From Deltaproteobacteria bacterium (lineage in GTDB: Bacteria; Desulfobacterota; Desulfobulbia; Desulfobulbales; SURF-16): DNA of 64,000 nucleotides. Below the pieces are notes generated by a model. That model saw only the letters and a program-made list of their open reading frames with translations. It was not told where the DNA came from and ran no database searches. Each line of letters begins with the position of its first letter. Positions within the stretch are counted from its first letter, which is position 1. The translations under genes were made by a program, and so were the position numbers. The stretch covers positions 15,833 through 79,832 of the forward strand of contig JAOZSN010000001.1 of assembly GCA_029939635.1 (NCBI GenBank), in the 5' to 3' direction. This document shows, piece by piece, positions 1 through 64,000 of the stretch.

Positions 1-539
1 GCAGAAGGATCAAGCTCCCGTAGGGTTCTTCTCATCATAAAAAAATACCCGGCAAACCCTGTTATAGCGACAAAGAGAACAAGGCCCAGAAAGGACTTTT
101 TCAAGCCACCCAGTACGCCACCTTCCCATAAAGGGGCAAACTGCAACTCCACAGTTCCCCAGAGCTTTTGCCCCTTCAGGATGGGAACCTGGACATGGGT
201 CAGAGAAGAACGACCATCCCCAGAACTTTGCCAACGGGACAGATGGTTGCCACTCACTGCCAATAACGTCCCAGCAGAACTGCGCAGGGCGGCAGAAAGG
301 ATAGCATTATCCCTCTCAACCAATGACTTCAAGGTCATCCTGATGGAAGCAAGATCATCATTAGTGGCTGCAGCGGAAAATTGCAGGGCAAGAGACTCAC
401 AGAGATCCTTACGGGCCTCAAAAGCCACCTCATCTCGATTAGGGGCAATACCAATAAAATCTGCCACCAGGAGAAGACTCACGGTTAAAGCCATAATACC
501 GAGACTGATACGTGCTGCCGGAGTTTTAAAAAACTTCAT
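1..539 (-). CDS. Membrane-anchored sensor/signalling protein, N-terminal part (partial, runs off left edge)
   Basis: Absent from the ORF track because no stop falls in the window. The ATG at 539-537 overlaps the TGA (538-536) of the giant gene, giving an ATGA junction. My translation starts MKFFKTPAARISLGIMALTVSLLLVADF. It shows an N-terminal TM, a ~150-aa extracytoplasmic segment, a second TM (LGLVLFVAITGFAGYFFMM) and then RRTLRELDPS. Open for 179 codons to position 3. Confidence 0.6.
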   Translation of the reverse strand, partial: MKFFKTPAARISLGIMALTVSLLLVADFIGIAPNRDEVAFEARKDLCESLALQFSAAATNDDLASIRMTLKSLVERDNAILSAALRSSAGTLLAVSGNHLSRWQSSGDGRSSLTHVQVPILKGQKLWGTVELQFAPLWEGGVLGGLKKSFLGLVLFVAITGFAGYFFMMRRTLRELDPS

Positions 540-3500
540 TTTTCTACCCTATTTTTATCAAACATCTGGTCCACATCATTATTATTCGCTGGTGGTGTGT
601 CATCCTTCTTTTTCTCTTTCTTCTTGGGGAGAATCAAAACAGAAATTGGATCAAAGCCCTTCCATAAAGGAACAGAGGCAAGAAAACTGGAAAAGAGAGA
701 ACCAGCCCTGAGCAGATAGCCCGCAGCCCCAGCGGCCAGGGAAGCAGAGACCCCTTTTGTTGCCAAGGCTGTAAATACATGGCCACGAGAACTCTCAGCA
801 AAATCTGAATCAAGCTCTTGCCGCAAAATTTCAATCTGGCCAGCTACCATGACCTGATCAGCATCAGACAAGGGTCTGAGTAACTCATCATCAAGACCAA
901 ATTGCTCATAGGCAACCTGGGTCGTCTCTTCACTAGCACTACTCAAATAACTACTCCCCACCCCTTGTGATGAAGAGGATTTTTTTGAGTCCTGGTCATA
1001 ATTAAGGGGCAAATACTCATCAAAGGTAAACGGCTGGCTGACAGATTCTTCCGGCTCCATATCATCATTGTTTTCTTGCCAGACCGAATCTCCAAATTGG
1101 GATTCCTGGCTGCGATCATTATCACTTACTTCCAGACCAACAATGTCGTCAGAATTTCCGTCCTCACTCACCTCAGGGGCATCAGGAAGATCAGCGCCAG
1201 GAGAGGTATCGTCACCACCATCTTCCGGCAGAGCCTCATTGAGGTCAGTGACGGCAATGGTAAAATCCATACTGGCCGTACTGCCATCAGCAGAGGTGGC
1301 CAGAGCAATGACAGTATGGCTCTGAGCATTTTCATAATCAAGGGCACCATTGACGGTAATAACCCCGCTGACACTATCAATAACAAACAACCCACCAGCA
1401 TCATCAAGCAAGGAGTAGGTGATCGTACTATTGCTACTATCACCATCAACGGCATGGGCCACCACGCCTACCACTGTACCAAGGGCACTATTTTCAGAAA
1501 CAGTGTTTGGACTGAGGTTACTATCACTAATTGCCGCAACATCAAATTCATCCTCATCAAGCAGATTAATGGTAAAACTCCGCGAACTTGTGCTGCTATC
1601 TGTGGAGGTGGCCTGGACAGTGATGCTGTGACTCGTAGCAGCTTCGCTGTCCAGCAGATGACCAGCTGCCACGGTGACTATGCCACTGTTTGCATCAATA
1701 ACAAAGCGGCCTCCGGCATCATTGCTCAAGCTATAGGTGATGCTATCTCCGCCATCACCATCAGTGGCATGGGCAGTGAGGCCAACACTGCTGCCAGCAC
1801 CACTATTTTCAAACACCGTTTCGCTGACCACAGCGTTGGTATCGACAATAGTAGTGACCGCAAACTCATTGACATCTGCAACTGAAACCGTAAAGGCTCT
1901 ACTATCGGTATTACCATCCTCATCCATGCCATGCAAAATGGCGTCATAGACATTATCGCCATTGCCATCAACGGCAGCCTCAAAATTTCTGGCAATCATA
2001 CTGACCACACCCGTACTTGCATCAACGCTGAACAGGCCGGCATCAGCACCGCTCAAGGTGTAGGTAACATTGCCTATGGGAGTATCACCACTCAAACTCG
2101 GCACGCTACTAGTAAAGATAACATTTTCGGCAATAATACTATCGGCAAGGGCATCGATAGTGAAATTCGCTATTTCAACAGCATCGGTCACCTCCACCGT
2201 AAAAGCCTCGCTATCACTGTTGCTATCGGCATCAGTGGCGATCAAGGTCACCTCATAGACATTATCACCATTGATATCTGCGGCTGCCTCATAATTTCGG
2301 CCAACCATACTGACCACACCCGTACCAGCATCAACAGTGAACAGACCGGCATCTACACCACCAAGGGTATAGATGATGTTGCCAATGGGAGCATCACCAC
2401 TTAAACTCGGCACGCTACTAGTAAAGCTGACATTTTCGGCAATAATACTATCGGCAAGGGCATCAATAGTGAAATTCGCTATTTCAACAGCATCGGTCAC
2501 CTCCACCGTAAAAGCCTCGCTATCACTGTTGCTATCGGCATCAGTGGCGATCAAGGTCACCTCATAGACATTATCACCATTGCTATCAGCAGCAGCCTCG
2601 TAATCTCTGCCAACCATACTGACCACACCGCTATTGGCATCAACGCTGAACTGAGCGGCATCACTACCAGCCAGGCTATAGCTGACTGTACCAATGGGCG
2701 CAGCACCACTTAAGTTCGGGGTAACACTGGTAAATCCGACATTCTCGCTGATAACAGTATTAGCAATGGCGTCGATATTAAAGGTGGCAGTTTCAACCAC
2801 ATCGCTGACGGTGACGGTAAAATCTTCACTATCCGTATTGCCATCAGCATCAGTGGCGACCAGAGTCACCTCATAGACATTATCACCATTATTATCTACA
2901 GCAGCCTCAAAGTTTCTGGCAACCATACTAACCACACCGGTACTGGTATTGACGCTGAACAGGCCCGCATCTGTGCCACCAAGACTATAGCTGATATTGC
3001 CAATGGGAGCAGCACCACTTAAGTTCGGGGTAACACTGGTAAATCCGACATTCTCATTGATAACGGTATTGCCAATGGCATCAATGCTGAAGTTAGCATC
3101 TTCAACCACATCGCTGACGGTGACGGTAAAGGCGGCTTGAGCAGTATTAGCATCAGCATCAGTGGCAACTAAGGTCACCTCATAGACATTATCACCATTG
3201 CTATCAGCAGCAGACTCATAATCTCTGCCAACCATACTCACCACACCGGTACTGGCATCAACGCTGAATAGGCCGGCATCACTACCGCTCAAGGTGTAGG
3301 TGATATTGCCAATAGGTGTGTCGCCATTCAGGTTTGGGGTAACACTGCTAAATACGACATTCTCATTGATAACGGTATTGCCAATGGTATCAATACCGAA
3401 GTTAACGACTTCAACCACGTCGCTGACGGTGGCGGTAAAGGCGGCATTAGCCGAATTAGCATCCTCGTCAATGGCGACCAGGGTCACCTCATAGACATTA

Positions 3501-6500
3501 TCGCCATTGCTATCAGCGGCAGTCTCATAATCCCTGGCAACCATACTAACCACACCAGTACTGCTATTAACGGTGAACAGGCCGGCATCTACACCTGCCA
3601 GGCTATAGGTCACGGTGCCAATGGGAGCAGCACCACTTAAATTCGGAGTGACACTGGTAAAAACGCTATTCTCAACTACCGTTGTATTGGCAATGGTATC
3701 AATGTTGAAGGTGGCGGCTTCAATCACATCACTCACAGTGACAGTAAAGGCTTCACTGGCGCTATTACCATCATCATCAGTGGCAACCAAGGTCACCTCA
3801 TAGACATTATCACCATTATTATCTACAGCAGCCTCATAATCCCTGGCAACCATACTGACCACACCAGTACTGGCATCAACGCTGAACAGGCCGACATCAG
3901 CACCTGACAGGCTATAGGTGACCGTACCAATGGGAGCAGCACCATTTAAGTTTGGTGTGACACTGCTAAAGTCCGAATTTTCATTGACCGTTGTATTGGC
4001 AATGGCATCAATGCCGAAGATGGCAGCTTCAACCACATCGCTGACAGTAACCGTGAATGATTCACTGGCAATATTCGCATCGGTATCAGTGGCAACCAGA
4101 GTCACCTCATAAACATTATCACCATTACTATCTGCAGCAGCCTCATAATCCCTGCTAACCATGCTGACCACACCTGTTCCAGCATCAACGCTGAACAGAG
4201 CAGCATCGCTACCAGCCAGACTATAGGTGACAGCACCAATGGGTGCAGCACCACTTAAAACCGGCGTAACACTGGTGAAAACACTATTCTCGTTGACCGT
4301 TATATCAGCAATGGTATTGATCGTAAAAAGCGCTGATTCAGCGACATTAGACACCGTAACGCTAAAGGCTTCACTGGCGCTATTACCATCATCATCAGTG
4401 GCAACCAAGGTCACCTCATAGACATTATCACCATTATTATCTACAGCAGCCTCAAAGTTTCTGGCAACCATACTGACCACACCGGTACTTGTATTGACGC
4501 TGAACAGGCCAGCATCTGTGCCGCCAAGACTATAGCTAACAGTGCCAATGGGAGCAGCACCACTTAAGTTCGGAGCGCCACTGGTAAAGGCAGCGTTTTC
4601 AGCTACCGTTGTATCGGCAATGGCATCAATGGTAAAGCTGGCCGTTTCCACCACATCGGTGACAGTAACGGTAAAGGCTGCACTGGCGCTGTTGCCATCA
4701 TCATCAGTGGCAACCAGGGTGACATCATAGATATTATCACCATTGCTATCAGCAGCAGCCTCGTAATCTCTGCCAACCATACTCACCACGCCACTACCAG
4801 TATCAACGCTGAACAGGCCAGCATCTGTGCCGACCAGGCTATAGATAATGGTGCCAATGGGAGTATCACCGCTCAAATTTGGCGTAACGCCAGTAAAGGC
4901 GCTATTTTCAGCCACTGTTGCATTGGCAATGGTATCAATGCTGAAGTTGACGTTTTCCACTCCATCGCTGATTGTGACGCTAAAGGCTTCACTATCCGTA
5001 TTGCCATCATCATCAGTAGCAACCAAGGTGACATCATAGATATTATCACCATTGCTATCAGCAGCAGCCTCGTAATCTCTGCCAACCATACTCACCACGC
5101 CGGTACTGACATCAACACTGAACAGTCCCGCATCTGTACCGGCCAGACTATAGGTAATGGTGCCAATAGGGGTATCACCACTCAGATTTGGCGTAACACT
5201 GGTAAAGACGCTATTTTCAACCAGCGTTGTATTGGCAATGGCATCAATGCTGAAGGTGGATGCTTCCACCATATCACTGACGGTGACGCTAAAATCTTCA
5301 CTATCCGTATTGCCATCATCATCAGTGGCAACCAGGGTAAGCTCATAGACATTATCGCCATTGCTATCTGCAGCAGCCTCGTAATCTCTGCCAACCATGC
5401 TCACCACACCTGTACCGGCATCAACGCTGAACAGGCCCGCATCCGTGCCGGCCAGACTATAGGTAATGGTGCCAATGGGGGTATCACCACTCAGACTAGG
5501 TGTAACGCCGGTAAAGGCACTATTTTCAACCACGGTTGTATCAGCAATGGCATCGATACTGAAGGTGGCTGTTTCCACCACATCGCTGACAGTGACGGTA
5601 AAATCTTCACTATCCGTATTGCCATCATCATCAGTGGCAACCAGAATCACCTCATAGACATTATCGCCATTGCTATCCACAGCAGCCTCATAATCTCTGC
5701 CAACCATGCTCACCACACCTGTACTGACATCAACGCTAAACAAACCAGCATCCGTGCCCGCCAGGCTATAGGTAATGGTGCCAATAGGGGCATCACCACT
5801 TAGATTTGGCGTTACACTTGTAAAGACACTATTCTCAACCACCGTTGCATTGCTAATGGCATCAATGCTGAAGTTAACATTTTCCACCACATCGGTAACA
5901 GTGACGACAATACTCTGATTTATGGTATGTGTACCGGCAGAAACAGCAACATCTACACTGTACATATTGTCTGTGCCTGCATCGGAGGGCATCTCAAAAT
6001 TTGGGGCTGTGATAAAACTTAGATTGCCGCTGTCGTCGATTTGAAAGAGATGGTCATCAGCGCCTGTTCCGGCGATGGCATAGCTCAAAGAGTCATTATC
6101 TGCATCTGTGGCAATAACCTGATGGACGGTGGTAGTATTCTCTGCGACACTGGCCGTGGCCGAACTGGAAATTACAGGAGGAGCATTATATTCAACACTA
6201 AGTTCTGGGCGAAACTCTTGACCTGCAACCTCTGAACTGGCAAAGGCCCAATAATCAGAACCAAAAAAGGGTGAATCTCCATCCTGATCCAGAAAGGCCC
6301 AGCCTTGGTTAGAGCCAGGGTCAACAGACCATTTCCGCAGAGAGCTTTCCAAACCATTGATGGTGATATAATCATCATCAATGATATCATTAACACCGTC
6401 ACCAACTGCATTGGCATCAGCATCACCTGTATCAAAACGGACGCCATTGACCATGCTATTCCAGGTCGTCGTAGACTCATCCCAGCCCACAAGCATCTCA

Positions 6501-7525
6501 TGCATGGTTATGGTGGTATCAGAACTGGTATTGTTGATCCATAGCTGCAGAGAGGCAGAGCTAATGGTGGAACCTACGGGTATCTGGCCTAGCCCATCAC
6601 CAAAAAGATTGTCAAAGCGGAGTAACCCTTCAAAGAAATCATCCGAAGAAAACATCCCTCCTTGTTCGTAGGTTACTTGTATATTATCGGCAGTGGTGCC
6701 GTTAGTGGTGTTGTTTCTGTCATCACTATCAAGAAATGTATCCTGTGTCCCACTATAGCCATTGGCATCCCCTTGTTGAAAGGTCGCGGTGAGTAAACGG
6801 GCCTGCCAACTCTGCTGCAGGCCGACGGAGACGGCCAACTGGGATTCAATATTGCCGGTCTGATACTCAAGCTGCCAATCGCCCGCCAGGCTCCCATGAC
6901 CGGTAATATCATCGGAGCCAGCCACATCAGCACCGGTGAGCATGGCGATGGAATCAAGCAGCTGCTGACCTTGCTGAGTGGCAGCAATATTACAGCCGTA
7001 GAAAAGGATGTCGGCCTCCTTGTTCAGACTATCGTTCCAATCGGTCAAGGTGGTGGCATTGGCATTAACTGATGCTGAATCAAGCCAACTATTACCAAGT
7101 TGTACCTGACCATCACTGCCATGGGATATAATATGAATACCATCAACATCTTGAAATTGTACTAAAACATCGCTTATCTGGCTTATGCCATCCTCATTGG
7201 CATTGAGAATAATCACCTCAACCTGGGCATCATCACCCAAAGTACGTACGACATCATCGATAAATTGCTGATAATCTGGGGTGCGGCTATCAATAAAGAC
7301 CAGCTCCAGGCGACTTTCTGCACTCTGTTCTGCTGCCGACTCACTACTCCCCAAGGCAGGGTTCAGCTCTACCTCCAGCACCCCACCATCTCCACCCTGT
7401 TCCACAGAGAGGGAAGAAGTGGCCAGCATGGCTACGCCATCAAGATCTGCTGAAAAAAGCAGTCGAGCCTCAAGCTCTTCATAGTATAGGGCATGGAGCT
7501 GCTTTGTGTGATATTTTCTAGCCAC
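536..7525 (-). CDS. Giant cadherin-repeat surface adhesin (DUF4347-type N-terminal domain, 16 cadherin-like modules, C-terminal hydrophobic anchor-like tail)
   Basis: 2329-aa ORF. The N-terminus MARKYHTKQLHALYYEELEARLLFSADLDG has no signal peptide. Residues ~75-225 (LVFIDS...GIHIISHGSDGQVQLG...ILFYGCN) look like the DUF4347 domain of giant adhesins. Sixteen modules carry the D-x-D/N-G-D-N and VxVxD cadherin-like signatures. An acidic linker follows, then the C-terminal hydrophobic stretch and a KKKEKKK tail. Confidence 0.9.
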   Translation of the reverse strand: MARKYHTKQLHALYYEELEARLLFSADLDGVAMLATSSLSVEQGGDGGVLEVELNPALGSSESAAEQSAESRLELVFIDSRTPDYQQFIDDVVRTLGDDAQVEVIILNANEDGISQISDVLVQFQDVDGIHIISHGSDGQVQLGNSWLDSASVNANATTLTDWNDSLNKEADILFYGCNIAATQQGQQLLDSIAMLTGADVAGSDDITGHGSLAGDWQLEYQTGNIESQLAVSVGLQQSWQARLLTATFQQGDANGYSGTQDTFLDSDDRNNTTNGTTADNIQVTYEQGGMFSSDDFFEGLLRFDNLFGDGLGQIPVGSTISSASLQLWINNTSSDTTITMHEMLVGWDESTTTWNSMVNGVRFDTGDADANAVGDGVNDIIDDDYITINGLESSLRKWSVDPGSNQGWAFLDQDGDSPFFGSDYWAFASSEVAGQEFRPELSVEYNAPPVISSSATASVAENTTTVHQVIATDADNDSLSYAIAGTGADDHLFQIDDSGNLSFITAPNFEMPSDAGTDNMYSVDVAVSAGTHTINQSIVVTVTDVVENVNFSIDAISNATVVENSVFTSVTPNLSGDAPIGTITYSLAGTDAGLFSVDVSTGVVSMVGRDYEAAVDSNGDNVYEVILVATDDDGNTDSEDFTVTVSDVVETATFSIDAIADTTVVENSAFTGVTPSLSGDTPIGTITYSLAGTDAGLFSVDAGTGVVSMVGRDYEAAADSNGDNVYELTLVATDDDGNTDSEDFSVTVSDMVEASTFSIDAIANTTLVENSVFTSVTPNLSGDTPIGTITYSLAGTDAGLFSVDVSTGVVSMVGRDYEAAADSNGDNIYDVTLVATDDDGNTDSEAFSVTISDGVENVNFSIDTIANATVAENSAFTGVTPNLSGDTPIGTIIYSLVGTDAGLFSVDTGSGVVSMVGRDYEAAADSNGDNIYDVTLVATDDDGNSASAAFTVTVTDVVETASFTIDAIADTTVAENAAFTSGAPNLSGAAPIGTVSYSLGGTDAGLFSVNTSTGVVSMVARNFEAAVDNNGDNVYEVTLVATDDDGNSASEAFSVTVSNVAESALFTINTIADITVNENSVFTSVTPVLSGAAPIGAVTYSLAGSDAALFSVDAGTGVVSMVSRDYEAAADSNGDNVYEVTLVATDTDANIASESFTVTVSDVVEAAIFGIDAIANTTVNENSDFSSVTPNLNGAAPIGTVTYSLSGADVGLFSVDASTGVVSMVARDYEAAVDNNGDNVYEVTLVATDDDGNSASEAFTVTVSDVIEAATFNIDTIANTTVVENSVFTSVTPNLSGAAPIGTVTYSLAGVDAGLFTVNSSTGVVSMVARDYETAADSNGDNVYEVTLVAIDEDANSANAAFTATVSDVVEVVNFGIDTIGNTVINENVVFSSVTPNLNGDTPIGNITYTLSGSDAGLFSVDASTGVVSMVGRDYESAADSNGDNVYEVTLVATDADANTAQAAFTVTVSDVVEDANFSIDAIGNTVINENVGFTSVTPNLSGAAPIGNISYSLGGTDAGLFSVNTSTGVVSMVARNFEAAVDNNGDNVYEVTLVATDADGNTDSEDFTVTVSDVVETATFNIDAIANTVISENVGFTSVTPNLSGAAPIGTVSYSLAGSDAAQFSVDANSGVVSMVGRDYEAAADSNGDNVYEVTLIATDADSNSDSEAFTVEVTDAVEIANFTIDALADSIIAENVSFTSSVPSLSGDAPIGNIIYTLGGVDAGLFTVDAGTGVVSMVGRNYEAAADINGDNVYEVTLIATDADSNSDSEAFTVEVTDAVEIANFTIDALADSIIAENVIFTSSVPSLSGDTPIGNVTYTLSGADAGLFSVDASTGVVSMIARNFEAAVDGNGDNVYDAILHGMDEDGNTDSRAFTVSVADVNEFAVTTIVDTNAVVSETVFENSGAGSSVGLTAHATDGDGGDSITYSLSNDAGGRFVIDANSGIVTVAAGHLLDSEAATSHSITVQATSTDSSTSSRSFTINLLDEDEFDVAAISDSNLSPNTVSENSALGTVVGVVAHAVDGDSSNSTITYSLLDDAGGLFVIDSVSGVITVNGALDYENAQSHTVIALATSADGSTASMDFTIAVTDLNEALPEDGGDDTSPGADLPDAPEVSEDGNSDDIVGLEVSDNDRSQESQFGDSVWQENNDDMEPEESVSQPFTFDEYLPLNYDQDSKKSSSSQGVGSSYLSSASEETTQVAYEQFGLDDELLRPLSDADQVMVAGQIEILRQELDSDFAESSRGHVFTALATKGVSASLAAGAAGYLLRAGSLFSSFLASVPLWKGFDPISVLILPKKKEKKKDDTPPANNNDVDQMFDKNRVEK
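1856..5872 (-). repeat. Coding tandem array: 13 copies of a 309-bp (103-aa) cadherin-like unit
   Basis: Each unit starts F(S/T/N/G)ID(A/T)I... and ends ...VTV(S/T)DVVE. The first unit begins at residue 552 (nt 5872) and 13 x 309 bp ends at 1856. The periodic 60-64-aa antisense shadow ORFs in the track (2070, 2373, 2694 ... 5466) reflect the same period. Confidence 0.9.
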
Positions 7526-7528
7526 CGT

Positions 7529-8452
7529 TTAGTTCTCCAGGCTACTCAAATAGGTATCTGCAAAATTGACATCATCCTGGCTCTTACTAAAAACTGAGCC
7601 ATCCTGCTCTTTGTCTACTGCACCAGTCGCATCATCCAAGGGAAAACGGACTGTACATTTCAGCCCACCTGGAATGTGATAATCTGGGTTGGGCAGGGCC
7701 AGACGCACTCTGAAAGTTCCACTGGCTGAATCGATCACCCGCTCAACAATATCAACCGTGGCAATATACTCATTCTCCTGCTGTAATTCTGACTGAACTG
7801 CAACCTCCATCCCCTTTTCAATACGACCAAACATGGTGGCAGGCAGAACAACCTCTACCTTGAGAGGGTCAATACAGGCAATACGCAGCAATGGTTCCTC
7901 ATCCACAAATTCACCTTTGGAGACAAAGCGTTCCATCACCACCCCAGAGATGGGGCTGCTGATTCGACGCTGATTGAGCATGGCATTGGCCCGTTGCAGA
8001 TCAAGTTTGGCCAAGGTGCGATTCTCCTTGGCCTTTTGCAGACGATAGCGGGCAATGGCTACCTCTGTTTCAGCTTCATCTTTTTTCTGAGTGGAGATGG
8101 CCTTGCTGATAAACAGGTCATCAAGTCGATCATAGGCCCGCTCGGCAAAGGCCAGTTTTTCCTGCTGCAGCTTGATCTCCCCCTCAATCTTGGTCTGGGC
8201 CCCAGCCCTGGCCACCGTTGCCCTTTCAACCGAGGAATCGAGCAGGACCAACACATCTCCAGCCTTAACCTCATCACTCTTTTCAACCTTAATAGAGCGA
8301 ATCACCCCACCCATGGGGGTGCCGACATTAACCATCTCACTGGGTTCAATAAGACCGTCAAACAGTGGAGATTCAGCCTGCACCGTGGCACTCAGCCCCA
8401 GGGCACAGACAAGGATCATACAAAAAACTATTTTTTTGCCATTATTCATCAT
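7529..8452 (-). CDS. HlyD/membrane-fusion-protein family periplasmic adaptor
   Basis: N-terminal signal/anchor (MMNNGKKIVFCMILVCALGLSATVQA). Lipoyl-like motif (GGVIRSIKVEKSDEVKAGDVLVLLD), coiled-coil hairpin, and the return half of the lipoyl motif (ISSPISGVVMERFVSKGEFV). Its stop lies 3 nt before the start of the giant gene. Confidence 0.85.
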   Translation of the reverse strand: MMNNGKKIVFCMILVCALGLSATVQAESPLFDGLIEPSEMVNVGTPMGGVIRSIKVEKSDEVKAGDVLVLLDSSVERATVARAGAQTKIEGEIKLQQEKLAFAERAYDRLDDLFISKAISTQKKDEAETEVAIARYRLQKAKENRTLAKLDLQRANAMLNQRRISSPISGVVMERFVSKGEFVDEEPLLRIACIDPLKVEVVLPATMFGRIEKGMEVAVQSELQQENEYIATVDIVERVIDSASGTFRVRLALPNPDYHIPGGLKCTVRFPLDDATGAVDKEQDGSVFSKSQDDVNFADTYLSSLEN

Positions 8453-8528
8453 TAAAAAACCTCTCTTATTCTGTAATAGTTCACCAGGACGACTAAACTT
8501 AACGAAATATAAATCTGTAAAAGTTTAC

Positions 8529-10541
8529 CTATTCTAGGCTACCGCTAAAGGCCAACCTACGCCCCAGCTGCTTGTCAAGCTGGAGCAGATTGCGGCGCAG
8601 TCGTTTATGATGCTGCTGGGTTTTAAATTGTGCACCTCGCAAGGCAAGATGGCTTATTTTTTGGATTAATGGATATTTTCTTACGAGCAAAAGAGCAAGA
8701 ACGTCAAGGGACATCCGCCCCTTTTGCTGCTGCAATAATTCATCATTGAGGGACAAGATACACTCATAACTGCCGGGATCTCCCTGGCGTCCACAGCGAC
8801 CAAATAGTTGCCGATCAATACGCAGGGCCTCATTTTGTTCAGTGGCAATAACATGCAGACCACCAGCCGCTGCCACCCCGGCACCTAAAGGAATATCAGT
8901 TCCCCGTCCAGCCATATTGGTGGCCACGGTAATCTGTCCTGGCTGACCAGCTAAAGCGATAATCTCTGCCTCGTGGGCATCCTGCCTGGCATTAAGAACC
9001 TGATGCTTGATGCCAGCCAGGGTAAGCAATGCACTTACATGCTCGGAATCAGCCAAAGACCTGGTGCCAATGAGGACAGGACGACCAGCACTGCTGATGG
9101 CCACTACTTGTTTAATAACGGCCTGCCATTTGCTGGTTCGATCCGCCAAGACATGGACACCCTTATTTAGGCGACAACAGGGGCGATGGGTGGCTACCCG
9201 TTGTACCTGCAGATCATACACCGACCATAACTCACCACTCACCTCATTCACCGTGCCGCTCATACCAGCCAGACGTAAATATCTCCGAAAAAAACGTTGA
9301 TAGGTCAGGCGAGCAAGTGTTTGTCGCTGGCTACTGATGGTGCATTTTTCCTTAATCTCAATCATCTGATGCAGCCCGCGCTGCCAGGAGCGATCTGCCA
9401 TGGGGCGACCGGTATTCTCGTCAATAATGACCACCTTTCCCTCAGTAAGCAGATAATGACGATCACGATGATAGAGCTCACAGGCCACCAAGGCTTGACA
9501 GGCAAGTTCCTGCCGCCGTCTCTGCCCAGCCCAGACACCACCGGCCTCAGCACTTATCTCTGCCAGGCGCTGACTGCCCTTGTCACTCAGCGCAACACTA
9601 CGCCCCTGCATATCTATGGTATAATCAAGACCAACCTCAAGCTGACTGGCAAAGAACATGGCCGTACGATAGAGCTTGTTTTCATCCTCAGTGGCAATTT
9701 CTTTAGAAAGCAGCAAGGGCGTCCGTGCCTCATCAATGAGCACACTGTCAGCCTCATCAATAATGGCAAAACAAAGCCCCCTGAGCAGGGGCTTTTGCTT
9801 AGAGTCATCACTCAACACAGCCAATTTACGGCGCAGATGACCCTGCTCATTATCCAGCACCATCCGATCACGTAGATAATCAAAGGCCACCTGCTTGTTG
9901 GTGCAATAGGTAATATCACAGTCATAGGCAGCACGACAGGCATCACTATCCATGGCTGCGGTAACCGTCCCCACCGTGAGGCCCAAGGCCTGGTAAAGAG
10001 GGGCCATGGTTTCAGCATCTCGACAGACCAGATATTCATTCACTGTAATGACATGGACAGGAATCCCGGCCAGGGCTGCAGTAGCAGCAGCCAGAGTGGC
10101 GGTGAGGGTCTTGCCTTCTCCGGTATCCAGCTCAGCCACCCGGCCCTGGATCATAATCCAGCCTCCCATGAGTTGGCTATCATAATGCCGCATACCTAAG
10201 GTGCGCTGGGCCATTTCCCTGATAAGAGCAAAAGCCTGGATAATCAATGCACGGTCAAGTCCCTGCTGACGGAGCTGTTGACTGACAGCAGCAAGCTGCT
10301 CCAAAATATCGCTTTCAGCTAAACCAATAAGTTCTTTGCCCTGCATGTTGATGGCTGCCACCACCTCAGCACAATGGTTATAACGAGAATTCAATGTCCG
10401 ATTAAACAAACCCTGTAGTCCATGGCCACAGCTGTCCAGCCAGCCCACATCCTGCCCCTTTTTCTCAGGATAGGCACCCCTGAGTAGTCCTGGACGCAGG
10501 CAATTGCCTATTTTTTGTATTTTCAACAATTCATCAAACAT
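8529..10541 (-). CDS. SecA-like ATPase paralogue, C-terminally truncated (motor domains plus PPXD-like insert only)
   Basis: Collinear with SecA: MRHYDSQLMGG, Walker A TGEGKTLTA, VTVNEYLVCRDAE, ITYCTNKQVAFDYLRD, Walker B IIDEADSVLIDEARTPL, IIDENTGRPMADRSWQRGLHQMIEIKE, TYQRFFRRY, ATNMAGRGTDI, GGLHVIATEQNEALRIDRQLFGRCGRQGDPG. It ends ~90 aa after that last motif at 670 aa. E. coli SecA continues for roughly 300 more residues. Confidence 0.85.
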   Translation of the reverse strand: MFDELLKIQKIGNCLRPGLLRGAYPEKKGQDVGWLDSCGHGLQGLFNRTLNSRYNHCAEVVAAINMQGKELIGLAESDILEQLAAVSQQLRQQGLDRALIIQAFALIREMAQRTLGMRHYDSQLMGGWIMIQGRVAELDTGEGKTLTATLAAATAALAGIPVHVITVNEYLVCRDAETMAPLYQALGLTVGTVTAAMDSDACRAAYDCDITYCTNKQVAFDYLRDRMVLDNEQGHLRRKLAVLSDDSKQKPLLRGLCFAIIDEADSVLIDEARTPLLLSKEIATEDENKLYRTAMFFASQLEVGLDYTIDMQGRSVALSDKGSQRLAEISAEAGGVWAGQRRRQELACQALVACELYHRDRHYLLTEGKVVIIDENTGRPMADRSWQRGLHQMIEIKEKCTISSQRQTLARLTYQRFFRRYLRLAGMSGTVNEVSGELWSVYDLQVQRVATHRPCCRLNKGVHVLADRTSKWQAVIKQVVAISSAGRPVLIGTRSLADSEHVSALLTLAGIKHQVLNARQDAHEAEIIALAGQPGQITVATNMAGRGTDIPLGAGVAAAGGLHVIATEQNEALRIDRQLFGRCGRQGDPGSYECILSLNDELLQQQKGRMSLDVLALLLVRKYPLIQKISHLALRGAQFKTQQHHKRLRRNLLQLDKQLGRRLAFSGSLE

Positions 10542-12678
10542 TAAATTGCCTCAAGAAAAGTTGTCGAAGAGAGCGATACCACTGCTGGCCAAGGGGAATT
10601 TTAGTATGATCAAAGCGGACATAGACCCGGCCACCAATTTTCATATCCTGTAACTCAGGGGGTAAAGCAAGTTCAAGCTGGAAGACCTTAGTCAAAGTAG
10701 TAAGGCCTTGGGGATCAGTCGGATCAACCGGAATGACACCACCCCCCTTGACCCCAAGGGTGGCAACAGGCAGACTATTGGCTGCTGCAGGCACCACTCT
10801 GGCAATGTTGGTTGTCATGACATGATTAAGACGTTCAACCGACCTGATCTGCACAGCCTCGGTCTGCTCCTGTACCAAGGAAATATCCTTATGACTCACA
10901 ACCAAGCGAACCATGGATGGTACATCCCCCACAACATAGCCCAGCAGAGCACCTTGGTTGACAAAACGACCTGGCAGACTTTGATCCTCTGGCAAGATGA
11001 ATATACCGTTGGCCTGGCTCCTGATAATGAGCTTAGCCAGGCGCTCCTGGTGTTGGTGCAAATCAGCCTTAAGAGTGGTAATCTCATCCAGCAGAATAGT
11101 GCGACGTACTATGGCCCGCAGAGGTTCAGCGGTATATTGGGCCTCTAGCTCCTGTAGGGTAGCGCTCAAAACTTCAGTCTCTGTAGTCAGAAAAGGATCA
11201 TCACACACCAACAACACATCACCCTTTTCCACCCTGCTACCAGCCGAAGTCATAACTTTGGCGACAACACCATCCACACCAACACGAACCTGCGACTGCT
11301 CTGGAACCCAAACCACCCCTTCTGCTCTGGTGTGAAAAGGAGCTGGCACCACCCCAAACAGCATGGTCAGTAATCCACTACTCAGCAAAGCAACCACACA
11401 CACCCTGCTATTCTTTTGTTGGCGCCCTGAACTATTGAAAAAGCGAGACATCGCCAATCCAGCAGGTTTCAATACCTGACTAAATGCTCCCCAGGCAGCC
11501 AGCAGAACACCGACAAAGAAAAACTTAGCGCCGACAAACAACAATAAGCCAGTAATAACCAGTAGCCGATAGATAAAGGCACAAATACCATACACCAACA
11601 GCCAAAACTCTTCGCCAGATGCAGTCACCGGCGATCTGGCCTCACTGATACCAAAAAGATAGCGCTGGACAAGATAGCCAAGATAGCGGTTGGAACGCTG
11701 AGCCAAATTAGGAATTTCTAGGCCATCGGCCAGAATAAAATAGCCGTCAAAACGTAAGAGAGGGTTACCGTTAAAGAGCAAGGTAGAAACCCCACCAATA
11801 AGCATGACATTATAGGCAATGGCACTGACCAAACCCGACTCCACGCTGAGCCAAACCCCTAAGGCCAAAGCAGCTATACTCACTTCAACAACCATGCCCA
11901 TGGCAGCCACAGCCATGCGGTGTCTCTTCTCTGAAAAAGCAGCAGAGGCAGAGGCCTCTACATAGGGAATGGGTGTAAATGCCAGGAGCATAATACCCAT
12001 TTCATGAACCTCTCCTCCCCACACCTTCACAGCAAAGGCGTGGCCGAACTCATGGAAAAGTTTAACCACAGGATAGACCAACCAGAGGATAAGGAGATTT
12101 GGGGGGGCAAGAACTCGATCAGCGATATTTTCACTGAGTTCAGGCCAATGAGTTAACGCCCCAACCAGTCCACTGCCCACCACGGCAAAAAGAAATAGGG
12201 CCATGGGCCAGCTAAAGAGAGGCTTGACAAGAAAGAGCCATTTTTGCAAAAAACGATCAGGGTCAACCAGGGGAAAACGCATGGCAAACGGGTTGGCAAT
12301 GGAATGTCGCCTATCATTTCCAGCTGCTTTTTTCTGGCGGCTGAACAGATCCAAGGTATCGGCACTCACATCGCAACGCAGCAAATCTGTACTGTGGAGC
12401 TGCCCCAGCAAGGTAATAACCTCATCCTGACTAGGGGCATCATCACCTAAAAAGTCCAGACCCGCCTGCCATATTTCAGCCAAACTCTTTGTGCCATCCA
12501 TCAAGCCGATGAGATAATAGGCCGCCATATTAAAACGCTGATGACGCCCAGAGGCAGTATCTCGCAACACATACCAGGGCTGCTGCCGATAATAATGGCG
12601 AGAGACCTGAACATGGCGACGCAGGCGCGGCTCAAGGGCTGCGATACGGTACCAGTATGTGCTATAGAGTGAGGACAT
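10534..12678 (-). CDS. Fusion protein: polytopic M50 (site-2 protease) metalloprotease domain plus C-terminal HlyD-like adaptor domain
   Basis: HEFGHA (HExxH) inside a hydrophobic segment, plus the downstream NGNPLLRFDGY motif (M50 NxxPxxxLDG-type). Several TM segments. The C-terminal half has a lipoyl-like motif (GVVAKVMTSAGSRVEKGDVLLVCDD), a coiled coil and a beta-barrel-like region. It overlaps the SecA-like start by 8 nt (ATGTTTGA). Confidence 0.8.
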   Translation of the reverse strand: MSSLYSTYWYRIAALEPRLRRHVQVSRHYYRQQPWYVLRDTASGRHQRFNMAAYYLIGLMDGTKSLAEIWQAGLDFLGDDAPSQDEVITLLGQLHSTDLLRCDVSADTLDLFSRQKKAAGNDRRHSIANPFAMRFPLVDPDRFLQKWLFLVKPLFSWPMALFLFAVVGSGLVGALTHWPELSENIADRVLAPPNLLILWLVYPVVKLFHEFGHAFAVKVWGGEVHEMGIMLLAFTPIPYVEASASAAFSEKRHRMAVAAMGMVVEVSIAALALGVWLSVESGLVSAIAYNVMLIGGVSTLLFNGNPLLRFDGYFILADGLEIPNLAQRSNRYLGYLVQRYLFGISEARSPVTASGEEFWLLVYGICAFIYRLLVITGLLLFVGAKFFFVGVLLAAWGAFSQVLKPAGLAMSRFFNSSGRQQKNSRVCVVALLSSGLLTMLFGVVPAPFHTRAEGVVWVPEQSQVRVGVDGVVAKVMTSAGSRVEKGDVLLVCDDPFLTTETEVLSATLQELEAQYTAEPLRAIVRRTILLDEITTLKADLHQHQERLAKLIIRSQANGIFILPEDQSLPGRFVNQGALLGYVVGDVPSMVRLVVSHKDISLVQEQTEAVQIRSVERLNHVMTTNIARVVPAAANSLPVATLGVKGGGVIPVDPTDPQGLTTLTKVFQLELALPPELQDMKIGGRVYVRFDHTKIPLGQQWYRSLRQLFLRQFNV

Positions 12679-12687
12679 AATAAAGTA

Positions 12688-12708
12688 GTCAGTTGTCAGT
12701 TGTCAGTT
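12688..12708. repeat. Three perfect tandem copies of heptamer GTCAGTT (degenerate copies continue to ~12725) in an intra-operon spacer
   Basis: Read directly: gtcagtt gtcagtt gtcagtt ggtg gcagttg gttgtt. It lies between the stop of the GAF::HlyD gene (12740) and the ATG of the M50::HlyD gene (12678). Confidence 0.7.
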
Positions 12709-12739
12709 GGTGGCAGTTGGTTGTTACTGATAACTGTAG

Positions 12740-14500
12740 TTAAGGCATCCACGTCCACATTTGCAAACGCAGCCAGTCAGTGAGGCGGTGGGTCCAGATC
12801 CAAATCAGCTTTCGCTGGTCAATTTTGATTTTTGCTACCCCTTCCATGCCAGGACGCAGCAGATCTGATTTTGAGTCAAGCAGACCCTCCACTCGGAAAT
12901 AATTACGCCCATCTTCACTAACCGATACCGGGGTTATCTTGGTAATGGAAAAGGATATACTCTTTGTTACCAGCCCAGAAAGAATCAGGTCACCCTGCTG
13001 ACCGGTCTTAATAAAACCGATATCTCGCTCGTCAACCTTGACAATGAGGCGATAGGCATCTAAGGGGGCAACCTCAAATAATACCTCGCCCCGTTGCACT
13101 GGCGCACCTAGGCTCTGACTGAGATCACCACTGATTACCAGACCAGAAAAAGGGGCAACAAGACGGGTGCGCAACAGCTGCTTTTCCACCAATTTCAACT
13201 GTGCATCTGCCTGTAATATTCTGGCTTTAAGAATAGTGGATTCGGACTGATTACGCCCTGCCAAGGCATTGCGGTACTCTTTGCGAATTTGTTGGCGCTG
13301 GGAAAACCATTTTTGACGCAGCAAAAGAAGCTCTTTATTTTCCAGCTGAGCCAAGAGGTCTCCGTCTTGAACAATATCACCAGCCCGCACCGCAGCACTG
13401 GCCACATAGCCATCTTGCGGAGCCACCACCACTCGCTGCACACTAGGTTCAAGGGAAGAGTTTGATGCTACCCGAAAATCACCTTGGACAAGGAAAAGAA
13501 CAGCACACAATAGCAGGCTCGACAGGGTGGCAAATTTCAATTTGAAACACCGGGGCCCCACAAGCTTTAGGAGAAAGTTGGCAATAGGCTCAACGAGCTT
13601 CGAGGGCAACCAGATATCATCACGCCTTCTTGACTCAAGGGCAGGGCCAACCAAGGCACCAATCTGCTCACACTGGCTTGCAGTTTCAACATCAAAGGGC
13701 TTATCTGCCGCTCTTTCCAATAACAAGGAGCCAACAAGAGTACCATTATAGACAAGGGGAACCGTACAGACCGAGCCGACCTCAAACTCGTTACATAACC
13801 TGCTATGGGCCACAACAACCTGCAACGCACCATCCAGGGGTGGATAGAGCACTGTTTCCTGCTGATCCAAGGATTCATACATGGCATCTTTGATACCACT
13901 CATCATGCTGGTGCGACGATCAAAATTGGCGGTATTGGAGACAGCATAAATTTGTATGCCTGGCCCCTTACCAAAGCCGATACTCACCCTTTCACAATCA
14001 AGTCGCGTGGCTAGGCTGGTCACAACAGCAGTAGCTGCGTCTTGAAAATTTTCATGTTCCAGACTGGCAGCAACAAGCTCAACCAGGGTAAGTAACTGTT
14101 CCTTGGCCACTGATGCCTGCTGCTTAATCATGGCTTCAAGCCAGAAAGTACCAGTCTGCAGCTGTGCCATCACTTCTTGCTGGCGAGCAGGAGGGCGACT
14201 AGACATGGCCACGGCCACAACTCCTAAGAGTTTCCCTCCACTATATAAAGGACATGCTACAACGTCACACGGCTGCGCTGTTTCCTGCAGGGTCAAATCA
14301 AAATCCCTGACCAGGCACTGCTCTTCTTCCAGTGCTGTTTGGGCGGCGGCAACTACAGCTGGTTGGGATGAATTCTCGGGCCAGGATGTCAGCTGTGTGT
14401 AGGACCCTTTACCAGGGATACCTGTCAGGGCAACACCATAGACACAGCCCGAAACCTGCTTACACTGGAGAAGCAACCATTTCTGGATAAGTTGTTTCAT
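12740..14500 (-). CDS. Fusion protein: N-terminal GAF-like domain(s), one TM, C-terminal HlyD-like adaptor domain
   Basis: The N-terminal ~300 aa carry GAF-like patterns (PLYSGGKLLGVVAVAMSS; CTVPLVYNGTLVGSLLLERA). TM segment FATLSSLLLCAVLFLVQG. Then a lipoyl-like motif (VVAPQDGYVASAAVRAGDIVQDGDLLAQLE), a coiled coil, and VAPFSGLVISGDLSQSLGAPVQRGEVLFEV. Confidence 0.75.
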   Translation of the reverse strand: MKQLIQKWLLLQCKQVSGCVYGVALTGIPGKGSYTQLTSWPENSSQPAVVAAAQTALEEEQCLVRDFDLTLQETAQPCDVVACPLYSGGKLLGVVAVAMSSRPPARQQEVMAQLQTGTFWLEAMIKQQASVAKEQLLTLVELVAASLEHENFQDAATAVVTSLATRLDCERVSIGFGKGPGIQIYAVSNTANFDRRTSMMSGIKDAMYESLDQQETVLYPPLDGALQVVVAHSRLCNEFEVGSVCTVPLVYNGTLVGSLLLERAADKPFDVETASQCEQIGALVGPALESRRRDDIWLPSKLVEPIANFLLKLVGPRCFKLKFATLSSLLLCAVLFLVQGDFRVASNSSLEPSVQRVVVAPQDGYVASAAVRAGDIVQDGDLLAQLENKELLLLRQKWFSQRQQIRKEYRNALAGRNQSESTILKARILQADAQLKLVEKQLLRTRLVAPFSGLVISGDLSQSLGAPVQRGEVLFEVAPLDAYRLIVKVDERDIGFIKTGQQGDLILSGLVTKSISFSITKITPVSVSEDGRNYFRVEGLLDSKSDLLRPGMEGVAKIKIDQRKLIWIWTHRLTDWLRLQMWTWMP

Positions 14501-14593
14501 ACTAACACGACCATTTGCACTTTCCTTGGGGTCCTATCATACGGCAACCATTCAATTAAACTCTTAACGTCTTCCTTCATTGCATTTAGTATT

Positions 14594-14610
14594 AGCACTA
14601 TTTGTACCGC
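14594..14610 (-). promoter_or_regulatory. Candidate sigma-54 (-24/-12) promoter for the minus-strand secretion operon (weak match)
   Basis: The reverse complement reads GCGGTACAAATAGTGCT: GG-N10-GC spacing is correct, but the flanking bases match TGGCAC-N5-TTGCW only partly. About 95 nt upstream of the ATG at 14500. Confidence 0.3.
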
Positions 14611-14764
14611 ACACCCGAATCACCACTAAATAACTTAAAATTCAGTGCTCAACAGGATTACACTGCAGCCAAACCCTATCTCAGATTAGGTTGGTAGTAT
14701 TTCACTAATTTTCCTTTCAAAAAATCTTCCCCTCCAGCAGACAGAACCCAATATCACCAAACCA

Positions 14765-14809
14765 TGTCACAATATGACATTTTTTTACACAATGCGACAT
14801 TTTTTGTCG
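14765..14809. promoter_or_regulatory. Two 5-N5-5 palindromes (TGTCA-N5-TGACA at 14765-14779; CGACA-N5-TGTCG at 14795-14809), candidate enhancer-binding-protein sites
   Basis: Read directly. They lie between the two divergent candidate sigma-54 promoters. A GACATTTTTT half-site recurs at 14776, 14796 and 14869. Confidence 0.3.
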
Positions 14810-14896
14810 ATTTTACTGAGCAGAGCGCTTATCGTATATCCCCTGAAACCTACTCGCCACAGAAAACCGACATTTTTTTGCTTTCCTTACAATAAT

Positions 14897-14911
14897 TGGC
14901 GCATTTTTTGC
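14897..14911 (+). promoter_or_regulatory. Sigma-54 (-24/-12) promoter candidate upstream of the TolC-family gene
   Basis: TGGCGCATTTTTTGC: GG at 14898-14899 and GC at 14910-14911 with exactly 10 nt between them. Close to the TGGCAC-N5-TTGC consensus. About 160 nt upstream of the ATG at 15070, with a sigma-54 activator encoded in the same unit. Confidence 0.55.
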
Positions 14912-15069
14912 TGTTATCAACAAATATGTATCAAAGATGTCGTCAAGCAGTTGTTTTGAGTAAGCACGTTACAAATTTATTTTTTTCATATTAAAATTAA
15001 ATAGTTAGGCTGCAAACTCTAAAGTTGACAGCAAAAAAAAATACTCCCTGAAGTTTTCACGGTTAACCA

Positions 15070-16407
15070 ATGAATATTGCACCATATATATTTTGCTTTT
15101 TCATAGTGATTTTGCCGCCTAAAGCGTATAGCGCTGAGCAGTCGTCCCCAGCCCACATGAACCTGGCTGACTGCATTGATCTGGCCTTGGCTCATAGCCC
15201 TGATCTCGGCATGGCCCAAGCAACATTTGCTCAGAATAAGGCCTTGCTTGACAGTGCCAAAAAGAATTTATTGCCCTCATTCTCAGCCCATTACTCCTAT
15301 AAATACCAACCAAACTCCATCTATTCCCCTACAGATGAGTACGGCTATGGCCTCACAGCAGAACAACCTATCTATCAAGGTAAAGCCATTGTCACCAGCA
15401 TCAAACAGGCGGAAATATCTCTCAACTCTGCCCAGAAAGGAACTGACCGTATCATCAACGAGCTCATTTTCCAGGTCTACACCAACTATTTCAAAGTACT
15501 CAGGGCAGTCAAGGTGGCCACGGAAGCTCAAAATTCCGTCAACCGACTTAAAAGCCATAGGAGTGACGCCAAGGCCTTTTTTGATGCTGGGATTATCCCT
15601 CGCAATGATTTCCTACAAAGTGATGTGGAACTTGCCCAGGGAGAGCAAGACTTTGTTGATGCCCAGATAGAAGCCTTTATTGCTCGGGCAGAGTTGAACA
15701 TTTTATTGGGCCGCGACACAGACATGGCTCTGCATCTTGAAGATAATTATGCCAAAGAGCAACGAGAAAACAACTGGGATGACATCCTCCACTCAGCCCT
15801 GACCAATCGTCCTGAAATTATGCAGGCCAAACTAGGGGCTGAAATGGCCAAGAAGGAAGTGACCATTAAAAAAGCGCCTTTTCTGCCTAAAATCTCCCTA
15901 TCAGCCTCCTATGACAAACGAGGAGACAGAGCCGACGGGGCGCGATCGGATGAACTAGGTTGGCCAGCAGAAGAGAAAACCGTCAGCGCGGTGGCCACAT
16001 GGAAATTATGGACATGGCAAAAAAATAAAAACGAGATTACAGCGGCAAAAAAAGATGTCCGCCGCGCAAAAAAGGCAATCGCCCAGACCATTGATCGTGT
16101 CAGCCTGGAAACCAGAATTGCCTTTCAACGCCTGCAGCAGACAGAAAAGAGAATCAAGGTATCCGAACGAGCCATTACCCACGCAGAAGAAAATTATCGT
16201 ATCACCCAGGCCCGCTACCAATCACAAATTGCCACGTCAACCCAGGTGCTGGATGCCCAGGCGCTGCTCACCCAGGCAAAAACAAACTACTATGACTCTT
16301 TTTATGGCCATAAAGTTGCTCTGGCCGCAGTGGAGAGAGCCTCAGGCCGTTTGGGACAAAAATATTCTCACACAACCAATGAATCAGCAGAACAAGGACA
16401 ACCATGA
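15070..16407 (+). CDS. TolC-family outer-membrane efflux/secretion duct protein
   Basis: Signal peptide (MNIAPYIFCFFIVILPPKAYSA). Typical OEP start LADCIDLALAHSPDL. Two repeated OEP halves with coiled-coil regions. 445 aa. Confidence 0.9.
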   Translation: MNIAPYIFCFFIVILPPKAYSAEQSSPAHMNLADCIDLALAHSPDLGMAQATFAQNKALLDSAKKNLLPSFSAHYSYKYQPNSIYSPTDEYGYGLTAEQPIYQGKAIVTSIKQAEISLNSAQKGTDRIINELIFQVYTNYFKVLRAVKVATEAQNSVNRLKSHRSDAKAFFDAGIIPRNDFLQSDVELAQGEQDFVDAQIEAFIARAELNILLGRDTDMALHLEDNYAKEQRENNWDDILHSALTNRPEIMQAKLGAEMAKKEVTIKKAPFLPKISLSASYDKRGDRADGARSDELGWPAEEKTVSAVATWKLWTWQKNKNEITAAKKDVRRAKKAIAQTIDRVSLETRIAFQRLQQTEKRIKVSERAITHAEENYRITQARYQSQIATSTQVLDAQALLTQAKTNYYDSFYGHKVALAAVERASGRLGQKYSHTTNESAEQGQP

Positions 16408-17807
16408 TAGCCCCATCCACAGACCCCATGCATGCCCTTATTATTGATGATGACACACTCATTTTAGATGTCATTGAGGAATTTTTAGGACAACTAGGTA
16501 TCATCGCAGCCCGTGCTCTGGACGTACATAGTGCTAAAAGCAGCCTTGACCATCTTAATTTTGATCTGTGCATCACTGACCTGGGCCTGCCAGATGGCTC
16601 AGGCTTTGAGGTCGTCCACTATATTGCTGCAAATTTCCCCCATCTGCCAGTGGCAGTTGTTACCGCCGACACCAGTACAGAGTCTGCGGTGGCTGCTATG
16701 CAGGCCGGGGCCTTTGACTATCTCACCAAACCCTTGGAAAGAGATCGTCTCGCCTTACTGGTGACCAATGCCATCAACCTTAGTGCCAACACTGTCCCAG
16801 TAGACCAGGAAACACTCTTAGTTGGCCAATCTCCTGCCATCAAGGCCATTAATGCCATGGCCCAACGCTTGGCCCAAACCAATGCCCCTGTCCTAATTAC
16901 TGGTGAATCAGGTTCAGGAAAAGAATTAGTTGCCCGCACCATCCACCAATGCAGTCCCCGCCGAGATGCCCCCTTTATTGCCGTCAACTGCGGAGCTATT
17001 CCTGAAAACCTGATGGAAAGTGAATTTTTCGGCCACGAAAAAGGCTCTTTTACTGGTGCTGATCGGCGTAAACCAGGTCTCTTTGTTGCTGCTGAGGGTG
17101 GAACAATTTTCCTTGATGAAATCGCTGATCTCCCTCTGGCAATGCAGGTCAAAATGTTACGAATCCTCCAGGAGCGTGCCATCCGTCCCGTGGGCAGCAC
17201 CAATGAGTCACCCATTGATGTCCGTGTGCTGTCCGCCTCCCATAAAAACCTTAATACCGAGGTTTCCCTGGGACGTTTCAGAGAGGATCTCTACTACCGG
17301 GTTAATGTCATTTCCATTGCCATGCCCAGCCTTAAAGAACACCTGGAAGATATTCCCCAGCTCACCAAGACGTTTCTTCAAAAAATTGCTAGCAGGGACG
17401 GTAAGGCTTTTATTGATATCAGCGAAACAGCCCTAGCCCAGCTCAGCAAGGAGTCCTGGCCAGGAAATGTCCGCGAATTAAATAACCGCCTTGAACGGGC
17501 AGCAGCCCTCTACCAAGGGCATCGTATTGAAATAAACGATGTTATTACCCCCAGCACCCCAACCCATGACAGCCAACCGCAGCTTAGTTCAATAGAGGGA
17601 GTAACCACTGCCCTGCCAGTAGCACTCCCTGCCCTGCAACCCTACGGCAAAGACTCCCTTGACACCGTCTTGGCCGAAGTAGAAAAATTTTACGTCCTCC
17701 AGGCCATGGAGACATGCAAGTATAACAAGAATAAGGCCTCAAAATTGTTAGGAATTAACAACAGATCATTGCGCTATCGGCTGCAAAAATTTGATATTGA
17801 TTATTGA
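16404..17807 (+). CDS. Sigma-54-dependent response regulator (NtrC family: receiver + AAA+ + Fis-type HTH)
   Basis: Receiver domain (LIIDDD...DLGLPDGSG). AAA+ Walker A GESGSGKE. Sigma-54 contact loop ESEFFGHEKGSFTGA. C-terminal HTH NKNKASKLLGINNRSLRYRLQKF. Its ATG overlaps the TolC stop (ATGA). Confidence 0.9.
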   Translation: MIAPSTDPMHALIIDDDTLILDVIEEFLGQLGIIAARALDVHSAKSSLDHLNFDLCITDLGLPDGSGFEVVHYIAANFPHLPVAVVTADTSTESAVAAMQAGAFDYLTKPLERDRLALLVTNAINLSANTVPVDQETLLVGQSPAIKAINAMAQRLAQTNAPVLITGESGSGKELVARTIHQCSPRRDAPFIAVNCGAIPENLMESEFFGHEKGSFTGADRRKPGLFVAAEGGTIFLDEIADLPLAMQVKMLRILQERAIRPVGSTNESPIDVRVLSASHKNLNTEVSLGRFREDLYYRVNVISIAMPSLKEHLEDIPQLTKTFLQKIASRDGKAFIDISETALAQLSKESWPGNVRELNNRLERAAALYQGHRIEINDVITPSTPTHDSQPQLSSIEGVTTALPVALPALQPYGKDSLDTVLAEVEKFYVLQAMETCKYNKNKASKLLGINNRSLRYRLQKFDIDY

Positions 17808-17830
17808 GAGCTAGCCAGAAAAGCAAATTA

Positions 17831-17902
17831 GTGTCTGTCCAGAAATAGGTCATTTTTACTGTGACCCAGAGATCAGACAAAAGGCCATTTCTGGACAGAC
17901 AC
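17831..17902. terminator. Long inverted repeat between convergent genes (possible bidirectional terminator)
   Basis: The 16-nt arm gtgtctgtccagaaat (17831-17846) is perfectly complementary to atttctggacagacac (17887-17902). An inner small hairpin ggtca...tgacc is present. There is no clean U-tract. Confidence 0.4.
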
Positions 17903-17905
17903 AAA

Positions 17906-18691
17906 CTAACTTGAAGCCGATGAGTAGCTACGCAACCCCAAACGCCAGGTAAAGATGAGCAGCAGGGTGAGAAAAACAGAGACAAGGCCAATATGCAGCA
18001 GGGTCAGCCAGGAAATACCGCTCAATAAGATCTGGGCCGGATAGGAGGCAATGAGCAGAAAGGGAAGCAGGGTAACGAGAAGCAGGCGAATAGGGCCATG
18101 AAAGACACGGTCAGGCCGTTCAGCAAACTGTTTAACGGCATAAAAAATCGCCTCAAAACCACGACCACTATGGGTCCAGAATACCGGCAGGATGAAGAAG
18201 AGGTGAATGACATAGTAGAGATAGGCACCATTGATAATGAGCAGGAGGTAGAGCAGGATCTGCGGGGCTGAAAAATCCCCAGGAAAACGCATGATAGCCC
18301 AGCTTAAAAGTCCAGCAGCAATAAGCAGGTTACAAAAAGAATTCGCGGCAAAATCACGGACACTGAGCATGAAGAGGGATGAAACCGGCCGCACCAGATA
18401 ATAGTCAAGATCACCTTTATTGATATACAGCGGCAGATGCCAGAGATTATTGGCCACCACAGTCATATGCAGGGCATCAGCCACAAAAAAGCCGCAAACA
18501 AAGATGAGCGCCTGATCAAAGTCCCAGCCCCCCACCAGACCGGTATGTTGATAGATGATCTGAAAAAAAGCAATATGAACCAGATAAAACATCGTGTCCA
18601 TGACAATGCGAAAGAAGAAATCCAGACGAAACTCCATGGCACGACTAAAGGAAAAACGCAAGAAATAGAGATAGAGCCTCACGTAACGCAT
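17906..18691 (-). CDS. ABC-2 family transporter permease
   Basis: 261 aa, about 6 hydrophobic segments. Adjacent to a second similar permease and an ABC ATPase, with 2-nt and overlapping junctions. Confidence 0.7.
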   Translation of the reverse strand: MRYVRLYLYFLRFSFSRAMEFRLDFFFRIVMDTMFYLVHIAFFQIIYQHTGLVGGWDFDQALIFVCGFFVADALHMTVVANNLWHLPLYINKGDLDYYLVRPVSSLFMLSVRDFAANSFCNLLIAAGLLSWAIMRFPGDFSAPQILLYLLLIINGAYLYYVIHLFFILPVFWTHSGRGFEAIFYAVKQFAERPDRVFHGPIRLLLVTLLPFLLIASYPAQILLSGISWLTLLHIGLVSVFLTLLLIFTWRLGLRSYSSASS

Positions 18692-18693
18692 AG

Positions 18694-19509
18694 TTAAATC
18701 CCCACCCCAGTATAACGCTTATTGCCCTGCCGCCACACCAAGCCACCCACCCCAGCCATGAGTAGCAACCAGACACTCATCACCAGCAGGCCGTGCATTA
18801 TTTCAGCAGGAGCCACCTGACCCACCATTATCTTTACAGGAAAATAGTAGAGATAAATAAATGGGGTATATTCCAATACAGCCAGCACATCAGCAGGAAA
18901 GAGTTCCATGGGCAGCATTGCCCCACCTAGTAGGGCACCGATAAAATGGAGCATGACCACCAGACTCCAGACATTATCGGCCCAAAAGGCGACAAACTGT
19001 AAGGGCAGACTCAGCAGAAAATAGAGGAGATTGGCCAACATGATCACCAACAGGGCCATGGCAATATTGGTCAAACTAAGCTGAAACTCTGCCGGCAATT
19101 CCAGGAAAAAAGGAGCAACCCCGGCAAAAATCACTATCTGTACCACCACCGGCAGCAAAGAACCAAGATGCTCAGCATATTTAAAACCCAGATATGAGGT
19201 GGGATAAAGCTGATAACGCGTCAAACCGCCATCATAGATATCAGTGGCAATAGTCATGATCTGCTGGCTACCCCGCACCAGCCGACCAATGAGAATAACC
19301 AGTAAATAATAGGTAATCATGCCACTCAAGCTATAGCCAGCAATGGTCTGCCCACCCAGATCCGCATAGATTGATTGCCATAAATAATACATCACCCCCA
19401 TGGCAGCCATAAAGGCAAACAGGGAGTTGACCCAAAAATCCACCCGATAGCTCATTTGCTTACGCAACTCCAGGCTGAACACCTGCCAAAAGACCAACAT
19501 ACCCCTCAT
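18694..19509 (-). CDS. ABC-2 family transporter permease
   Basis: 271 aa polytopic membrane protein. Overlaps the ATPase gene stop by 4 nt. Confidence 0.7.
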   Translation of the reverse strand: MRGMLVFWQVFSLELRKQMSYRVDFWVNSLFAFMAAMGVMYYLWQSIYADLGGQTIAGYSLSGMITYYLLVILIGRLVRGSQQIMTIATDIYDGGLTRYQLYPTSYLGFKYAEHLGSLLPVVVQIVIFAGVAPFFLELPAEFQLSLTNIAMALLVIMLANLLYFLLSLPLQFVAFWADNVWSLVVMLHFIGALLGGAMLPMELFPADVLAVLEYTPFIYLYYFPVKIMVGQVAPAEIMHGLLVMSVWLLLMAGVGGLVWRQGNKRYTGVGI

Positions 19510-20483
19510 CTTTTTTCCGCAAACATCTGTTCAATAACAGAGGCCACGTCCTCATCTTCGACACTGAGATCACTCACCCCACTGCCGCATAAAAGATGCT
19601 GGGTCACAGCAGCAACATCTTTTTCAGCCACCCGCAGACGCATATCTTCAGAACTTCTAGCAAGAACCTCAACCGGAATCGAACCAAGGCCCTGGTCAGC
19701 AAACTGCTCCGCTTTCAGGCGAATGGTCATTATCTTATGGCTGGCAAAACGGCTGACTACCTCATGGAGAGGCCCGTCAAAAATAAAGCCGCCATCACGC
19801 ATGATGATAATCCTTTTACAGAGCCGTTCAATATCCTCCATATAATGACTGGTGAGGATCATGGCTGGCCTGACTTCCTGGCGGTAATGGAGAATAAAAT
19901 CACGGATAGCACGCTGGGCCGCCAAATCAAGACCAATGGTAGGCTCGTCAAGAAAGACCACCTGTGGTTTATGCAGCAGGGCAGCGATGAGCTCCATCTT
20001 CATCCGTTCCCCTAAGGAAAGGCGACGGATTTGAATACCTAGTTCAGCTCGCACGTCCAATATATCCAGCAAAGAATTAAGCATTTCCTCATGTTCCTTA
20101 ATAGGAACCTGATAAATCTCCCGCAACAACAAGAAGCAATCAGCAGCAGGCAAATCCCACCAAAGTTGGGCCTTCTGACCCATGATAAGGGCAATGCGAC
20201 GGCGAAAATCATTATGGCGCTGCCAGGGATCATGGCCAAGAACCTGTACGCTACCAGCACTGGGATGAATGATACCAGCCAACATCTTGATAATGGTGGT
20301 CTTGCCAGCACCATTAGCACCCACCAGACCAAGAATTTCCCCTTCAACCACCTGGAAGGAGACATGATCCACCGCTATCTTGGTCACCGTGTCACGACTG
20401 AAGAGGGATTTCAAGGAGGCCTTCAAACCAGCGGCCTTGCGATGTACCTGAAACTCCTTATGGAGATTTTCTACCTTGATCAT
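19506..20483 (-). CDS. ABC transporter ATP-binding protein
   Basis: Walker A GANGAGKTT, signature LSLGERMK, Walker B VVFLDEPT. I moved the start to the MIKVENLHKEF methionine (ATG at 20483), because the tracked ORF start (20621) would overlap the topB 3' end. Confidence 0.9.
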   Translation of the reverse strand: MIKVENLHKEFQVHRKAAGLKASLKSLFSRDTVTKIAVDHVSFQVVEGEILGLVGANGAGKTTIIKMLAGIIHPSAGSVQVLGHDPWQRHNDFRRRIALIMGQKAQLWWDLPAADCFLLLREIYQVPIKEHEEMLNSLLDILDVRAELGIQIRRLSLGERMKMELIAALLHKPQVVFLDEPTIGLDLAAQRAIRDFILHYRQEVRPAMILTSHYMEDIERLCKRIIIMRDGGFIFDGPLHEVVSRFASHKIMTIRLKAEQFADQGLGSIPVEVLARSSEDMRLRVAEKDVAAVTQHLLCGSGVSDLSVEDEDVASVIEQMFAEKR

Positions 20484-20523
20484 GATTTTTTCTTTATATC
20501 CTGCCCATCCTGTTAATCCTGTC

Positions 20524-22590
20524 TTAATTTTTTGTCTTTTTCTGCCGGTCAGCAGACGGCCGCTGTAAATCCATGGCCATGCCCTGGGTGGAGAGGATGA
20601 GCAGACGTGGTTCATCATCAATACGAACCGGCTGGGGCAAAATACGCTGCTGCAGCAAAGTCTGAACCTGTCTGGCCGTGAGCGCTACACCTTTACATTC
20701 TGGCTCAAAAACAAAGGGACACCCCTCCTTCCAGCCCGTGCAACCATAGGCTCTATGCCCTTTCATGACCTCTTTACCACAGAGCGGACAACTCCCCCAG
20801 CGTCCACTATCCAGACGTGAAGCAGAGCTGTTCTCTATCAAGCCACGAATGTGATTATTGATGCCAGCCATAAAATCATCCGGGTCAAGCTGGCTGCGCT
20901 CAATTTTTTTAAGTTTTTCCTCCCATTCACCAGTCATCTCAGGGGATTTCAGTAACGGATCATGGATAAGGGCAATGAGGCAACGCCCCATGTCAGTGCA
21001 TCGCAACTGTTTTTTCTGGCGGCTAATATAGTTGCGCCGCAGCAGGGTCTCAATGATGGCTGCCCGGGTAGCTGGCGTACCAATGCCACGCTCTTTAAGT
21101 GCTTCGCGCAGGCTATCGTCCTCAACAAATTTACCAGCCGCCTCCATAGCCCCAAGCAATGAATTCTCGCTAAAATGTTTGGGAGGTATGGTTTTACCTT
21201 CGCGCAAGAACGGCTCATGGGAACCGCTTTCCCCTTCTGTAAAGGCAGGCAAGGTCTGGTCGCCACTGGCTTTTTTTGTCTTTTTCGGAAAAAGAACGGT
21301 CCAGCCAGGCTCAACAACATGGGTGCCTTTGGCCTTAAATTTGACACCATTGCTGGCTCCATCCACCGTGGTGATATTTTTCAGGCAAACAGGATAAAAG
21401 GCAGCGATGAACTGGGTGGTAATGGTCTCATACACCAGCTGTTCATTGACCCCAAGACTGCGCGGCATGACGCCGGTGGGAATAATGGCGTGATGGTCGG
21501 TAACTTTTTTATCATCAATAATACGCTTAGTGAACGGCAATTTGGCCAGATTAAGTGGGGCAATCTGTTCTGAACGCAGTGATGTAAGCTTTTGCAGAAT
21601 CTCTGGAATACGTGGCTTCATATCCTTGCTGAGATAGCGCGAATCTGTACGCGGGTAGGTGACGAGTTTTTTCTCGTAGAGATTCTGGGTGGCAGCCAGG
21701 GTATCAGCAGCCGACAGCCCGTGCAGCTTGTTGATTTCGCGCTGTAAGGTGGTGAGATCAAAGAGTTGGGGCGGCTGCTCCCTTTTCTTTTTAGCGACAA
21801 TAGCGCTCACCTCAAAGGGCTGCCCCGTGACTTTTTCCAGCTTAACCTGAGCCTTCTCTTGTTTTTCAAAACGCTTGCCGCTGTATTTAAATAGCACCTG
21901 CCGGTACGTGGTACTGAGTTCCCAAAAGGGCTGGGGACGAAACTGCAGGATGGTATCATCACGCTCAACAATCATGGCCAGAACCGGCGTCTGCACCCGG
22001 CCAATACTCCACAACACGCGATCGCTACCACCACCAATACGACCATGGCGCACTGTATAATAGCGGGTGGAGTTAAGGCCAACAATCCAATCAGATTCAC
22101 TACGGCAACGGGCGGCAGCATAGAGCGCATCGTAATCATGGCCATCCTTGAGATCCTTAAACGCTTCGCTAATGGCATCAGGAGTCAAGGAGTTAAGCCA
22201 GAGGCGACGAATGGGCTTATCTTCGCAGTTACAATGGGCAAGAATATAGCGGAAAATCAACTCCCCTTCCCGGCCAGCATCAGTGGCGCAGACAATTTCA
22301 TCGGCCTGCTGACATAATTTTTCAATGATCCTGAACTGCTCATCCACGCCACGATTTTTAATCAGGGTGAGCTTAAATTCGTCCGGCACGAACGGCAGGG
22401 TATCCAGGGACCAACGCTTGAGGGCCGGATCATATTCTCCCGGCTCTTGCAGGGTCACCAAATGACCAAAGGCCCAGGTAATGGCACAGCCCCGCCCCTC
22501 GATATAGCCCTTTTTTTTACCCTTAATATCGAGAACATCGGCAATATCACGGGCCACGGATGGCTTTTCAGCAATAACAACTTTCATCAA
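20524..22590 (-). CDS. topB: DNA topoisomerase III
   Basis: TOPRIM start MKVVIAEKPSVARDIA. Motifs ATDAGREGELIFR and the catalytic-Tyr region TYPRTDSRYL. C-terminal Cys4-type zinc ribbon (CPLCGKEV...CTGWKEGCPF). Confidence 0.9.
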   Translation of the reverse strand: MMKVVIAEKPSVARDIADVLDIKGKKKGYIEGRGCAITWAFGHLVTLQEPGEYDPALKRWSLDTLPFVPDEFKLTLIKNRGVDEQFRIIEKLCQQADEIVCATDAGREGELIFRYILAHCNCEDKPIRRLWLNSLTPDAISEAFKDLKDGHDYDALYAAARCRSESDWIVGLNSTRYYTVRHGRIGGGSDRVLWSIGRVQTPVLAMIVERDDTILQFRPQPFWELSTTYRQVLFKYSGKRFEKQEKAQVKLEKVTGQPFEVSAIVAKKKREQPPQLFDLTTLQREINKLHGLSAADTLAATQNLYEKKLVTYPRTDSRYLSKDMKPRIPEILQKLTSLRSEQIAPLNLAKLPFTKRIIDDKKVTDHHAIIPTGVMPRSLGVNEQLVYETITTQFIAAFYPVCLKNITTVDGASNGVKFKAKGTHVVEPGWTVLFPKKTKKASGDQTLPAFTEGESGSHEPFLREGKTIPPKHFSENSLLGAMEAAGKFVEDDSLREALKERGIGTPATRAAIIETLLRRNYISRQKKQLRCTDMGRCLIALIHDPLLKSPEMTGEWEEKLKKIERSQLDPDDFMAGINNHIRGLIENSSASRLDSGRWGSCPLCGKEVMKGHRAYGCTGWKEGCPFVFEPECKGVALTARQVQTLLQQRILPQPVRIDDEPRLLILSTQGMAMDLQRPSADRQKKTKN

Positions 22591-22761
22591 ACGAATTTCT
22601 CGCAGTCTTTATTTTATCGTAGGGCAGAATTTTAAATTTTTTGAACCCTAAACCTTTTTAATAATGCAATCAAAGGAAAAACCTCTTAACAAGAAAAGAC
22701 GCTTTTTTTATTCACCATTTTGCCATCTACAGAATCACTCTATCAGCAAGGATATATCACC

Positions 22762-23055
22762 ATGAGTAATACCGACAAAAATAAAGAATTTTATGATATG
22801 GCTGACGCTTTTATCGCCGTAGCCAATAAGCAATGCAAGAAAAGAGATCCCGGTACGGTCAGCGCCACATTCCTCTATGCGGCGGCACGCTATAATACAT
22901 TCATTGCTGCCTCAGGATCGGAATCAGCAGATAAATTTTCTGCACACAAAGAAGATTTTTTGAAATACTTCTTGGATGAGTACAAAAAAATGCTTGAAGA
23001 ACATTTCGAGGATTATAGTACTCATTTTGAAAAATATCTGGGCCAGAAAAACTAG
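22762..23055 (+). CDS. DUF3144-like small protein
   Basis: MSNTDKNKEFYDMADAFIAVANKQC...ATFLYAAARYNTF matches my memory of the DUF3144 family. Start placed at the ATG at 22762, with AAGGA 9 nt upstream. Confidence 0.65.
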   Translation: MSNTDKNKEFYDMADAFIAVANKQCKKRDPGTVSATFLYAAARYNTFIAASGSESADKFSAHKEDFLKYFLDEYKKMLEEHFEDYSTHFEKYLGQKN

Positions 23056-23081
23056 CCTTTACCAAAATATGGAGCAATACC

Positions 23082-23321
23082 ATGCTACGAGCCGTTGCTT
23101 TTTGTGTAGGACTGATTTCCGTGACTGCCGGACTAGTTAATTATGATAGCGAATTAGCCGCTGCACCTTTACCGATAGTTACGGGTGGTTTGGTCTTATT
23201 CTTAGCGATATTTAACCTGATCCCTCAATTCAAACATTGCCCATCCTGTAATAAAAAGCTGCTCAAAAAGGCAGACACCTGCCGTTTCTGCGGGGCAAAA
23301 CAGCCACCCCTTGATCCATAA
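23082..23321 (+). CDS. Small membrane protein with C-terminal zinc ribbon
   Basis: Two hydrophobic segments followed by CPSCNKK...CRFCG (CxxC-N12-CxxC). Confidence 0.55.
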   Translation: MLRAVAFCVGLISVTAGLVNYDSELAAAPLPIVTGGLVLFLAIFNLIPQFKHCPSCNKKLLKKADTCRFCGAKQPPLDP

Positions 23322-23350
23322 GGGTGCCGTGGTATTCTGCGAAGCCCAGC

Positions 23351-23782
23351 TCAGGGTTGCCTTTTATCATCACTGCTCAGCACCAGCGACTCAGTTTCTT
23401 TGAGACGGAGCAAAATGACCAGGGGAATGGTCAACACGACCAGGAGGGCCAGTTTGATGGAGAGGGTGTCAAAACTATAAAGAGAAAAAAAGGCACCGCA
23501 AACCAGGGAGGCAATGCCGATCAGCTTGGCGCGGCGGGGAATGGATCTAGTTTCTTCCCAGTTTTTGATCATGGGGCCACAAAATTTATTGGCCAAAAGC
23601 CAGCGATGCAGGCGGGGGGATGATCTGGCAAAACAGGCTGCAGCCAGAAGCAGAAAGGGTGTGGTTGGCAAACCGGGCAGGGCAACACCAAAGCCGGCCA
23701 GAATCAGACATAACAGGCCAGAGCAAAGAAAGAAAATGCGCAGCAAGGGGTTCTGATTTTGGGCAGGCACGTTGCAATCCAC
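23351..23782 (-). CDS. YbaN-family (DUF454) inner-membrane protein
   Basis: LPGLPTTPFLLLAAACFARSSPRLHRWLL is the typical YbaN N-terminal signature. Confidence 0.8.
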   Translation of the reverse strand: MDCNVPAQNQNPLLRIFFLCSGLLCLILAGFGVALPGLPTTPFLLLAAACFARSSPRLHRWLLANKFCGPMIKNWEETRSIPRRAKLIGIASLVCGAFFSLYSFDTLSIKLALLVVLTIPLVILLRLKETESLVLSSDDKRQP

Positions 23783-24034
23783 TTAAAATTTCTTCATTTT
23801 TTCGCCGATCCGCATGGCATTATCGCACTTGGCACCTTCACGCGGATTGCAGTCAAGGAGGATACTCATTACCCTGTCGGCCATTCTATCACAGCCAGCG
23901 TCTTCCAACCTGGCTAAGATCTCAGACATCAGCTTGTTAAACTCCAGACATTTTTTATAATCCGAAGAGGCTCGTTGGTGTAAAATCACCGCCTTCTCAA
24001 AGTCTTTTTTGATATCGTCACTTATTTCAGCCAT
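23783..24034 (-). CDS. Hypothetical 83-aa protein (4 Cys), abuts ybaN-like gene
   Basis: ORF with zero-nt spacing to the downstream gene. Helical, charged composition. No family recognised. Confidence 0.45.
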   Translation of the reverse strand: MAEISDDIKKDFEKAVILHQRASSDYKKCLEFNKLMSEILARLEDAGCDRMADRVMSILLDCNPREGAKCDNAMRIGEKMKKF

Positions 24035-24188
24035 GGTCAGATCCTTTTTATACGGATAACGAAAATTAAAGGGCAGTCTCTAAATTAATCAGTTACCTGT
24101 TTACTGCTATATTTTTTTGGGACACTTTGCATAATAATCAGCCGTGCAGCATGACAACAAACCAGATTAGCACCCAGGGACTTCCAGG

Positions 24189-25097
24189 ATGAGAACACTC
24201 GCCTTTGGCTACTCAACACGATGCAATATCAAATGTGAACACTGTGTTGCCGCCGATGCCATTCCCAAAAACATAAAAATGGCGCTGAACCAGGCAAAAA
24301 AGATTATTGGCCAACTGGCCGCTGCCCAGGTACAGGGTATCAGCTTTACTGCTGGTGAACCGCTGATCTACCTGAACGACATTGCCGAATTGGTCGGCCT
24401 CTGTCGAGACTATGATATGTATACGCGGGTGGTTACCAATAGTTTCTGGGCTAAATCTCCAGAGCTTGCCGATAGCGTCGTTGTCCAGCTTAAAGAACAG
24501 GGTCTAGCACAACTCCGCCTGAGCTATAGCCGCTGGCACCAAAAAAATATTCCCCAGCAGAACATCTTAAATGCCGCCAGGAGTTGCCATAAAAATGGCC
24601 TGGATTATTTCATTTCATTTGTCACTGATTTTTCAGAGCAGGATGACAACTTTGAGCATTTTTTACGGCAGCATAATCTTAAATTTTTCCCTGAGCCAGT
24701 AATCTTTGCCGGGCGAGCCCACGATTTTACGCGCCTCCCCCTGCACACCGATTACCAAGCAAACTGCTGCCCAATGAACCCGTATCTGGCACCCAGCCTT
24801 GATATGTATGCCTGCTGCGATGCCGGTAGCCATTTTACCGCTACCAACTTCTTTCATCTTGGCAATATTAAGGACACTCCTCCTGCGCAACTTTTCGCGG
24901 AAAGTGAAAGCAATAGGTTGTATAACCATATTAGAAATATGGGCATAAGCACTCTGGCCTCCTTTGCTGGCTTTGCAGCACGAGAAATAATCCAGTACAG
25001 AAAATGCGAATTATGCGAAAAATTATTCAACTCACCTGAACGACTAAGGGGCCTTCGGCAAGAGGAAAATACAGGTTTAAACTCCTGGTATCGCTAA
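24189..25097 (+). CDS. Radical SAM protein with C-terminal Cys-rich auxiliary-cluster-like region
   Basis: CNIKCEHC (CxxxCxxC) at residues 12-19. SAM-binding-like FTAGEPL. C-terminal CCPMNP...ACCDAG...CELC cysteines. Confidence 0.85.
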   Translation: MRTLAFGYSTRCNIKCEHCVAADAIPKNIKMALNQAKKIIGQLAAAQVQGISFTAGEPLIYLNDIAELVGLCRDYDMYTRVVTNSFWAKSPELADSVVVQLKEQGLAQLRLSYSRWHQKNIPQQNILNAARSCHKNGLDYFISFVTDFSEQDDNFEHFLRQHNLKFFPEPVIFAGRAHDFTRLPLHTDYQANCCPMNPYLAPSLDMYACCDAGSHFTATNFFHLGNIKDTPPAQLFAESESNRLYNHIRNMGISTLASFAGFAAREIIQYRKCELCEKLFNSPERLRGLRQEENTGLNSWYR

Positions 25098-25127
25098 AGG
25101 TGCCTTGAAGTAGCTCCGGAAACAACT

Positions 25128-25604
25128 ATGAAAATACGCAAACTCACCCCTGAAAATTATCCTAAGGCCTCTGCCTTGTTGCGCGAGGCATTCCCTGGCA
25201 GCAGCTATGAAGTGGAATTAGTTGAAAACTTCCACAAAAATGGCACGCCTGTGCATGAATGGGTATGCATCCATGTCAATAGAATCATTGCCTATATTGC
25301 TTTTTCAAGGGCCTATAATGGCGACAAGGAGTGTGGTTTACATTTGGCACCGTTAGCGGTGCGGCCCAAATTTCAACGGCAGGGGGTTGGCTCGGAGTTA
25401 CTGCGCTTTGCCTTGCGGCAGGATGTTATCAAGGAAAACACTCTCTTTGTTTTAGGCGATTCTGGCTTCTATCAAAATTTTGGCTTTGCACCGTGTGCCC
25501 AGCCTATCTGCCCCTTTGATACAAATAATGACCATTTTTTAAGCATTGGCGATTGCAGCTCAAGCCCTTTCACCGTAGGATACGAAGCAGAATTTGGGAC
25601 TTAA
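25128..25604 (+). CDS. GNAT-family N-acetyltransferase
   Basis: 158 aa. Acetyl-CoA motif A-like VRPKFQRQGVGSELLRFAL. Confidence 0.8.
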   Translation: MKIRKLTPENYPKASALLREAFPGSSYEVELVENFHKNGTPVHEWVCIHVNRIIAYIAFSRAYNGDKECGLHLAPLAVRPKFQRQGVGSELLRFALRQDVIKENTLFVLGDSGFYQNFGFAPCAQPICPFDTNNDHFLSIGDCSSSPFTVGYEAEFGT

Positions 25605-25662
25605 GTTTTCCACATTGGCGCACCATACCTGATACAATCTGAAGAAATTCCAAGGAAAGAAA

Positions 25663-26496
25663 ATGGCAGAGATTGGCAAAACACAAAAACTAACCATCAA
25701 AAGAACACGAAACTACGGGGCTCACCTTGATGGTGGCAAGTCTGGTGACATTCTCCTGCCCAGCCGCTATGTTCCGCAAAAATGCCAGCCAGGCGATAAA
25801 ATTGAGGTCTTTGTCTATGCGGATAGGGAAGATCGTCTGCGGGCAACCACCAAGAGACCGTTTGCCGAGGTGGGCCAATTCAGCAAATTACGGGTAAAGG
25901 CAAATACTGCAGCAGGCACCTACCTGGACTGGGGACTGGAAAAAGATCTCCTTGTGCCCAAGAGTGAACAAAAAGACAGAATGGTGGAAGGCAAGGCATA
26001 CCTTGTCTTTGTCTTCCTGGATGAAAAGAGCAAACGCATCACCGCCTCTGCCCTACTGGATAATTTTTTAAGTACCCAGCCTCCAAGCTATAAAGAGGGA
26101 GAGGAGGTGGATCTGTTTATTCATGAAAAAATAGATCGAGGCTACAAGGTCATTATTAACCATAGCCATGGCGGTATGATCTATAAAAACGAGATATTCA
26201 AAAAAATTGTCATCGGCCAAAGGCTCAAAGGCTACATCAAAAAAATACGTGATGATCTCAAAATAGATGTGAGTTTGCAAAAACCAGGTCATCAAGGGTT
26301 TGATGACATTTCTCAGGCCATTCTCAAGATACTAAAAGAGCATGGTGGCAAGATGCGCGTAACAGATAAAAGCCCACCGGAAGAAATCTACGCCCTGTTC
26401 GGAGTAAGCAAAAAAAGCTTCAAAAAAGCAATCGGTGGCCTCTACAAAAAAAGACGTATCACCATCGACAGCAATGGTATCAGGCTTAGCAAGTAA
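25663..26496 (+). CDS. S1-like RNA-binding domain protein (CvfB/YitL-like)
   Basis: Repeated S1-like OB segments (GAHLDGGKSGDILLP...; GTYLDWGLEKDLLVP; GYKVIINHSHGGMIY) and a winged-helix-like C-terminus. Confidence 0.75.
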   Translation: MAEIGKTQKLTIKRTRNYGAHLDGGKSGDILLPSRYVPQKCQPGDKIEVFVYADREDRLRATTKRPFAEVGQFSKLRVKANTAAGTYLDWGLEKDLLVPKSEQKDRMVEGKAYLVFVFLDEKSKRITASALLDNFLSTQPPSYKEGEEVDLFIHEKIDRGYKVIINHSHGGMIYKNEIFKKIVIGQRLKGYIKKIRDDLKIDVSLQKPGHQGFDDISQAILKILKEHGGKMRVTDKSPPEEIYALFGVSKKSFKKAIGGLYKKRRITIDSNGIRLSK

Positions 26497-26507
26497 TACA
26501 CACAGCG

Positions 26508-26873
26508 GTGAAGAACATGTCTCAAAAAATCGATAAGGGAAAAGGCGCATTGACCGAAGCCTTGCGCGACAAGGCTCAGCGTGACAAAGGCTATCGAGAG
26601 CAGGCCCTGAAACTATTCCCATGGGTCTGCGGTATCTGCTGCCGTGAGTTTAGTGGAAAAAAGCTCAAGGAACTCACCGTCCATCACCGGGACCATAATC
26701 ACGACAACAACCCGTCCGATGGCAGTAATTGGGAGTTATTATGCATCTACTGCCATGATAATGTTCATTCACGTACCCTTGAGGATAACCGTGACGGGGG
26801 AGACAAAGATGACGAAAAAGATGATGCCACCCATAATCCCTTTGGTGATCTTGCTGCCCTGCTAAAAAAATAG
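26508..26873 (+). CDS. yajD: HNH endonuclease family protein YajD
   Basis: GYREQALKLFPWVCGICCREF...LTVHHRDHNHDNNPSDGSNWELLCIYCHDNVH is collinear with E. coli YajD. The start could instead be the ATG at 26517. Confidence 0.85.
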   Translation: MKNMSQKIDKGKGALTEALRDKAQRDKGYREQALKLFPWVCGICCREFSGKKLKELTVHHRDHNHDNNPSDGSNWELLCIYCHDNVHSRTLEDNRDGGDKDDEKDDATHNPFGDLAALLKK

Positions 26874-27193
26874 TCGCTGTTTTTTTCAATATGGGGTGCT
26901 TTTTCGGTGGTCAAGCCAGGATGGGAGCATCTGTCTTTCCGGCTAGGGACACCAATTGCCTTGTTCTTCTAAGTTCACGACATAAAAACAACGATCACGC
27001 GCTTCGCTGCTGATATTCGGTACTTTTTTTCTGACCCTCACTAAGAACAACTACGGGAACTGCTGAATACGCCGGAGAGAACCAAGCCTCACTCCGGCGA
27101 TTTGGCACAGAACAATAACAAAGTGGCGACCAACTCGTTGATAAACAAAAATACAGTTTCCCCACGTTAAGAGAATAGCCCCCAAATAACCCT

Positions 27194-28387
27194 GTGCAGC
27201 AAGACAAGAAAACCACACATCGCGCCATCATCCACCTCGACATGGATGCCTTCTACGCCTCGGTGGAAGTTCTTGACTTCCCTGAACTGGCAGGTCTACC
27301 AGTTATTGTTGGTGGCCAGTCAGACAGAGGTGTGGTATCAGCCGCCTCCTATGCCGCCCGAGAATGTGGTGTGTACTCAGCCATGTCTGTAGTGGTGGCT
27401 CGCCGCCTCTGCCCTGAGGGTATTTTCCGTCCTGGCCGCCTGGAACGCTACCAGGAAATATCAGGCCAGATCATGGCCATCTTCCGTGATTTCACCCCCC
27501 TGGTAGAACAGATATCAGTGGACGAGGCCTTTCTTGATGTGACAGGCTGTGAACGCCTACTTGGTACAACTAAAGATATTGCTGAAGCTATCCGTAAACG
27601 TGTACGTGAGGAGATTGGTCTTACAGTCTCTGCCGGCTTGGCCAGCACCAAGTTGGTGGCTAAGATTGCCTCGGATCAAAACAAACCAGATGGCATTACT
27701 GTGGTACCGTTAGGTGGTGAAGCCGCCTTCCTGGCCCCCTTACCCATCAAACGCTTATGGGGGGTGGGTAAAAAAACCCTGCCCCATCTTGAGTTACTCG
27801 GGGTTCATACCATCGGTGATCTCTGCCGTTTCCCGCTGGAATTTCTCGAAAAGAAATTTGGCAAACAAGGTCGCCACATGTATTTTTGCGCCAGGGGCGA
27901 GGACAGGCGTGACGTGGAGGTGGTGGTCTCAGAAAAATCCATCGGCAACGAATCAACCTTCAGCTATGATCTCAGCGATCTCAACAGCATCAAACAGGAG
28001 CTCCTCTTTCTCACCACCAAGGTAGGCGAACGGCTGCGACGCAAGGGGTATCGTGGTTCCACTGTCACCTTAAAAATCAAATATTATGATTTCAAATCCA
28101 TAACCCGCTCTTGCACCCTGCCCCAGGCCAGTAATGACAGCGCAGAAATTTATGCCGCCATTCTACGACTACTGCCCAAAACCGAAGCAGGTAAAAAAGC
28201 CGTACGTCTGGCAGGGTTAAGCATGGGCAAGTTGAGAACAGAAGACACCCCTTGCCAACTTGACCTCTTTGGCGGGGCAGAGAAACAGCAACGTCAACAT
28301 CTCACCCATGCCATGGATGAAATTAACCAGCGTTATGGCTCATTGACTATCAAGCCAGGCCGCTTAACAGCGAAAACCAGAAACTAA
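27194..28387 (+). CDS. dinB: DNA polymerase IV (Y-family)
   Basis: IIHLDMDAFYASVE, VIVGG, SVDEAFLDVTG, SAGLASTKLVAKIASDQNKPDG. GTG start. Confidence 0.9.
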   Translation: MQQDKKTTHRAIIHLDMDAFYASVEVLDFPELAGLPVIVGGQSDRGVVSAASYAARECGVYSAMSVVVARRLCPEGIFRPGRLERYQEISGQIMAIFRDFTPLVEQISVDEAFLDVTGCERLLGTTKDIAEAIRKRVREEIGLTVSAGLASTKLVAKIASDQNKPDGITVVPLGGEAAFLAPLPIKRLWGVGKKTLPHLELLGVHTIGDLCRFPLEFLEKKFGKQGRHMYFCARGEDRRDVEVVVSEKSIGNESTFSYDLSDLNSIKQELLFLTTKVGERLRRKGYRGSTVTLKIKYYDFKSITRSCTLPQASNDSAEIYAAILRLLPKTEAGKKAVRLAGLSMGKLRTEDTPCQLDLFGGAEKQQRQHLTHAMDEINQRYGSLTIKPGRLTAKTRN

Positions 28388-28525
28388 TCGCCTCCACCAA
28401 AAAAACTTCCCCTACCCCATAGCACTGATTGCAACCTTGTGAAATTTGTCGTAAAGTTATTTTTTTTAACCGCTAACCACTACCTACCCTACATTTCCAC
28501 TTATACGAATCAGGTATCACCATAC

Positions 28526-30811
28526 ATGAGTAGACTTGAACGTTTATTAGGCCAATTTGTCACCCGCTATCGTTGGCTGGTGGTCTTGGCCTCGCTACTT
28601 ATCGCCGGGGTCATTGCCACAGGTATGGGCAGACTGACCTTTGTCAATGATTCCCGCATGTACTTCAGTAAAGAAAACCCCCAACTCATCGCCTTGGAGG
28701 CCTTGGAGAATACCTACACCAAAGATGACAATATTATTTTCATTCTGGCTCCAGACAATGGCAAGGTCTTCACTAAGCCGACCCTGGCCGCCATTAGTGA
28801 ACTTACGGAAAAATCATGGCTGTTACCATATTCAAGCCGGGTCGACTCCTTAACCAACTTCCAACACACCACCGCCCTTGATGATGACCTTATTGTTGAA
28901 GATATGGTCATTGACCTTGAGAACTACACAGATGATGACCTGGAACGGGTTAAAAAAATTGCCTTAGCCGAACCCCTGCTGGTTAAACGCCTGATTTCAT
29001 CATCAGCCCATGTCACTGGTGTAGTAATCAACACCATAAAACCAGGTAGGAGTCAGCACGAGACGCAAGAAATCGCCCTGGCCGCCACAAAGCTCAAAAA
29101 AGAGATTGAGGCAAAATACCCACACCTTAAACTCTACCTCACCGGCGGCGTGATGATTGATGATGCCTTTGGAGTCGCTTCCAAGGATGACATGTCACTG
29201 CTTATACCCCTGATGTTTGGCATCCTGCTAATAGTTATGGCCATTGCCCTACGTTCCTTCAGCGGAACCATGGCAACCCTGACTGTCATTATATTATCCA
29301 TGATAACCGGCTTAGGTATGGCGGGCTGGCTTGGTATCGCTCTTACCCCAGCCTCAGCCAATGCGCCCATTATTATCATGACCTTGGCGGTGGCCGATTC
29401 TATCCATATTCTCGTGAGCATATTCCATCACTACCATGGCAAGGCGACACGCCATGAGTGTATAGCCGAATCTTTACGCATTAATCTCCAACCTGTCTTT
29501 GTAACCTCTGTCACCACTGCCATTGGCTTTCTCACCATGAATTTCTCTGATGCACCGCCATTTAGAGATCTTGGTAATATTGTTGCCATGGGTGTCCTTG
29601 GGGCCTTGTTTTACTCCATCTTTTTTCTGCCTGCCCTCATGGCCATTCTGCCTATCAAGGCACAGCAAGAAAAACCCCATAATCGCTATGAAAAATTTGG
29701 CAAATTCGTCGTGCGCAAACGTGGCCCTATTTTCATTACTATGCTTTTCATGATTGTCATGTGTGTCAGCGGCATAAGTAAGATCGTTTTAGATGATGAT
29801 TTTATTGATTATTTCGACCATCGTTACGATTTCAGGGTGGCCTCTGATTTTGCCGCCGATAATCTCACCGGCCTTTATGTTATTGAGTATAACCTGCAAT
29901 CAGGGGAGAGTGGTGGCATCAACAACCCTGAATATCAACAAACCCTGGAAGATTTTGCCAACTGGTTTCGCTTACAAGACCATGTCAACCATGTCTACTC
30001 CATCACCGATATCATGAAGCAACTCAATAAATCCATGCATGGTGATGACCAGCAGTGGTACCGGCTGCCTGGTAACCGTGAATTAGCCGCCCAATATTTT
30101 CTGCTCTATGAAATGAGCCTGCCCTTTGGCCTTGATCTTAATGACCGCATTAATGTTGATAAATCATCAAGCCGGCTGACCATCAACCTGGTCAACATAA
30201 CCACAAAAGAGCTGAGGGATCTTGAGGAACTGGGGCGCCAGTGGCTGCGAGCCAATGCTCCTGAATCAATGTTTACCTATGGTTCTGGCCTTTCCATCGT
30301 TTTTTCGTACATCTCTGAGCGCAATATTAACTCCATGCTCTTTGCCTCAGTGCTGGCATTAGTCCTTATTTCCATGATTATGATCATAGTTTTACGCAGC
30401 TTCAAACTTGGCCTGTTGAGTCTATTGCCCAACCTCATGCCAGCCTTCATGGCCTTTGGCCTCTGGGGTTTTGTGGTGGGCCAGGTTGGTTTGGCTGTAT
30501 CGGTGATGATTGCCATGACCTTAGGCATCGTGGTTGATGATTCGGTTCATTTCCTCTCCAAGTATCAACGGGCCAGAAATGAACATGATTTTGGTGCTGA
30601 GGATGCGGTAATGTATGCCTTCCAGACTGTGGGTTCCCCAATCATGACCACCTCAATCATCCTGGTCTGTGGCTTTACGGTGCTTGCCTTTTCTGGCTTT
30701 CAGATAAATTCTCACATGGGCTCCATGACCGCAATCACGATTGTCCTGGCTCTGATTCTTGATTTTTTCTTTTTGCCAACACTGCTTATTAAACTTGAGG
30801 GACAAAAATGA
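28526..30811 (+). CDS. MMPL/RND-superfamily transporter (12-TM, two large periplasmic loops)
   Basis: Two homologous halves, each with a TM bundle containing sterol-sensing/MMPL-like segments (AVADSIHIL; GIVVDDSVHFLSKY). Start moved to MSRLERLLGQF (ATG at 28526). Confidence 0.85.
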   Translation: MSRLERLLGQFVTRYRWLVVLASLLIAGVIATGMGRLTFVNDSRMYFSKENPQLIALEALENTYTKDDNIIFILAPDNGKVFTKPTLAAISELTEKSWLLPYSSRVDSLTNFQHTTALDDDLIVEDMVIDLENYTDDDLERVKKIALAEPLLVKRLISSSAHVTGVVINTIKPGRSQHETQEIALAATKLKKEIEAKYPHLKLYLTGGVMIDDAFGVASKDDMSLLIPLMFGILLIVMAIALRSFSGTMATLTVIILSMITGLGMAGWLGIALTPASANAPIIIMTLAVADSIHILVSIFHHYHGKATRHECIAESLRINLQPVFVTSVTTAIGFLTMNFSDAPPFRDLGNIVAMGVLGALFYSIFFLPALMAILPIKAQQEKPHNRYEKFGKFVVRKRGPIFITMLFMIVMCVSGISKIVLDDDFIDYFDHRYDFRVASDFAADNLTGLYVIEYNLQSGESGGINNPEYQQTLEDFANWFRLQDHVNHVYSITDIMKQLNKSMHGDDQQWYRLPGNRELAAQYFLLYEMSLPFGLDLNDRINVDKSSSRLTINLVNITTKELRDLEELGRQWLRANAPESMFTYGSGLSIVFSYISERNINSMLFASVLALVLISMIMIIVLRSFKLGLLSLLPNLMPAFMAFGLWGFVVGQVGLAVSVMIAMTLGIVVDDSVHFLSKYQRARNEHDFGAEDAVMYAFQTVGSPIMTTSIILVCGFTVLAFSGFQINSHMGSMTAITIVLALILDFFFLPTLLIKLEGQK

Positions 30812-31593
30812 GATTTATTTTAGTACAAATCCTTATTGCTGCTGTAACCATAAGCAGTGTCTTTGCCCAAACGGCAGAAGAAAAAGGCTTAGCCATTGCC
30901 GTGGAGGCAGACCAGCGAGATATTGGCTTTATTGATTCCACCGCCAACATGAGAATGGTCTTACGCAATAGACATGGTCAGGAATCAGAACGCAAAATCA
31001 GGGTAAGAACTCTGGAGCAGGAGGATGACGGCGATAAGAGTTTATCCATCTTTGATACTCCCAGGGATGTCAAGGGTACCGCCTTTCTTACCTATACTCA
31101 CAAATCAGGCGATGATGACCAATGGCTCTATTTACCCGCGTTAAAGAGGGTAAAACGCATCAGTTCACGCAATAAATCCGGCTCTTTTATGGGCAGTGAA
31201 TTTTCCTACGAGGATATTGCCAGCCAGGAGGTGGAAAAATACACCTATAAATTCATCAAGGAAGAGCGTTTTGCTGGCCTTGATTGTTACGTGGCAGAGT
31301 CCTATCCGGTTGACCAGAAAAACTCAGGTTATACCCGTATGGTCTCCTGGCGTGACAAGGCAGAGTACCGCTTGTGGAAGGTTGAGTATTATGACCGCAA
31401 GAAGAGTCATCTCAAGACCTTGCTCTTTACGGAGTATGGGCAATACCTGGAGAAATACTGGCGAGCAGGAACCTTGAAGATGGTTAACCATCAAAATGGC
31501 AAGTCAACAGATCTCTTCTTTGCTGAGTATGCGTTTCAGACAGGTCTTAAGGATAAGGATTTTAATAAGAATAGTTTGAAGCGGGCGAAATAG
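30808..31593 (+). CDS. Outer-membrane lipoprotein-sorting (LolA-like) protein
   Basis: Signal peptide. DDQWLYLPALKRVKRISSRNKSGSFMGSEFSYEDI is the family signature as I remember it. Overlaps the MMPL gene stop (ATGA). Confidence 0.75.
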   Translation: MRFILVQILIAAVTISSVFAQTAEEKGLAIAVEADQRDIGFIDSTANMRMVLRNRHGQESERKIRVRTLEQEDDGDKSLSIFDTPRDVKGTAFLTYTHKSGDDDQWLYLPALKRVKRISSRNKSGSFMGSEFSYEDIASQEVEKYTYKFIKEERFAGLDCYVAESYPVDQKNSGYTRMVSWRDKAEYRLWKVEYYDRKKSHLKTLLFTEYGQYLEKYWRAGTLKMVNHQNGKSTDLFFAEYAFQTGLKDKDFNKNSLKRAK

Positions 31594-31650
31594 AATTGTT
31601 TCGTGGCTGAAATACGGAGGGTGGGGGATGAGCCCATAACCTCGAAACCA

Positions 31651-32859
31651 ATGTACCCTAACATTAAAAAAATACTTACCATCTCTCTGCTAACCCTAGG
31701 ACTGGCCAACTTACTAACCGGCCAGCCCATGGCAGCAGAAATCACCAGTAAACTTGGCATAGAGGCTCGTCTCTTTCCCAAGAGCCCAGCCTATGAAGGC
31801 CAAGAGCATCATGATGGTTCTGCAATGGCTGAGGTGGAGATGTACCATGGCTTTGATTCTGGTTCTAGTATCACCATAACCCCCTTTGCCCGTGTAGATT
31901 ATGCAGATTCAGAAAGAACCCATTTTGATCTGCGCGAGTTTAATTACCTCCATGTGGCTGATTCATTTGAAATTACAGCTGGCATCAGCAAGGTCTTTTG
32001 GGGCAGTACGGAGATCCATCTCGTTGATATCATCAATCAAACCGATATGGTTGAATCCCTCAAGGGTGAGGATAAGCTTGGTCAACCAATGGTGCGGACA
32101 TCATGGTCGCGCGACTGGGGCACGGTGGATACCTTTATCCTTCCCTATTTTCGGGAACGAACAGGGCCAGGTACGGATGGCCGTTTACGACTCCCTCTGC
32201 CGGTTGACTATGGTGAGGCAGAATATGAAAGCAGTGCCGAGCAATACCATATCGATCTAGCCCTGCGCTATGCCCACACCTTAGGTGATGTTGATTTTGG
32301 CATCTATCACTTTGCCGGCACATCTCGTGAACCGATCTATAGGCTGAACCTGAGTAACCCTAACGCACCAGAATTTACCCCCTACTATGAACTGATACAG
32401 CAAACAGGGGTTGATTTTTCTTATGTGGCCGGACGATGGCTGTGGAAGGGAGAGGCGCTGTATCGAATAGATAGCCTCTATGGTGATTTTGCTGCCGCAG
32501 TGGCAGGCTTTGAATATACCCTGGTAGGTATCCTGGAAAGTGACGTGGATCTTGGTCTGATAGCTGAATTCAGCAGAGATGGTCGGGACAAACGGCTTGT
32601 ACCATTATATCAAAAAGACATTATGACCGGGCTGCGCTTTGCCTTTAATAATGCCGCCTCAACAGATCTACTCTGTGGCCTGGCCTATGACATAGATCAT
32701 TACTCGCAGATATACTCCCTGGAGTTTAACCATCGCCTGGGTGAAGATTGGAAAATCACCATCACCTCATGGCTGTTCAGCCATATTGGTGATGCTGACC
32801 CAGCCCAGACACTGTCCGAAGACGACATGATCCGCATTGAACTCTTTTATTACTTTTAA
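31651..32859 (+). CDS. Putative outer-membrane beta-barrel protein
   Basis: Signal peptide MYPNIKKILTISLLTLGLANLLTGQPMAAE when started at the ATG at 31651. Alternating beta-strand-like pattern. C-terminal ...IELFYYF with a terminal Phe, typical of OMPs. Confidence 0.6.
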   Translation: MYPNIKKILTISLLTLGLANLLTGQPMAAEITSKLGIEARLFPKSPAYEGQEHHDGSAMAEVEMYHGFDSGSSITITPFARVDYADSERTHFDLREFNYLHVADSFEITAGISKVFWGSTEIHLVDIINQTDMVESLKGEDKLGQPMVRTSWSRDWGTVDTFILPYFRERTGPGTDGRLRLPLPVDYGEAEYESSAEQYHIDLALRYAHTLGDVDFGIYHFAGTSREPIYRLNLSNPNAPEFTPYYELIQQTGVDFSYVAGRWLWKGEALYRIDSLYGDFAAAVAGFEYTLVGILESDVDLGLIAEFSRDGRDKRLVPLYQKDIMTGLRFAFNNAASTDLLCGLAYDIDHYSQIYSLEFNHRLGEDWKITITSWLFSHIGDADPAQTLSEDDMIRIELFYYF

Positions 32860-32876
32860 TGTCCGAAAGACAGAGC

Positions 32877-34229
32877 TTACTCCAACCCCAATTTTTTAAT
32901 CTTGCGCCATAAAGAAACACGATCAATACCCAGGGCCTTAGCTGCCTCTGTTTTATTAAAACCTGTCTCCTTTAAGATCCATTCGATATACGATTTCTCG
33001 ACCTCCTCCATGCTGGCGTATTTGCCATCGCTCTTTCTGAAGGTCTGGATATCCAGGCTGCGCAGGTCGTCGGGGATATGGCTCAGATCAAGAGTATCGC
33101 CATTAGCCAGGGCAACCCCACGCTCGATAATATTTTCCAACTCGCGGACATTGCCTGGAAAATCATAATGGCGCAGGGTTGTAAGAACCTCCGGGTCAAT
33201 CTCCATGACCTCTTTTCCCATGCTGCTATTATACTTGCCCAGGAAATACTGGGCTAGCAAGGGAATATCATCCTTGCGTTCAGAAAGCGGCGGGATTTTT
33301 AACGCCACCACATTGATCCGAAAGAAAAGATCTTGACGAAACCGGCCAGCATCCACCTCGGCCTTGAGATCCCGGTTGGTAGCAGCCACAAAACGGACAT
33401 TAACCTTAAGGGGTTGGGTCCCCCCCACCCGAACCACCTCTTTTTCTTGGAGTACCCGCAGAAATTTCACCTGCATGGATGGGGTCATCTCCGTTACCTC
33501 ATCTAAGAAAAGAGTGCCACCATCAGCCATCTCTACTAAACCTTTTTTTTCACCGTCAGCTCCGGTGAAGGCCCCTTTTTCATGGCCAAAAAGCTCGTTG
33601 GTAAGCAACTCCTCGCTAAAGGCCCCGCAATTTATCGACAGCATACCCTTATCATGACGCGGACTCTGCTGATGGATGTATTGGGCCAGTAACTCCTTGC
33701 CAGTACCTGATTCACCACTAACAACCACGTTGGTATCTGAAGAGGCTATCTGGCCTGCCATTTCCAGTAGGCCCTTCATCTCATGATTATGGGTAATGAT
33801 CTGTGATGGCCGATCTTTACCATCTATCTCCTGACGTAATTGTTCAACTTCAACCTTTAGTTGAAATTTCTGGGTGGCCTCGGCCACTAATTTACGCACC
33901 TCTGTCAGCTTAAAAGGTTTGGTGATATAATGATATGCCCCGGCCTTCAAGGCCTCTACTGCTGATTCCACCGTGGAGAAACCGGTTATCATAATTACTT
34001 CGGTCTGGGGAGATACTATTTTTACTCGCCGCAAGACCTGCATGCCATCCACCTGGGGCATCTTGAGATCAGTAAGGACCAAGGCAAATTGCTGCTTCTC
34101 TAAACAGGCACAGGCCCGTTTACCACTTTTTGCCGCAGTAACATTATAGCCCTCCTTTTTAAGGACATGGCAAAGATTTTTTAAGGCCACCGCCTCATCA
34201 TCAACGACTAAAATATCACTATTTATCAT
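32877..34229 (-). CDS. Sigma-54-dependent response regulator (NtrC/AtoC family)
   Basis: Receiver domain (ILVVDDE...DLKMPQVDG). GESGTGKE. GAFSEELLTNELFGHEKGAFTGA. C-terminal HTH NKTEAAKALGIDRVSLWRKIKK. Confidence 0.9.
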   Translation of the reverse strand: MINSDILVVDDEAVALKNLCHVLKKEGYNVTAAKSGKRACACLEKQQFALVLTDLKMPQVDGMQVLRRVKIVSPQTEVIMITGFSTVESAVEALKAGAYHYITKPFKLTEVRKLVAEATQKFQLKVEVEQLRQEIDGKDRPSQIITHNHEMKGLLEMAGQIASSDTNVVVSGESGTGKELLAQYIHQQSPRHDKGMLSINCGAFSEELLTNELFGHEKGAFTGADGEKKGLVEMADGGTLFLDEVTEMTPSMQVKFLRVLQEKEVVRVGGTQPLKVNVRFVAATNRDLKAEVDAGRFRQDLFFRINVVALKIPPLSERKDDIPLLAQYFLGKYNSSMGKEVMEIDPEVLTTLRHYDFPGNVRELENIIERGVALANGDTLDLSHIPDDLRSLDIQTFRKSDGKYASMEEVEKSYIEWILKETGFNKTEAAKALGIDRVSLWRKIKKLGLE

Positions 34230-35623
34230 TACTTCTCCCCAACAGGTAAGTGGATGGTAAATTTCACACCCTGACCATTGTTCGCGTCAACACTGATAGA
34301 ACCACCGTGCTGGACCAAAATATCATGAATAATAAAAAGGCCTAAGCCGGAACCATGGCCAGTATCCTTGGTGGTAAAAAATGGATCAAATATCTTCTCC
34401 CTTATCTGGGGTGGAATACCTGGGCCGTTATCACTAAAAACAATCTTTAACTCCGCAATAGAGGAGTAGGCCATAACCGTTATTATGCCTTGGCCCGCCA
34501 AGGCATCCAGGCTATTTTTTAAAAGATTAATAAAGAGCTGTTGAATTTTCTGTTTATCGGCAAAGATCATCACCCCTTGGTCAACAACAAGTCTAATCTC
34601 CACATCTTTGCCAATCTGACCATGGAACAGATCAATAATTTCTTGGAGCAGGGGGGACAGTAAATAATGGGCCCGATGAAATTTTTCTTCCCTGGCCAAG
34701 GAAAGCAAGGTGCGCACAATAGCGGAGGCACGCATGGTCTCCATGTTTATCTGACTGAGCAAATCAGCAGCAACCTCTCCCTCCTTTTCGCCCAGCTCCT
34801 CAGCAAGAATCTGGGCCGAACTGGATATATTTGAGAGGGGATTATTAAACTCATGGGCCACCCCTGCCAGCATGGTGCCAAGGCAGGCCAATTTTTCAGA
34901 GCGAACCAATTGCTGTTGACGCCGTTTCAATTCACGACTCATCTGATTAAAGGCTGAAATAAGGCTATTTATTTCCCGATTATCACTGCGAAACGAAGCC
35001 TCTACAAAATTACCAGTGGCAATGCTAGAGGCATGATTTTCCAACTGCTTTAACGACGAAACAATACCATGGCCCAAGATGGCGGCAATTGCCCCAAAAA
35101 AAAGCACCATCAGGGGCAATAAAAACAAGAGGGTATGGCGAATAAGACGTAATAGCCGATGAATAAATTGGTGCTGCTGGACAACAAGATTTTCAGCAAG
35201 TTCGGTTAACTGCCGACCCTGCACCCTCAGTTGTACTGCCAAGGCATCATTATTGCGATCCTGCTGAAAGGCACTGAAAATCGTCTCATACTCCCGGAGG
35301 ATCTCGTCAATCTTGGCGATTTGAGCCGGTGAACCTTCCCCCTTAAGCACCTCTTTATTGGCATTAAATTGTTGACGGGTTTTTATAAGGTAGGCCCGCC
35401 ATTGACTCATGGAACCATGATCGTGATAGAGGAGATAATTTTTCTCCATCCGCCGCATCTCCAAGGTGTTTTCCAAGACAACATCAACATTTTCAATATT
35501 AAGATGCTTCTCTTCCACCACATTGACGACCAAATAGGTAACAACTGAACAGCCTATCATAAAGAACAGGGCCAAGAAAAACCAAAAGGTTATCTTACTA
35601 CGAATACCACCAGGTTGACGCAT
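34229..35623 (-). CDS. Sensor histidine kinase (TM - sensor - TM - HAMP - HisKA - HATPase)
   Basis: H-box [17 protein letters not shown] boxes ([11 protein letters not shown]; DNGPGIP; GSGLGLFI). Start moved to [10 protein letters not shown] (ATG at 35623), preceded by GGGGCAGGAGTAAAT. Its stop overlaps the regulator start. Confidence 0.85.
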
Positions 35624-35694
35624 ATTTACTCCTGCCCCTGTTAAGCTAAACCACATTACCCCAAAAATTATCCATTTCCACCCTACCTCTTCGC

Positions 35695-35800
35695 GTTTCA
35701 TTTTGCAACACGATGTTCGCCACTGCAACATATCCAGCAAACCCTTTGTTCTCAGGAGATGAAAGCATCGCCCTCACCACCCAGTTGCATTTTGCAACAC
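35695..35800. promoter_or_regulatory. Two copies of near-palindrome GTT(T/G)CA-TTT-TGCAACAC, candidate enhancer-binding sites
   Basis: GTTTCATTTTGCAACAC at 35695-35711 and GTTGCATTTTGCAACAC at 35784-35800, 89 bp apart. An extra TGCAACA sits at 35724-35730. All are upstream of the -24/-12 promoter at 35865. Confidence 0.4.
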
Positions 35801-35864
35801 ATCCCACTCCTCAGCTAGCCCCAAAAAACCTGCCTGTATCTACATTTCATTATTTTCTTAACCA

Positions 35865-35880
35865 TGGCACGGGACATGCA
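35865..35880 (+). promoter_or_regulatory. Sigma-54 (-24/-12) promoter of the Ehr-type operon
   Basis: TGGCACGGGACATGCA: GG at 35866-35867 and GC at 35878-35879 with 10 nt between them. Near-consensus TGGCAC-N5-TTGCA. About 60 nt upstream of the first ORF and divergent from a sigma-54 two-component pair. Confidence 0.65.
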
Positions 35881-35940
35881 AAACATGGGGAACGACGGCT
35901 ACTTCTCTCTTTGAGACCCTTAACTATTACAGGAACATGA

Positions 35941-36351
35941 GTGCAACAAAATAGCATCAGCAGCAAAAAGGTTCTCTTAGTGACCAACATCCCGATTTTA
36001 CGGGAAGACATTCTCCACCACGGTACCAATCTCAGCAAGAGAATGGATGCCTCCTTAGAGGTGTTGCACCTTGTCCCGGAGGGTTCAACAGAAGATGCCA
36101 CTATGAGCTTTAAAACGGTTTGCAGCACGCAGAACTATGACGAGCCCATAGGCTATATCCAGCTCGTCAATGATCGGGGATTTACCAAAGAAACCGTTGA
36201 ATATGCCAAGAACAGACGAAACATTCTCTGCATTGTTTTATGCCTGCTTGACACAGGGAAATCATACAAGAAGGGCAGTCGCCAGAAGAGACTCAATGAG
36301 GTGACCAGCTCCTTAAACTACCCGGTGGTTTTAGCCACCGACGGCGCCTAA
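35941..36351 (+). CDS. Hypothetical protein, possibly universal-stress-protein-like fold
   Basis: 136-aa ORF with a GTG start. KKVLLVTNIP...LEVLHLVPEG...NILCIVLCLL alternation resembles a USP/adenine-nucleotide-alpha-hydrolase-like fold. Weak call. Confidence 0.45.
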   Translation: MQQNSISSKKVLLVTNIPILREDILHHGTNLSKRMDASLEVLHLVPEGSTEDATMSFKTVCSTQNYDEPIGYIQLVNDRGFTKETVEYAKNRRNILCIVLCLLDTGKSYKKGSRQKRLNEVTSSLNYPVVLATDGA

Positions 36352-36385
36352 GAAACATCAGCACAACATTAAAGTGAGGAACGAA

Positions 36386-36628
36386 ATGAAAGTTATTATT
36401 ACTATCACCCAAAATGTGACTTCCGTCAAAAATCAACTCTCCAGCAAATTTAACGGGACTGGAAGCATTACCGAGGCTGGCCCTTTTAAGACTGAGGCCG
36501 AGGCCCAGAACTGGAAGGAATTTATGATGAACCGGCGGGATAATTATGAAGAGATGCAGTTCCAATCATCGGTGGCCAGTGAGGCCTATTGGTTTGGCAT
36601 CACCATGGAAGGCCAAACGATCCAGTAA
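36386..36628 (+). CDS. Hypothetical 80-aa protein
   Basis: ATG at 36386 preceded by GAGGA. No family recognised. Confidence 0.45.
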   Translation: MKVIITITQNVTSVKNQLSSKFNGTGSITEAGPFKTEAEAQNWKEFMMNRRDNYEEMQFQSSVASEAYWFGITMEGQTIQ

Positions 36629-36663
36629 AACAACATCCCCGGCATTAATTTAAGGTTCCCCCA

Positions 36664-37845
36664 ATGAATACCTCATATACGCAGTCACATATCATCCGCA
36701 AACTGGCACCATTTAAGATTGATGGCATGGCCATACCTTATCCAGAGTTTGTCCCTAAACTATACAACCTCTGCATGACCTTGGGCTTTCGCAAGGGTCT
36801 TATCATGCCGTCCCGCGCTTTTTGCTCTGATGAGAACCAGGGCTGGCCCATCATCCTGCTCACCAAACATTTTGGCACCTTCCCCTTTAACCACGGGCGG
36901 GTTGGCGGTATTGTTGCCACGGATCGCCATGGACCCCATGCCAACCATGGTGAAGATTCGGTCATCGTCCAGGCCAGTCATGTGGGTTATGACCCGGAAT
37001 CAGGCAGTTACGGCAGCTGCACCCGCCCCAAGATGGCTGGCACCTGCATGTCAGTGTCCTGTGGCAAGATCACCCATGTCATCACCCCCTACTTGGAGCA
37101 ATATCAATTTGCCACTGATCGCATCTTTCTCCATCGGGATAAGGCTGGAAACCACCTGATAACGGTTAAGAATTCATTTATTGATTTTGACACCCATCCG
37201 GTCAAAGACGGCCTAGTACTGAGCCTAGAGAGTATTGTCAAACTCAACAATGATGGCAAGGTTGTTCCTATTGGTGCCATCAGTACCAGCCAGACCTACG
37301 AGGTCTCGGATGATTTCCGTAAAAAAATCAATGACACCGGCTATGTCTGGCAGAGTGGTGAAGGCGAAAAAATCGGCGCCCTGCTCAGCAGTGATCTCTT
37401 TCACTTCCGGGAAGACTTCCATGAAACTGATGAGTCGATCCTCTTAGAGAGAAACCTGATTGAATTTATGCCCACCATTGTTACCTCGCGCAACCCTCCC
37501 TTAAGGGCCGCCAAGATAAACATCCAGCTTGAATTTGCCAGGACAATGGAGTCAATCCGCCGAGGGCCTGAGTATGCTGGCAAGAACCTGCTCTATATCG
37601 CCGGCCTTAATATCGATATCTCCGAGAACGAGGATTACCCGGCCACCACCTATTTTGTCCCCTGGGCCGCCCATATCCAACTCCAGAATAATAAGGCCGC
37701 TGAATATATCCATCCGGTGGAACAGGATCAACTCTATAAACTGATCATGGAGCAGGACAGCATTAACCCGGATCAGGCCGACCTTAAAGAACAGATCGGC
37801 AGGATGCTGGAGGCACCACGGCTGGATATCCACTCACCAAAATAA
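36664..37845 (+). CDS. Conserved-looking unknown protein with Cys-x-Asp ... His ... Cys pattern (possible LCIB/beta-CA-like zinc site, speculative)
   Basis: 393-aa ORF with no signal peptide or TM. C54-S-D56 (AFCSDENQG), H106 (ASHVGYD), and C119/C128/C133 (SCTRPKMAGTCMSVSCGK). Confidence 0.7.
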   Translation: MNTSYTQSHIIRKLAPFKIDGMAIPYPEFVPKLYNLCMTLGFRKGLIMPSRAFCSDENQGWPIILLTKHFGTFPFNHGRVGGIVATDRHGPHANHGEDSVIVQASHVGYDPESGSYGSCTRPKMAGTCMSVSCGKITHVITPYLEQYQFATDRIFLHRDKAGNHLITVKNSFIDFDTHPVKDGLVLSLESIVKLNNDGKVVPIGAISTSQTYEVSDDFRKKINDTGYVWQSGEGEKIGALLSSDLFHFREDFHETDESILLERNLIEFMPTIVTSRNPPLRAAKINIQLEFARTMESIRRGPEYAGKNLLYIAGLNIDISENEDYPATTYFVPWAAHIQLQNNKAAEYIHPVEQDQLYKLIMEQDSINPDQADLKEQIGRMLEAPRLDIHSPK

Positions 37846-37957
37846 AAACCATTAAGCATATATTTATAAACTTTGCCGTCTTGTCAGAGAAGATGGCCAT
37901 AGAATTGTTATGCCAACGAAAGTCGGTATAATTAACAACATATTGGGAGGAGAATTA

Positions 37958-39916
37958 ATGGACACTTTGTTTGTGTCAATAGCTGTAATTTTTGCCGGAG
38001 GAGTCGTAGGACTGCTGCTCTATCGGCAATTTACCCTGATGAAACTGGTGGCCATTGCCACCAGTTCAGTGGGTTGCGGCATTGGTTTCATCTTTACTTT
38101 GTCGAAGCTCTTTGGTCAGGCATCAGGCTTAGATGTGAGCTATAACTGGCTTCATCTCTTCACCCTGGCCTTTAAGATTGATAGCGTTTCACTTTTTTTT
38201 CTCATCCCCATTTTCCTCATTCCGCCCCTGGCTCTGCTCTACAGCTTTCATTATCTGGAGAACAAGGAAAAACAGGCCAGGGCCGGAGTTAATTATTTCT
38301 TCTTCAGCATGCTCATTTGCGCTATGGCCCTGGTGGTCATATCTGCCAATATGATTACCTTTTTGCTGGCCTGGGAATTGATGAGTCTCTCATCCTTTTT
38401 TCTGGTCATGTATGATTATGAGGTCAAGAGTAACCGCAAGGCAGGTTATGTCTATTTCATCTTTGCCCAGGGCGGTGCCATGATGCTCTTTGCCGCCTTT
38501 GCCTTGATCTATAGCTATAATGGCAGCTTTGCCTTCGAGAGCATTGCCGCTATCCCAGATTCAGCCAAACTGCTGGTCTTTGTCCTGGCCTTTTTAGGCT
38601 TTGGCTCCAAGGCGGGTATCTTTCCGCTGCATATCTGGCTGCCCAAGGCCCATCCCGCCGCCCCAAGTCATGTCTCGGCCATTATGTCCGGGGTGATGAT
38701 TAAGATGGGCATCTACGGTATCTTTCGTATCTATCTCCTCCTTGATTCCCCCAGCCCCATGATCGGCCAGATTGTCCTTATTACTGGCATGATTACTGGC
38801 ATTCTAGGGGTGGTTTATGCCCTGGCTAAACAGGATATAAAGGAATTGCTGGCCTATAGTTCGGTGGAAAATATTGGTATCATCCTCATCGGTCTTGGCA
38901 TCGGCATGGTTGGTGTCTCCCAGCAGATTCAGGCCATGGCCTTTTTCGGCTTTGCCGGGGCCTTCATGCATGTCTTTAACCATTCCATCTTTAAATCCTT
39001 GCTCTTTATGGGGGCAGGCTCTGTCCTCCATCAGACCAAGACCAAGAATATTGAAGAGCTTGGTGGCCTGATGAAACGGATGCCTGTTACTGGCCGTACC
39101 TTTCTGGCCGGATCAGTGGCCATCTCCGGCCTGCCACCCTTTAGTGGTTTTATTGGTGAGTTTCTTATTTATTATGGGGCCTTCAACGGTCTTACCGCCA
39201 CCAAGTTACCCTATATTTTGGCCATCCTGGCCATTATTTCCTTAGCCGTTATCGGTGGCCTGGCCACAGCCTGTTTTACTAAAGTGGTTGGACTGGCCTT
39301 TCTAGGTGAGCCTCGTACGGAAAAGGCGGCCAACGCCAAGGAATCAGGCTTCACCATGGGTGCGGTAATGAGCATCATGGCCGTTGCCTGTTTGGTCATT
39401 GGCGTTCTGCCCCAGCCCTTTATCAGCCTGGCCTTTCAGGGCGTTGCTGATATTCCAGTTCTGGCTGGATTTAATACCGATGCCTTCATGGTCATTATCC
39501 GCCAGATCTCCTGCACCGCAGGTCTATTCATCGCCATCTTCATTGTGGTGAGTATCTTCAGAAAGATGCTCTACAGTGGCAAAGAGATTGGCAGCGGCGG
39601 CACTTGGGGCTGTGGTTTTACCCAACCCACCGTGCGCATGCAATATACTGGCACTTCCTATGCCGCAGAGATGGTGGATTTTTTCCGGCCCTTTGTCCCT
39701 TTCAAGGATATCTACAGCGGGATCAAAAAGATCTTTCCTGGCACAACCACCTGGGATACCAAGACCTTTGATATTGCCGACAAAAATTACCAAGAGCGCC
39801 TTATTGGGCCCATGATGACCTTGATGGCCAAATTACGCTGGATCCAACACGGTAATATCCAGCTCTATATCGGCTATATCATTGTGGCAATTATCGTCCT
39901 GCTTCTCTTTTTATAA
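37958..39916 (+). CDS. HyfB/NuoL-like antiporter-type membrane subunit
   Basis: About 16 TM. Proton-pump family motifs (WELMSLSSFFLV; FGSKAGIFPLHIWLPKAHPAAPSHVSA; AYSSVENIG). Start at the ATG at 37958 after GGGAGG. Confidence 0.9.
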   Translation: MDTLFVSIAVIFAGGVVGLLLYRQFTLMKLVAIATSSVGCGIGFIFTLSKLFGQASGLDVSYNWLHLFTLAFKIDSVSLFFLIPIFLIPPLALLYSFHYLENKEKQARAGVNYFFFSMLICAMALVVISANMITFLLAWELMSLSSFFLVMYDYEVKSNRKAGYVYFIFAQGGAMMLFAAFALIYSYNGSFAFESIAAIPDSAKLLVFVLAFLGFGSKAGIFPLHIWLPKAHPAAPSHVSAIMSGVMIKMGIYGIFRIYLLLDSPSPMIGQIVLITGMITGILGVVYALAKQDIKELLAYSSVENIGIILIGLGIGMVGVSQQIQAMAFFGFAGAFMHVFNHSIFKSLLFMGAGSVLHQTKTKNIEELGGLMKRMPVTGRTFLAGSVAISGLPPFSGFIGEFLIYYGAFNGLTATKLPYILAILAIISLAVIGGLATACFTKVVGLAFLGEPRTEKAANAKESGFTMGAVMSIMAVACLVIGVLPQPFISLAFQGVADIPVLAGFNTDAFMVIIRQISCTAGLFIAIFIVVSIFRKMLYSGKEIGSGGTWGCGFTQPTVRMQYTGTSYAAEMVDFFRPFVPFKDIYSGIKKIFPGTTTWDTKTFDIADKNYQERLIGPMMTLMAKLRWIQHGNIQLYIGYIIVAIIVLLLFL

Positions 39917-39947
39917 GTTACAACCAGAATATAACTAGGAATTAACA

Positions 39948-40865
39948 ATGGAATCAATACTATCATTTTGTTTCGCGGTTTTGATAGCGCCCCTCCTGCC
40001 TGCAGTTATCCAGAAGGTAAAGGCCTATTTTGCCGGCAAGCAGGGACCACCCCTGCTCATCAATTATTACACCATGATCAAGCTCTTTAAAAAGGGTTCG
40101 GTCTATTCAACCAGCACCAGCTTTGTCTTTAAATTAGGGCCAGTGGTGGGCTTTACCACCAGCATAATGATGCTGCTCTTCTTCCCCATGGCTGAGATCG
40201 CCCCCCTCTTCTCCTTCCATGGCGATGTGCTGATGCTCTTCTATCTCATGGGACTCGGTCGTTTCTTTACCATCATTGCCGCCCTTGATACTGCCTCGCC
40301 CTTTGAGGGCATGGGAGCAGCCCGAGAGGCGTTCTTCTCCACCCTGGCGGAGATGACAGTCTTTGGCATCTTGATCATCTTCTTTAAGCTCACTGGATCT
40401 TTAAGCTTTCAGGAGTTCTTTTCCGGTGACCATGTTATCAGCCTCATGGGCGAGTATGGCGCATTACTTCTCTTGGTAGTGGCTGGTCTCTATGTGGTTA
40501 TGCTCACCGAGAACTCCCGGGTTCCGGTGGATGACCCGGCCACTCACCTGGAGCTTACCATGATCCATGAGGTTATGATCCTCGATCATAGTGGCCCTGA
40601 TCTGGCCCTTATTGAGCTTGGCGCTTATTTCAAGCTCCTTTTTTATTCAGGTTTTCTGGCTCGCCTCATTGACCCGTTCCATTCCGCCAATGTCTGGATC
40701 AACAGCCTGCTCTTCTACAGTGTAGTAGCCTTTATTTACATCACCATCGGTGTGGTTGAGTCCATCACGGCCCGTTACAAGATGGATCTAGTCCCTAAAT
40801 TCATCCTGACCCCATTTATATTTGTCTTCTTTGTAACCATCTTAACCATGGGGGTTATGCAATGA
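39948..40865 (+). CDS. HyfC/HycD/NuoH-like membrane subunit
   Basis: 305-aa polytopic protein. Typical NuoH-family acidic loop (TENSRVPVDDPATHLELTMIHE). Confidence 0.85.
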   Translation: MESILSFCFAVLIAPLLPAVIQKVKAYFAGKQGPPLLINYYTMIKLFKKGSVYSTSTSFVFKLGPVVGFTTSIMMLLFFPMAEIAPLFSFHGDVLMLFYLMGLGRFFTIIAALDTASPFEGMGAAREAFFSTLAEMTVFGILIIFFKLTGSLSFQEFFSGDHVISLMGEYGALLLLVVAGLYVVMLTENSRVPVDDPATHLELTMIHEVMILDHSGPDLALIELGAYFKLLFYSGFLARLIDPFHSANVWINSLLFYSVVAFIYITIGVVESITARYKMDLVPKFILTPFIFVFFVTILTMGVMQ

Positions 40866-41548
40866 TTCAACTTACAGACGCTCTCTTCTCCATTAACCAT
40901 TTAGCAGATGCCCTGCTCTCTTTAACCATCCTTTCAGTATTGCTATCTCTGGGCTCCAATAGGCTGCTGACCCTGGTAAAGATCATGGCCTTTCAGGGTA
41001 TTGTGGTTTCCCTTATCCCTTTTTTCCTGGAACATCATGGCGAGATGCATACCGGCTCCATTGTCCTGCTGCAGATAATGCTGCTCATCAAGGGCCTACT
41101 CATCCCCGGCTTTATGTACACTGCGGTGCAAAAAATCAAGATCCAGCGAGAGGTTGAACCGGTAATTGGTTATAACGCCTCGCTCTTTGCCGGACTATTT
41201 TTTATCCTGGCAGCAGCCTTTATCACCGACCGCCTCCATATCTCCCTACCAGTGGAAAATGACCTATTACTGATTACCGCCATTACCACTCTGGCCGCTG
41301 GCCTCTTCCTGCTCATGAGTCGGAAAAAGGCCATCACCCAGGTCATCGGTTATCTGATGATGGAGAATGGTATCTATCTCATCGGCACAGCCCTGGCCAA
41401 AGAGACCCACACCATGTATGTCGTTGAATTTGGGGTATTACTCGATCTGCTGGTCGGCATCATGATCATGGGTATCATCGTCCACAACATCAACTCATCA
41501 TATGATGATGTGGATACAGCCCTGCTTGGACAATTAAAGGATAATTAG
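40862..41548 (+). CDS. HyfE-like small membrane subunit
   Basis: 228 aa, about 7 TM. Position and size match HyfE/NuoK-like components. Overlaps the upstream stop (ATGA). Confidence 0.7.
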   Translation: MIQLTDALFSINHLADALLSLTILSVLLSLGSNRLLTLVKIMAFQGIVVSLIPFFLEHHGEMHTGSIVLLQIMLLIKGLLIPGFMYTAVQKIKIQREVEPVIGYNASLFAGLFFILAAAFITDRLHISLPVENDLLLITAITTLAAGLFLLMSRKKAITQVIGYLMMENGIYLIGTALAKETHTMYVVEFGVLLDLLVGIMIMGIIVHNINSSYDDVDTALLGQLKDN

Positions 41549-41627
41549 TGAAAGCGCATAGACCTAAAAGTTGAATACTTCAACCTTTAAGCCTACACAG
41601 CTTACACAAACGAAAAAGGTTTAAAAC

Positions 41628-43052
41628 ATGTTAGAACTTCTAATACTCATCCCCCTCCATGTCGGGATTATAGCCATGTTCCTGCCAGCTCGGCTGGGAC
41701 GGGGGCTTTTGGTGGTGACGGCCCTCTTGCATCTGCAGCTGTCGGTCTTTGCCTGGATGGGCAAACTCACCCCACAACTTCCTGATTATTTTGCCGTGAC
41801 CAATGAAGGCATCCTTGTCCTGCTGGTCACCTCCTTTGTTTTTCTCTTTATCTCACTCTATGCCGTCTCTTATATGAATGAGACCGAGATATCCAGTGAG
41901 CCCATTTATAATGGCTGCACCCTGCTCTTTTTAGCCACCATGTCTATGGTGGCCATGGCCGATCATCTCATTGTCCTGTGGATTGCCATTGAGGCCACCA
42001 CCCTTATGAGTGCGCCGCTGATCTTTTTGCATCGTTCCAAGACCGCCTTGGAGGCCACCTGGAAATATGTAATGATCTGCTCGGTGGGCATTGCCCTGGC
42101 CCTGCTCGGTTGCTTCTTTGTGGTCCTGTCCATGGATCTTGGTGGCGTCCACACCCCCATTACCTTCAGCTCCTTAAAAGAGATTGCCCCTCAGCTTGAT
42201 CCTGTCTGGTTAAAAGCTGGCTTTATCTTCCTGGTAATCGGCTATGGCACCAAGATGGGCCTGGCTCCCATGCATACCTGGCTGCCCGATGCCCATAGTG
42301 AGGCACCCAGCCCAGCCTCGGCCCTATTATCAGGAGCACTGCTTAACTGTGCCTTTCTTGGGGTCTATCGTGGCCATCAACTGATGTACCAGGCAGGTCT
42401 TGGTGATTTTTCCAGCGCTGTACTGGTTGGCTTTGGTCTGTTGTCCATGCTCATTGCCGCCATCTTCATCTTTAATCAGACCGGTTATAAACGGATGCTG
42501 GCCTATTCCAGTATTGAGAATATGGGTATCATCGCCTTTGGCGTTGGTATTGGTGGCCTTGCCACCTACGGGGCCATGCTCCACCTCATCCATCATTCCC
42601 TGATTAAATCATCACTGTTTCTCTCCTCCGGCAATGTTTTGCTGGGCTATGGCAGTAAGTTGATTGATAAAACCGGCAATATGGCCAAGCTTTTTCCCAA
42701 GACATTTACCGCCTTTTTTGCCGGATTTGCCGGTATCTCCGGCTTTCCGCCCTTTGGTATCTTTGTCTCGGAATTGCTCATCATTATCGGTGCCTTTCAA
42801 CAGGGTAAAACCTGGAGCATCAGCATCTTTATCCTGGCTCTCACCCTCATCTTTGCCGGGGCATCCCGCCTGGTGACCAAGATGTGTTTTGCCGCCTGTG
42901 ATGACCCTGAGGTCCTGGTCAAAGAAAATTGGGCCCGCACCCTGCCTTCTTTTGCCCTGCTGCTGGCCTCAATTACCCTCTGTATATGGTTGCCAGACCC
43001 TCTGTATCAAACCATTCTTTCAGCCATTGCGACAATTGGAGGTAACATCTAA
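41628..43052 (+). CDS. HyfF/NuoN/M-like antiporter-type membrane subunit
   Basis: GYGTKMGLAPMHTWLPDAHSEAPSPASALLSG and AYSSIENMG motifs. 474 aa. Confidence 0.85.
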   Translation: MLELLILIPLHVGIIAMFLPARLGRGLLVVTALLHLQLSVFAWMGKLTPQLPDYFAVTNEGILVLLVTSFVFLFISLYAVSYMNETEISSEPIYNGCTLLFLATMSMVAMADHLIVLWIAIEATTLMSAPLIFLHRSKTALEATWKYVMICSVGIALALLGCFFVVLSMDLGGVHTPITFSSLKEIAPQLDPVWLKAGFIFLVIGYGTKMGLAPMHTWLPDAHSEAPSPASALLSGALLNCAFLGVYRGHQLMYQAGLGDFSSAVLVGFGLLSMLIAAIFIFNQTGYKRMLAYSSIENMGIIAFGVGIGGLATYGAMLHLIHHSLIKSSLFLSSGNVLLGYGSKLIDKTGNMAKLFPKTFTAFFAGFAGISGFPPFGIFVSELLIIIGAFQQGKTWSISIFILALTLIFAGASRLVTKMCFAACDDPEVLVKENWARTLPSFALLLASITLCIWLPDPLYQTILSAIATIGGNI

Positions 43053-44563
43053 TGGAGTCATTTTTACAGATCCAAAATAACGAACGCCTTGCCCGGGCCG
43101 ACATTCCCCATCTGCCATTTTTCCAGTTCCGCAATGAAATGCTGGCCTTTGCCAAAGATGGTGCCCAGGTCGTCCAATTCTTCGCCTACGAAGAGGAGGG
43201 CAGCATGAAAATGCTGGCCGTCATGCGCACTGACAAGCTCTATGTGGCAGGCTGTGATGCCCCGGAAGATGACAAATTCCCAGCCCTCACCGCTGAATCA
43301 GAAAAATTCCACATGTTTGAGCGGGAGATTGGCGAGCAGTATGGTCTCAAGGCCGAAGGTCACCCGTGGCTGAAGATGGTACGCTATCACAAAAACTATA
43401 CTGGCAAGAAAGATGTCTTTGACAATGATTATAGTCAAGATATCCCCGGTAACTATCCCTATTTCACGGTGGATGGTGAGACCGTCCATGAGGTTGCTGT
43501 AGGGCCGGTTCATGCCGGAATAATCGAGCCTGGTCATTTTCGTTTTCAGTGTTGCGGTGAGCGGGTCTTTCACTTAGAAATCCAGCTTGGCTACCAGCAT
43601 CGGGGAGTTGAAAAACTCTTTGAATCCGTACCATTTAAACGGCTGCCCATCATTGCCGAGACCATTGCCGGGGATACTACCATCGGCCATAATCTCTGCC
43701 AGGCCCAGGCCATTGAGTCTCTGGCCGATCTCAAGGTGGATGAAGGGGCAAGCATTGTCCGCACCATTGCCTTAGAGATGGAACGGATTGCCAACCATAT
43801 CGGTGATCTTGGAGCCTTGAGTCTGGATGTGGCCTTTAACCCACCAGCGGCCTATTTTGGCCGGATCAGGGGTGAGTATCTCAACTTAAGCCAGATCTTA
43901 GGCGGAAATCGTTTTGGTCGTGGCCTGGTTCGCCCAGGAGGAGTTACCCATATCATGGGAGATGAGCAACGGCAATTATTAAGCGAAAAGCTGGCCGAAC
44001 TCACCCCTGAGGTAGAGCATGTTAATGATCTCATTTTCTCTGCCCCCAGTGTCATGGCTCGTTTTGATGATACCGGCACGGTACCCTATGAAAACGCTGA
44101 AAAGATCGGCCTCGTCGGTTATGCCGGGCGAGCCTGTGGTTTATCGTATGATGCCAGGGTCAGCTTCCCCACGGAGTGTTACGCCGACCTGCCCGCCAAC
44201 AGCAATGCCCGAACCGATGGTGATGTCTGTTCCCGGGCCACCGTGCGCCGTGAGGAGATCATGCACTCCACTGCCATCATCAACACCCTGCTGGAGAAAA
44301 AAGTGGATGCGGCCAGCTATATCCCGCCCGAGGTCAATTTAGCCCCGGACTCCTTTGTGGTGTCGGTTAATGAGGCCTGGCGTGGCGAGGTATCCCACTG
44401 CATTCTGACGGATGGCAATGGTGATATCCTGCGCTATAAGGTCAAGGACCCCTCCTTCCATAACTGGACTGGTCTGGCCCTGTCCCTGCGCGACACCGGG
44501 ATTTCAGATTTCCCCCTCTGCAATAAGAGCTTTAATCTCTCTTACTGCGGATTCGACATATAA
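43052..44563 (+). CDS. HycE/HyfG-like large subunit (NuoC-NuoD fusion) lacking the [NiFe] cysteine ligands: Ehr-type
   Basis: VGPVHAGIIEPGHFRF...LGYQHRG is collinear with HycE/NuoD. The position of RVCGICGFAH reads ETIAGDTTIGH (43658-43690). The position of DPCYSCTDR reads NLSYCGFDI, at the C-terminus (within 44510-44560). Confidence 0.85.
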   Translation: MESFLQIQNNERLARADIPHLPFFQFRNEMLAFAKDGAQVVQFFAYEEEGSMKMLAVMRTDKLYVAGCDAPEDDKFPALTAESEKFHMFEREIGEQYGLKAEGHPWLKMVRYHKNYTGKKDVFDNDYSQDIPGNYPYFTVDGETVHEVAVGPVHAGIIEPGHFRFQCCGERVFHLEIQLGYQHRGVEKLFESVPFKRLPIIAETIAGDTTIGHNLCQAQAIESLADLKVDEGASIVRTIALEMERIANHIGDLGALSLDVAFNPPAAYFGRIRGEYLNLSQILGGNRFGRGLVRPGGVTHIMGDEQRQLLSEKLAELTPEVEHVNDLIFSAPSVMARFDDTGTVPYENAEKIGLVGYAGRACGLSYDARVSFPTECYADLPANSNARTDGDVCSRATVRREEIMHSTAIINTLLEKKVDAASYIPPEVNLAPDSFVVSVNEAWRGEVSHCILTDGNGDILRYKVKDPSFHNWTGLALSLRDTGISDFPLCNKSFNLSYCGFDI

Positions 44564-44564
44564 C

Positions 44565-44670
44565 CAAAGGCCTACCTGCACCCCATCTTTGCCCATTTAG
44601 TCCTGCTTGCGTAGCATGAGTACGCTTCGCAGGCCTAAATGAAAAAATATGGCGCACTGGTAAGCCTTTG
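44565..44670 (+). repeat. Nested-hairpin intergenic element, copy A
   Basis: Outer stem caaaggcctacc / ggtaagcctttg (1 mismatch). Middle stem catttag / ctaaatg. Inner stem ctgc..gcgta / tacgc..gcag. Begins 2 nt after the stop of the large-subunit gene. Confidence 0.5.
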
Positions 44671-44734
44671 CCGAGACTGAATTCACTTTGCCTTTAATGA
44701 CTCTGCTGAACTTACATATATAATAGGTGCAAAA

Positions 44735-45478
44735 ATGTTAAAAGTTATCAAAAACAGGATAGAACAGGGGCATCGAACCTCTAAATATCCCAAGGAACCC
44801 ATTGATCTCTACAAGAGATTTCGTGGTATGCCCAAGGTGGAGCAAAATTGTCCGCCAGAATTGGTGCAACGCTGTGCTGATGCCTGTCCCCAGGAATGTA
44901 TTGATGTTGACAGCAGGCAGATTGATCTAGGCCGCTGCGTCTTCTGCGGCCTCTGCGAAACATTATCCGAGGGCCAGTTTGTCAAATTCAGCACCAATTT
45001 TGAGATGGGTACGGCCAATAGGGATGATCTCTTCACCCATGGTGATCTCCCGGCCCTGGCCGAGCATTCCAAAAAGCATTTCAAGAAACTCTTTGGCCGC
45101 TCTCTGCAATTACGACAGATCTCTGCAGCAGGCTGTAACGCCTGTGAGGCAGACACCAATGTCTTGAATACCCCATTTTTTGACTTGCAACGCTTTGGTA
45201 TCCAGTTTGTAGCCTCACCCAGGCACGCCGATGGCATCCATGTTACCGGGCCAATCTCAGAGAATATGCGCCAGGCAACTATTACCACCTGGGAGTCTGT
45301 CCCTGCCCCCAAGGTAGTTATTGCCAGTGGGGCCTGCGCCATCTCAGGAGGGCCATTCCATGGCAGCCCTGAGATTGTCGGTGATCTTAACAAGTTAATT
45401 CCGGTGGATCTCTATATCCCCGGTTGCCCACCCCATCCACTAACCACCCTACACGCCCTGCTTAACTATTTTAAATAA
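44735..45478 (+). CDS. Fusion of truncated HycF/NuoI-like ferredoxin domain with HycG/NuoB-like small subunit
   Basis: The N-terminus IKNRIEQGHRTSKYPKEPIDLYKRFRGMP...CADACP...GRCVFCGLCE matches the HycF N-terminus. The C-terminal part matches NuoB/HycG: GCNACE, DLQRFGIQFVASPRHADG, SGACAISGGPF, YIPGCPPHP. Confidence 0.85.
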   Translation: MLKVIKNRIEQGHRTSKYPKEPIDLYKRFRGMPKVEQNCPPELVQRCADACPQECIDVDSRQIDLGRCVFCGLCETLSEGQFVKFSTNFEMGTANRDDLFTHGDLPALAEHSKKHFKKLFGRSLQLRQISAAGCNACEADTNVLNTPFFDLQRFGIQFVASPRHADGIHVTGPISENMRQATITTWESVPAPKVVIASGACAISGGPFHGSPEIVGDLNKLIPVDLYIPGCPPHPLTTLHALLNYFK

Positions 45479-45481
45479 GCG

Positions 45482-45611
45482 TAAACAGTCCGCTGGAACT
45501 CATCTTTTGCTATTCAGGTCTGCTCGCGTAACACTTTTTACGCTTCGCAGCCCTGAATAACAAGGTATGCGAACCTGAGAGACTCCGAACTAAGTCCCTG
45601 CGGACTGTTTA
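45482..45611 (+). repeat. Nested-hairpin intergenic element, copy B
   Basis: Outer stem taaacagtccgc / gcggactgttta (perfect). Middle stem attcagg / cctgaat. Inner stem ctgc..gcgta / tacgcttcgcag. Shares the core tacgcttcgcag and catctttgc with copy A. Begins 4 nt after the stop at 45478. Confidence 0.5.
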
Positions 45612-45919
45612 GGTATCCTCCCTTTTGAAGTCGGTCGGGTCATTTTCCGTGATGCCTGTCATGCCTGACCCTGGTCGGCTTCATTTTTTCTTTACCCCAC
45701 CTCATTCTCAGTTTCCCAATTTCCCTAAGTTGTAATTTCCGCAAAACGTCATTAATCACCCTAATACAAGAAGATGAGCACGACTCATCCCCTCGGGTAA
45801 AATTAAAACTCCTTGACTTTCTCAACCAGAGAGCTATGAATGGTTGCTGTTGCAAATTGTAACAGAAGTACAATTTTTGATACTTATGTTATTACCTATA
45901 TATTGTTAAGGAGAAAATT

Positions 45920-46510
45920 ATGACTGACTCAATCATGCCCAGCCCAGACCTGGCCTTACAGCAACTTTTAGATGGCAATAAACGCTTTGTCAGCACCTCC
46001 CTCACCCACCCCAATCAGGATGGTGATCGTCGGATTGCCCTGGGTAATGGTCAGGCCCCCTTTGCTGCTGTTCTGGCCTGTGCAGATTCTCGTGTCCCAC
46101 CGGAGGTGCTTTTCGATCAAGGCCTAGGTGATCTATTTGTAGTACGGGTAGCCGGAAATATCCTCAACGACCAAATCTTAGGCAGCCTGGAATATACCGC
46201 CCTTCATTTAAATACCCCATTAATTGTGGTCTTAGGCCATACCAGCTGTGGTGCCATTGGCGCTGTAGCCCAAGGGGCTGAACTAGAAGGACATATTGCC
46301 TCTTTGGCACCTGCCATCCAACCTGCCGTTGATAAGGTTCGCGACATGGAAGGTGATCTAACCGATAATGCCGCTAAAGAAGTGGCACGGATGACAGCTG
46401 AAGAATTAATAAACTCTGAGCCAATCATGGCTAAGCTGGTTAAAGAGGGTAAGCTAAAGATTGTACCAGCCTTCTATGAGTTGGAATCAGGTGAGATAAC
46501 TATGCTGTAA
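45920..46510 (+). CDS. Beta-class carbonic anhydrase
   Basis: CADSRVPPE (CxDxR) and GHTSCGA (HxxC) zinc-site motifs. 196 aa. AAGGAG Shine-Dalgarno. Confidence 0.9.
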   Translation: MTDSIMPSPDLALQQLLDGNKRFVSTSLTHPNQDGDRRIALGNGQAPFAAVLACADSRVPPEVLFDQGLGDLFVVRVAGNILNDQILGSLEYTALHLNTPLIVVLGHTSCGAIGAVAQGAELEGHIASLAPAIQPAVDKVRDMEGDLTDNAAKEVARMTAEELINSEPIMAKLVKEGKLKIVPAFYELESGEITML

Positions 46511-46530
46511 ACAGTTAGTTCCAGCAAAAT

Positions 46531-46577
46531 ATGCAGGAAATTAAGGCAGCTGCAGCTTAATTTCCTGCATTTTTTTA
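46531..46577 (+). terminator. Rho-independent terminator
   Basis: The 15-bp perfect stem atgcaggaaattaag / cttaatttcctgcat is followed by TTTTTT. Confidence 0.8.
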
Positions 46578-46732
46578 GCATCTGCCTTAAAGACTGTCTC
46601 ACTCCTAGTAAATACCAAACCCCTACTCTCAAACCGTTTCAGCGTACGCCACAGAGAGCCATAGAGTATTCAACAATATTCTCCAACTCCCTGGCACTGG
46701 CCGGCACTTTCTCCGCTTCGCTGTTATTCGCC

Positions 46733-49700
46733 TCAAGGCAACAGTAAATGGATCTCCTGCCACTTCTTTTTTAAGCGCTTTGCAGATATAGGAAAACGGG
46801 TCTTAAGCTCCTGGGCAAAGAGGGATATTTTAAACTCCTCAATCATACTGGCAAAAATAAGTAATTGCTCTTGCAATTCAGGTGAGAGGCCCTGCTGATG
46901 TTGAATATCAGCCAGCTGCTCTAGAAACGGTTGTACCTTAACCTGGCGACCACTATCCTTACCAGGATCTTGCACCTTACGCTCAAGACGTATCTTTAAA
47001 CCTTTGAGGTAGCGCGGAATTTCGCGCAGCACCTCTGGGGTCATTTCTTGCAGAAAACCAGGGGGTAAATACCGCCCCACCGCTTGCCGAAAAAGATCAC
47101 ACTCCTCAGCTTGTACGCCAAAAAACTTTTTTCCCCTGCCCTGCTCCTCCAGCCCACTGATAAAATCAAGGGTTGCCCGGCGCTCCAACAAGACTGTCTC
47201 CACATCAGCTAAAATCTTTGTACCCAAGGCAAAAACACCATGCTGGCGTACCTCTGCTAAGGTTGTATCAAACTCGTCTCTGCTGGGAATAATGCCGTCA
47301 TGACAATGAAAAACACCACGAAGGATGAAGTAGAAAAAGTCCTGATTAAACTCTTCGTGACTTCCCAGCCCTTCATACAAGGCCCAATGACGGCGGGATA
47401 GTTGAAAATCAGAACGCAAGGGCCGGCATTTCTTGGCAAACTGCAGGCGATAGAGATAGAGCAGACCATCACGACTCTGCCGACGCTGCTCCTGCTGGTC
47501 ACGAAAGAGACGAATGGCGACACCACCCTGCCCATCACGCACAAGACCAGGGAAGACAAACCCCACCAACTGCCCCCCCTTACCATGCAATGGAAAACGG
47601 GGTTTAAGATCAGCAAAATCCCATCCTGTCACTCCTTGCCGCTCAAGATGCTTGAGAGAGGTAAGATCAGCAGTACCCTTGTTATCCTGGCTCTCAGTAT
47701 ACAATGTCTGGGGATCACGGGAGACTGCCACAGCCTTAGCCTCATCATCCACCAATTCAAAACGCATCTGCAGATGGGTGGGCAGGTTCGAGGTCACCCA
47801 CATGGAAGGTTCAACCCGTAACTGGAATTTTTGTAATATGGCCACCTCTAGCTGACGAAAGAGATTCCCCTGATATGGTACTAATTCGGCACGTAACAAG
47901 GCTGCACTGCGTGGAATTGGCACCAATTTACGCCGTACTGACTTGGGCAGGCCTTTAAGCAGCCCCACCAGCTTCTCCTCCAGTAAGCCTGGCACCAACC
48001 ACTCAAAATATTCCTGCTTGGCATAGCTGGCTAATTTACGGGGGATAACTACCGAGATACCATCACGGTCACCACCTGGATCAAAACAATAGTTAAGCTT
48101 AAAAGTAAGCTCACCACAGTTCAACTGCTGGGGAAAATGTTCAAGCCCCTCATCTGTTTCCTGGCGCAAGAGATCCTCTCGCACCATAAGCAACATCTCG
48201 TCACCCTGGGCCTTAATAAACGCAGTCAAACTCTGACGACAGACAACCTCTGTGGGCAGGCGGTCATCATAAAATTTATGAATATCAAGCTCATCAACCA
48301 ATCGCTGGCGGGTACGTTCTTCTAGCTCCTCCAATGTGGCCTGAAGATCTTGGTTCTTATGTAGAAAGGCAAAATGGCCACCAAGCTCCCCCTCCACCAA
48401 GGCGGTCTGGATAAAGATCTCGCGCGTCTCCTCTGGGTTAATGGTGGCAAAATTCACCCGTCGCCCAGCGACAATTATCAGACCAAAGAGGCTCACCTGT
48501 TCCCTGGCCACCACCTGACCCCGTTTCTTCTGCCAGTGCGGATCACTATGGCTCTTCTTGCACAATTCCCCAGCCAGAGGTTCCAACCACTGGGGCTGGA
48601 TAGTGGCCACATTGCGGGCAAAGAGACGGGAGGTCTCCACCAACTCCCCGGCCATGATCCATTGTCCAGCCTTGCCAAAGAGGCTGGAACCAGGAAAGAT
48701 CATCAGCTCCTTATTTCGCGCACCCTGATAAAAATTCTTTGTCTTCTTCAGACCAATATGGCGCAAGTTTCCGGCCAGAATGGCACGATGCACCTGATCA
48801 TAGCTTGCCTCTGCATCCAGCAAGACAAAACGAATCCCCCGTTTGCCTTGACGCCCCTGTTCAGCCAAGATGGTGCTGATCTGGTCATGAATATCACGCC
48901 ATTCACGCATACGTTGATAGGAGAGAAAGTTCTTCTTACAAAATTTACGTGCCTGACTGGCACTTTTTGCCACTGCCCCATGATACTTTTCCCACAGCAC
49001 CAAAAAGGAAGAAAAATCAGAACCCTTACCGCTGAAACTGGCGTGAGCAGCATCAGCCTGCTTTTCTTGACCCAAAGGACGAATACGTGGGTCCTGCACC
49101 GACAAGGCAGCGGCAATAATGACCACTTCTCGCACACAATTTTCAGAACGTGCCGCAATAATCATCCGTGACAGGCGTGGATCAAGGGGCAATCGTGCCA
49201 TGAGCCGACCATTTTTGGTCAATTTTCGCGCCTTGCTCAAAGCACCAAGCTCGGTGAGCAGACCATAGCCATCATTAATTGCTCTACCTCCGGGTGGATC
49301 AACAAAGGCAAAGCGGGCCGGATCTCCGAGGCGCAGATGGATCATGCGCAAAATGACCTCGGCCAGGCTGGAACGCAGAATCTCAGGTCTGGTAAACTCC
49401 TCACGGTTGCTATAATCATCTTCAGAAAAGAGACGAACACATATACCAGGGCCTACCCGCCCACACCGTCCCGCCCGTTGATCACAGCTGGCCTGGGAGA
49501 TCTTAGTGACCGGCAGCTTAGTGGTACGGGCCCGAGGATTATAGGACAAAATACGAGCAAGTCCAGTATCCACCACGTAGCGGATACCAGGCACGGTAAG
49601 GGATGTCTCTGCTACATTGGTTGCCACCACCACCTTGCAGCGCTTCTGTTGGGCAAAGATACGTCCCTGGTCAGCACCAGCTAACCGGCCATACAGGGGC

Positions 49701-50479
49701 AATACTAAAGGTGTATTTTGGCTAAACAGGCTGGCTAGACGTTTTTGCAAGACCTCTACGGTCTCACGGATATCGCGCTCCGTGGGCATGAAGAGAAGTA
49801 GATCAGCCAACCCTTCCGCTGTGAGCAAATTCACTGCTGCGGTAACGGCATTATCCACATAGGCGGCCTCATCAAGACTACCTTCATCTTCATAACGCAT
49901 TTCAACCGGGAAGGTGCGACCCGTCACCTCAATGATTGGCGCATTGCCAAAGGCCTTGGCAAACTTGGCGGTATCAATGGTGGCTGAGGTGATGATAAGT
50001 TTAAGATCCGGCCGTTTCTGGAGCAGTGGTTTACAAATGCCGAGCAAAAAATCGATATTAAGGGAGCGCTCATGGGCCTCATCAATGATGATGGTATCAT
50101 AACGAGAGAGGAGACGATCACCATTGGCCTCGGCCAGGAGAATACCATCGGTCATAAACTTTATGCGGGTGGCCTTGGAGGTATGATCACGAAAGCGAAT
50201 CTTATAGCCAACCATGCTCCCCTGCTCTCCAAGCTCAAAGGAGACCCGCTTAGCAATGGTGGTGGCAGCAATACGACGGGGTTGGGTGCAGCCGATAATG
50301 CCCTGCTGCCCCCGCCCTGCCTCCAGGCACATTTTGGGCAACTGGGTGGTTTTACCTGAACCAGTATCTCCAGCGACAATCAGCACCTGGTGATTGCTGA
50401 TAGCCTCCACTATGGAGGCACGTGCCTGACTGATGGGTAATTCTGGGGGATAGGATAGTGCTGAAACAAATGAATGCAT
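46733..50479 (-). CDS. hrpA: ATP-dependent RNA helicase HrpA (DEAH-box)
   Basis: GDTGSGKTTQLP, DEAHERS, TSATID, the VATNVAETSLT-type motif and QRAGRCGR. 1248 aa, the typical HrpA length with the long C-terminal extension. Confidence 0.9.
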   Translation of the reverse strand: MHSFVSALSYPPELPISQARASIVEAISNHQVLIVAGDTGSGKTTQLPKMCLEAGRGQQGIIGCTQPRRIAATTIAKRVSFELGEQGSMVGYKIRFRDHTSKATRIKFMTDGILLAEANGDRLLSRYDTIIIDEAHERSLNIDFLLGICKPLLQKRPDLKLIITSATIDTAKFAKAFGNAPIIEVTGRTFPVEMRYEDEGSLDEAAYVDNAVTAAVNLLTAEGLADLLLFMPTERDIRETVEVLQKRLASLFSQNTPLVLPLYGRLAGADQGRIFAQQKRCKVVVATNVAETSLTVPGIRYVVDTGLARILSYNPRARTTKLPVTKISQASCDQRAGRCGRVGPGICVRLFSEDDYSNREEFTRPEILRSSLAEVILRMIHLRLGDPARFAFVDPPGGRAINDGYGLLTELGALSKARKLTKNGRLMARLPLDPRLSRMIIAARSENCVREVVIIAAALSVQDPRIRPLGQEKQADAAHASFSGKGSDFSSFLVLWEKYHGAVAKSASQARKFCKKNFLSYQRMREWRDIHDQISTILAEQGRQGKRGIRFVLLDAEASYDQVHRAILAGNLRHIGLKKTKNFYQGARNKELMIFPGSSLFGKAGQWIMAGELVETSRLFARNVATIQPQWLEPLAGELCKKSHSDPHWQKKRGQVVAREQVSLFGLIIVAGRRVNFATINPEETREIFIQTALVEGELGGHFAFLHKNQDLQATLEELEERTRQRLVDELDIHKFYDDRLPTEVVCRQSLTAFIKAQGDEMLLMVREDLLRQETDEGLEHFPQQLNCGELTFKLNYCFDPGGDRDGISVVIPRKLASYAKQEYFEWLVPGLLEEKLVGLLKGLPKSVRRKLVPIPRSAALLRAELVPYQGNLFRQLEVAILQKFQLRVEPSMWVTSNLPTHLQMRFELVDDEAKAVAVSRDPQTLYTESQDNKGTADLTSLKHLERQGVTGWDFADLKPRFPLHGKGGQLVGFVFPGLVRDGQGGVAIRLFRDQQEQRRQSRDGLLYLYRLQFAKKCRPLRSDFQLSRRHWALYEGLGSHEEFNQDFFYFILRGVFHCHDGIIPSRDEFDTTLAEVRQHGVFALGTKILADVETVLLERRATLDFISGLEEQGRGKKFFGVQAEECDLFRQAVGRYLPPGFLQEMTPEVLREIPRYLKGLKIRLERKVQDPGKDSGRQVKVQPFLEQLADIQHQQGLSPELQEQLLIFASMIEEFKISLFAQELKTRFPISAKRLKKKWQEIHLLLP

Positions 50480-50635
50480 AGATGATGAGCTACAGGTAAA
50501 TAATTTTCAATATTAAGGCGTAAAGTTAATGAGTTACGAATACCAGCTACCGTTTACAGGTGGACAGGAACCATTTTAAGCAGTGCTTTTACCCCATAAA
50601 TATGAACAGAAACCATTAGAATGTTTTAAAAAAAA

Positions 50636-50665
50636 TTGAAATCAACGAAACTTTCTGCCTATAAT
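50636..50665 (+). promoter_or_regulatory. Candidate sigma-70 promoter
   Basis: TTGAAA (50636-50641), 18-nt spacer, TATAAT (50660-50665). About 120 nt upstream of the actin-like gene. Confidence 0.35.
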
Positions 50666-50786
50666 CAATGGTAATGTAAACAGTTGGTTACATGGGGCAA
50701 GTACAGGTGCCATAAAAAAGGCTACTAACCTACCATCTCCAGCGGGAAACTCCAAGACCGTTCATACTATAACAAGCAGGTGAAAA

Positions 50787-51974
50787 ATGGCGAAGTTAAA
50801 GAAATCTCATAAAGGCAGGCCACAGGGCAGCTACTCCAACCCCAACCAGACGAAGGCAACCAGTCATACTGAGGAAGGAGGAGAGGAAACCCTGGAAGAT
50901 CTGGAAACCATCGAGACTGCCATGGAAGCATCCCAAAAAACTATTGTTTCCAGAGATAAAGAAATCGGTGAAGGGGCAGAACGTCCCAACGGCCCTGTTG
51001 GCCTGGATATCGGTACCAGCCATATCGTTATTGCCCAAAATGTTGGTCGTCATATCAGTACTGTCAACCAGCTCAATGCTTTTTTCACCATTCCTTATTC
51101 TAAATTTACCAAGAAAATTCTCATTGAAAACGAGATCACCTTCTTTGAGAAAAACGATCTGTTTTACATCCTGGGCTATTCAGCAGAAAATTTTGCCAAC
51201 ATGTTCAACACCAATACCCGCCGCACCATGGAACGTGGATTGTTGACCAATAAGGAAGATGAGGGCATTAATGTCCTGCAATCTATCATCAAGACCCTGA
51301 TCGCCAAGCCAGACAAGCCCAACGAAATAATCTGCTTCTCCTTACCCGGTAACCCGGCCGATAACTCCAGTTCTGTGGTCTACCATGAATCTATCTTGAA
51401 GATGTTCCTGGCCAGCCTCGGGTATCGTCCTATCTCCATCAATGAGGGATTAGCCACAGTCATGGCAGAGTTGGCCAATGACAACTTTACCGGCCTTGGT
51501 ATCTCCATGGGTGGTGGCATGTGTAATATCTGCCTATCCTACCTCTCTGTACCAGTACTCACCTTCAGCATCCAACGCGGTGGTGATTATGTCGACAATA
51601 TGGTCAGTGCCTCTGTAGGCGAGCCTGCCACCAGGATTAAGTTGATCAAAGAAAATTCCCTGGATTTAAGCCGTGCCCCCCAAGACCGGATAGAGACGGC
51701 TCTGGCCATCTACTACGTGGATCTCATCTCCCACCTGCTGGAGACCCTGGAACATGAGCTGAAGTCTTCAGATAAGATGCCAAACATCAATAACCCCATC
51801 CCCATTGCCTTGAGTGGCGGCACAGTGCTGCCTGCTGGTTTTAAAGAACTCTTTGAAAAGAGCTTAAAGAAAGTCAACCTGCCAGTGGAAATCTCAGATA
51901 TCCGCATCTCCGACGACCCGCTGAACACCACAGCCAAAGGTGCCATGGTCATGGCGTTGTCTGAAGAAATCTAA
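50787..51974 (+). CDS. Actin-like ATPase (ASKHA superfamily; MreB/MamK/Alp-like) with low-complexity N-terminal extension
   Basis: Phosphate-1 motif GLDIGTSHIVIA, connect motif INEGLATVMAE, phosphate-2 motif GISMGGGMCNI, adenosine motif ALSGGTVLPAGF, and C-terminal TAKGAMVMA. The first ~65 aa are charged and low complexity. Confidence 0.7.
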   Translation: MAKLKKSHKGRPQGSYSNPNQTKATSHTEEGGEETLEDLETIETAMEASQKTIVSRDKEIGEGAERPNGPVGLDIGTSHIVIAQNVGRHISTVNQLNAFFTIPYSKFTKKILIENEITFFEKNDLFYILGYSAENFANMFNTNTRRTMERGLLTNKEDEGINVLQSIIKTLIAKPDKPNEIICFSLPGNPADNSSSVVYHESILKMFLASLGYRPISINEGLATVMAELANDNFTGLGISMGGGMCNICLSYLSVPVLTFSIQRGGDYVDNMVSASVGEPATRIKLIKENSLDLSRAPQDRIETALAIYYVDLISHLLETLEHELKSSDKMPNINNPIPIALSGGTVLPAGFKELFEKSLKKVNLPVEISDIRISDDPLNTTAKGAMVMALSEEI

Positions 51975-52000
51975 ATCACTAACACCAGAAGTTAGGCGCG

Positions 52001-52037
52001 AGTAAACAAAAAAAAAGCGACTGGAATTTTTCCAGTC
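52001..52037. terminator. Bidirectional rho-independent terminator between convergent genes
   Basis: aaaaaaa-gcgactgga-atttt-tccagtcgc-ttttttt: a 9-bp GC-rich stem flanked by an A-run and a T-run. Confidence 0.8.
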
Positions 52038-52076
52038 GCTTTTTTTATGCCATGTCCTGAAACCTGACACCTCAAG

Positions 52077-52571
52077 TTATGGCATCAAATAAAACCCTAA
52101 GGCCTTATCATAAGCTGGCGAATCAGCCTCAGCAAACTGACAGCCTACAAAGCCTTGACCAATGGAACGCACGGTGGCCCGTCGCTTGATATTGGTGCCT
52201 GCTTGGTCATCCAAGATAAATTGCACCATGACATCATCTCCCTCACGCAGGTCGTGGGCCCCTGAGATGGACAAGGCCAGTCCGCTGAGGGAGAGATCAG
52301 CAATCTTACATTTAAGATTAGGCTCCTGCATCTCCACCCGCCGTAAATCCATATCTAGTTTGGCATATTTCCCATCGATATTGGTTGATTTCCTGTACCG
52401 CTCCCGGAAATCAAGGGAGGCAGAAAAGCTATCGCCACAGGTACACTTCACCTTGAGGGAATGCTTATGACCCTTAAATTTGACTACCGATATCAGCTTC
52501 ATAATGCCGCAGTGTGGGCATTTTATCGCTGCCAAATTTTCTTTATTTACATGAACTCGCTTAGCAATCAT
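52077..52571 (-). CDS. PilZ-domain protein with N-terminal zinc ribbon
   Basis: CPHCG...CTCG zinc ribbon. PilZ motifs RERYRK (RxxxR-like) and DLSLSGLAL (D/NxSxxG). Start moved to the ATG at 52571, preceded by GGGGGAG. Confidence 0.8.
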   Translation of the reverse strand: MIAKRVHVNKENLAAIKCPHCGIMKLISVVKFKGHKHSLKVKCTCGDSFSASLDFRERYRKSTNIDGKYAKLDMDLRRVEMQEPNLKCKIADLSLSGLALSISGAHDLREGDDVMVQFILDDQAGTNIKRRATVRSIGQGFVGCQFAEADSPAYDKALGFYLMP

Positions 52572-53055
52572 CCTACTCCCCCAAAAAAATATCTTGATCA
52601 ACCACTGTCACCCGTAAAACAACAAAAAAAATGGTTGAAATTTTCCCCGTGAAATATACAGTGTGATGCCTTCTCCCCCCAACTTGCCGACTTAACAGAC
52701 CGCAATTGGGAGGTGCAAAAAGACAATCACTCTTTCTCATCTATAGAATAGATGCGTTTAACATTTTATCATTATAACAAATTTTCAAAGGAGAAAAGAG
52801 ATTTTTTCCACCCAATTGCTGAGCAAGCACCTGTTTTATTTAATTTATCAAACCAGTGCTGACCAGAAAAAGCAAAAAGCAAATGAGCGCGCCGCCATAA
52901 TATCAATAGGTTACAATGATTTAAGCCTCGATCCACGCTTAAACAACCGCCAAACAAACCTTCCCAGACACCTAGACAACTGTACAGAAAAATATTATCA
53001 TGATTTCAATAAATTAACCTTCATTCCCTGACTTATCCCCTTTCTAGAGATTACC

Positions 53056-54141
53056 ATGGCAACATCTCCCCACCCAGAATACGATGCCCAGTTGTTCCCG
53101 GAAATTCTCCAGAATATCCATCTCGGCCTTATTCTTCTCGATATCGAGCATGAAGAGATTGCCTTTTGCAATACCCAGGCATCCGAAATACTGGCCTTAA
53201 GCAAGCTAGACTGTGATTACCACGCGTTCTATGGACTGCTGCAGACAGCCATTGAACAATTACTTGAATCTCCTGAAGACCATGAAGAAAAAACGGTGGA
53301 AAACCATGGTGAACGCTTTATTGGCTACAGTCTGACCAAACCTGCCAATGGCCAATATATTTCGGTGCTTATGCAGGATATCACTGACCAAAAACGCATG
53401 GACTCTATTGCCGAAGCAGCAGTGAGTATGAATAATATTGGCTATATATTCTCAGGAATTCGCCACGAAATCGGCAACCCCCTGAACTCCATCAAAATGG
53501 CCATCACTGTCTTGCATAAAAATATGGACCGCTATTCTCCCAAGGAGATCAAAGTCTACTTTGATCGCATTTTTGAAGATATTGGTCGCGTTGAACATCT
53601 GCTCAAATCATTCAAAAATTTCAATATGTATGAAAGTCCTAAGAACGAGGTCATGGATCTCTCTGACTTTATCATGCATAATACCCAACTAATTGCCGCT
53701 TATTCTGGTGTGAAGGATAAAATGATAGGAATCAGTGTTGACGTTGAGCCAGGATCTGAATGGGTTCTTGTAGACCGGCGTGCTTTGCAACAGGTAACCA
53801 TGAATTTACTGGCCAATGCCATGGATGCTATGCAAGAAAACCCAGAGGCACGGTTACTGATTAGTTCGCGAGCTCTTAGCAGTAATATCCTCTTAGAAAT
53901 TAAGGATAATGGCTGCGGAATCCCGCCTGAGACCCTGCAAGACATCTTTAAACCTTTCTTTACCACCAAGGAAAAAGGCACAGGACTTGGCCTAGCCCTA
54001 TCCAAAAAAATGCTTTCCCAGATGAACTGTGACATTGATGTTACCAGTATCCCTGATATGGGTACCACCTTTACCATTTCAATCCCCAAGGCACGCTCGT
54101 ATGAGATTAATGCCTTCCAAAACACAAAACAGGAACCTTGA
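53056..54141 (+). CDS. Soluble sensor histidine kinase (PAS-like + HisKA + HATPase)
   Basis: No TM segment. H-box FSGIRHEIGNPLNSI. N box MNLLANAMDAM. G boxes DNGCGIP and GTGLGLALS. Confidence 0.85.
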   Translation: MATSPHPEYDAQLFPEILQNIHLGLILLDIEHEEIAFCNTQASEILALSKLDCDYHAFYGLLQTAIEQLLESPEDHEEKTVENHGERFIGYSLTKPANGQYISVLMQDITDQKRMDSIAEAAVSMNNIGYIFSGIRHEIGNPLNSIKMAITVLHKNMDRYSPKEIKVYFDRIFEDIGRVEHLLKSFKNFNMYESPKNEVMDLSDFIMHNTQLIAAYSGVKDKMIGISVDVEPGSEWVLVDRRALQQVTMNLLANAMDAMQENPEARLLISSRALSSNILLEIKDNGCGIPPETLQDIFKPFFTTKEKGTGLGLALSKKMLSQMNCDIDVTSIPDMGTTFTISIPKARSYEINAFQNTKQEP

Positions 54142-54303
54142 CCTGATAGAGAAAAATTGTCCACTTTTTGTTGACCAGGTCACCTTCACCTTAAAATTAC
54201 CTTGTCGCAACTCGGCAGATCTCGCACAATTTAATAGATGCTCCTTTTTCACTGCAAAACTGTACTACGACACTCTGCAAGCAGCTTGTTTTAGTACCAT
54301 TAC

Positions 54304-54332
54304 TTGACAGTCTGCATCTTGTTTTCTACAAT
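54304..54332 (+). promoter_or_regulatory. Candidate sigma-70 promoter
   Basis: TTGACA (54304-54309), 17-nt spacer, TACAAT (54327-54332). 64 nt upstream of the ATG at 54396. Confidence 0.5.
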
Positions 54333-54395
54333 ATCAATTGGTTGTGTAATTTCATTGAGCAAAATATTTTTTCACTAATAACAGGGTAAGGATAC

Positions 54396-55268
54396 ATGGG
54401 AATTAGGGTACGTTTTTTGATCATGATGGGAATTTTGAGCCTGTTGGCCCTCATTGCCTTGGGCTGGTCCAGCTATGAATTCAGTCGCCGGGCTGCCATG
54501 GATGAGGCAAAGAATAAAGCTGAGATTATTTTCAAATATCTCATGGCTCAACGGCAATTCTATAAAAAAGATCAGTCCCCCCTCATCTCTGAGCTTGTTG
54601 AAAAAGATCGCTTTTATCCAAGTCTCATGTCTGGCTTTGTGGCAACGCGCAAGACCTTTGATTATTTCACCAACACCATGCCAGGCTTTGTACTCAAATA
54701 TGCCTCCACCAATCCCCTCTTGGAGTCAAACCGTGCAGACAATAATGAACTGAAGATGATTAAAAGCTTCAAAACCACTCCATCAATGAAGGAGATGCAA
54801 GGCACCATGACCAAGAATGGCATTGATTTTTTCTACCATGCCATTCCCATGAAGGTTGATAATAAAAAATGCCTGAACTGCCATGGTGACCCGGCTGATG
54901 CTCCCAAGGATCAGGTAGAGATTTATGGTTCTACCCAAGGGTATAACTGGAAGATGGGAGAAATAGCCTCCACCTTGGTTATCTATATACCTATCTCTGG
55001 TGCCATTGCCCAGGCAAAGCAATCTGCTCTCATACTCCTTGGTATCGGTGCTGGTGGTCTGCTTTTCACCATGTTTTTTATTGGTATCTGGCTGGAGAAA
55101 GGGGTTGTTGAACCACTGGAGAAACTCAATGAAAGGACTGGTGAGATCAGTTTAGGTAAAAACCTTGATCAACCAGTCCCCATTAAGAGTAAAGATGAAA
55201 TTGGCTCCCTCGCCCGAGCCATTGATCGGCTCCGCATTAGTGTCGCCAGAATGTTGACTAGAAGATAA
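54396..55268 (+). CDS. DUF3365 (haem-c-type CxxCH) periplasmic sensor domain - TM - HAMP, no output domain
   Basis: N-terminal TM. DUF3365-like region with KKCLNCHGDPADAP. Second TM ALILLGIGAGGLLFTMFFIGIWL. HAMP (VVEPLEKLNERTGEISLGK...DEIGSLARAIDRLRISV). The ORF ends right after the HAMP domain. Confidence 0.8.
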   Translation: MGIRVRFLIMMGILSLLALIALGWSSYEFSRRAAMDEAKNKAEIIFKYLMAQRQFYKKDQSPLISELVEKDRFYPSLMSGFVATRKTFDYFTNTMPGFVLKYASTNPLLESNRADNNELKMIKSFKTTPSMKEMQGTMTKNGIDFFYHAIPMKVDNKKCLNCHGDPADAPKDQVEIYGSTQGYNWKMGEIASTLVIYIPISGAIAQAKQSALILLGIGAGGLLFTMFFIGIWLEKGVVEPLEKLNERTGEISLGKNLDQPVPIKSKDEIGSLARAIDRLRISVARMLTRR

Positions 55269-55361
55269 ACATTACCAAGGAACCACAGAATATCGAAGGG
55301 CGGCACTTTATCTAATTGGATAACTTCCATCCTTCGACATTCATTATTAGATATTAGCATT

Positions 55362-56090
55362 ATGAAAAATACTGTACTTACCCTTTTGATTGTAGCTATA
55401 CTCGCTCCCCAGGCCTGGGGAGCAGATTGCCTTGCTGTGCGTAAAAAAATTAGTCAGGAACGGGACATGCTTCGTAAGCGTGAACTGACCAAACAGGGCT
55501 TGAAAGATTGTCCTAATGATCCAGTGATCAATTTTACCTATGCCTACTCAATGGAACGATTTCGTAAATATAAAGACGCCTTGAAGCATTATAAAATTGC
55601 TACAAAGCTCGACCCTAAATACGCCAAGGGTTATTTTGGAATGGCAGATATGTATGTCCAACTTAACCAACCGGCCAAGGCTATCCCAGCCTACGAAAAA
55701 GGGTTATCCCTTGAGCCAAAAAACAAGCGGGCTAGTAAGTCTTTGGCTGCGGCAAAAGCTGAGGCAAAAAAAGCAGGAATCAGCATTGCTGCCCCAGCTG
55801 CTGCTGTGGTTCCGGTGGTGGCTCAAAATACGCCATCCAAAACCAAGCCTGCTGCCCCTGCAGCGAAGACTCCTCCTAAGAAATCAACTCCTGCAGCCAA
55901 AGTTGCCAGTAAAACACCAGGCCAGCCGTATGCCCCGCAACAAATGGTTGTCTTCCAACAAAGCCTGAATCAACTTCCAGTCATTGCCCTTCCCCTGCAG
56001 GGCGAAAAGATCCAGAGTATCAAATTCCAAATATCACAAAAAAAGGATAATACCGGTCTCAACGCAGACAAAAAAATACTGGCTAATTGA
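55362..56090 (+). CDS. TPR-repeat protein with Ala/Pro/Lys-rich linker (secreted/lipoprotein-like)
   Basis: Signal peptide MKNTVLTLLIVAILAPQAWGADC. TPR-like repeats (YAYSMERFRKYKDALKHYKIATKLDPKYAKGYFGMADMY...). AAPAAKTPPKK low-complexity region. Confidence 0.75.
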   Translation: MKNTVLTLLIVAILAPQAWGADCLAVRKKISQERDMLRKRELTKQGLKDCPNDPVINFTYAYSMERFRKYKDALKHYKIATKLDPKYAKGYFGMADMYVQLNQPAKAIPAYEKGLSLEPKNKRASKSLAAAKAEAKKAGISIAAPAAAVVPVVAQNTPSKTKPAAPAAKTPPKKSTPAAKVASKTPGQPYAPQQMVVFQQSLNQLPVIALPLQGEKIQSIKFQISQKKDNTGLNADKKILAN

Positions 56091-56119
56091 TCGATCTCTC
56101 CCCCCTGTCTAGTCTTGAA

Positions 56120-56833
56120 CTAAACTGGACATGTCACGGGCTCTATCCTCTTAATCCCCTGACAATCCAAGACAATCCTGAAATGGCGAAATGATTCTCC
56201 CTCGTCATTATGATAATGCTGCACCATATTAATATGGTATACACGCTCGCCCATTACTTGGCGTGGCTTACCTTTGTCCAGCAAATATACTGGTTTTAAG
56301 GGTGCATCCATACAGTGCAAGAAACGTTCGATGTTTAAGCGGGTAACAAGCTAAACCTCATAAATATCTATAAAATATCAGCATATGTCTTAAAGTTGAA
56401 TGATATTGAGTTTGGTAGCCATTTTTCATTATAATGCCACACATGCCTCCTTCCAGTAGAATTTCCATGTCACCAGATTTAAGGCCCCAAAGAATGTGAG
56501 ACTTTCTCTTTTGTAGCTGGTCTCTATTTTGTGGTGGCCACCTTTTTTTAACCAACCTCTAACCAGATAAGGTTCGGTTGAAAAGTGTGATTCGTCAAGG
56601 GCATAAATTTCAGTATCTCCCTTGAAAAGGATAGCCCTAACCTCTTCAATCATAGCTTGAACCCTTGCTGCTTTTTCTTTCTTGTTCGGAGCTCTAGCTG
56701 GAATGGTTTTGCTTGGCCTTTTGTAGGTGTAACCCATGGCATTAAGGGCACGAGTAACAGTATCTCCGCTGACAGATAAGCTAAGTTTCACTTCTGCGTC
56801 ATAAACAATAAGGGGTACCGACATTGTCCTCAT
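56120..56833 (-). pseudogene. Decayed IS630-family transposase remnant (frameshifted, N-terminally truncated)
   Basis: The 56429-56833 ORF carries IYALDESHFSTEPYLVRGW and SLTFFGALNLVT, typical of IS630/Tc1-mariner DDE transposases. The reading frame then breaks into at least three frames across 56120-56555. I found no terminal inverted repeats. Confidence 0.6.
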
Positions 56834-57058
56834 GGGTGAGACCTATTATCGCTTCCTGGTGTACACCCCAAACGGCGTTTTTGGACTGTTTTAAATTCAG
56901 AGCGTCTTGAATATCATGAACTACTCAACAGCACTTCATACTTCCACCCACCACTGGTTTTCCTTCCTGGATACGGTTTTTAATTTTCTTGCCGACCTGG
57001 AAATGGCCGCAAAGCAAGCCCGACTTGCCTTACTATACTAACAAGATAGAAAACAAAT

Positions 57059-58153
57059 ATGAGCACCCCATCCTTCCAAACATATCTTGCCTCCTGCCGT
57101 GACCTTTTAGCCGATTCTTCCGCCAAAACCATAGTTATTGGTAATGAGGCAGCTGATCTAGATTCCATGGCATCATCTCTGGCCTATGCCTATTTCCTGG
57201 CCTCTGAGAACCAGCAGAGTGATCAGCACTATATCCCGGTCATGCCCATCCCTCGCGCCGACTTTAAACTGCGCACCGAGGCGGTCTATGTCTTTAATAA
57301 GGCAGGCATTAACCTTAAAGAGGTTATCTTCTTTGATGAAATAGATCTAGCAGCGATTATGGCTGCCAATGGCAAACTGGTACTGGTGGATCATAACAAA
57401 CTGGCAGTAAACCTTGATTTCAGCGAAAAGGTAGTGGCTATTCTTGACCATCATGTGGATGAAAATCTCTATCAAACAGCCCAACCACGTATCATTGAAA
57501 TGGTGGGCTCCACTGCCACCCTGGTGAGCCAGGAGATCAACAAAAACGACTCGGCATTATTAGATAAAAAAATAGCCACCTTGCTCCTGGGCACCATTTT
57601 GCTGGATACGGTAAACCTGGTCCCAGAGGCTGGACGCGTGACACCTGCTGATAATGAGGCAGCCCAACTCCTTCTCCCCATATTTGCTGCTGATCAGCAC
57701 CATTTTTTCAACACGGTACAGGAAGAAAAATTTAATGTGGAATCCCTTTCCACCACTGATCTCCTACGCAAAGATTACAAGCAGTGGCAATTAGGTGAAG
57801 CAGCCTGCGGTATTGGTTCGGTATTAATGCCTGTTAAAAAATGGACCAAGCGTGACCCTGATCTTGCCAAGGCCTTTGTTGATTTTGCTATTGAGAGGGG
57901 GCTAGAGGTGCTGCTAGCCATGAATGCCTATACTGACCCTGATTTCAAAAGAGACTTGGTGATCTACGCCACCAACCAGGAGATGCATGATACATTGCTG
58001 AATGAGATGCAGGCCAAAGGATTAGAACTCAACACCATTGTCACTGCTGAAATTAACGAACCAAGTTTTGGGATTATTTCCTATTATAGCCAAGGAAATT
58101 TAGCTATTTCCCGCAAAAAATTACACCCGATCCTAAGTGATTTATTGGGATAA
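57059..58153 (+). CDS. DHH/DHHA2-family phosphoesterase (exopolyphosphatase/pyrophosphatase-like)
   Basis: GNEAADLDSMASSLAYAY (DxD), VLVDHNK, AILDHH (DHH motif), and a C-terminal DHHA2-like region. Confidence 0.85.
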   Translation: MSTPSFQTYLASCRDLLADSSAKTIVIGNEAADLDSMASSLAYAYFLASENQQSDQHYIPVMPIPRADFKLRTEAVYVFNKAGINLKEVIFFDEIDLAAIMAANGKLVLVDHNKLAVNLDFSEKVVAILDHHVDENLYQTAQPRIIEMVGSTATLVSQEINKNDSALLDKKIATLLLGTILLDTVNLVPEAGRVTPADNEAAQLLLPIFAADQHHFFNTVQEEKFNVESLSTTDLLRKDYKQWQLGEAACGIGSVLMPVKKWTKRDPDLAKAFVDFAIERGLEVLLAMNAYTDPDFKRDLVIYATNQEMHDTLLNEMQAKGLELNTIVTAEINEPSFGIISYYSQGNLAISRKKLHPILSDLLG

Positions 58154-58172
58154 GAGGGGCTGACTTGGTCAA

Positions 58173-58910
58173 CTAAAAGAGGCCCAACATTTCTGCTGTT
58201 TCCTCGTTATACTCCCCGTCCTTCTGCTGATAAATAAAGAGAGGGGGTAACACCTCCAGCTCCTCACCACCATTTTTTACCGCCTCCACCAAGAGCAATT
58301 TAGCCACACTGCCAGGGTAGGAGTGCACCAGGCGTAATCGTTTAGGTTGCAGACGAAACTGCTGTAGGGTGGAGAGCAAAAATGGTAACCGGCGGGCAGG
58401 ATAGACAAAGGCTACCCGACTTTTGTTCTTAACGCTGAAGGCTGCGCATTGCACAAAATCAACCAGCGTGCCTTGCAACTCATGACGGGCAATAGCCTGT
58501 TCAGAACCAGGGTTAAGACGCCCTGAATGCAATTTGCCGTAAGGAGGATTACACACCACCAAATCCATAGATTCAGGCTGTAGTCCCTGGCGCTGCCGGA
58601 CATCGCCAGGCACCACTATACAACGCGACATAAGATTATTTTCAGTGATATTGCGGCGAATGAGTGCAACCAGGGAAGGCTGCAACTCATAGAAAGTAAG
58701 GGAAATGGAAGGCTGCAAAAAAGCAGCCAGAATACCAACAACACCACTACCTGCCCCGAGATCAAGAACAGAGGTATCAGGGCGCAGCAGAGAAAAACGA
58801 GCCAGCAGAATAGCATCAATGGAGAAGCGGTAGCCCTGGCGGTGCTGGCAGCAGATGAGCCTGCCACCAAGCAGGGTATCGTGCGTTATGTCCCCAAAGT
58901 CATCAGCCAA
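58173..58910 (-). CDS. SAM-dependent methyltransferase, tRNA(m6A37)/YfiC-like
   Basis: SAM motif VLDLGAGSGVVG and catalytic VVCNPPYG (the NPPY of N6-adenine/amino methyltransferases). Overlaps the upstream gene by 8 nt. Confidence 0.75.
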   Translation of the reverse strand: MADDFGDITHDTLLGGRLICCQHRQGYRFSIDAILLARFSLLRPDTSVLDLGAGSGVVGILAAFLQPSISLTFYELQPSLVALIRRNITENNLMSRCIVVPGDVRQRQGLQPESMDLVVCNPPYGKLHSGRLNPGSEQAIARHELQGTLVDFVQCAAFSVKNKSRVAFVYPARRLPFLLSTLQQFRLQPKRLRLVHSYPGSVAKLLLVEAVKNGGEELEVLPPLFIYQQKDGEYNEETAEMLGLF

Positions 58911-60261
58911 GTTGTTCTTCGGAGACTATCTTCTGCATAAGCAGGCCGGTAAGAACCTTAGGATAAAAATAGGTGGACTTATGAGGCATAAAGAGATCTT
59001 TATCAGCTACCTGTTTCACCTGCTCCACCGGGGTATGGTTCATAAGAAAAAGGATGGGGCAAATCTCGCTATTTCTGGCCGACTCTTTGACAGCCTCATC
59101 CAAGGCAGCATCTGGATCACTAAAATAAAAAATGAGATCCTCATCATCACACTTGTCATGGCACAACCCCAATAGATGCTCAATAATGAGATCCGAAAGC
59201 ACCACCACATCCAGGCACCGCAGGGCCTCGTGTTGCCCTAATCCCAAGGCTTTTTCTAAAGCTCCCTCATTGAGGCCCAACAGAAAACAACGGTCTGAGG
59301 ATGGCAAATACATACCAAAGCTGGTCTGCCTACCAGACTCATCATCCATGCTGGCCAATACTGCAGCTATCTGTTCCTCTCGACTGCCACTGTCAAGCTC
59401 CTTCACCGCGAAATATGGTCCAAGTTTGTCAACCAAATCAGCAGCGGAGATCTCGCCCGGGTAATGCACCAACCTGTGGGTAGGCAACACTGACAAGCCC
59501 TCATCCTCCATGGGACAGAGGTACATCATAATATGATTATATGGGCTATCCAAAGCCACTGAGCCATGGCGTTCGATCATGGTTTCACGTAGACGCAGGG
59601 AGGTGGTATAGCGATGATGACCGTCAGCAATATAGACTGACCGATCCTTGAAAAAATTCTGCACATTACAGATAACATCTTTATTGGTCACAGCCCAGAT
59701 GGAATGGACACAGCCATCCTGATCCGCCACCTGATAGAGAGGATCGGCGGGACATGCACCCTCAAGTAGAGCCATCACCTCACCTTGGCTATCTGGGTAC
59801 AAGGAAAAAATCTGGCTAAACTGGGCCTGACAGGTATCAATGAGACGCAAACGATCATCGGTTACCCCACGGAAGGTCTTTTCATGGGGCTTAACCACCC
59901 CTTCATTAAACTCGTGGAGCCCCACCATGGCAGTGAACCCCTTACGCCGGCACTTCTTACCATTGGGCAAGGTATAGTCGGTGGTATAGAGATAAATGGC
60001 CAGCTCCTCATCGCGAATAAGAACCTGCTCCTGCTGCCAGGCAGCAAAGGTGTCTTTGGCACCCTCATAGCGGCTATCACTGATCTCAGTACCACCAAAT
60101 TTGGTGAGATCAAGATGGATCATATTATACTTGTTTCTTGACTCCAAGGCAGCCTGGGCCTCTGGACCGACTACATCGTAGGGCGGTGAAACCACATCTT
60201 CCATCTTATCAATCTTGGTGGGATTAAAACGAACTGCGCGGAACGGCGCTATTTCAGCCAT
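58903..60261 (-). CDS. DUF1015-family protein
   Basis: MAEIAPFRAVRFNP...VVSPPYDVV... and ADGHHRY motifs are characteristic of DUF1015. Confidence 0.85.
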   Translation of the reverse strand: MAEIAPFRAVRFNPTKIDKMEDVVSPPYDVVGPEAQAALESRNKYNMIHLDLTKFGGTEISDSRYEGAKDTFAAWQQEQVLIRDEELAIYLYTTDYTLPNGKKCRRKGFTAMVGLHEFNEGVVKPHEKTFRGVTDDRLRLIDTCQAQFSQIFSLYPDSQGEVMALLEGACPADPLYQVADQDGCVHSIWAVTNKDVICNVQNFFKDRSVYIADGHHRYTTSLRLRETMIERHGSVALDSPYNHIMMYLCPMEDEGLSVLPTHRLVHYPGEISAADLVDKLGPYFAVKELDSGSREEQIAAVLASMDDESGRQTSFGMYLPSSDRCFLLGLNEGALEKALGLGQHEALRCLDVVVLSDLIIEHLLGLCHDKCDDEDLIFYFSDPDAALDEAVKESARNSEICPILFLMNHTPVEQVKQVADKDLFMPHKSTYFYPKVLTGLLMQKIVSEEQLG

Positions 60262-60399
60262 GGGGAGACTCCTTTAAAAGCAGAAAAAAGGAAGTAAAGA
60301 AAGAGAGGAATAGAGACTGGCAGAAACGCTGTATTATCCATTCCCAACCTTCTTTATTTCTTTAAATTCTTTAATTCTCTGTTTCTTTATTTTTAGTGA

Positions 60400-60436
60400 C
60401 GATTGCCAGGGAAATAATTATACTACTGGCAATCGC
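60400..60436 (+). promoter_or_regulatory. Perfect 10-bp inverted repeat upstream of queD (operator or leader hairpin)
   Basis: cgattgccag (60400-60409) / ctggcaatcg (60427-60436) with a 17-nt AT-rich loop. 60 nt upstream of the queD ATG. Confidence 0.4.
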
Positions 60437-60496
60437 CACAACATGACAAAAACTTTCTTAATCGACAAGATAAAAAAAGAAAAATATGGAGCCTTT

Positions 60497-60868
60497 ATGT
60501 TTGATATCTTTATCCAAACCCATTTTTCCGCCGGTCATCATCTCCGTGACTACCCAGGTGACTGCGAAAAACCCCACGGTCATAACTGGAATATTGAAGT
60601 AACCGTGCGTGCCACAGAGCTTGACCCCCTTGGCATGGGTGTTGATTTTCGCACCGTCAAAAATGCCGTGGCAAAAGTGATGGACACCTTGGATCACCGT
60701 GATCTCAACACACATCCTGCCTTTCTTGATATAAATCCGTCCTCAGAAAACATTGCTGTCTATATCTTTGATAAACTTCAGGATCCACTTTCAGATAAGC
60801 GCTACGCCCTCTATTCAGTCATGGTTGGAGAGACCCCTACTTCGGGTGTAATCTATCGTGGTGCCTGA
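60497..60868 (+). CDS. queD: 6-carboxy-5,6,7,8-tetrahydropterin synthase
   Basis: FSAGHHLRDYPGDCEKPHGHNW is the QueD/PTPS Zn and catalytic motif. Start placed at the ATG at 60497, after GGAG. Confidence 0.9.
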   Translation: MFDIFIQTHFSAGHHLRDYPGDCEKPHGHNWNIEVTVRATELDPLGMGVDFRTVKNAVAKVMDTLDHRDLNTHPAFLDINPSSENIAVYIFDKLQDPLSDKRYALYSVMVGETPTSGVIYRGA

Positions 60869-61544
60869 GTCCAACACAAATTTACTGATCTCTGAGCTCT
60901 TCCACTCCATCCAGGGGGAGTCATCCTATGCTGGCTACCCCTGCGTATTCATCCGTCTTTCCGGGTGTAACCTACGCTGCAGTTACTGTGATGCCCAATA
61001 TACCTATAAGGAAAAGGGACGCTCGGTGGATCTGCAGGAGATCTTGCATTTTACTAGCACCTACCCAGCCAGCCTGGTGCAAATTACTGGCGGTGAACCG
61101 CTGCTCCAGGAAGCGGTCTATCCCCTAATGAACCTACTGCTGGCTGAAAACCGCTTGGTTCTTCTGGAGACCAATGGCAGTGTCAGTCTGAAAAAAGTCC
61201 CCACCGGGGTGATCAAAATCATGGATATAAAATGTCCTGATTCTGGTATGGCAGAAGAAATGCGGCTACGCAACCTGGAAATGCTGAGTCCCCAAGATGA
61301 ACTCAAATTTGTCTTGAGCTCCCGGAGTGACTATGACTGGGCCGTGGATTTCCTAAAGACCCATGTCCTGTTCTGCGAGATCCAAGGAGAACAACAGAGA
61401 CGACCAGCACTACTCTTTTCGCCGGTGGCAGGCCGCCTGGCCCCCAATGAGCTGGCGGAATGGATATTATCAGACCAGATCCCTGTTCGCCTGCAGTTAC
61501 AATTACATACTATACTTTGGCCCAATGAGACGCGCGGTTTTTGA
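60858..61544 (+). CDS. queE: 7-carboxy-7-deazaguanine synthase (radical SAM)
   Basis: ELFHSIQGESSYAGYPCVFIRLSGCNLRCSYCD is the QueE signature. Overlaps the queD 3' end. Confidence 0.9.
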   Translation: MVPESNTNLLISELFHSIQGESSYAGYPCVFIRLSGCNLRCSYCDAQYTYKEKGRSVDLQEILHFTSTYPASLVQITGGEPLLQEAVYPLMNLLLAENRLVLLETNGSVSLKKVPTGVIKIMDIKCPDSGMAEEMRLRNLEMLSPQDELKFVLSSRSDYDWAVDFLKTHVLFCEIQGEQQRRPALLFSPVAGRLAPNELAEWILSDQIPVRLQLQLHTILWPNETRGF

Positions 61545-61585
61545 CTGCCGGGGTCAGGGAATGATATTATTATTGGGAGAAAATA

Positions 61586-62179
61586 ATGGAAGAAACATTT
61601 GAAGAATTATTAGAAAGATCTACTAAAATACATGGTCATATCTGTGCCGGACAGGTCATTGGTGTTCGTATGTCCATCATTGGTCTACGTGAAATTGACA
61701 TTAACGAACCCCGGGGTGTTGACCGGAAAAAATTTTATGTCCTGGTGGAAATTGACAGGTGCGCCACTGACGCTATCCAATCAGTGACAGGATGTTCCCT
61801 TGGCAAGCGTTCCTTAAAATGGCTCGACTACGGCATCATGGCCGCCACCTTTGTGAATCTAGAAACAGGTAAGGCCGTGCGTATCACAGCCTTAGAAGAA
61901 TCGCGAGAACTGGCCAAAAAATACATGCCTGATATAGTAGGCAACAAATACCAGCAGCAGCTGGAAGCCTACCGTATCATGCCGGAAGAGGAATTATTTA
62001 AGATCGAACAGGTTAAAATTACCATCCCCGAAGAGGATATGCCGGGCCGCCCCTTAGGCCGTGTGCAATGCGATGGTTGTGGGGATTGGGTGCAAGATAT
62101 GCGCGCCATCGAAAAAGGCGGTAAAAATTTATGTAAAAGCTGCGCCTATGGCCGCTATTATAAGGTCATTAGCGCGTGA
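61586..62179 (+). CDS. FmdE-family protein with C-terminal zinc ribbon
   Basis: HGHICAGQVIGVRM and DRCATDAIQ motifs are typical of the FmdE-like family. C-terminal CDGCGD...CKSC. Confidence 0.8.
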   Translation: MEETFEELLERSTKIHGHICAGQVIGVRMSIIGLREIDINEPRGVDRKKFYVLVEIDRCATDAIQSVTGCSLGKRSLKWLDYGIMAATFVNLETGKAVRITALEESRELAKKYMPDIVGNKYQQQLEAYRIMPEEELFKIEQVKITIPEEDMPGRPLGRVQCDGCGDWVQDMRAIEKGGKNLCKSCAYGRYYKVISA

Positions 62180-63177
62180 TAGATTCCTTTTCCAGCACAG
62201 ACACATCCTTTAGTGATCTACAACCGCATCAAGTTCTGGAGGCCGTGGAGCAGGGCCTTGGCCTGCCGAGCACGGCTATCTGCCGTCCCCTTAATTCATA
62301 TATTAATCGAGTCTATGAGATTGTCTTGGAAAATGGTGATACGGTCATTGCCAAATTCTATCGTCCTGGCCGTTGGCTACCGGCAGCCCTGGAGGAAGAG
62401 CATGAGTTTACCAGAGAACTGCTAGACCTTGACCTTCCAGTCATTGCCCCTTTTCGTCTCACCAACGATCATACCCTGGCCCAAAGTAATGGTATCACCT
62501 TTGCCATCTTCCCCAAAAAAGGTGGCCGTTTTTTAGACGAGTTAACGGAAGATCAGTGGGTTGAATTTGGCCATCTCTTAGGCCGACTGCACCGTGCTGG
62601 AGCCCGTAAACCATGCTCAACTAGGGTTACCTTGAAACCAGATGATATCACCACCCAACAGGTAGCAAACCTACTCAAAGGTAACTTCATCCCGGCAGAG
62701 ATTCGAGATGCCTATGCCCAAGAGACATCCAGCCTCTTGACCCTGATTACCCCTTTCTTTAGCAATACCCCTCTCTGCCGTATCCATGGAGACTGCCATT
62801 TTGGCAACATCATCTATCGCCCTGGAGAATCCTTTTTTCTATTTGACTTTGATGACATGGCCAATGGCCCGGCAGTACAAGATTTTTGGATGATGCTGCC
62901 TGGGTATCACCATGAATGTCTTTACGAAATTGAACTTTTTTTGGAAGGCTATGAGACGTTTCAAGCCTTTGATCGACGCCAACTGGCCCTCATAGAACCG
63001 CTGCGCGCCATGCGCTACATCCATTTTTGTGCCTGGTGTGCCCACCAGGCAGCCCAGGGAGGAGTTGACCCTGCAGTTGTCAACAACTGGGGAACTGGTG
63101 ATTATTGGTTACAGGAGATAAGGGATCTGCGTCAGCAGCGAGAAAGGATAGAGCTAAGCCTGGAACAGGTCAGCTAA
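62176..63177 (+). CDS. srkA: Stress-response serine/threonine kinase SrkA (YihE/RdoA family)
   Basis: LNSYINRVYEI, KFYRPGRW, HGDCHFGNII, FDFDDMANGPAVQDFWMML and LIEPLRAMRYIH are collinear with E. coli SrkA. Confidence 0.85.
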   Translation: MIDSFSSTDTSFSDLQPHQVLEAVEQGLGLPSTAICRPLNSYINRVYEIVLENGDTVIAKFYRPGRWLPAALEEEHEFTRELLDLDLPVIAPFRLTNDHTLAQSNGITFAIFPKKGGRFLDELTEDQWVEFGHLLGRLHRAGARKPCSTRVTLKPDDITTQQVANLLKGNFIPAEIRDAYAQETSSLLTLITPFFSNTPLCRIHGDCHFGNIIYRPGESFFLFDFDDMANGPAVQDFWMMLPGYHHECLYEIELFLEGYETFQAFDRRQLALIEPLRAMRYIHFCAWCAHQAAQGGVDPAVVNNWGTGDYWLQEIRDLRQQRERIELSLEQVS

Positions 63178-63590
63178 GCATCTACCTTTGCCGTAGAGAG
63201 TGGAGCGGTGTATGACTGACTGGTCAACCAGATGCACGCATCAATAAGGGAGTCAAAAACCGCGACCTCGATATCTTCATTCCAGCCACCACTGAGTAAT
63301 TCATACAACCGGGCCATACCATACTCCATGGTGCCGCTCACCAGCACGGCACTCTTACCCACCGGTCGCTTTGGCCTGTTGCGCAAACCAATGGCAATAT
63401 TATTTTAAAAATCCTCAACGGTTATGTTACCCACTGAGGCCTGGGTAACATCAAATAAAACCAGCGGGATAGGGTTGTTAGCGAAAAATCGCTCAGTAAG
63501 GGTAAGGAGTTTAGCACCCAGTAACTCCCCTGAAATTTTATAGACCGTCACGTCACTATCAAGATCAGAAAGCTTTTCAATTTCCGCCAT
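63174..63590 (-). pseudogene. Small (~138-codon) gene interrupted by one in-frame TAA (STAS/SpoIIAA-like fold is a guess)
   Basis: ORFs 63405-63590 and 63174-63386 are in the same frame. The only interruption is the TAA at 63405-63407, and the intervening 18 nt read NNIAIG. Confidence 0.5.
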
Positions 63591-63736
63591 AGCTACCTCG
63601 CCATTAAAAGAGTAGATCTTTAAAAATGGTACTTAAAAATCCTAGCGAATATTTTGATTCTCTGTCATTTTTTATACCGCCCATTTTCTGTAATTTTCAT
63701 CTTTTGTCTCCATTCTTTTTCTGCTAAATTAAAAGG

Positions 63737-64000
63737 ATGGTAAAAGAAATCTCCCACAAGAAGCTCCAAGCCTTCTTAACAAAACAGTCCTTCCCCAGCA
63801 TCCCAGGGTGGAACTCCCTCTTCCACTGCCTCTTTGGCAAGCAAAACTGCCCAGACCTCAATAGTGAACAGCAGCAGCAAATGCAGGAGCTTCTGTATGG
63901 AGCCATATCCAGCAAGACCTATACTCCTGCCTCCTTTGTAAAAATAACAAAGGGTATGGATCGCATCATCAATGCCCCCTACATCAAAGAGCTTCAAAAA
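63737..64000 (+). CDS. Partial CDS of unknown function (runs off right edge)
   Basis: My translation from the ATG at 63737 reads MVKEISHKKLQAFLTKQSFPSIPGWNSLFHCLFGKQNCPDLNSEQQQQMQELLYG... It stays open for 88 codons to the window end. The competing minus-strand ORF 63776-63997 looks less protein-like. Confidence 0.4.
   Translation, partial: MVKEISHKKLQAFLTKQSFPSIPGWNSLFHCLFGKQNCPDLNSEQQQQMQELLYGAISSKTYTPASFVKITKGMDRIINAPYIKELQK

Follow-up and report, generated by a model that had tools for sequence, protein, structure and literature searches.

Judged by its sequence, the locus described here is a member of the 'secondary SecA / M50 / HlyD' cluster family, an assignment made because its four proteins and their order match those reported by Kamneva, Poudel and Ward (PLoS One 2015; PMC4452313). 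Its cassette appears on balance to be a dedicated envelope-spanning apparatus, which would export and process the giant LEPR-XLL protein encoded next to it, and the locus is best read as a T1SS-like, leader-dependent system for the export of giant proteins. The window, i.e. the whole stretch of DNA that was analysed (64,000 nucleotides), contains the following features of the locus.

1..539, minus strand: 5' part of a membrane sensor gene, with two hydrophobic segments (hydropathy)
536..7525, minus strand: giant protein, putative cargo, 2,329 aa (leader, DUF4347, cadherin-type repeats, C-terminal module)
605-625, minus strand: Lys-rich tail after the hydrophobic module, aa 2301-2307 of the giant
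635..754, minus strand: conserved C-terminal hydrophobic module, aa 2258-2297 of the giant (...YLLRAGSLFSSFLASVPLWKGFDPISVL)
6797..7303, minus strand: DUF4347 domain, aa 75-243 of the giant, predicted C80-like cysteine protease domain (Pfam, E 1.5e-52)
7445..7480, minus strand: LEPR-XLL-type N-terminal motif EELEARLLFSAD, aa 16-27 of the giant, preceded by basic residues
7529..8452, minus strand: periplasmic adaptor of the HlyD/RND membrane-fusion family, 307 aa (TIGR01730, 131 bits, above cut-off)
8529..10541, minus strand: truncated SecA paralogue, 670 aa (SecA_DEAD, E 1.6e-99; PPXD; P-loop_SecA)
10534..12678, minus strand: three-part M50-HlyD membrane protein (PqqD-like domain, M50/site-2-protease core, periplasmic adaptor)
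12740..14500, minus strand: GAF-HlyD protein (GAF; HlyD_3/HlyD_D23)
14766..14912, plus strand: candidate regulatory region ahead of the TolC gene, comprising palindromes TGTCACAATATGACA and CGACATTTTTTGTCG and, after them, a sigma-54-like element
14897-14912, plus strand: sigma-54-like -24/-12 element TGGCGCATTTTTTGCT, a one-mismatch pattern match 158 nt upstream of the TolC start
15070..16407, plus strand: TolC-family outer-membrane factor (OEP/TolC) with signal peptide, divergent from the cassette
16404..17807, plus strand: NtrC-type sigma-54-dependent response regulator (receiver, AAA+, HTH_8)

All eight open reading frames that an earlier note had delimited here are correct in coordinates, overlaps and domain calls, and profile searches bear out its parts list of a TolC-family factor, three adaptor modules, a SecA paralogue and an M50 protease.

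The cassette family

In PMC4452313 the cassette of GAF-HlyD, M50-HlyD, secondary SecA and HlyD was recognised by comparative genomics, and it was proposed that SecA_DEAD stands in for the ABC ATPase and that the M50 protein is the membrane component. The view of the earlier note that no system of this composition had been described is therefore wrong: the gene set, its order and the proposal of SecA as the replacement ATPase were all published in 2015. The order GAF-HlyD, M50-HlyD, SecA-like, HlyD is kept in nearly all of 80 fetched loci, and at least 546 species genomes encode a relative of M50-HlyD. The intergenic gaps within the cassette are 3-77 nt. Neither a HlyB-type ABC exporter nor an RND pump is encoded in the first 17.8 kb of the window; the genes at 17906-20621, which belong to a neighbouring locus, encode an ABC-2 type transporter.

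The giant protein and its leader

The sequence shows the giant gene starting with GTG, with a gap of 3 nt between it and the HlyD stop codon TAA. The protein carries, besides DUF4347, at least 14 cadherin-type repeats (14 cadherin stretches), and it is strongly acidic in composition (D 10.7%, K 0.7%, R 1.4%), with a single Cys. It had been described as having neither a Sec/Tat signal peptide nor RTX nonapeptides, and this holds, the giant showing no strongly hydrophobic N-terminal segment by hydropathy and no GGxGxD motif; a recognisable C-terminal type I signal was not seen in it either. Giants upstream of the cassette at other loci do contain RTX repeats. An acidic composition, one Cys, and cadherin or RTX repeats are cargo traits that would be typical of one-step secretion.

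DUF4347 contains a putative catalytic pair, His135 (nt 7121-7123) and Cys178 (nt 6992-6994); the giant has no other Cys. Both residues are invariant in alignment A2, and they align with His186 and Cys240 of Tce1/PA0256 (PDB 9qpe_G), which have been equated with the dyad of the TcdB protease domain (PMC13323088). By this alignment the His/Cys pair is intact, and the domain is classed as a C80-like cysteine protease domain. At the other end of the protein, the hydrophobic module is matched by no NCBIfam model, and its pattern W.LR.G.L..S..A..P.W[RK]..DP[LI]PVL recurs in seven of ten complete metagenomic DUF4347 giants.

The conserved N-terminal motif, which the earlier note had overlooked, is the only LEPR-XLL-type motif in the window. 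The window giant scores 13.8 bits against the NCBIfam LEPR-XLL model NF012209, below the cut-off of 17; the values for the homologous giants of L001 and L074 are 30.1 and 31.6 bits, respectively. Among DUF4347 N-termini, at least 75 of 82 have the motif. The leader lacks a hydrophobic core of the kind recognised by SecYEG.

Association between cassette and giants

The association between cassette and giants was surveyed in both directions. A giant open reading frame lies alongside the cassette on the same strand in 30 of the 35 loci whose flanks reach at least 7 kb upstream and at least 5 kb downstream. Of 1,582 open reading frames of at least 200 aa, only 12 contain the strict LEPR motif, and all twelve are cassette-flanking giants or fragments of them. 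Every flanking giant or fragment with a readable N-terminus begins with the LEPR-XLL motif (NF012209), as exemplified by the complete upstream giants of Methylosinus (8,847 aa, N-terminus ...TLEPRVLLNAD) and Pseudosulfitobacter (12,737 aa, ...TFEPRVLLSAD). Conversely, the cassette adjoins 19 of the 27 metagenomic DUF4347 giants that have at least 7.5 kb of upstream sequence. The proposed linkage of the cassette to a signal-less giant repeat protein is thus strong both ways. On these sequence grounds a cargo link between the cassette and the LEPR-XLL giants is well supported, and the giants beside it are probably its cargo.

The SecA paralogue

The paralogue comprises NBD1, the preprotein cross-linking domain, NBD2 and the start of the scaffold helix. 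It aligns with residues 14-607 of the 841 residues of B. subtilis SecA, and since the alignment stops at residue 607, the paralogue ends in the long scaffold helix. In the known domain layout of SecA, the helical wing domain, the two-helix finger and the C-terminal tail lie past this point. Thus, while canonical SecA has C-terminal parts that engage SecY, the window paralogue is, as read from its alignment, a SecA without wing domain, finger and tail. Its ATPase motifs are intact (Walker A GEGKT, DEAD, GRGTD, GRQGDPG), and its scores fall under all SecA and SecA2 equivalog cut-offs. The M50-HlyD and SecA-like genes overlap by 8 nt (ATGTTTGA), as seen from the coordinates 10534 and 10541 and the translations, and the same start/stop overlap is found again in 53 of 83 loci.

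The paralogue is indeed the sole NTPase in the operon. It does not follow the cassette everywhere, however: the gene is absent in five of 19 (about a quarter) DUF4347-linked cassettes and in five of 81 genome loci, where M50-HlyD is followed directly by HlyD. Plasmids of E. coli, Citrobacter and Azospirillum carry a sister system that comprises a giant, TolC, two adaptors and M50-HlyD; it has neither SecA nor ABC, and no ATPase gene lies among its genes from the giant to M50-HlyD. These cases weaken the idea of SecA as an obligatory motor; therefore, SecA is either supplied in trans or not the essential motor. [quoted passage not shown]

M50-HlyD and the other adaptors

M50-HlyD has a cytoplasmic PqqD-like (leader-binding) domain at about aa 20-100, which had been overlooked in the earlier note. 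PqqD-type domains are leader-peptide binders in RiPP pathways, and the RefSeq name of the protein is 'PqqD family peptide modification chaperone'. The protease core contains HEFGH (aa 209-213, nt 12040-12054) and NPLLRFDG (aa 305-312, nt 11743-11766); HExxH and NPLLRFDG are invariant. The best NCBIfam match of the protease part is NF041824, an intramembrane metalloprotease model (daptide leader-peptidase; E 1e-43, 149.8 bits against a cut-off of 300). The window protein itself gives a weak HlyD match and no match to Pfam Peptidase_M50, but PqqD, Peptidase_M50 and HlyD_3 each match 11 of 13 family members. An AlphaFold2 model (mean pLDDT 82.8) displays the PqqD, M50 and HlyD architecture, with MacA, MexA and AcrA as the top Foldseek matches, and in this model the C-terminal part folds as a genuine adaptor, including an alpha-hairpin (aa 495-548). 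The motifs, the family matches and the modelled fold all bear out the fusion of M50 protease and HlyD suggested earlier.

GAF-HlyD has one membrane helix (aa 321-339, hydropathy); its N-terminal GAF region is predicted to be cytoplasmic and its C-terminal adaptor domain periplasmic. The 307-aa adaptor has an N-terminal signal peptide or anchor.

TolC and regulatory genes

The TolC and NtrC genes share an ATGA overlap (16404-16407). Their divergent arrangement is not a general feature: only the closest relative (L167) shares it. TolC genes adjoin the cassette in about nine loci, and on the Methylosinus plasmid pMSC49a TolC is the last gene of the cassette's gene string. As to the sigma-54 promoter proposed earlier, the element is in place and lies beside an activator gene, but its pattern is not significant, with six matches across the window against 3.7 expected. 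It is regarded as a candidate on account of its position and the adjacent activator gene.

The sensor gene overlaps the giant gene in an ATGA (536-539). Its full-length homologues in L074 (897 aa) and L167 (999 aa) have PAS, GGDEF and EAL domains and PAS_4, GGDEF and EAL domains, respectively, and homologues are found again in 11 of 80 metagenome DUF4347 loci in addition to L074. It probably encodes a PAS-GGDEF-EAL c-di-GMP protein.

Proposed mechanism and alternatives

The giant is made without a Sec/Tat signal, and its N-terminus is a basic stretch followed by EELE(P/A)RLLFSAD, as seen in sequence and conservation. This leader would be recognised by the cytoplasmic PqqD-like domain of M50-HlyD. 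The truncated SecA, translationally coupled to M50-HlyD, would then feed the unfolded acidic chain, using ATP and its preprotein clamp, with the N-terminus first and possibly starting during translation. The membrane parts of M50-HlyD and GAF-HlyD and the three periplasmic adaptor modules, of which that of M50-HlyD has the adaptor fold and hairpin in the model, may assemble into a conduit through inner membrane and periplasm that docks onto a TolC-family duct. The intact M50 active site, for which the earlier note had suggested processing of cargo or anchor, could remove the leader or cut the C-terminal hydrophobic module, and the C80-like domain of the giant may process itself. Candidates for control are GAF, to which the earlier note had given the part of a ligand gate, c-di-GMP via the neighbouring PAS-GGDEF-EAL gene, and the sigma-54/NtrC pair lying upstream of TolC.

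An alternative with an appreciable, though clearly lower, probability is a two-step route, in which the SecA paralogue, or the housekeeping SecA where the paralogue is absent, brings the giant to SecYEG, and the three adaptors and TolC pick it up in the periplasm, with M50 comparable to a signal or anchor peptidase. MacAB-TolC takes some substrates from the periplasmic side, and mycobacterial SecA2 acts via SecYEG. The preprotein cross-linking domain is kept, the locus encodes no channel protein, and the SecA-less cassettes and sister system suggest that a generic SecA could serve. Against this stand the missing finger, wing domain and tail of the paralogue, a leader without the core that SecYEG recognises, and the lack of a SecY2-like gene in the window; moreover, RTX/cadherin giants of 8,000-12,000 aa typically take routes that have no periplasmic intermediate. 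It is improbable that a conventional ABC type I system elsewhere secretes the giant while the cassette anchors, retains or releases it by regulated M50 cleavage, under GAF/c-di-GMP control akin to LapD/LapG acting on LapA. The PAS-GGDEF-EAL gene found repeatedly beside DUF4347 giants, the conserved hydrophobic module as a possible M50 substrate, the RTX repeats of giants upstream of the cassette and the absence of SecA from some cassettes would all fit such a switch. The window giant, however, has neither an RTX motif nor a recognisable type I signal, no HlyB-type ABC gene lies beside any cassette for which annotation is available, and three adaptor modules with TolC are parts of a conduit rather than of a protease switch.

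Two further readings have very little probability. A role of the cassette in the export and maturation of a small ribosomal peptide (RiPP/bacteriocin-like), with the giant gene merely adjacent, is suggested by the daptide-peptidase match, the PqqD-like domain typical of RiPP pathways and the RefSeq name; but the match is under its cut-off, the cassette gaps are too small for a precursor gene, a modifying enzyme is absent from the locus, and the association with LEPR-XLL giants is strong both ways. It is hardly more credible that the cassette serves envelope signalling or quality control by regulated proteolysis of the site-2-protease type, with a ligand sensed through GAF and no transport role. 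M50 proteases are classically signalling proteases and GAF is a sensor domain, but there is no anti-sigma/sigma factor partner, three adaptor folds with a TolC-docking hairpin are present, several loci co-encode TolC, and the cassette includes an ATPase with a preprotein clamp.

With the locus read as a leader-dependent exporter, three points are new relative to the description of the family in PMC4452313: the probable cargo link to the LEPR-XLL giants, the PqqD-like domain in M50-HlyD, and the identification of DUF4347 as a predicted C80-like protease domain.

Gene content of the locus

The genes of the locus and the transporter that adjoins it are listed below; the first four entries are referred to as the cassette.

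Genes of the locus and the adjoining transporter (position, strand, assignment)
12740-14500, minus strand: GAF-HlyD protein; profile match to GAF and HlyD
10534-12678, minus strand: M50-HlyD; HExxH membrane protease and HlyD by profile search
8529-10541, minus strand: SecA-like protein (SecA paralogue); SecA_DEAD, preprotein cross-linking domain and P-loop_SecA
7529-8452, minus strand: HlyD/RND adaptor; profile match
536-7525, minus strand: giant of 2,329 aa; DUF4347 and 14 cadherin stretches
1-539, minus strand: truncated gene; corresponds to the N-terminus of PAS-GGDEF-EAL proteins
15070-16407, plus strand: OEP/TolC protein; profile match
16404-17807, plus strand: NtrC-type activator; profile match
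17906-20621, minus strand: ABC-2 type transporter; two ABC2_membrane_6 permeases, encoded separately, and one ATPase

On re-reading the sequence, the ORF coordinates, strands and junctions reported in the earlier note proved exact throughout, and each of its domain calls was confirmed by profile searches. The M50-HlyD and SecA-like genes overlap by 8 nt (10534-10541, from coordinates and translations), a 3-nt spacer separates the TAA stop of the HlyD adaptor from the giant's GTG start, and the giant gene is joined to the last gene (1-539) by an ATGA overlap.

The T1SS-type parts at the locus are three HlyD-type modules and one OEP protein. Neither a HlyB-type ABC exporter nor an RND pump was found at the locus, as the earlier note had maintained; the HlyB-type exporter is absent from 1-17.8 kb of the window in profile searches and was not seen in the annotated homologous loci. 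The ABC-2 genes directly adjoin the NtrC gene and converge on it, and are not HlyB-type. They were considered as the missing ABC component and rejected, because the transporter is of the wrong type and no ABC gene occurs in the annotated homologous loci.

Public annotation of these proteins is misleading. The SecA paralogue is labelled 'prepilin peptidase', 'translocase' or 'DEAD/DEAH box helicase' (fetched homologous loci L162, WP_244635385.1, and L163; homologue-search matches P0058, P0062 and P0075), GAF-HlyD is labelled 'efflux RND transporter periplasmic adaptor subunit' (L162, L163; P0058, P0062, P0075), and the RefSeq label of M50-HlyD is 'PqqD family peptide modification chaperone'.

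Prior description of the cassette

A locus with a secondary SecA_DEAD protein, partnered by Peptidase_M50-like/HlyD, GAF/HlyD and HlyD/Biotin_lipoyl proteins and sometimes adjoined by OEP genes, was described by Kamneva, Poudel & Ward (PLoS One 2015, PMC4452313). The operon META1p2402-2399 of Methylobacterium extorquens AM1 encodes GAF, M50, SecA_DEAD and HlyD proteins. It was proposed that SecA_DEAD had been co-opted as the ATPase that replaces an ABC transporter, that the M50 protein may be the membrane component, and that the locus has spread horizontally over Proteobacteria, Nitrospirae and PVC phyla (PMC4452313). All three defining features are present in the window, namely a short second SecA, M50-HlyD, and GAF plus a separate HlyD in order; the four proteins, their order and the SecA/M50 hypothesis are the same. 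The cassette is therefore not categorically new, having been described in silico in 2015. The earlier note knew of no described system with these parts; one had in fact been described, and the note's central hypothesis, an exporter with a SecA-derived motor, was already in print.

The substrate is unnamed in that paper, and LEPR-XLL, DUF3467, DUF4347, cadherin, adhesin and the PqqD-like domain are unmentioned (PMC4452313). Compared with its description, the window has in addition a downstream DUF4347 giant, then a GGDEF-EAL gene, and a divergent sigma-54 TolC/NtrC pair. A literature search found no follow-up on the locus, which is also absent from the accessible text of a 2021 review on tripartite and type I systems, and the cassette has stood outside the secretion-system canon since 2015.

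The SecA paralogue

The SecA paralogue (670 aa) matches SecA_DEAD with an E value of 1.6e-99 and falls under the SecA equivalog cut-offs. It retains the Walker A, DEAD, GRGTD and GRQGDPG motifs and aligns to residues 14-607 of the 841 residues of B. subtilis SecA. Judged by the known SecA domain layout, it ends in the long scaffold helix and is therefore without the wing domain, the two-helix finger and the C-terminal tail; the claim that the paralogue lacks the C-terminal domains is thus borne out by the end of the alignment. The window contains neither a SecY-like gene nor a canonical secA.

As a shorter second SecA that would serve few unusual substrates, the paralogue resembles SecA2 of Gram-positives and mycobacteria. 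Unlike SecA2, however, it occurs in diderm hosts, is cut right after the first scaffold helix, and has adaptor, protease and TolC genes as neighbours in place of those for SecY2/Asp proteins. It scores below the cut-off of every SecA2 model (TIGR03714, 460 bits against 930; TIGR04221, 405 against 725; NF012136, 400 against 1100).

The 8-nt overlap of the M50-HlyD and SecA-like genes (stop with start) recurs across phyla in 53 of 83 loci, and a 4-nt overlap is found in eight more. Such conservation fits translational coupling of the two genes, and its recurrence suggests a fixed partnership of their products.

The SecA gene is missing, with M50-HlyD followed directly by the HlyD adaptor, in 5/19 DUF4347-linked cassettes and in 5/81 genome loci, one of the carriers being the isolate Marinobacter suaedae. 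In some cassettes, SecA-less ones included, the terminal adaptor is longer (~440-530 aa) and bears a SPOR peptidoglycan-binding domain at its C-terminus (L074:12156-13553; L125:3228-4820, in two of the fetched loci). These longer variants were considered as the motor of the SecA-less cassettes and rejected, the extra part being a SPOR domain and not an ATPase.

A more distant sister system, in which M50-HlyD is 25-28% identical, occurs on E. coli IncF plasmids and in Citrobacter and Azospirillum (L168, E. coli plasmid NZ_CP081687.1, 44829-64580; L169, Azospirillum argentinense plasmid p2). Of 5,426 complete E. coli genomes, 24 carry it, in most cases on an IncF plasmid. Its genes are those of a LEPR-like/DUF4347 giant (of 4,459 aa in E. 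coli), a TolC protein, two adaptors and M50-HlyD; neither SecA nor ABC genes are among them. These variants speak against SecA as the universal motor, and from the SecA-less cassettes and the sister system it follows that the conserved core is made up of the giant and TolC together with M50-HlyD and the adaptors. The SecA paralogue may be either a frequent addition or a component that can be supplied in trans.

The M50-HlyD protein

The PqqD, Peptidase_M50 and HlyD_3 profiles each match 11 of 13 M50-HlyD family members, the PqqD-like domain being N-terminal. The window protein contains the motifs HEFGH and NPLLRFDG as well as the HlyD_3 match, and H209, E210, H213, N305, P306, D311 and G312 are invariant in 54 sequences. 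These residues correspond to the zinc-ligand pattern of M50 (HExxH in a membrane helix and a downstream NxxPxxxxDG). The AlphaFold2 model derived from the 54 sequences (mean pLDDT 82.8) predicts an N-terminal domain of three strands and three helices, a membrane core of roughly eight helices with HExxH inside helix 192-219, and a C-terminal adaptor fold with an alpha-hairpin. Its top structural matches are MacA, MexA and AcrA.

The fusion of a PqqD-like domain to an HExxH membrane protease is shared with the daptide M50 protease, and the single-machine logic, in which an N-terminal leader is recognised and cleaved and the rest exported, with the C39 peptidase-containing ABC exporters of bacteriocins. 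In contrast to both, the candidate substrate here is thousands of residues long, the ATPase is SecA-derived instead of ABC, and RiPP enzymes are lacking. The cassette was rejected as a RiPP exporter: the daptide protease model NF041824 gives 149.8 bits against a cut-off of 300, and there are no RiPP precursor or modifying genes at the locus.

Distribution of the cassette and its association with giant genes

A one-genome-per-species scan with an alignment of M50-HlyD proteins found relatives in at least 546 species genomes. Among the matches listed, 80 loci with M50-HlyD identities of 40-50% were fetched; they come from alpha-, beta-, gamma- and delta-proteobacteria, Nitrospirota, Myxococcota, Rokubacteria and Methylomirabilia. 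When their six-frame ORFs were searched with the window proteins, the order GAF-HlyD, M50-HlyD, SecA-like, HlyD was found to be kept in nearly all of the 80.

The earlier note had proposed the giant as cargo and a neighbourhood survey as the test of this idea, and the survey agrees with it. Among the 35 loci with at least 7 kb upstream and at least 5 kb downstream, a giant ORF lies beside the cassette on the same strand in 30 (upstream in 23, downstream in seven). The strict LEPR motif occurs in the first 120 residues of 12 of 1,582 ORFs of at least 200 aa, and all twelve are cassette-flanking giants or their fragments. In the reverse direction, metagenomes were scanned with an alignment of the leader and DUF4347 region, and 80 loci were returned. 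The cassette adjoins the DUF4347 giant in 19 of the 27 with at least 7.5 kb upstream; in two of the other eight, a second DUF4347 giant stands upstream in the place of the cassette. The association of cassette and giant is therefore strong both ways.

Two arrangements may be distinguished. Type A loci consist of a LEPR-XLL giant, a DUF3467 gene, the cassette and sometimes TolC. In type B loci, which include that of the window, the cassette is followed by a LEPR-XLL/DUF4347 giant and often by a PAS-GGDEF-EAL gene, and DUF3467 is lacking. The upstream giants are homologous to one another and have RTX-like repeats, LamG domains and, at the C-terminus, a metzincin motif. Most of them extend past the fetched flanks, and a homologue search with the C-terminal 832 aa of one returned fragments of at most 1,455 aa and no full-length N-termini; complete examples were taken from annotated plasmids. 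These are a giant of 8,847 aa on pMSC49a of Methylosinus sp. C49 (N-terminus ...IIFDTLEPRVLLNAD) and one of 12,737 aa on pDSM107133_a of Pseudosulfitobacter (N-terminus ...LHLETFEPRVLLSAD). On both plasmids a small DUF3467 gene stands between the giant, which comes first, and the cassette, and on pMSC49a TolC ends the gene string.

The DUF3467 protein (~105-130 aa) is encoded between the upstream giant and the cassette (L162:17741-18061; L163:17753-18094), and in about 30 of the 80 genome loci (L002-L081) its gene immediately precedes GAF-HlyD. It is lacking in the window, as in every DUF4347-type locus, and a comparison with PDB sequences gave no meaningful match. It looks like a fifth conserved component of the upstream-giant loci.

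Sequence features of the giant

The window giant contains neither a GGxGxD motif nor a hydrophobic N-terminal segment, in agreement with the earlier description of a protein without signal or RTX repeats. The signal-like conserved motif of the giants is N-terminal, unlike the C-terminal type I signal. It corresponds to NCBIfam NF012209 ('LEPR-8K', LEPR-XLL domain; ~24 residues), for which the window giant (EELEARLLFSAD) gives 13.8 bits (E 0.034) against a cut-off of 17, with A in place of P (LEARLLFSA). The same substitution is found in the giants of three other loci (L102, L105, L107), and the homologous giants of L001 and L074 score 30.1 and 31.6 bits. Among 82 DUF4347 ORFs with intact N-termini, 60 have the strict motif, 15 a loose form, and the remainder mostly visible variants. 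The leader consensus of the DUF4347 ORFs is a basic stretch, three hydrophobic residues and E-E-L-E-P-R-(L/I)-L-(F/L/Y)-S-A-D.

DUF4347 (Pfam PF14252) is matched in the window giant with an E value of 1.5e-52. His135 (7121-7123, minus strand) and Cys178 (6992-6994, minus strand), the latter the sole cysteine among the 2,329 residues, are invariant in the DUF4347 alignment and align to His186 and Cys240 of P. aeruginosa Tce1/PA0256 (PDB 9qpe_G), whose His/Cys pair has been aligned with the dyad of the TcdB protease domain (PMC13323088). From this alignment, the giant probably has a self-processing C80-like protease domain right after the leader. The single-sequence AlphaFold2 model of the region is poor (mean pLDDT 36.7), so that the fold assignment rests on the Pfam match, the 9qpe_G alignment and PMC13323088. 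A protease domain within a very large secreted protein is also a feature of MARTX and TcdA/TcdB (peptidase C80), and the same putative His/Cys pair is found in the T6SS effector Tce1. In contrast to all of these, DUF4347 here belongs to a cadherin-repeat protein and comes immediately after its N-terminal leader.

A C-terminal hydrophobic module, W.LR.G.L..S..A..P.W[RK]..DP[LI]PVL, is common to DUF4347 giants and is often followed by charged residues (in the window giant, a Lys-rich tail). It spans aa 2258-2297 of the window giant (635-754, minus strand). It occurs in 7 of 10 complete DUF4347 giants (L095, L115, L118, L120, L139, L144 and L151) and is without a match among the NCBIfam models. 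Its role may be that of a membrane anchor or of an M50 substrate.

Regulatory elements and other genes in the window

A sigma-54 promoter had been assigned to the TolC gene. A sigma-54-like element (TGGCGCATTTTTTGCT) is indeed present 158 nt upstream of the TolC start, with two palindromes further upstream, but the bare pattern, with 6 matches window-wide against 3.7 expected, is not significant. The divergent OEP and NtrC pair is found also in the closest relative, locus L167 (64% identity), and is not conserved elsewhere. An Rfam scan of the window gave no match, hence no c-di-GMP riboswitch, and scans for sigma-70 promoters and terminators gave nothing informative.

A second sigma-54 two-component pair, a HAMP histidine kinase and an NtrC-type regulator, lies at 32877-35740 (minus strand). 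It is adjoined by a one-mismatch sigma-54-like element (TGGCACGGGACATGCA; 35865-35880, plus strand), which stands upstream of a membrane-bound hydrogenase/complex-I-like operon (36664-45478, plus strand; Proton_antipo_M, NADHdh, Complex1_49kDa, Oxidored_q6). The genes at 28439-32859 (plus strand) encode an MMPL/RND-like transporter, a LolA-like protein and a 418-aa protein without a Pfam match, and are likely a lipid-export module unrelated to the cassette. A full-length Volactin match (Pfam PF25216, E 1e-84) is found at 50787-51974 (plus strand). Volactin is an actin-like family described in haloarchaea; the closest named relatives of the window's locus proteins are in Desulfobulbales-like bacteria.

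Comparison with known exporters and a model of export

The adaptor and TolC-family duct are shared with the type I systems for giant adhesins (LapA with LapBCE, SiiE, RTX adhesins), and the window giant, like LapA-type cargo, is acidic, Cys-poor, repeat-rich and without a Sec signal. As in the LapA system, with LapD/LapG and c-di-GMP control, a c-di-GMP gene is nearby and proteolytic processing is expected; in place of LapG there are an intramembrane M50 protease and a C80-like domain in cis. The locus differs from a classical T1SS in having no HlyB-type ABC exporter, three adaptor modules instead of one, an N-terminal LEPR-XLL signal instead of a C-terminal one, and a giant without RTX nonapeptides. 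Its adaptor fold is nearest to that of MacA, MexA and AcrA, as in MacAB-TolC, and TriABC-OpmH provides a precedent for two different adaptors in one pump. In contrast to both pumps, the inner-membrane partner is not ABC, RND or MFS.

The best-supported reading makes the cassette a type-I-like exporter that depends on a leader. In this model the LEPR-XLL leader would be bound by the PqqD-like domain, the unfolded chain would be threaded N-terminus first by the SecA-like ATPase, and the three adaptor modules would link to TolC; the leader or the C-terminal module would be processed by the M50 site or the in-cis protease domain. With an N-terminal signal, export could begin before a chain of 8,000-12,000 residues is complete, a plausible advantage over the C-terminal type I signal. 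The analysis establishes the components with their folds and motifs and the gene association in both directions; leader recognition, the motor role, passage across the inner membrane, the sites of cleavage and the regulation are inferred from these. The main rival is a SecYEG-coupled two-step route for the giant. This route gains weight from the SecA-less variants and loses weight from the absence of a hydrophobic signal in the giant and of the SecY-engaging parts in the paralogue. What the earlier note observed is confirmed, and its interpretation is partly supported.

A more far-reaching proposal, to which slightly less than an even chance is given, is that the leader-dependent exporter represents a distinct and widespread pathway by which the largest bacterial proteins (in these surveys up to 12,737 aa) are secreted. 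In it, an N-terminal LEPR-XLL leader, not a C-terminal type I signal, would be read by the PqqD-like domain on the M50 protease, and a SecA-derived ATPase would power passage, possibly during translation, through a three-adaptor/TolC conduit that bypasses SecYEG. DUF3467 (where the giant is upstream) and the in-cis C80-like domain (in loci like that of the window) would be accessories. If this is true, the pathway deserves its own secretion-system type.

The LEPR-XLL giants are at present annotated merely as 'LEPR-XLL domain-containing', 'Ig-like' or 'LamG-like'. The link to a cargo turns a gene-neighbourhood curiosity into a testable system, and, since a candidate cargo class and a targeting motif are now defined for a widespread cassette, the model is directly testable. 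Tractable hosts are offered by the E. coli plasmid sister system (for example NZ_CP030920.1) and by isolates such as M. extorquens AM1, Marinobacterium mangrovicola DSM 27697, Labrenzia alba CECT 7551 and Vibrio sp. UCD-FRSSP16_30. Should the model be right, the ABC-free export of bacterial proteins of 2,000-12,000 residues would be explained, SecA would acquire a role beyond the Sec translocon, and leader recognition of the RiPP type would be extended to giant proteins.

What the first reader, a model, noticed from the sequence alone, without database searches (positions are those of the whole stretch)
539..754. Adhesin C-terminus is a hydrophobic segment plus Lys-rich tail, not a T1SS/RTX signal
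The last 72 aa read GVSASLAAGAAGYLLRAGSLFSSFLASVPLWKGFDPISVLILPKKKEKKKDDTPPANNNDVDQMFDKNRVEK. This is a glycine/alanine-rich hydrophobic stretch followed by a basic cluster, preceded by a long acidic linker. The layout recalls sorting/anchor signals (hydrophobic helix plus basic tail) that dedicated proteases remove. An intramembrane M50 protease domain is encoded three genes upstream. The C-terminal helix could therefore be the recognition or cleavage element of the system.
Basis: partly seen in the sequence, partly recalled or inferred. Interest (0 to 1): 0.6.

Follow-up and report, generated by a model that had tools for sequence, protein, structure and literature searches.

The report
Conserved C-terminal docking tail of adhesin
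The last ~110 residues of this giant adhesin form a conserved, unannotated C-terminal module found next to an unusual secretion gene set (truncated SecA, M50 protease fused to HlyD, TolC) and a c-di-GMP enzyme, so it is probably that machine's anchoring or sorting signal.

Summary
The minus-strand ORF 536..7525 (2329 aa) ends with exactly the quoted 72 aa. It has no RTX repeats, and the window holds no T1SS ABC transporter.

The tail is not a generic hydrophobic stretch. It is the core of a ~110-aa module:
- an acidic helix;
- a 34-residue helix with a Gly/Ser stripe and a near-invariant Arg;
- a PxW[KR]GFDP turn;
- a Lys cluster;
- an ExΦF motif.

An exhaustive search found 846 cluster representatives, the listed hits all at the extreme C-terminus. 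No Pfam or NCBIfam model covers it. Complete members start with a LEPR-XLL-type motif.

In all 16 loci with readable upstream DNA, the gene sits by GAF-HlyD, PqqD-like/M50-HlyD and small HlyD genes; a truncated SecA lies between them in all loci where that position is readable except L060. In at least 75% a membrane PAS-GGDEF(-EAL) gene follows directly.

However, the helix falls below the transmembrane hydropathy threshold, and cleavage by M50 is untested. Known S2P substrate orientation and the protease's RiPP-leader-peptidase relatives make the N-terminal motif an equally good M50 substrate.

Best reading: a machine-docked retention or sorting module. No paper describing it was found.

The parts
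539..754 (-).
   Evidence: Translation and family conservation profile
539..865 (-). Whole conserved C-terminal module (residues 2221-2329)
   Evidence: phmmer hits cover query positions ~15-120 of the 125-aa query; alignments; AF2 model
791..865 (-). Acidic amphipathic helix (residues 2221-2245; family consensus LRQELDESF)
   Evidence: AF2 helix with pLDDT ~87-90; conserved D2239, E2237, L2238
677..778 (-). Single 34-residue helix (residues 2250-2283). It has a conserved small/polar stripe (G2258, S2262, G2266, S2269, R2273, S2276, S2280, S2283) opposite a variable hydrophobic face
   Evidence: AF2 continuous helix, pLDDT 88-93 over residues 2261-2283. G2266 99%, R2273 95%, G2275 94%. Conservation and hydrophobic moments are ~160 degrees apart
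647..670 (-). PLWKGFDP turn (residues 2286-2293), the most conserved motif of the module
   Evidence: P2286 97%, W2288 95%, D2292 99%, P2293 100%
629..646 (-). Short hydrophobic stretch ISVLIL (residues 2294-2299)
   Evidence: Conserved [LIV]x[IV][LF]; short AF2 helix at 2293-2297
605..625 (-). Basic cluster KKKEKKK (residues 2301-2307)
   Evidence: Read directly from the DNA; K/R dominate these columns in 155 sequences
557..571 (-). DQMFD, the family's ExΦF[D] motif (residues 2319-2323), 6 residues from the end
   Evidence: E/D 89%, F2322 89%
866..1234 (-). Acidic low-complexity linker between the last cadherin domain and the module (residues ~2098-2220)
   Evidence: 41 D/E against 7 K/R in residues 2091-2257; the last cadherin hit ends at residue 2092
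536..7525 (-). Adhesin gene (2329 aa, GTG start): LEPR-XLL-like N-terminus, DUF4347, ~14 cadherin repeats, linker, tail
7445..7486 (-). N-terminal YYEELEARLLFSAD (residues 14-27), a LEPR-XLL-type motif and the second constant element of tail-bearing proteins
   Evidence: NF012209 match of 13.8 bits, below the 17-bit cut-off (homologue P0012: 19 bits). The motif is present in 31 aligned N-termini
1..539 (-). Start of the downstream gene. Its ATG at 539..537 overlaps the adhesin stop (ATGA). It encodes the two-TM periplasmic sensor part of a PAS-GGDEF-EAL protein and is cut by the window edge
   Evidence: Full-length homologues are PAS+GGDEF+EAL with intact GGEEF and EALxR motifs
7529..8452 (-). 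Small HlyD/RND-type periplasmic adaptor (307 aa, one N-terminal TM)
8529..10541 (-). Truncated SecA paralogue (670 aa): NBD1, PPXD, NBD2 and the start of the scaffold helix. It lacks the HWD, the two-helix finger and the C-terminal tail
   Evidence: aligns to B. subtilis SecA residues 17-607
10534..12678 (-). PqqD/RRE-like domain + M50 intramembrane metalloprotease + HlyD adaptor fusion (714 aa)
   Evidence: HEFGH and NGNPLLRFDGY, conserved in 48 orthologues. daptide_HExxH 1e-43. PF05402/PF02163 on homologues. AF2 and Foldseek
12740..14500 (-). GAF + TM + HlyD adaptor (586 aa)
15070..16407 (+). Divergently transcribed TolC-family outer-membrane channel

Best explanation
The tail is a dedicated C-terminal docking, retention or sorting module for the export machine encoded beside it.

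Shown:
- It is a conserved ~110-aa unit found only at the very C-terminus of LEPR-XLL-headed giant surface proteins.
- These proteins are encoded next to GAF-HlyD, RRE-M50-HlyD, (usually) a truncated SecA and a small HlyD. TolC is usually nearby.
- A membrane PAS-GGDEF(-EAL) gene follows directly in at least 75% of cases.

Inferred mechanism:
- The N-terminal motif starts export.
- When the C-terminus arrives, the 34-residue helix with its Gly/Ser stripe stays in the inner-membrane part of the machine, oriented N-out/C-in.
- It packs through its conserved small/polar face and Arg against partner helices, either the M50 domain or the adaptor TM helices.
- The PxW[KR]GFDP turn sits at the membrane interface.
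- The Lys cluster and the ExΦF motif remain in the cytoplasm, where a cytoplasmic domain (RRE-like, GAF or SecA-like) can read them.
- The ~120-200-aa acidic linker threads the HlyD-TolC tunnel, so the adhesin is displayed but tethered.
- Release or turnover would then be controlled by proteolysis and c-di-GMP signalling.

Proteolysis by the M50 domain is possible but unproven. I put it at roughly 0.25.
For: Extreme C-terminal position and depth of conservation: 846 representatives, with near-invariant G2266, R2273, G2275, P2286, W2288, D2292 and P2293.

No existing model covers it.

AF2 gives one long helix of high confidence followed by a turn and a disordered basic tail.

The conserved face is small/polar and lies opposite the variable hydrophobic face. 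Hydropathy is below the TM threshold. Together these fit a helix buried against protein rather than lipid.

Synteny: 16 of 16 tail-bearing loci with readable upstream DNA carry cassette genes. In 52 of 69 a GGDEF/EAL gene follows directly, often with overlapping stop and start codons.

L060 keeps the tail, M50-HlyD, GAF-HlyD and HlyD but has no SecA-like gene. This ties the tail to the adaptor and M50 proteins more than to the ATPase.

The two constant elements (N-terminal motif and C-terminal tail) flank variable middles, and DUF4347 is dispensable in L008. This is the layout of known two-signal surface proteins.

The C-terminal linker is about 120 residues or more. The N-terminal spacer is only ~45 residues in this protein. 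Only the C-terminal end could span a tunnel I estimate at ~270 Å (from memory of TolC and adaptor dimensions).
Against: - No experiment or topology predictor was available, and orientation rests on the positive-inside rule alone.
- Hessa-scale insertion energy is unfavourable (median +3.8), so the helix may not be membrane-embedded at all.
- Cassettes in Nitrospira, alphaproteobacteria, Colwellia and Fibrobacter have neighbouring giants without this tail. The machine therefore does not need it universally.
- One locus (L066) and 17 of 69 metagenome loci show no detectable GGDEF gene downstream.
- A truncated SecA motor gives no proof of N-to-C direction.
Confidence: 0.42

Rival explanations
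1. The tail is a C-terminal secretion signal read first, as in T1SS. It would act as a mirror-image signal peptide: a hydrophobic helix followed by a basic cluster that stays in the cytoplasm. It engages the SecA-like ATPase or the M50-HlyD inner-membrane unit and starts C-terminus-first export through HlyD/TolC. The N-terminal DUF4347 region would be the last part out, or a retention plug. The M50 domain might then clip the signal.
For: - The MFP and TolC architecture is that of T1SS-type tripartite conduits.
- T1SS substrates carry C-terminal signals (established knowledge).
- Cassette-adjacent giants in other lineages also have lineage-specific conserved C-termini: WLxDFL..NPN and LLLxAxSRPxWQL..KRRFRLWER. 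This hints that C-termini matter to this machine.
- The SecA-like protein keeps the preprotein cross-linking domain.
Against: - SecA-type motors and RRE or leader-type recognition are known to act from N-terminal signals (established knowledge).
- All complete members also carry a conserved N-terminal motif.
- T1SS signals are poorly conserved and not hydrophobic, whereas this one is the opposite.
- The tail co-occurs with a c-di-GMP enzyme, not with all cassettes.
Confidence: 0.23
2. The M50 domain processes the N-terminal LEPR-XLL-type leader, not the tail. It would recognise the leader through its PqqD/RRE-like domain, as RiPP leader peptidases and C39-domain exporters do. The tail would be an uncleaved anchor, or a signalling handle that reports or controls adhesin state through the adjacent PAS-GGDEF-EAL and GAF proteins.
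For: - The best curated relatives of the protease are daptide and YydH-type leader-removing intramembrane metalloproteases.
- Homologues carry PF05402 (PqqD), and sources name them 'PqqD family peptide modification chaperone'.
- AF2 shows three strands plus three helices at residues 23-96.
- RRE-region residues are invariant across all cassette types, including those whose substrates lack the tail.
- A LEPR-type motif also heads cassette-adjacent proteins without the tail (L052, L037).
- Known S2P substrates are N-in (established knowledge).
- The tail tracks with the GGDEF-EAL gene.
Against: - The N-termini of the tail-less upstream giants could not be recovered, so the universality of the leader is unproven.
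- The window protein's motif scores below the NF012209 cut-off.
- The most conserved tail residues lie at the presumed cytoplasmic end of the helix. That is where S2P active sites sit, so tail cleavage remains geometrically possible.
Confidence: 0.3
3. The tail is an ordinary Sec/YidC-inserted transmembrane anchor, or a chance hydrophobic stretch, with no link to the cassette.
For: It is a helix followed by lysines, as in many tail anchors.
Against: - Motif-level conservation over hundreds of clusters.
- Sub-threshold hydropathy.
- No N-terminal Sec signal peptide.
- Strict synteny with the cassette.
Confidence: 0.03

Closest known systems
GlyGly-CTERM / rhombosortase, and more widely the tripartite C-terminal sorting signals (LPXTG/sortase, PEP-CTERM/exosortase, PGF-CTERM/archaeosortase)
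   Same: A family-specific signature, a helix and a basic cluster at the C-terminus of surface proteins, co-inherited with a dedicated membrane enzyme. In the rhombosortase case that enzyme is an intramembrane protease. The protein carries two signals, N-terminal for export and C-terminal for sorting.
   Different: - No NCBIfam sorting-signal model matches.
- There is no Sec signal peptide.
- The helix is below TM hydropathy, and its conserved motifs lie at the inner end, not the outer end.
- 22-26 further residues with an ExΦF motif follow the basic cluster.
- The partner is an M50-HlyD fusion inside a TolC-type cassette, not a sortase, exosortase or rhomboid.
LapA / LapG / LapD / LapBCE (c-di-GMP-controlled retention and proteolytic release of a giant adhesin held in a T1SS channel)
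   Same: A giant repeat adhesin, an MFP + TolC conduit, an adjacent inner-membrane GGDEF-EAL protein with a periplasmic domain between two TM helices, and a protease gene in the locus. The adhesin is plausibly tethered through the tunnel.
   Different: - The retention element would be C-terminal and at the inner membrane, not an N-terminal plug in the outer-membrane channel.
- There is no ABC transporter, no RTX repeats and no LapG-type cysteine protease in the window.
- The GGDEF and EAL motifs are intact here, so the protein is probably an enzyme rather than a pure receptor.
Type 1 secretion C-terminal signals of RTX proteins
   Same: C-terminal position and partnership with HlyD-family adaptors and TolC.
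   Different: - No RTX nonapeptides.
- No HlyB-type ABC/C39 exporter.
- The sequence is strongly conserved, helical and hydrophobic, followed by a Lys cluster.
Site-2 protease (M50) substrates such as RseA / RseP, and RiPP leader peptidases of the M50 type (daptide protease, YydH)
   Same: A catalytically intact HExxH...NxxPxxxxDG intramembrane metalloprotease next to a candidate helical substrate. The candidate has helix-weakening Gly/Ser/Pro near the cytoplasmic end.
   Different: - The inferred orientation of the tail (N-out/C-in) is opposite to known S2P substrates.
- The RiPP-type relatives cut N-terminal leaders.
- The protease is fused to an RRE-like domain and to a periplasmic adaptor. 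I know of no described example of this fusion, and the paper searches found none.

Membership tests
T1SS / RTX C-terminal secretion signal | Glycine-rich RTX nonapeptide repeats (GGxGxDxUx) upstream of the signal | tested here: not met
   0 regex matches in the 2329-aa protein and no HemolysinCabind hit
T1SS / RTX C-terminal secretion signal | Cognate HlyB-type ABC transporter encoded with the substrate | tested here: not met
   The cassette has a SecA-like ATPase instead. The only ABC genes in the window are an ABC-2 type exporter at 17906-20621. The same holds in 58 related loci
T1SS / RTX C-terminal secretion signal | HlyD-family adaptor and TolC-family channel partners | tested here: met
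   Three HlyD-type proteins and one OEP/TolC. The adaptor fold of the fusion protein matches MacA, MexA and AcrA
T1SS / RTX C-terminal secretion signal | Signal poorly conserved in sequence, unstructured, not hydrophobic | tested here: not met
   Seven near-invariant residues and a 34-residue predicted helix
Tripartite C-terminal sorting signals (LPXTG, PEP-CTERM, GlyGly-CTERM, PGF-CTERM ...) | Match to a curated sorting-signal model | tested here: not met
   No NCBIfam hit for the 125-aa tail even at E<=10, and none in Pfam
Tripartite C-terminal sorting signals (LPXTG, PEP-CTERM, GlyGly-CTERM, PGF-CTERM ...) | Signature motif, then a true TM helix, then a basic cluster ending the protein | tested here: inconclusive
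   A helix and a basic cluster are present. However, only 19% of members reach KD >= 1.6, and 22-26 further residues follow the cluster
Tripartite C-terminal sorting signals (LPXTG, PEP-CTERM, GlyGly-CTERM, PGF-CTERM ...) | N-terminal Sec signal peptide | tested here: not met
   The N-terminus is MARKYHTKQLHALYYEELEARLLFSAD, with no hydrophobic core. The KD scan finds no TM or signal-like segment in the protein
Tripartite C-terminal sorting signals (LPXTG, PEP-CTERM, GlyGly-CTERM, PGF-CTERM ...) | Cognate sortase, exosortase or rhombosortase | tested here: not met
   None found among the window ORFs scanned. The co-inherited membrane enzyme is M50-HlyD. A rhomboid gene lies next to one related cassette only (L060)
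S2P / M50 protease substrate | Catalytically competent M50 protease co-encoded | tested here: met
   HExxH is present in 48 of 48 aligned orthologues and NxNPLxRxDxY in 47 of 48, the exception being an R-to-K substitution
S2P / M50 protease substrate | Type II (N-in, C-out) orientation of the cleaved helix | not testable with these tools
   The positive-inside rule suggests the opposite (N-out/C-in), but no topology predictor or experiment was available
S2P / M50 protease substrate | Helix-destabilising residues in the substrate helix | tested here: met
   Conserved R-[AG]-G-S (G2275 94%) and P2286 97%. AF2 nevertheless models a continuous helix through 2283
S2P / M50 protease substrate | Demonstrated cleavage | not testable with these tools
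   Needs mass spectrometry of the mature protein in wild type and in an active-site mutant
Lap-type c-di-GMP-controlled adhesin retention | LapG-type periplasmic cysteine protease and an N-terminal retention module with a di-alanine site | tested here: not met
   No such protease family among the scanned window ORFs. The N-terminus is LEPR-XLL-like plus DUF4347
Lap-type c-di-GMP-controlled adhesin retention | Adjacent inner-membrane GGDEF-EAL protein with a periplasmic domain | tested here: met
   The downstream gene's start overlaps the adhesin stop. Homologues have 2 TM + PAS + GGDEF + EAL. The gene is present in 52 of 69 loci
LEPR-XLL domain proteins (NCBIfam NF012209) | N-terminal LEPRxLL motif scoring above the model cut-off (17 bits) | tested here: inconclusive
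   The window protein (LEARLLFSA) scores 13.8 bits, below the cut-off. Its homologue P0012 scores 19 bits. The motif is conserved in 31 aligned N-termini

The most novel reading that the evidence does not exclude
The tail is the C-terminal sorting and anchoring signal of an undescribed tripartite secretion pathway that uses neither SecYEG nor an ABC exporter. Giant LEPR-XLL-headed adhesins would be recognised by an RRE-M50-HlyD fusion and driven by a truncated SecA paralogue through HlyD/TolC. They would then be held at the inner membrane by this tail, under c-di-GMP control, until the intramembrane protease releases them.
Probability: 0.3. Interest if true: 0.9.

Novelty: new variant of a known kind. 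Interest (0 to 1): 0.72.

Why it matters
Giant adhesins decide whether bacteria stick to surfaces, and the known routes to the surface are T1SS with RTX signals, T5SS or Sec plus sortase-type sorting. This module gives a searchable C-terminal signature with hundreds of clusters and no database model. It marks the substrates of a widespread, uncharacterised gene set in which a SecA paralogue and an intramembrane protease-adaptor fusion replace the ABC exporter. It also ties these substrates to c-di-GMP enzymes.

If the tail is the retention or sorting element, several things follow:
- It makes the pathway directly testable, by tail swaps, termini mass spectrometry and active-site mutants.
- It would add a new logic for regulated adhesin display.
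- It would allow substrates to be predicted in Desulfobulbales, gammaproteobacteria and many metagenomic lineages.

Tried and rejected
- **Literature.** Six searches (DUF4347; LEPR-XLL; SecA+HlyD+M50+TolC; SecA-like+TolC; intramembrane/HlyD/PqqD/metalloprotease) found no description of the tail or the cassette. The first search was too broad to be useful.
- **Word-indexed homology search.** The search with the tail found only 5 fragments. The exhaustive search was needed.
- **Alignment-based locus search.** The search for related loci with alignment A1 failed for lack of a conserved 7-10-column stretch. A hand-made degenerate DNA pattern replaced it.
- **Recovering N-termini of the tail-less upstream giants.** I searched with the L031 protein to ask whether the LEPR motif is universal. 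The hits were RTX-repeat proteins, apparently N-terminally incomplete, with no usable N-termini. This remains unresolved.
- **A chimeric AF2 run (leader + M50 domain + tail).** I prepared it but did not submit it. The tool reports no inter-domain confidence and would probably reject non-window sequences.
- **Foldseek with the M50-HlyD model.** It returned only adaptor proteins, so the S2P fold of the membrane part rests on motifs and family hits, not on a structural match. phmmer against PDB found nothing.
- **A two-helix hairpin at 'LLRAGS'.** I considered it and rejected it, because AF2 models a single continuous helix.
- **Linker-length proxy.** The computed proxy was too crude to use. Linker lengths were read from the sequences instead.
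- **Sigma-54 promoter scan.** Matches were no more frequent than chance.


Full report
**1. Observation.**
The minus-strand ORF 536..7525 encodes a 2329-aa protein. Its layout is as follows:
- an N-terminus MARKYHTKQLHALYYEELEARLLFSAD;
- DUF4347 at residues 75-243;
- about 14 cadherin repeats;
- an acidic linker (41 D/E against 7 K/R in residues 2091-2257);

KKKEKKK is encoded at 605..625. The stop codon (538..536) overlaps the ATG (539..537) of the next gene. There are no RTX nonapeptides and no HemolysinCabind hit. The plus-strand ORF 181..711 that overlaps the region is antisense to two conserved genes, and I regard it as spurious.

**2. The tail is a conserved domain, not a generic anchor.**
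An exhaustive phmmer search with the last 125 aa against 1.84 billion representatives gave 846 hits at E<=1e-3. All 150 listed hits lie at the extreme C-terminus of proteins of 73 to 5817 aa. No Pfam or NCBIfam model matches.

A 155-sequence alignment shows these elements:
- an acidic helix, with consensus LRQELDESF;
- a moderately hydrophobic stretch with G2266 (99%), Y/W2270, L2272, R2273 (95%), G2275 (94%), S2276 and L2277;
- then P2286 (97%), W2288 (95%), F2291, D2292 (99%) and P2293 (100%);
- a K/R cluster at 2301-2307;
- an E-x-[LMI]-F-[D] motif 5-8 residues from the end (F2322 89%).

A degenerate DNA pattern for LLRxG(N27)PxW[KR]xFDP found 95 metagenome stretches. All 80 loci fetched encode a tail-HMM-positive ORF, and in 79 of 81 such ORFs the match ends 0-29 aa before the stop.

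**3. Physical character.**
With a 19-aa Kyte-Doolittle window and a 1.6 threshold, I find six TM helices in M50-HlyD, one true TM helix in GAF-HlyD (residues 321-339), one in the small HlyD and two in the downstream protein. I find none in the adhesin.
- Across the tail family the median maximum is 1.47, and only 19% reach 1.6.
- The summed Hessa 2005 scale is positive, with a median of +3.8.

AF2 with a 76-sequence alignment gave a mean pLDDT of 70. It models:
- a helix at 2221-2245;
- one continuous helix at 2250-2283, with pLDDT 88-93 over 2261-2283;
- a turn at PLWKGFDP;
- a short helix at 2293-2297;
- a disordered tail.

Over residues 2262-2285 the hydrophobic moment points to 167 degrees and the conservation moment to 6 degrees. 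The conserved face is small and polar (G2258, S2262, A2265, G2266, S2269, R2273, S2276, S2280, S2283). The hydrophobic face is variable. This is what one expects of a helix that packs against partner helices rather than facing lipid all round. That last statement is inference.

**4. Genomic context.**
On the same strand upstream lie four genes:
- a small HlyD adaptor (7529..8452);
- a SecA paralogue of 670 aa (8529..10541) that aligns to B. subtilis SecA residues 17-607, and so lacks the HWD, the two-helix finger and the C-terminal tail;
- a 714-aa M50-HlyD fusion (10534..12678) with HEFGH and NGNPLLRFDGY;
- a GAF-TM-HlyD protein (12740..14500).

TolC and a sigma-54 response regulator are transcribed divergently. 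There is no T1SS ABC/C39 exporter and no LapG-type protease among the window ORFs scanned.

The order GAF-HlyD, M50-HlyD, SecA-like, HlyD recurs in most of the 58 species-level loci found with the SecA-like protein. These span Desulfobulbales, gamma-, beta- and alphaproteobacteria, Nitrospirota and Fibrobacter. HExxH is present in all 48 aligned M50-HlyD orthologues, and NxNPLxRxDxY in 47 of them, the exception being one R-to-K substitution.

Homologues of the fusion protein number more than 7200. Many carry precomputed PF05402 (PqqD) and PF02163 (Peptidase_M50) hits, and sources name them 'PqqD family peptide modification chaperone' or 'putative peptide zinc metalloprotease'. The AF2 model (pLDDT 75) shows:
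- three strands plus three helices at residues 23-96, like an RRE;
- a helical membrane bundle;
- a β-hairpin at 224-242 after HEFGH;
- a C-terminal adaptor that matches MacA, MexA and AcrA.

**5. Link between tail and cassette.**
Every tail-bearing protein whose upstream DNA could be read lies beside cassette genes. These are the window, L004, L008, L023, L059-L065, L088, L091, L106, L131 and L138, giving 16 of 16.

All N-terminally complete members start with a basic stretch followed by ΦΦ[FY]EELEPRΦL[FLY]SAD at about residues 15-27. This is the NCBIfam LEPR-XLL motif. The window protein scores 13.8 bits, below the 17-bit cut-off, and P0012 scores 19 bits. The middle of the protein is variable, and DUF4347 is absent from the 907-aa L008 protein. 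The two termini are therefore the constant parts.

The gene after the tail is a two-TM PAS-GGDEF(-EAL) protein with intact GGEEF and EALxR motifs, often overlapping the adhesin stop. It is present in 52 of 69 metagenome loci with at least 600 nt downstream, and in all ten of the better-resolved loci. It is often followed by an HDOD gene.

L060 has the tail, GAF-HlyD, M50-HlyD and HlyD but no SecA-like gene within 21 kb.

Cassettes of Nitrospira, alphaproteobacteria, Colwellia/Glaciecola and Fibrobacter have giants upstream that lack the tail and carry other conserved C-termini.

**6. Mechanism.**
Shown:
- a conserved C-terminal module;
- its predicted helix and basic cluster;
- its co-inheritance with the adaptor and M50 genes and with a c-di-GMP enzyme.

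Inferred: the module is the part of the substrate that stays engaged with the inner-membrane end of the machine.
- The helix would be docked N-out/C-in through its small/polar stripe and Arg.
- PxW[KR]GFDP would sit at the interface.
- The Lys cluster and ExΦF motif would lie in the cytoplasm.
- The acidic linker of about 120 residues or more would thread the adaptor-TolC tunnel. The N-terminal spacer of this protein, ~45 residues, would be too short for that.

The layout parallels two-signal surface proteins, in which an N-terminal export signal is paired with a C-terminal sorting signal. I give this reading 0.42.

**7. Does M50 cut the tail?**
For:
- the protease is intact and co-inherited;
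- the most conserved tail residues, including helix-weakening G/S/P, lie at the presumed cytoplasmic end, where S2P active sites sit (established knowledge).

Against:
- known S2P substrates are N-in;
- the closest curated relatives (daptide_HExxH 1e-43, YydH/LiaK) remove N-terminal leaders;
- the RRE-like domain is conserved in all cassette types, including those without tail-bearing substrates;
- a LEPR-type motif also heads tail-less neighbours (L052, L037).

I therefore rate tail cleavage at about 0.25. The alternative, in which M50 processes the N-terminal leader and the tail is an uncleaved anchor or regulatory handle, is a strong rival (0.30). A T1SS-like reading, with a C-first secretion signal, gets 0.23. 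A generic anchor gets 0.03.

**8. Comparison and novelty.**
The nearest concepts are these:
- GlyGly-CTERM/rhombosortase and the other tripartite sorting signals;
- the Lap system;
- RTX T1SS signals;
- S2P substrates.

Membership fails or is inconclusive for each; see the membership table. No paper in the searchable library describes the tail or the cassette, though much subscription literature is not covered.

I file the tail as a new variant of the known kind 'C-terminal sorting or retention signal'. The surrounding machine, with a SecA paralogue and an RRE-M50-HlyD fusion in place of an ABC exporter, may be more novel than that.

**9. Verdict.**
- Observation: confirmed.
- Interpretation: partly supported.
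- Interest: 0.72.

Noticed in passing
window 7529-14500 (-), 15070-16407 (+): The cassette itself is unusual. It has three HlyD-family adaptors (one fused to GAF domains, one fused to an M50 protease), a truncated SecA paralogue and TolC, but no ABC, RND or MFS pump. The order is conserved in most of the 58 species-level loci across several phyla.
   Followed up: partly
window 10534-12678 (-), protein residues ~20-100: The M50-HlyD fusion starts with a PqqD/RRE-like peptide-binding domain. Homologues carry PF05402, and AF2 shows three strands plus three helices. Residues W9, Y10, R11, R31, R48, W70, P82 and L94 are near-invariant in 48 orthologues.
   Followed up: partly
window 536-539 and 1-539 (-): The adhesin stop and the start of the next gene overlap (ATGA). 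The next gene is the N-terminal two-TM sensor part of a PAS-GGDEF-EAL protein cut by the window edge. The same stop/start overlap, or a gap of a few bases, recurs in many related loci, which suggests translational coupling.
   Followed up: partly
L016, L031, L035, L053 (C-termini of upstream giants); P0275, P0281, P0283: Tail-less cassettes of Nitrospira, alphaproteobacteria and Desulfomicrobium have RTX-repeat giants upstream. These giants end in a different shared motif, W-x-x-[DE]-F-[LV]...NPN..[LI].[VI]. It may be another C-terminal signal for the same kind of machine.
   Followed up: partly
L040, L051, L055, L056 (upstream giants, last ~40 aa): Colwellia and Glaciecola-type cassette neighbours end with a coiled-coil region, then LLLxAxSRPxWQL and a basic KRRFRLWER end. 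This has a similar layout to the tail (short hydrophobic stretch, P-x-W, basic end) but is not detected by the tail HMM.
   Followed up: no
L060 (whole 21-kb contig): A tail-bearing adhesin sits with GAF-HlyD, M50-HlyD and a larger HlyD (507 aa) but with no SecA-like gene. A rhomboid gene lies divergently next to the cassette, and GGDEF and EAL are split into two genes.
   Followed up: partly
L086:902-1288 and 1990-2934 (-): Two separate tail-bearing ORFs lie on one short contig, so some organisms may have several substrates in tandem.
   Followed up: no
window ~2700-5700 (-): The cadherin repeats of the adhesin form a near-perfect tandem array at the DNA level. Spurious antisense ORFs recur every 309 nt (for example 4848, 5157, 5466).
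   Followed up: no
window 181-711 (+): A 176-aa ATG ORF lies antisense to the tail and to the downstream gene. It is most likely a shadow ORF, because the minus-strand frames are the conserved ones.
   Followed up: partly
window 16404-17807 (+) and 14897-14911 (+): A sigma-54-dependent response regulator follows TolC. A one-mismatch -24/-12-like site (TGGCGCATTTTTTGC) lies in the divergent intergenic region, but such matches are no more frequent in the window than in shuffles.
   Followed up: partly
window 50787-51974 (+): A strong match to the Pfam family Volactin (PF25216, E=1e-84). It is unrelated to the finding.
   Followed up: no
window 17906-20621 (-): An ABC-2 type exporter (two ABC2_membrane_6 genes plus an ATPase) lies just beyond the regulator. 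It is not a T1SS-type ABC transporter.
   Followed up: no

Follow-up and report, generated by a model that had tools for sequence, protein, structure and literature searches.

Organization of the locus

The window, a 64,000-nucleotide stretch of contig JAOZSN010000001.1 from a Deltaproteobacteria bacterium, carries a cassette of four genes (Table 1). These encode, in order, a tandem GAF adaptor, a fusion of a PqqD-like domain and an M50-type protease to an adaptor module, a truncated SecA-like ATPase and a small adaptor, termed here the third adaptor. The SecA-like and M50 fusion genes overlap by 8 nt, and 3 nt separate the stop codon of the third adaptor gene from the start of a gene encoding a 2329-residue protein.

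The TolC-like protein on the other side of the cassette matches the NCBIfam type_I_sec_TolC model with an E-value of 1.3e-39, below the cut-off. Such channel genes also accompany the Methylosinus cassette and at least 11 related loci, and most loci have none within 10 kb. The response regulator gene overlaps the TolC-like gene by 4 nt, a linkage that is not conserved (3/80 loci). A sigma-54 -24/-12-like element, TGGCGCATTTTTTGCT, is located 158 nt upstream of the TolC-like gene; by itself it is not above chance window-wide, whereas its placement is apt, with the EBP gene adjoining and clustered GACATTTTTT repeats upstream. Pfam identified no ABC exporter in the operon, and across related loci the cassette has no conserved ABC, RND or MFS partner, the ABC-2 genes being present in the window only. 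A partial open reading frame at positions 3-548 of the window shares homology with the N-terminal part of a PAS-GGDEF-EAL protein.

Table 1 Features of the cassette and its surroundings in the window.
Feature	Coordinates	Strand	Basis or remark
Tandem GAF / single TM / MacA-like periplasmic adaptor gene	12740..14500	-	ORF list, translation, Pfam, NCBIfam, AlphaFold2, Foldseek
GAF-A, residues 1-128, divergent	14117..14500	-	AlphaFold2 secondary structure, Foldseek, partial GAF_2 match
GAF-B, residues 133-295	13616..14104	-	Pfam GAF above threshold
Linker helix after GAF-B (to ~residue 314) and single TM helix (~319-340)	13481..13615	-	AlphaFold2, hydropathy
Periplasmic adaptor (MFP) core, residues 341-564: lipoyl, hairpin, β-barrel / membrane-proximal strands	12809..13480	-	Pfam, NCBIfam, Foldseek
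Trp-rich amphipathic C-terminal helix, residues 565-586 (KLIWIWTHRLTDWLRLQMWTWMP)	12743..12808	-	AlphaFold2 H565-584
PqqD-like domain, M50-type intramembrane metalloprotease, TM and MFP module, 714 aa	10534..12678	-	NCBIfam, Pfam, PGAP names of homologues
SecA-like ATPase, 670 aa: DEAD motor and preprotein cross-linking domain	8529..10541	-	Pfam, NCBIfam
Third adaptor, 307 aa, N-terminal signal/anchor segment	7529..8452	-	Pfam, NCBIfam
Presumed cargo, 2329 aa, cadherin repeats	536..7525	-	Pfam, hydropathy
LEPR-XLL-type motif of the 2329-aa protein, residues 15-27 (YEELEARLLFSAD)	7445..7483	-	Regex, NCBIfam NF012209
TolC-family outer-membrane channel, 445 aa, divergently transcribed	15070..16407	+	Pfam OEP 8.7e-66, two repeats
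NtrC-type sigma-54-dependent response regulator	16404..17807	+	Response_reg, Sigma54_activat, HTH_8
Sigma-54 -24/-12-like element	14897..14912	+	One mismatch to TGGCAC-N5-TTGCW
ABC-2 transporter genes	17906-20621		~3.4 kb from adaptor gene

Architecture of the tandem GAF adaptor

The first gene of the cassette is an intact open reading frame that begins with ATG and encodes 586 residues followed by a stop codon. M1 is aligned in 91% of 99 sequences (the window protein and 98 representatives), which supports the assigned start. The frame is a real gene, and its product is a secretion adaptor that is anchored in the membrane and has two GAF domains in the cytoplasm. The AlphaFold2 models of the full-length protein and of residues 1-320 alone have pLDDT values of 83.6 and 81.5, respectively. 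Along the chain, two α/β GAF-type domains are followed by a long helix, a TM helix, a lipoyl domain, a short hairpin and a β-barrel. MacA is the top Foldseek match of the full model in the PDB (E-value of 6.9e-18). The adaptor is of the MacA/HlyD structural type, with the usual short cytoplasmic tail replaced by a tandem GAF of ~318 residues. The first-pass annotation had placed ~300 residues of GAF-like sequence before one TM helix that joins them to an HlyD-type adaptor; the single TM segment and a genuine membrane fusion protein (MFP) module bear out this layout, and the GAF-like assignment stands, with the correction that the region spans ~318 residues and comprises two domains.

Residues 271-314 form an unbroken helix in the N-terminal model, which leads into the TM helix (residues 319-337 in the full model). 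The only strong hydrophobic segment of the protein spans residues 321-339 (Kyte-Doolittle value of 1.95), and Lys322 within the TM helix is 96% conserved. Because four Lys/Arg residues flank the TM helix on its N-terminal side and one on its C-terminal side, the N-terminus is predicted to be cytoplasmic (N-in/C-out). The predicted topology thus provides an inner-membrane anchor and positions the adaptor domains in the periplasm.

The periplasmic core contains the lipoyl domain, helical hairpin and β-barrel that characterize the HlyD/MacA/AcrA superfamily. Pfam assigns HlyD_3 (E-value of 1.5e-20, residues 447-551), HlyD_D23 (1.5e-13, residues 356-552) and Biotin_lipoyl_2 (residues 360-387), and the NCBIfam RND_mfp model matches with an E-value of 2.2e-19 and a score of 69.6 bits, below its cut-off of 94.9. 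The α-hairpin is short, with ~26-residue helices (residues 389-414 and 418-443). Foldseek matches of the core include MacA, EmrA, MexA, AcrA and ZneB, with E-values from 1e-18 to 1e-12. Of the C-terminal helix that follows, W567, I568, W576 and W582 are at least 90% conserved.

Fold and conservation of the GAF domains

In the AlphaFold2 models both halves of the N-terminal region exhibit the GAF-type order of secondary structure elements, which in GAF-A runs H2-15, E19-27, E34-40, H47-59, E63-70, E77-87, E90-100 and H104-128. The Pfam GAF model (PF01590) scores 43.1 bits against a cut-off of 22.4 (E-value of 7.8e-11), with the best stretch at residues 153-286 in GAF-B. GAF_2 scores 30.0 bits over the whole protein against a cut-off of 28.6, with the best stretch at residues 73-111. 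GAF-B alone passes the Pfam threshold individually, whereas GAF-A taken by itself falls below it.

A Foldseek search of the PDB with the N-terminal model returned the tandem GAF-A/GAF-B modules of PDE6, PDE5 and PDE2 and the GAF-PHY modules of phytochromes, with E-values from 6.6e-10 to 1e-8 and a probability of 1.00. The best 50 matches are all tandem GAF or GAF-PHY proteins, and the alignments to tandem GAF proteins extend over 340-415 columns that cover GAF-A and GAF-B. The HMM search and structure prediction that had been suggested for the N-terminus thus yielded a Pfam GAF match and, twice, a GAF fold, and because of this match and the tandem GAF Foldseek matches the possibility that the region has no GAF fold is rejected.

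Like the PDE2/5/6 and phytochrome modules, the adaptor combines consecutive GAF folds with long joining helices, the last of which leads to the output part. The sequence identity to these modules is 8-16%, and the rmsd values are high (17-22 Å) because the relative orientation of the domains differs. The output also differs, being a TM helix and a periplasmic adaptor and no enzyme.

Among relatives of 30-50% identity, the GAF-A residues W8, L9, W40, P41, P84 and W120 are kept. The conserved residues of GAF-B are C169, R171, G175, S188, A206-M207-x-E209, Q213, P220, G257 and E262, among which C169, R171, S188, M207, E209, Q213 and E262 persist down to ~30% identity. The strongly conserved polar residues R171, S188, E209, Q213 and E262 would fit a ligand site or a protein interface equally well.

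Partner proteins of the cassette

The M50 fusion has ~6 hydrophobic segments. It matches NCBIfam daptide_HExxH with an E-value of 1.1e-43, below the cut-off, and Peptidase_M50/M50B weakly; its PqqD-like region matches Pfam PqqD at residues 36-100 (E-value of 0.019, below the cut-off), and its C-terminal adaptor part matches HlyD_3 (4e-5) and HlyD_D23 (1.5e-4). PGAP names its homologues 'PqqD family protein', 'site-2 protease family protein' or 'M50 family metallopeptidase'. The window protein has the sequences HEFGH and NGNPLLRFDG, and both motifs (HExxH and NxxPxxxxDG) are kept in 62 of 65 homologues.

The SecA-like ATPase matches SecA_DEAD (1.6e-99), SecA_PP_bind (3.5e-24) and P-loop_SecA (8.4e-51). 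It covers only positions 13-605 of the 789-position SecA model and is devoid of the C-terminal third, including the two-helix finger region; the matches to all SecA/SecA2 models are below their cut-offs. The GxGKT and DExD motifs are present in all 60 SecA-like homologues. Given these conserved catalytic motifs, both the M50 and the SecA-like enzymes look active.

The third adaptor, with a hydrophobic N-terminus at residues 8-26, matches HlyD_D23 (5.1e-19) and RND_mfp (3.6e-38), the latter with 131 bits against the cut-off of 94.9. The three distinct MFP modules proposed for the operon are all real, and their mutual identity in local alignments is at most 24-28%. The description of this arrangement as unusual holds when it is compared with textbook tripartite pumps; however, the module is conserved, widespread and already described (PMC4452313).

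Distribution and synteny of the family

The adaptor family is large, with more than 1397 homologues of ~588 aa. The N-terminal 320 residues used alone as the query retrieved 1276 clusters at 50% identity (E-value of at most 1e-10); among the 150 matches listed, almost all start within ~60 residues of the N-terminus, and the full-length matches are mostly 570-650 aa long. Relatives of the adaptor are present in 531 species-representative genomes. The 80 loci inspected belong to Desulfobacterota, Gamma- and Alphaproteobacteria, Nitrospirota, Methylomirabilota/Rokubacteria, Gemmatimonadota and Myxococcota, and homologues also occur in Desulfosarcina, Methylosinus, Rhizobium and Nitrospira.

Co-occurrence with the other cassette genes, a further check suggested by the first-pass annotation, proved nearly complete. 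The M50 fusion gene directly follows that of the GAF adaptor in 64/65 loci, the SecA-like ATPase is present in 57/57 sufficiently long loci and the small adaptor in 48/50. The order of the cassette is identical in Desulfosarcina alkanivorans and on alphaproteobacterial megaplasmids.

The neighbouring giant protein

The 2329-residue protein comprises an N-terminal basic stretch, a LEPR-XLL-type motif, a DUF4347 domain, ~14 cadherin repeats and a hydrophobic/basic C-terminal segment. Pfam identifies 14 Cadherin repeats (9e-92) and DUF4347 at residues 75-243 (1.5e-52), and no match to HemolysinCabind (RTX). No Sec-type signal peptide was found, as no 19-residue window of the protein reaches a hydropathy of 1.6. 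Giant DUF4347-bearing frames lie directly downstream of the cassette in 25 of 41 loci, and most of the remaining loci have other giant frames upstream.

The motif YEELEARLLFSAD is preceded by the basic stretch VARKYHTKQ. In 840,000 aa of open reading frames from 83 loci, the regular expression [LMVI]E.R.[LMVI][LFM]S has 38 matches, all of them near the N-terminus of frames adjacent to the cassette, nearly all large or cut by the end of the locus. NCBIfam NF012209 (LEPR-8K, ~24 aa, cut-off of 17 bits) recognizes homologous N-termini with 25.2 and 19.8 bits. The N-terminus of the 2329-residue protein scores 13.6 bits (E-value of 0.04), under this cut-off, and its motif aligns with those of the homologues. 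PGAP labels a neighbour of 12.9 kaa in a related locus 'LEPR-XLL domain-containing protein'. RTX-bearing neighbours are seen in some related loci (L047).

Relation to known systems

The module was described computationally by Kamneva, Poudel and Ward in 2015 (PLoS One, PMC4452313) as a 'secondary SecA_DEAD' type-I-secretion-like locus, and the window adaptor is a fresh member of this uncharacterized locus type. Cluster 3 of that study comprises GAF, HlyD and biotin_lipoyl proteins (eggNOG NOG74050), for example M. extorquens META1p2402, R. pomeroyi SPO2715, B. avium BAV1943 and D. oleovorans Dole_0618. The window cassette encodes the same four proteins in the same order (corresponding to META1p2402-2399), a match made by domains and gene order and not by direct alignment. 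In both cases the SecA_DEAD protein is without the SecA C-terminal domains, an OEP/TolC neighbour is occasional and there is no ABC transporter (PMC4452313). In some lineages the described locus and the relatives of the window cassette also share accessory neighbours, namely SapC and a small conserved hypothetical protein directly upstream (PMC4452313).

In microarrays of M. extorquens AM1 the GAF gene alone appeared to be expressed, and the authors postulated an internal terminator (PMC4452313); this pattern hints at a role of the GAF gene that is separable from that of the other operon genes. For some cluster-3 members in Planctomycetes and Verrucomicrobia the annotation names only a membrane fusion protein (PMC4452313), and the proteins there may have a diverged GAF part or do without one. 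No experimental follow-up of the 2015 locus was found in the literature. The main text and S2 table of that study name no cargo, whereas LEPR-XLL-type giants, usually with DUF4347, adjoin the cassette here; the N-terminal basic and LEPR-XLL motif common to these neighbours therefore goes beyond the two sources. So does the conservation of the M50 and SecA catalytic motifs: there the M50 similarity was termed 'weak', whereas the homologues compared here keep the two catalytic motifs, and the N-terminal domain is recognized as PqqD-like.

The E. coli HlyB-HlyD-TolC system resembles the window module in several respects. HlyD also has a single N-terminal TM anchor, a cytoplasmic N-terminal part and periplasmic lipoyl, hairpin and β-barrel elements, its system employs a TolC partner, and a large repeat-protein cargo is encoded alongside. 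The cytoplasmic part of HlyD is ~60 aa long, whereas that of the window adaptor is a folded tandem GAF of ~318 aa, and the hairpin of the latter is short. The window module has no ABC transporter, its cargo is without RTX repeats, and the conserved targeting-like motif of this cargo is N-terminal rather than C-terminal. Assignment to a canonical type I secretion system was rejected on the missing ABC exporter, the NCBIfam type_I_hlyD score (TIGR01843, 50.2 bits, cut-off of 208.65) and the missing HemolysinCabind match in the window cargo. The statement of the first-pass annotation that MFPs normally have short cytoplasmic tails needs qualification, as adaptors of the T1SS/ABC type are known with sizeable cytoplasmic domains, on which substrate recognition and assembly depend (Chem Rev 2021, PMC8277102).

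MacA, the best structural match to the periplasmic part (9qgy_G, 3fpp and 5nik), is likewise anchored by one N-terminal TM helix. Nonetheless, the sequence identity is ~21%, the NCBIfam MacA score is 16.7 bits against a cut-off of 342, and no MacB-type partner is present here. The window adaptor has a folded cytoplasmic domain that is absent from MacA and an extra conserved Trp-rich C-terminal helix. Two different adaptors function within one tripartite pump in TriABC-OpmH of Pseudomonas aeruginosa (PMC8277102); there they serve an RND pump, whereas here three modules, one fused to M50 and one to a tandem GAF, occur with no RND.

Proposed function

We infer export, the identity of the cargo, the use of the ATPase, protease activity and the function of the GAF domains from domain content and gene neighbourhood. 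The best explanation overall, which we regard as rather probable, is that the cassette exports the neighbouring giant surface protein with the GAF domains as a coupling or docking end. Within such a SecA-like-powered, TolC-dependent exporter, the GAF module is most likely the cytoplasmic coupling/docking end of one of the three adaptors. Transport would proceed across the envelope in one step. The SecA-like motor, with its preprotein-binding domain retained, would stand in for an ABC transporter, and the polytopic M50 protein would be the inner-membrane component, which, with an intact active site and a PqqD-like domain, may recognize and possibly trim an N-terminal leader. Together, the three divergent adaptors would form the duct that leads through the periplasm to TolC. 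By analogy with the cytoplasmic domain of HlyD, the tandem GAF probably dimerizes and docks the ATPase and/or the cargo leader, and its occupancy might be relayed through the helix between GAF-B and the TM segment to the periplasmic part, licensing assembly of the duct. A small-molecule input to GAF-B is possible and is not required by the data.

A more specific version of this export reading is offered tentatively, as we hold it to be distinctly less probable. The cassette may represent a distinct, unnamed class of trans-envelope protein secretion machine, in which a truncated SecA-like motor, a PqqD-like/M50 leader-recognizing protease and three different adaptors feed LEPR-XLL/DUF4347 giants N-terminus-first into TolC. 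The GAF adaptor would be the gate on the cytoplasmic side, which would open in response to a second messenger or to the cargo leader itself. If the gate reading is true, this would be the first adaptor known with a dedicated sensor domain.

A role of the GAF domains as small-molecule sensors is plausible. Taken as a full alternative, in which the tandem GAF is a true sensor of a cyclic nucleotide, haem, another metabolite or a second messenger such as c-di-GMP that switches the exporter post-translationally, it appears possible and on balance unlikely. GAF-B is above the Pfam threshold, and the nearest folds belong to tandem GAFs regulated by cNMPs (PDE2/5/6) and to phytochromes, which bind a chromophore. 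In addition, a set of polar GAF-B residues is conserved in distant relatives, and the last helix of GAF-B leads towards the membrane-spanning one, a layout also seen in signalling proteins. However, the cNMP-type NKFDE motif (regular expression N[KR]x5-30Fx3DE) occurs in 0 of 99 family sequences (the window protein and 98 diverse relatives), a result that excludes the classical cNMP signature only. A profile search also identified no ligand-defined GAF in the PDB with detectable sequence similarity (best match with an E-value of 0.033), the weak matches of GAF-B being GAF proteins without exception. Many GAF domains are ligand-free and serve as dimerization or interaction modules. With respect to the second messenger, GGDEF/EAL proteins are encoded in 11 related loci, the partial frame at one end of the window is related to PAS-GGDEF-EAL proteins, and an adenylate/guanylate cyclase lies near the Methylosinus cassette. 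Nonetheless, GGDEF/EAL neighbours are at most ~2-fold over a rough background estimate and missing from most loci, and part of the c-di-GMP receptor literature places binding elsewhere (PilZ, GGDEF I-site).

The alternative of a device for RiPP-like peptide maturation and export or for regulated intramembrane proteolysis, in which a small peptide or an anti-sigma-like factor would be the substrate of the PqqD-like/M50 protein and the GAF adaptor would have a regulatory role, is improbable. The best NCBIfam matches of the M50 fusion are RiPP proteases (the daptide HExxH family and YydH/LiaK, 5e-6), yet all are far below the family cut-offs. Its N-terminal PqqD-like domain is of the RiPP-recognition type, but no small precursor gene or modification enzyme is conserved in the 80+ loci examined; the conserved neighbours are giant repeat proteins with a common N-terminal motif. 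Site-2 proteolysis is the best-known role of the M50 family, and separate expression of the GAF gene (Kamneva et al., PMC4452313) would suit a regulator, whereas three adaptors, TolC and a preprotein-binding SecA motor exceed the needs of a signalling protease. Least probable of all is an ordinary small-molecule efflux adaptor with a regulatory domain, whose pump is encoded elsewhere or is the nearby ABC-2 transporter: this reading accounts for the source annotations ('RND family efflux transporter MFP subunit', 'multidrug resistance efflux pump') and the structural likeness to MacA, AcrA and MexA, but the adaptor misses the RND_mfp cut-off and falls far below that of each specific adaptor family, no pump gene is conserved alongside, and the adaptor gene is almost always accompanied by those for the M50 fusion, the SecA-like ATPase and a second adaptor.

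If the export function holds, hundreds of species would export some of their largest proteins through TolC with a SecA relative replacing the ABC transporter, and the tandem GAF adaptor would be the obvious point for cytoplasmic control. The presumed users include sulfate reducers, methanotrophs, nitrite oxidisers, rhizobia, roseobacters, Bordetella avium and Achromobacter xylosoxidans. The N-terminal LEPR-XLL motif of the cargo, the intact-looking catalytic motifs of the M50 and SecA-like proteins and the few invariant residues of GAF-B provide testable handles, and tractable carriers of the cassette are available, for example Ruegeria pomeroyi (SPO2714-2718), M. extorquens (META1p2399-2402) and Bordetella avium (BAV1940-1943). 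Present labels such as 'RND efflux adaptor', 'prepilin peptidase' and 'PqqD family protein' obscure the system; the GAF adaptor itself is named 'efflux RND transporter periplasmic adaptor subunit' in most databases.

Structure of the GAF adaptor

The GAF adaptor comprises two GAF domains, one transmembrane (TM) helix and a MacA-like periplasmic adaptor. The Pfam GAF model (PF01590; gathering score 22.4) matches residues 153–286 with 43.1 bits (E = 7.8e-11), and residues 73–111 give a partial match to GAF_2. The C-terminal half is matched by Biotin_lipoyl_2 (residues 360–387), HlyD_D23 (356–552) and HlyD_3 (447–551, E = 1.5e-20). The protein lies outside every named adaptor family because the NCBIfam adaptor matches are all sub-threshold (RND_mfp, 69.6 bits vs 94.9; type_I_hlyD, 50 vs 209; MacA, 17 vs 342). 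The sole strong hydrophobic segment, residues 321–339, is preceded by four Lys/Arg residues and followed by one, from which a cytoplasmic location is predicted for residues 1–318.

AlphaFold2 models built on a 50-sequence alignment were confident, with a pLDDT of 83.6 for the full-length protein and 81.5 for residues 1–320. The cytoplasmic region is predicted to form two α/β domains with the GAF order of elements (residues 1–128 and 133–295), and a long helix (271–314) runs on to the TM helix (319–337). The predicted periplasmic part consists of a lipoyl domain, a short hairpin of two ~26-residue helices (389–443) and β-barrel strands. Foldseek comparison of the residues 1–320 model with the PDB identified the tandem GAF-A/GAF-B domains of PDE6, PDE5 and PDE2 and phytochrome GAF-PHY modules, with E values of 6.6e-10 to 1e-8, probability of 1.00, and 340–415 aligned columns covering both domains. 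The full-length query yielded adaptor matches only, MacA being the best (6.9e-18), followed by EmrA, MexA, AcrA and ZneB; the GAF matches required the separate N-terminal model. A sequence search of the N-terminal 320 residues against the PDB returned noise only (HIV gp120, nanobodies), and the family profile returned weak GAF matches only (best E = 0.033), with no ligand-defined template usable for pocket mapping.

The first-pass annotation had described ~300 residues of GAF-like sequence, as one or more GAF domains, fused through one TM helix to an HlyD-type adaptor. That observation stands, because GAF was found both by the HMM scan and in the predicted structure. As a refinement, the region contains two GAF domains, of which the second alone is recognizable individually by Pfam.

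The protein ends in a conserved, Trp-rich amphipathic segment, KLIWIWTHRLTDWLRLQMWTWMP (residues 565–586), modeled by AlphaFold2 as a helix over residues 565–584, in which W567, W576 and W582 are at least 90% conserved. This helix follows the adaptor core and may rest against the inner membrane from the periplasmic side. MacA, AcrA and HlyD are not known to have a counterpart.

Operon partners

The GAF adaptor gene is the first of a tight minus-strand operon, and a TolC-family gene and a response regulator gene diverge from it.

Features of the cassette region, in window coordinates
Feature	Positions	Strand	Remarks
Partial ORF	3–548	-	Downstream of giant gene; cut by window start
Giant protein, 2329 aa (presumed cargo)	536–7525	-	Three bases after small adaptor
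C-terminal ~80 residues of giant protein	539–790	-	Contains YLLRAGSLFSSFLASVPLWKGFDPISVLILPKKKEKKK
N-terminus of giant protein	7445–7525	-	Motif YEELEARLLFSAD at residues 15–27
Small adaptor, 307 aa	7529–8452	-	After SecA-like gene
SecA-like protein, 670 aa	8529–10541	-	8-nt overlap with preceding gene
M50-adaptor fusion, 714 aa	10534–12678	-	Second operon gene
PqqD-like region of M50-adaptor fusion	12379–12573	-	Residues 36–100
GAF adaptor	12740–14500	-	Intact ORF, ATG start, 586 codons
C-terminal helix of GAF adaptor	12743–12808	-	KLIWIWTHRLTDWLRLQMWTWMP
Palindrome ATGTCA-N5-TGACAT	14764–14780		Upstream of sigma-54-like element
Palindrome CGACA-N5-TGTCG	14795–14809		Upstream of sigma-54-like element
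Repeat GACATTTTTT	14776, 14796, 14869		Upstream of sigma-54-like element
Sigma-54 -24/-12-like element TGGCGCATTTTTTGCT	14897–14912	+	158 nt upstream of TolC-like gene
TolC-family gene	15070–16407	+	Divergent from operon
NtrC-type response regulator	16404–17807	+	Divergent from operon
ABC-2-type transporter	17906–20621	-	Past response regulator gene

The M50-adaptor fusion contains about six hydrophobic segments and a C-terminal adaptor module detected by Pfam. It carries the two M50 active-site signatures, HEFGH and NGNPLLRFDG, both of which are kept in 62 of 65 homologues. Its best NCBIfam match is a daptide RiPP metalloprotease (1.1e-43), far under the family cut-off. The Pfam PqqD profile is matched from end to end near the N-terminus, albeit below threshold (E = 0.019), and homologues are labeled 'PqqD family protein' by the NCBI pipeline. 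In RiPP pathways, PqqD-like domains serve to recognize leader peptides; therefore, recognition of the cargo leader may reside in the cytoplasmic PqqD-like domain of this fusion rather than in the GAF module.

The SecA-like protein comprises a DEAD motor, a preprotein cross-linking domain and a second P-loop domain, and the Walker A and DEAD motifs occur in all 60 homologues. Since its match is limited to positions 13–605 of the 789-position SecA model, it lacks what we take, from the SecA domain order, to be the C-terminal helical wing and two-helix-finger region. As the first-pass annotation had proposed, the operon encodes three distinct adaptor modules, which share 24–28% mutual identity in short local alignments. 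No ABC, RND or MFS pump gene is conserved with the cassette in the related loci. The ABC-2-type transporter, with two ABC2_membrane_6 permeases and an ATPase, was rejected as the missing inner-membrane pump and is probably unrelated to the cassette, because it adjoins none of 84 related loci.

Distribution and gene order

The window gene comes from an uncultured bacterium and adds a new member to a family and module known from computational work. The module was first reported by comparative genomics in 2015 (Kamneva, Poudel and Ward, PMC4452313) as a locus in which a 'secondary SecA_DEAD' gene accompanies the genes of three HlyD-domain proteins, one weakly Peptidase_M50-like and one with a GAF domain. 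A type-I-secretion-like machine was proposed there, in which SecA_DEAD is the ATPase and the M50 protein the membrane component. In the S2 table of that paper, the GAF adaptor and SecA_DEAD genes are listed at a distance of two genes in several genomes (R. pomeroyi, M. extorquens, B. avium, A. xylosoxidans, D. oleovorans, Ca. Nitrospira defluvii and others), with SapC and a small conserved hypothetical protein as frequent neighbors; no cargo is named in its main text or S2 table. In the literature library searched, no experimental follow-up of the module was found. Papers on giant proteins (the Omnitrophota SecA-domain giants and the Chlorochromatium symbiosis proteins) and on Achromobacter ArtA concern other systems.

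A word-indexed search identified more than 1397 homologues of the GAF adaptor, nearly all ~588 residues long and the closest 59% identical; where named, they are RND/HlyD adaptors or 'GAF domain-containing protein'. With the N-terminal 320 residues as the query, an exhaustive HMMER search yielded 2140 clusters (50% identity) at E ≤ 1e-3 and 1276 under the stricter limit of E ≤ 1e-10. Among the 150 matches listed, almost all begin within ~60 residues of the N-terminus, and full-length matches are mostly 570–650 residues long. Tandem GAF and adaptor thus form a fixed unit, since a query with the N-terminal part alone retrieves near-N-terminal matches in proteins of this size. Relatives occur in 531 genomes when one genome per species is scanned, and 80 inspected loci belong to Desulfobacterota, Gamma- and Alphaproteobacteria, Nitrospirota, Methylomirabilota/Rokubacteria, Gemmatimonadota and Myxococcota.

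Gene order was counted in the best 80 related loci, each gene being scored where enough DNA was present. The M50-adaptor fusion follows the GAF adaptor in 64 of 65 loci, the SecA-like gene comes next in 57 of 57 and the small adaptor next in 48 of 50. The order is identical in the complete genome of Desulfosarcina alkanivorans and on roughly a dozen megaplasmids of Alphaproteobacteria, for which the record sets matched by three of the proteins coincide.

In 12 loci the GAF adaptor gene is directly preceded, on its own strand, by the gene of a DUF3467 protein (~110–130 residues), at the position occupied by the small conserved hypothetical protein of PMC4452313, and a SapC-family protein, common to both data sets, lies inside or beside the cassette in five. 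Both are missing from the window; they are accessory, lineage-specific genes.

Related loci (handles for other genomes and metagenomes carrying the cassette) with recurrent features
Feature	Loci
LEPR-XLL-type motif (besides the window)	L002, L007–L009, L013–L017, L019, L021–L029, L031, L036, L039, L041, L044, L045, L048, L053, L054, L056, L059, L067, L070, L075–L079
DUF3467 gene	L035, L038, L043, L052, L057, L061, L068, L069, L076, L078, L080, L085
SapC-family gene	L047, L050, L051, L064, L084

Current database names conceal the module. RefSeq/PGAP labels the GAF adaptor 'efflux RND transporter periplasmic adaptor subunit', and the SecA-like ATPase is called 'prepilin peptidase' in two plasmid records (L084, 16827–18851; L085, 11219–13135) and elsewhere 'DEAD/DEAH box helicase' or 'preprotein translocase subunit SecA'. 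One public metagenome contig (L001, ENA ERZ23491059 scaffold_13024) is 99.8% identical to window positions 3737–17181 with three gap openings. Its SecA-like gene is called as two (306 and 369 residues), its giant gene is broken, and the cadherin repeats cross-match at 75–87%; the broken genes are probably assembly or frameshift differences, not biology.

The presumed cargo and its N-terminal motif

The giant protein contains a DUF4347 domain (residues 75–243, E = 1.5e-52) and ~14 cadherin repeats, and none of its 19-residue windows attains the hydrophobicity of a signal peptide. Alignment of its N-terminus with those of giant ORFs beside related cassettes revealed a basic stretch, a motif of the form [YF]EELE(P/Q/A)R(V/L)LFSAD, an acidic linker and, in most cases, DUF4347. 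The motif core, searched as a regular expression, matched 38 times in 840,000 residues (all ORFs from 83 loci), against a rough chance expectation of ~2. All 38 matches fall near the N-terminus of a cassette-adjoining ORF, nearly all of these ORFs being large or cut by the end of the locus, and they include ORFs where DUF4347 went undetected. The NCBIfam counterpart of the motif is NF012209, 'LEPR-XLL domain-containing protein', with which two orthologous N-termini score 25.2 and 19.8 bits against a cut-off of 17, and that of the window protein 13.6 bits. A Pseudosulfitobacter plasmid carries, directly upstream of its GAF adaptor gene, a gene with the annotation of an LEPR-XLL protein of ~12,900 residues. 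In loci that have no downstream DUF4347 ORF a giant ORF is usually found upstream, and those examined carry PKD/PPC/He_PIG domains, RTX repeats or LamG. The basic stretch and LEPR-XLL motif look like a targeting or leader signal of the system. No paper linking the motif to this cassette was found.

The C-terminus of the giant protein combines a segment of moderate hydrophobicity with a PLWKGFDP motif and a Lys-rich cluster (…YLLRAGSLFSSFLASVPLWKGFDPISVLILPKKKEKKK…). A 1589-residue DUF4347 protein in another locus (L023, 16829–21595) ends very similarly (…YLLRAGSMVASLLSSLPVWRGFDPIAIFSGTKKKPKSK…), the comparison covering these two C-termini. This ending could be a C-terminal anchor or retention element.

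Proposed role of the GAF module

Taking as established the architecture, the fixed GAF-adaptor fusion, the near-invariant gene set, the conserved catalytic motifs, the common N-terminal motif and the lack of a conserved pump, we infer that the module would act as a one-step, TolC-dependent exporter of the giant protein. Energy and polypeptide binding would come from the SecA-like motor, the PqqD-like/M50 protein would recognize and perhaps cleave the leader, and the three adaptors would build a mixed periplasmic duct. According to a 2021 review (PMC8277102), TriABC uses two different adaptors, and adaptors of T1SS, ABC and MFS type possess cytoplasmic domains of considerable size and unknown structure that are indispensable for assembly and for recognizing the substrate. 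By analogy with the HlyD cytoplasmic domain, a coupling or docking role is favored for the GAF module, which would act as a dimeric cytoplasmic platform engaging the ATPase and/or the cargo leader and relay this engagement through the helix joining GAF-B to the TM segment.

The first-pass annotation had instead proposed a small-molecule sensor, which is a live but less probable alternative. GAF-B does retain conserved polar residues (C169, R171, S188, M207, E209, Q213 and E262), but the NKFDE motif is present in none of 99 sequences and the domain has no detectable similarity to any ligand-defined GAF. Also in favor of a sensor, GGDEF/EAL genes occasionally adjoin the cassette (11 related loci, several of them, L011, L079 and L044, directly upstream of the GAF gene), and a cyclase gene does so once. 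The GGDEF/EAL count is a weak enrichment, ~2-fold over a rough expectation, and these neighbors are a lead to a ligand, not evidence. The first-pass interpretation as a whole is partly supported.

The tandem-GAF adaptor is the most obvious control point of the system. The wider system, of more interest than the single gene, is plausibly an unrecognized variant of trans-envelope secretion in which a cargo signal can be identified.

Promoter region and regulatory neighbors

The only good sigma-54 element in the spacer between the divergent genes faces the TolC-like gene; on the minus strand of the spacer (14501–15069), no sigma-54 promoter with two or fewer mismatches precedes the GAF gene. Two palindromes and three copies of GACATTTTTT lie upstream of the element, and the whole window holds four copies against 0.33 expected. 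Next after the TolC-like gene comes that of an NtrC-type activator, which suggests an autoregulated sigma-54 unit.

At the other end of the region, the partial ORF is homologous (phmmer E = 2.8e-67) to the N-terminal part of a Desulfogranum mediterraneum protein with PAS-GGDEF-EAL architecture. In that organism's locus (L060), one of the 11 with GGDEF/EAL genes, the PAS-GGDEF-EAL gene is upstream of the TolC-like and GAF-adaptor genes.
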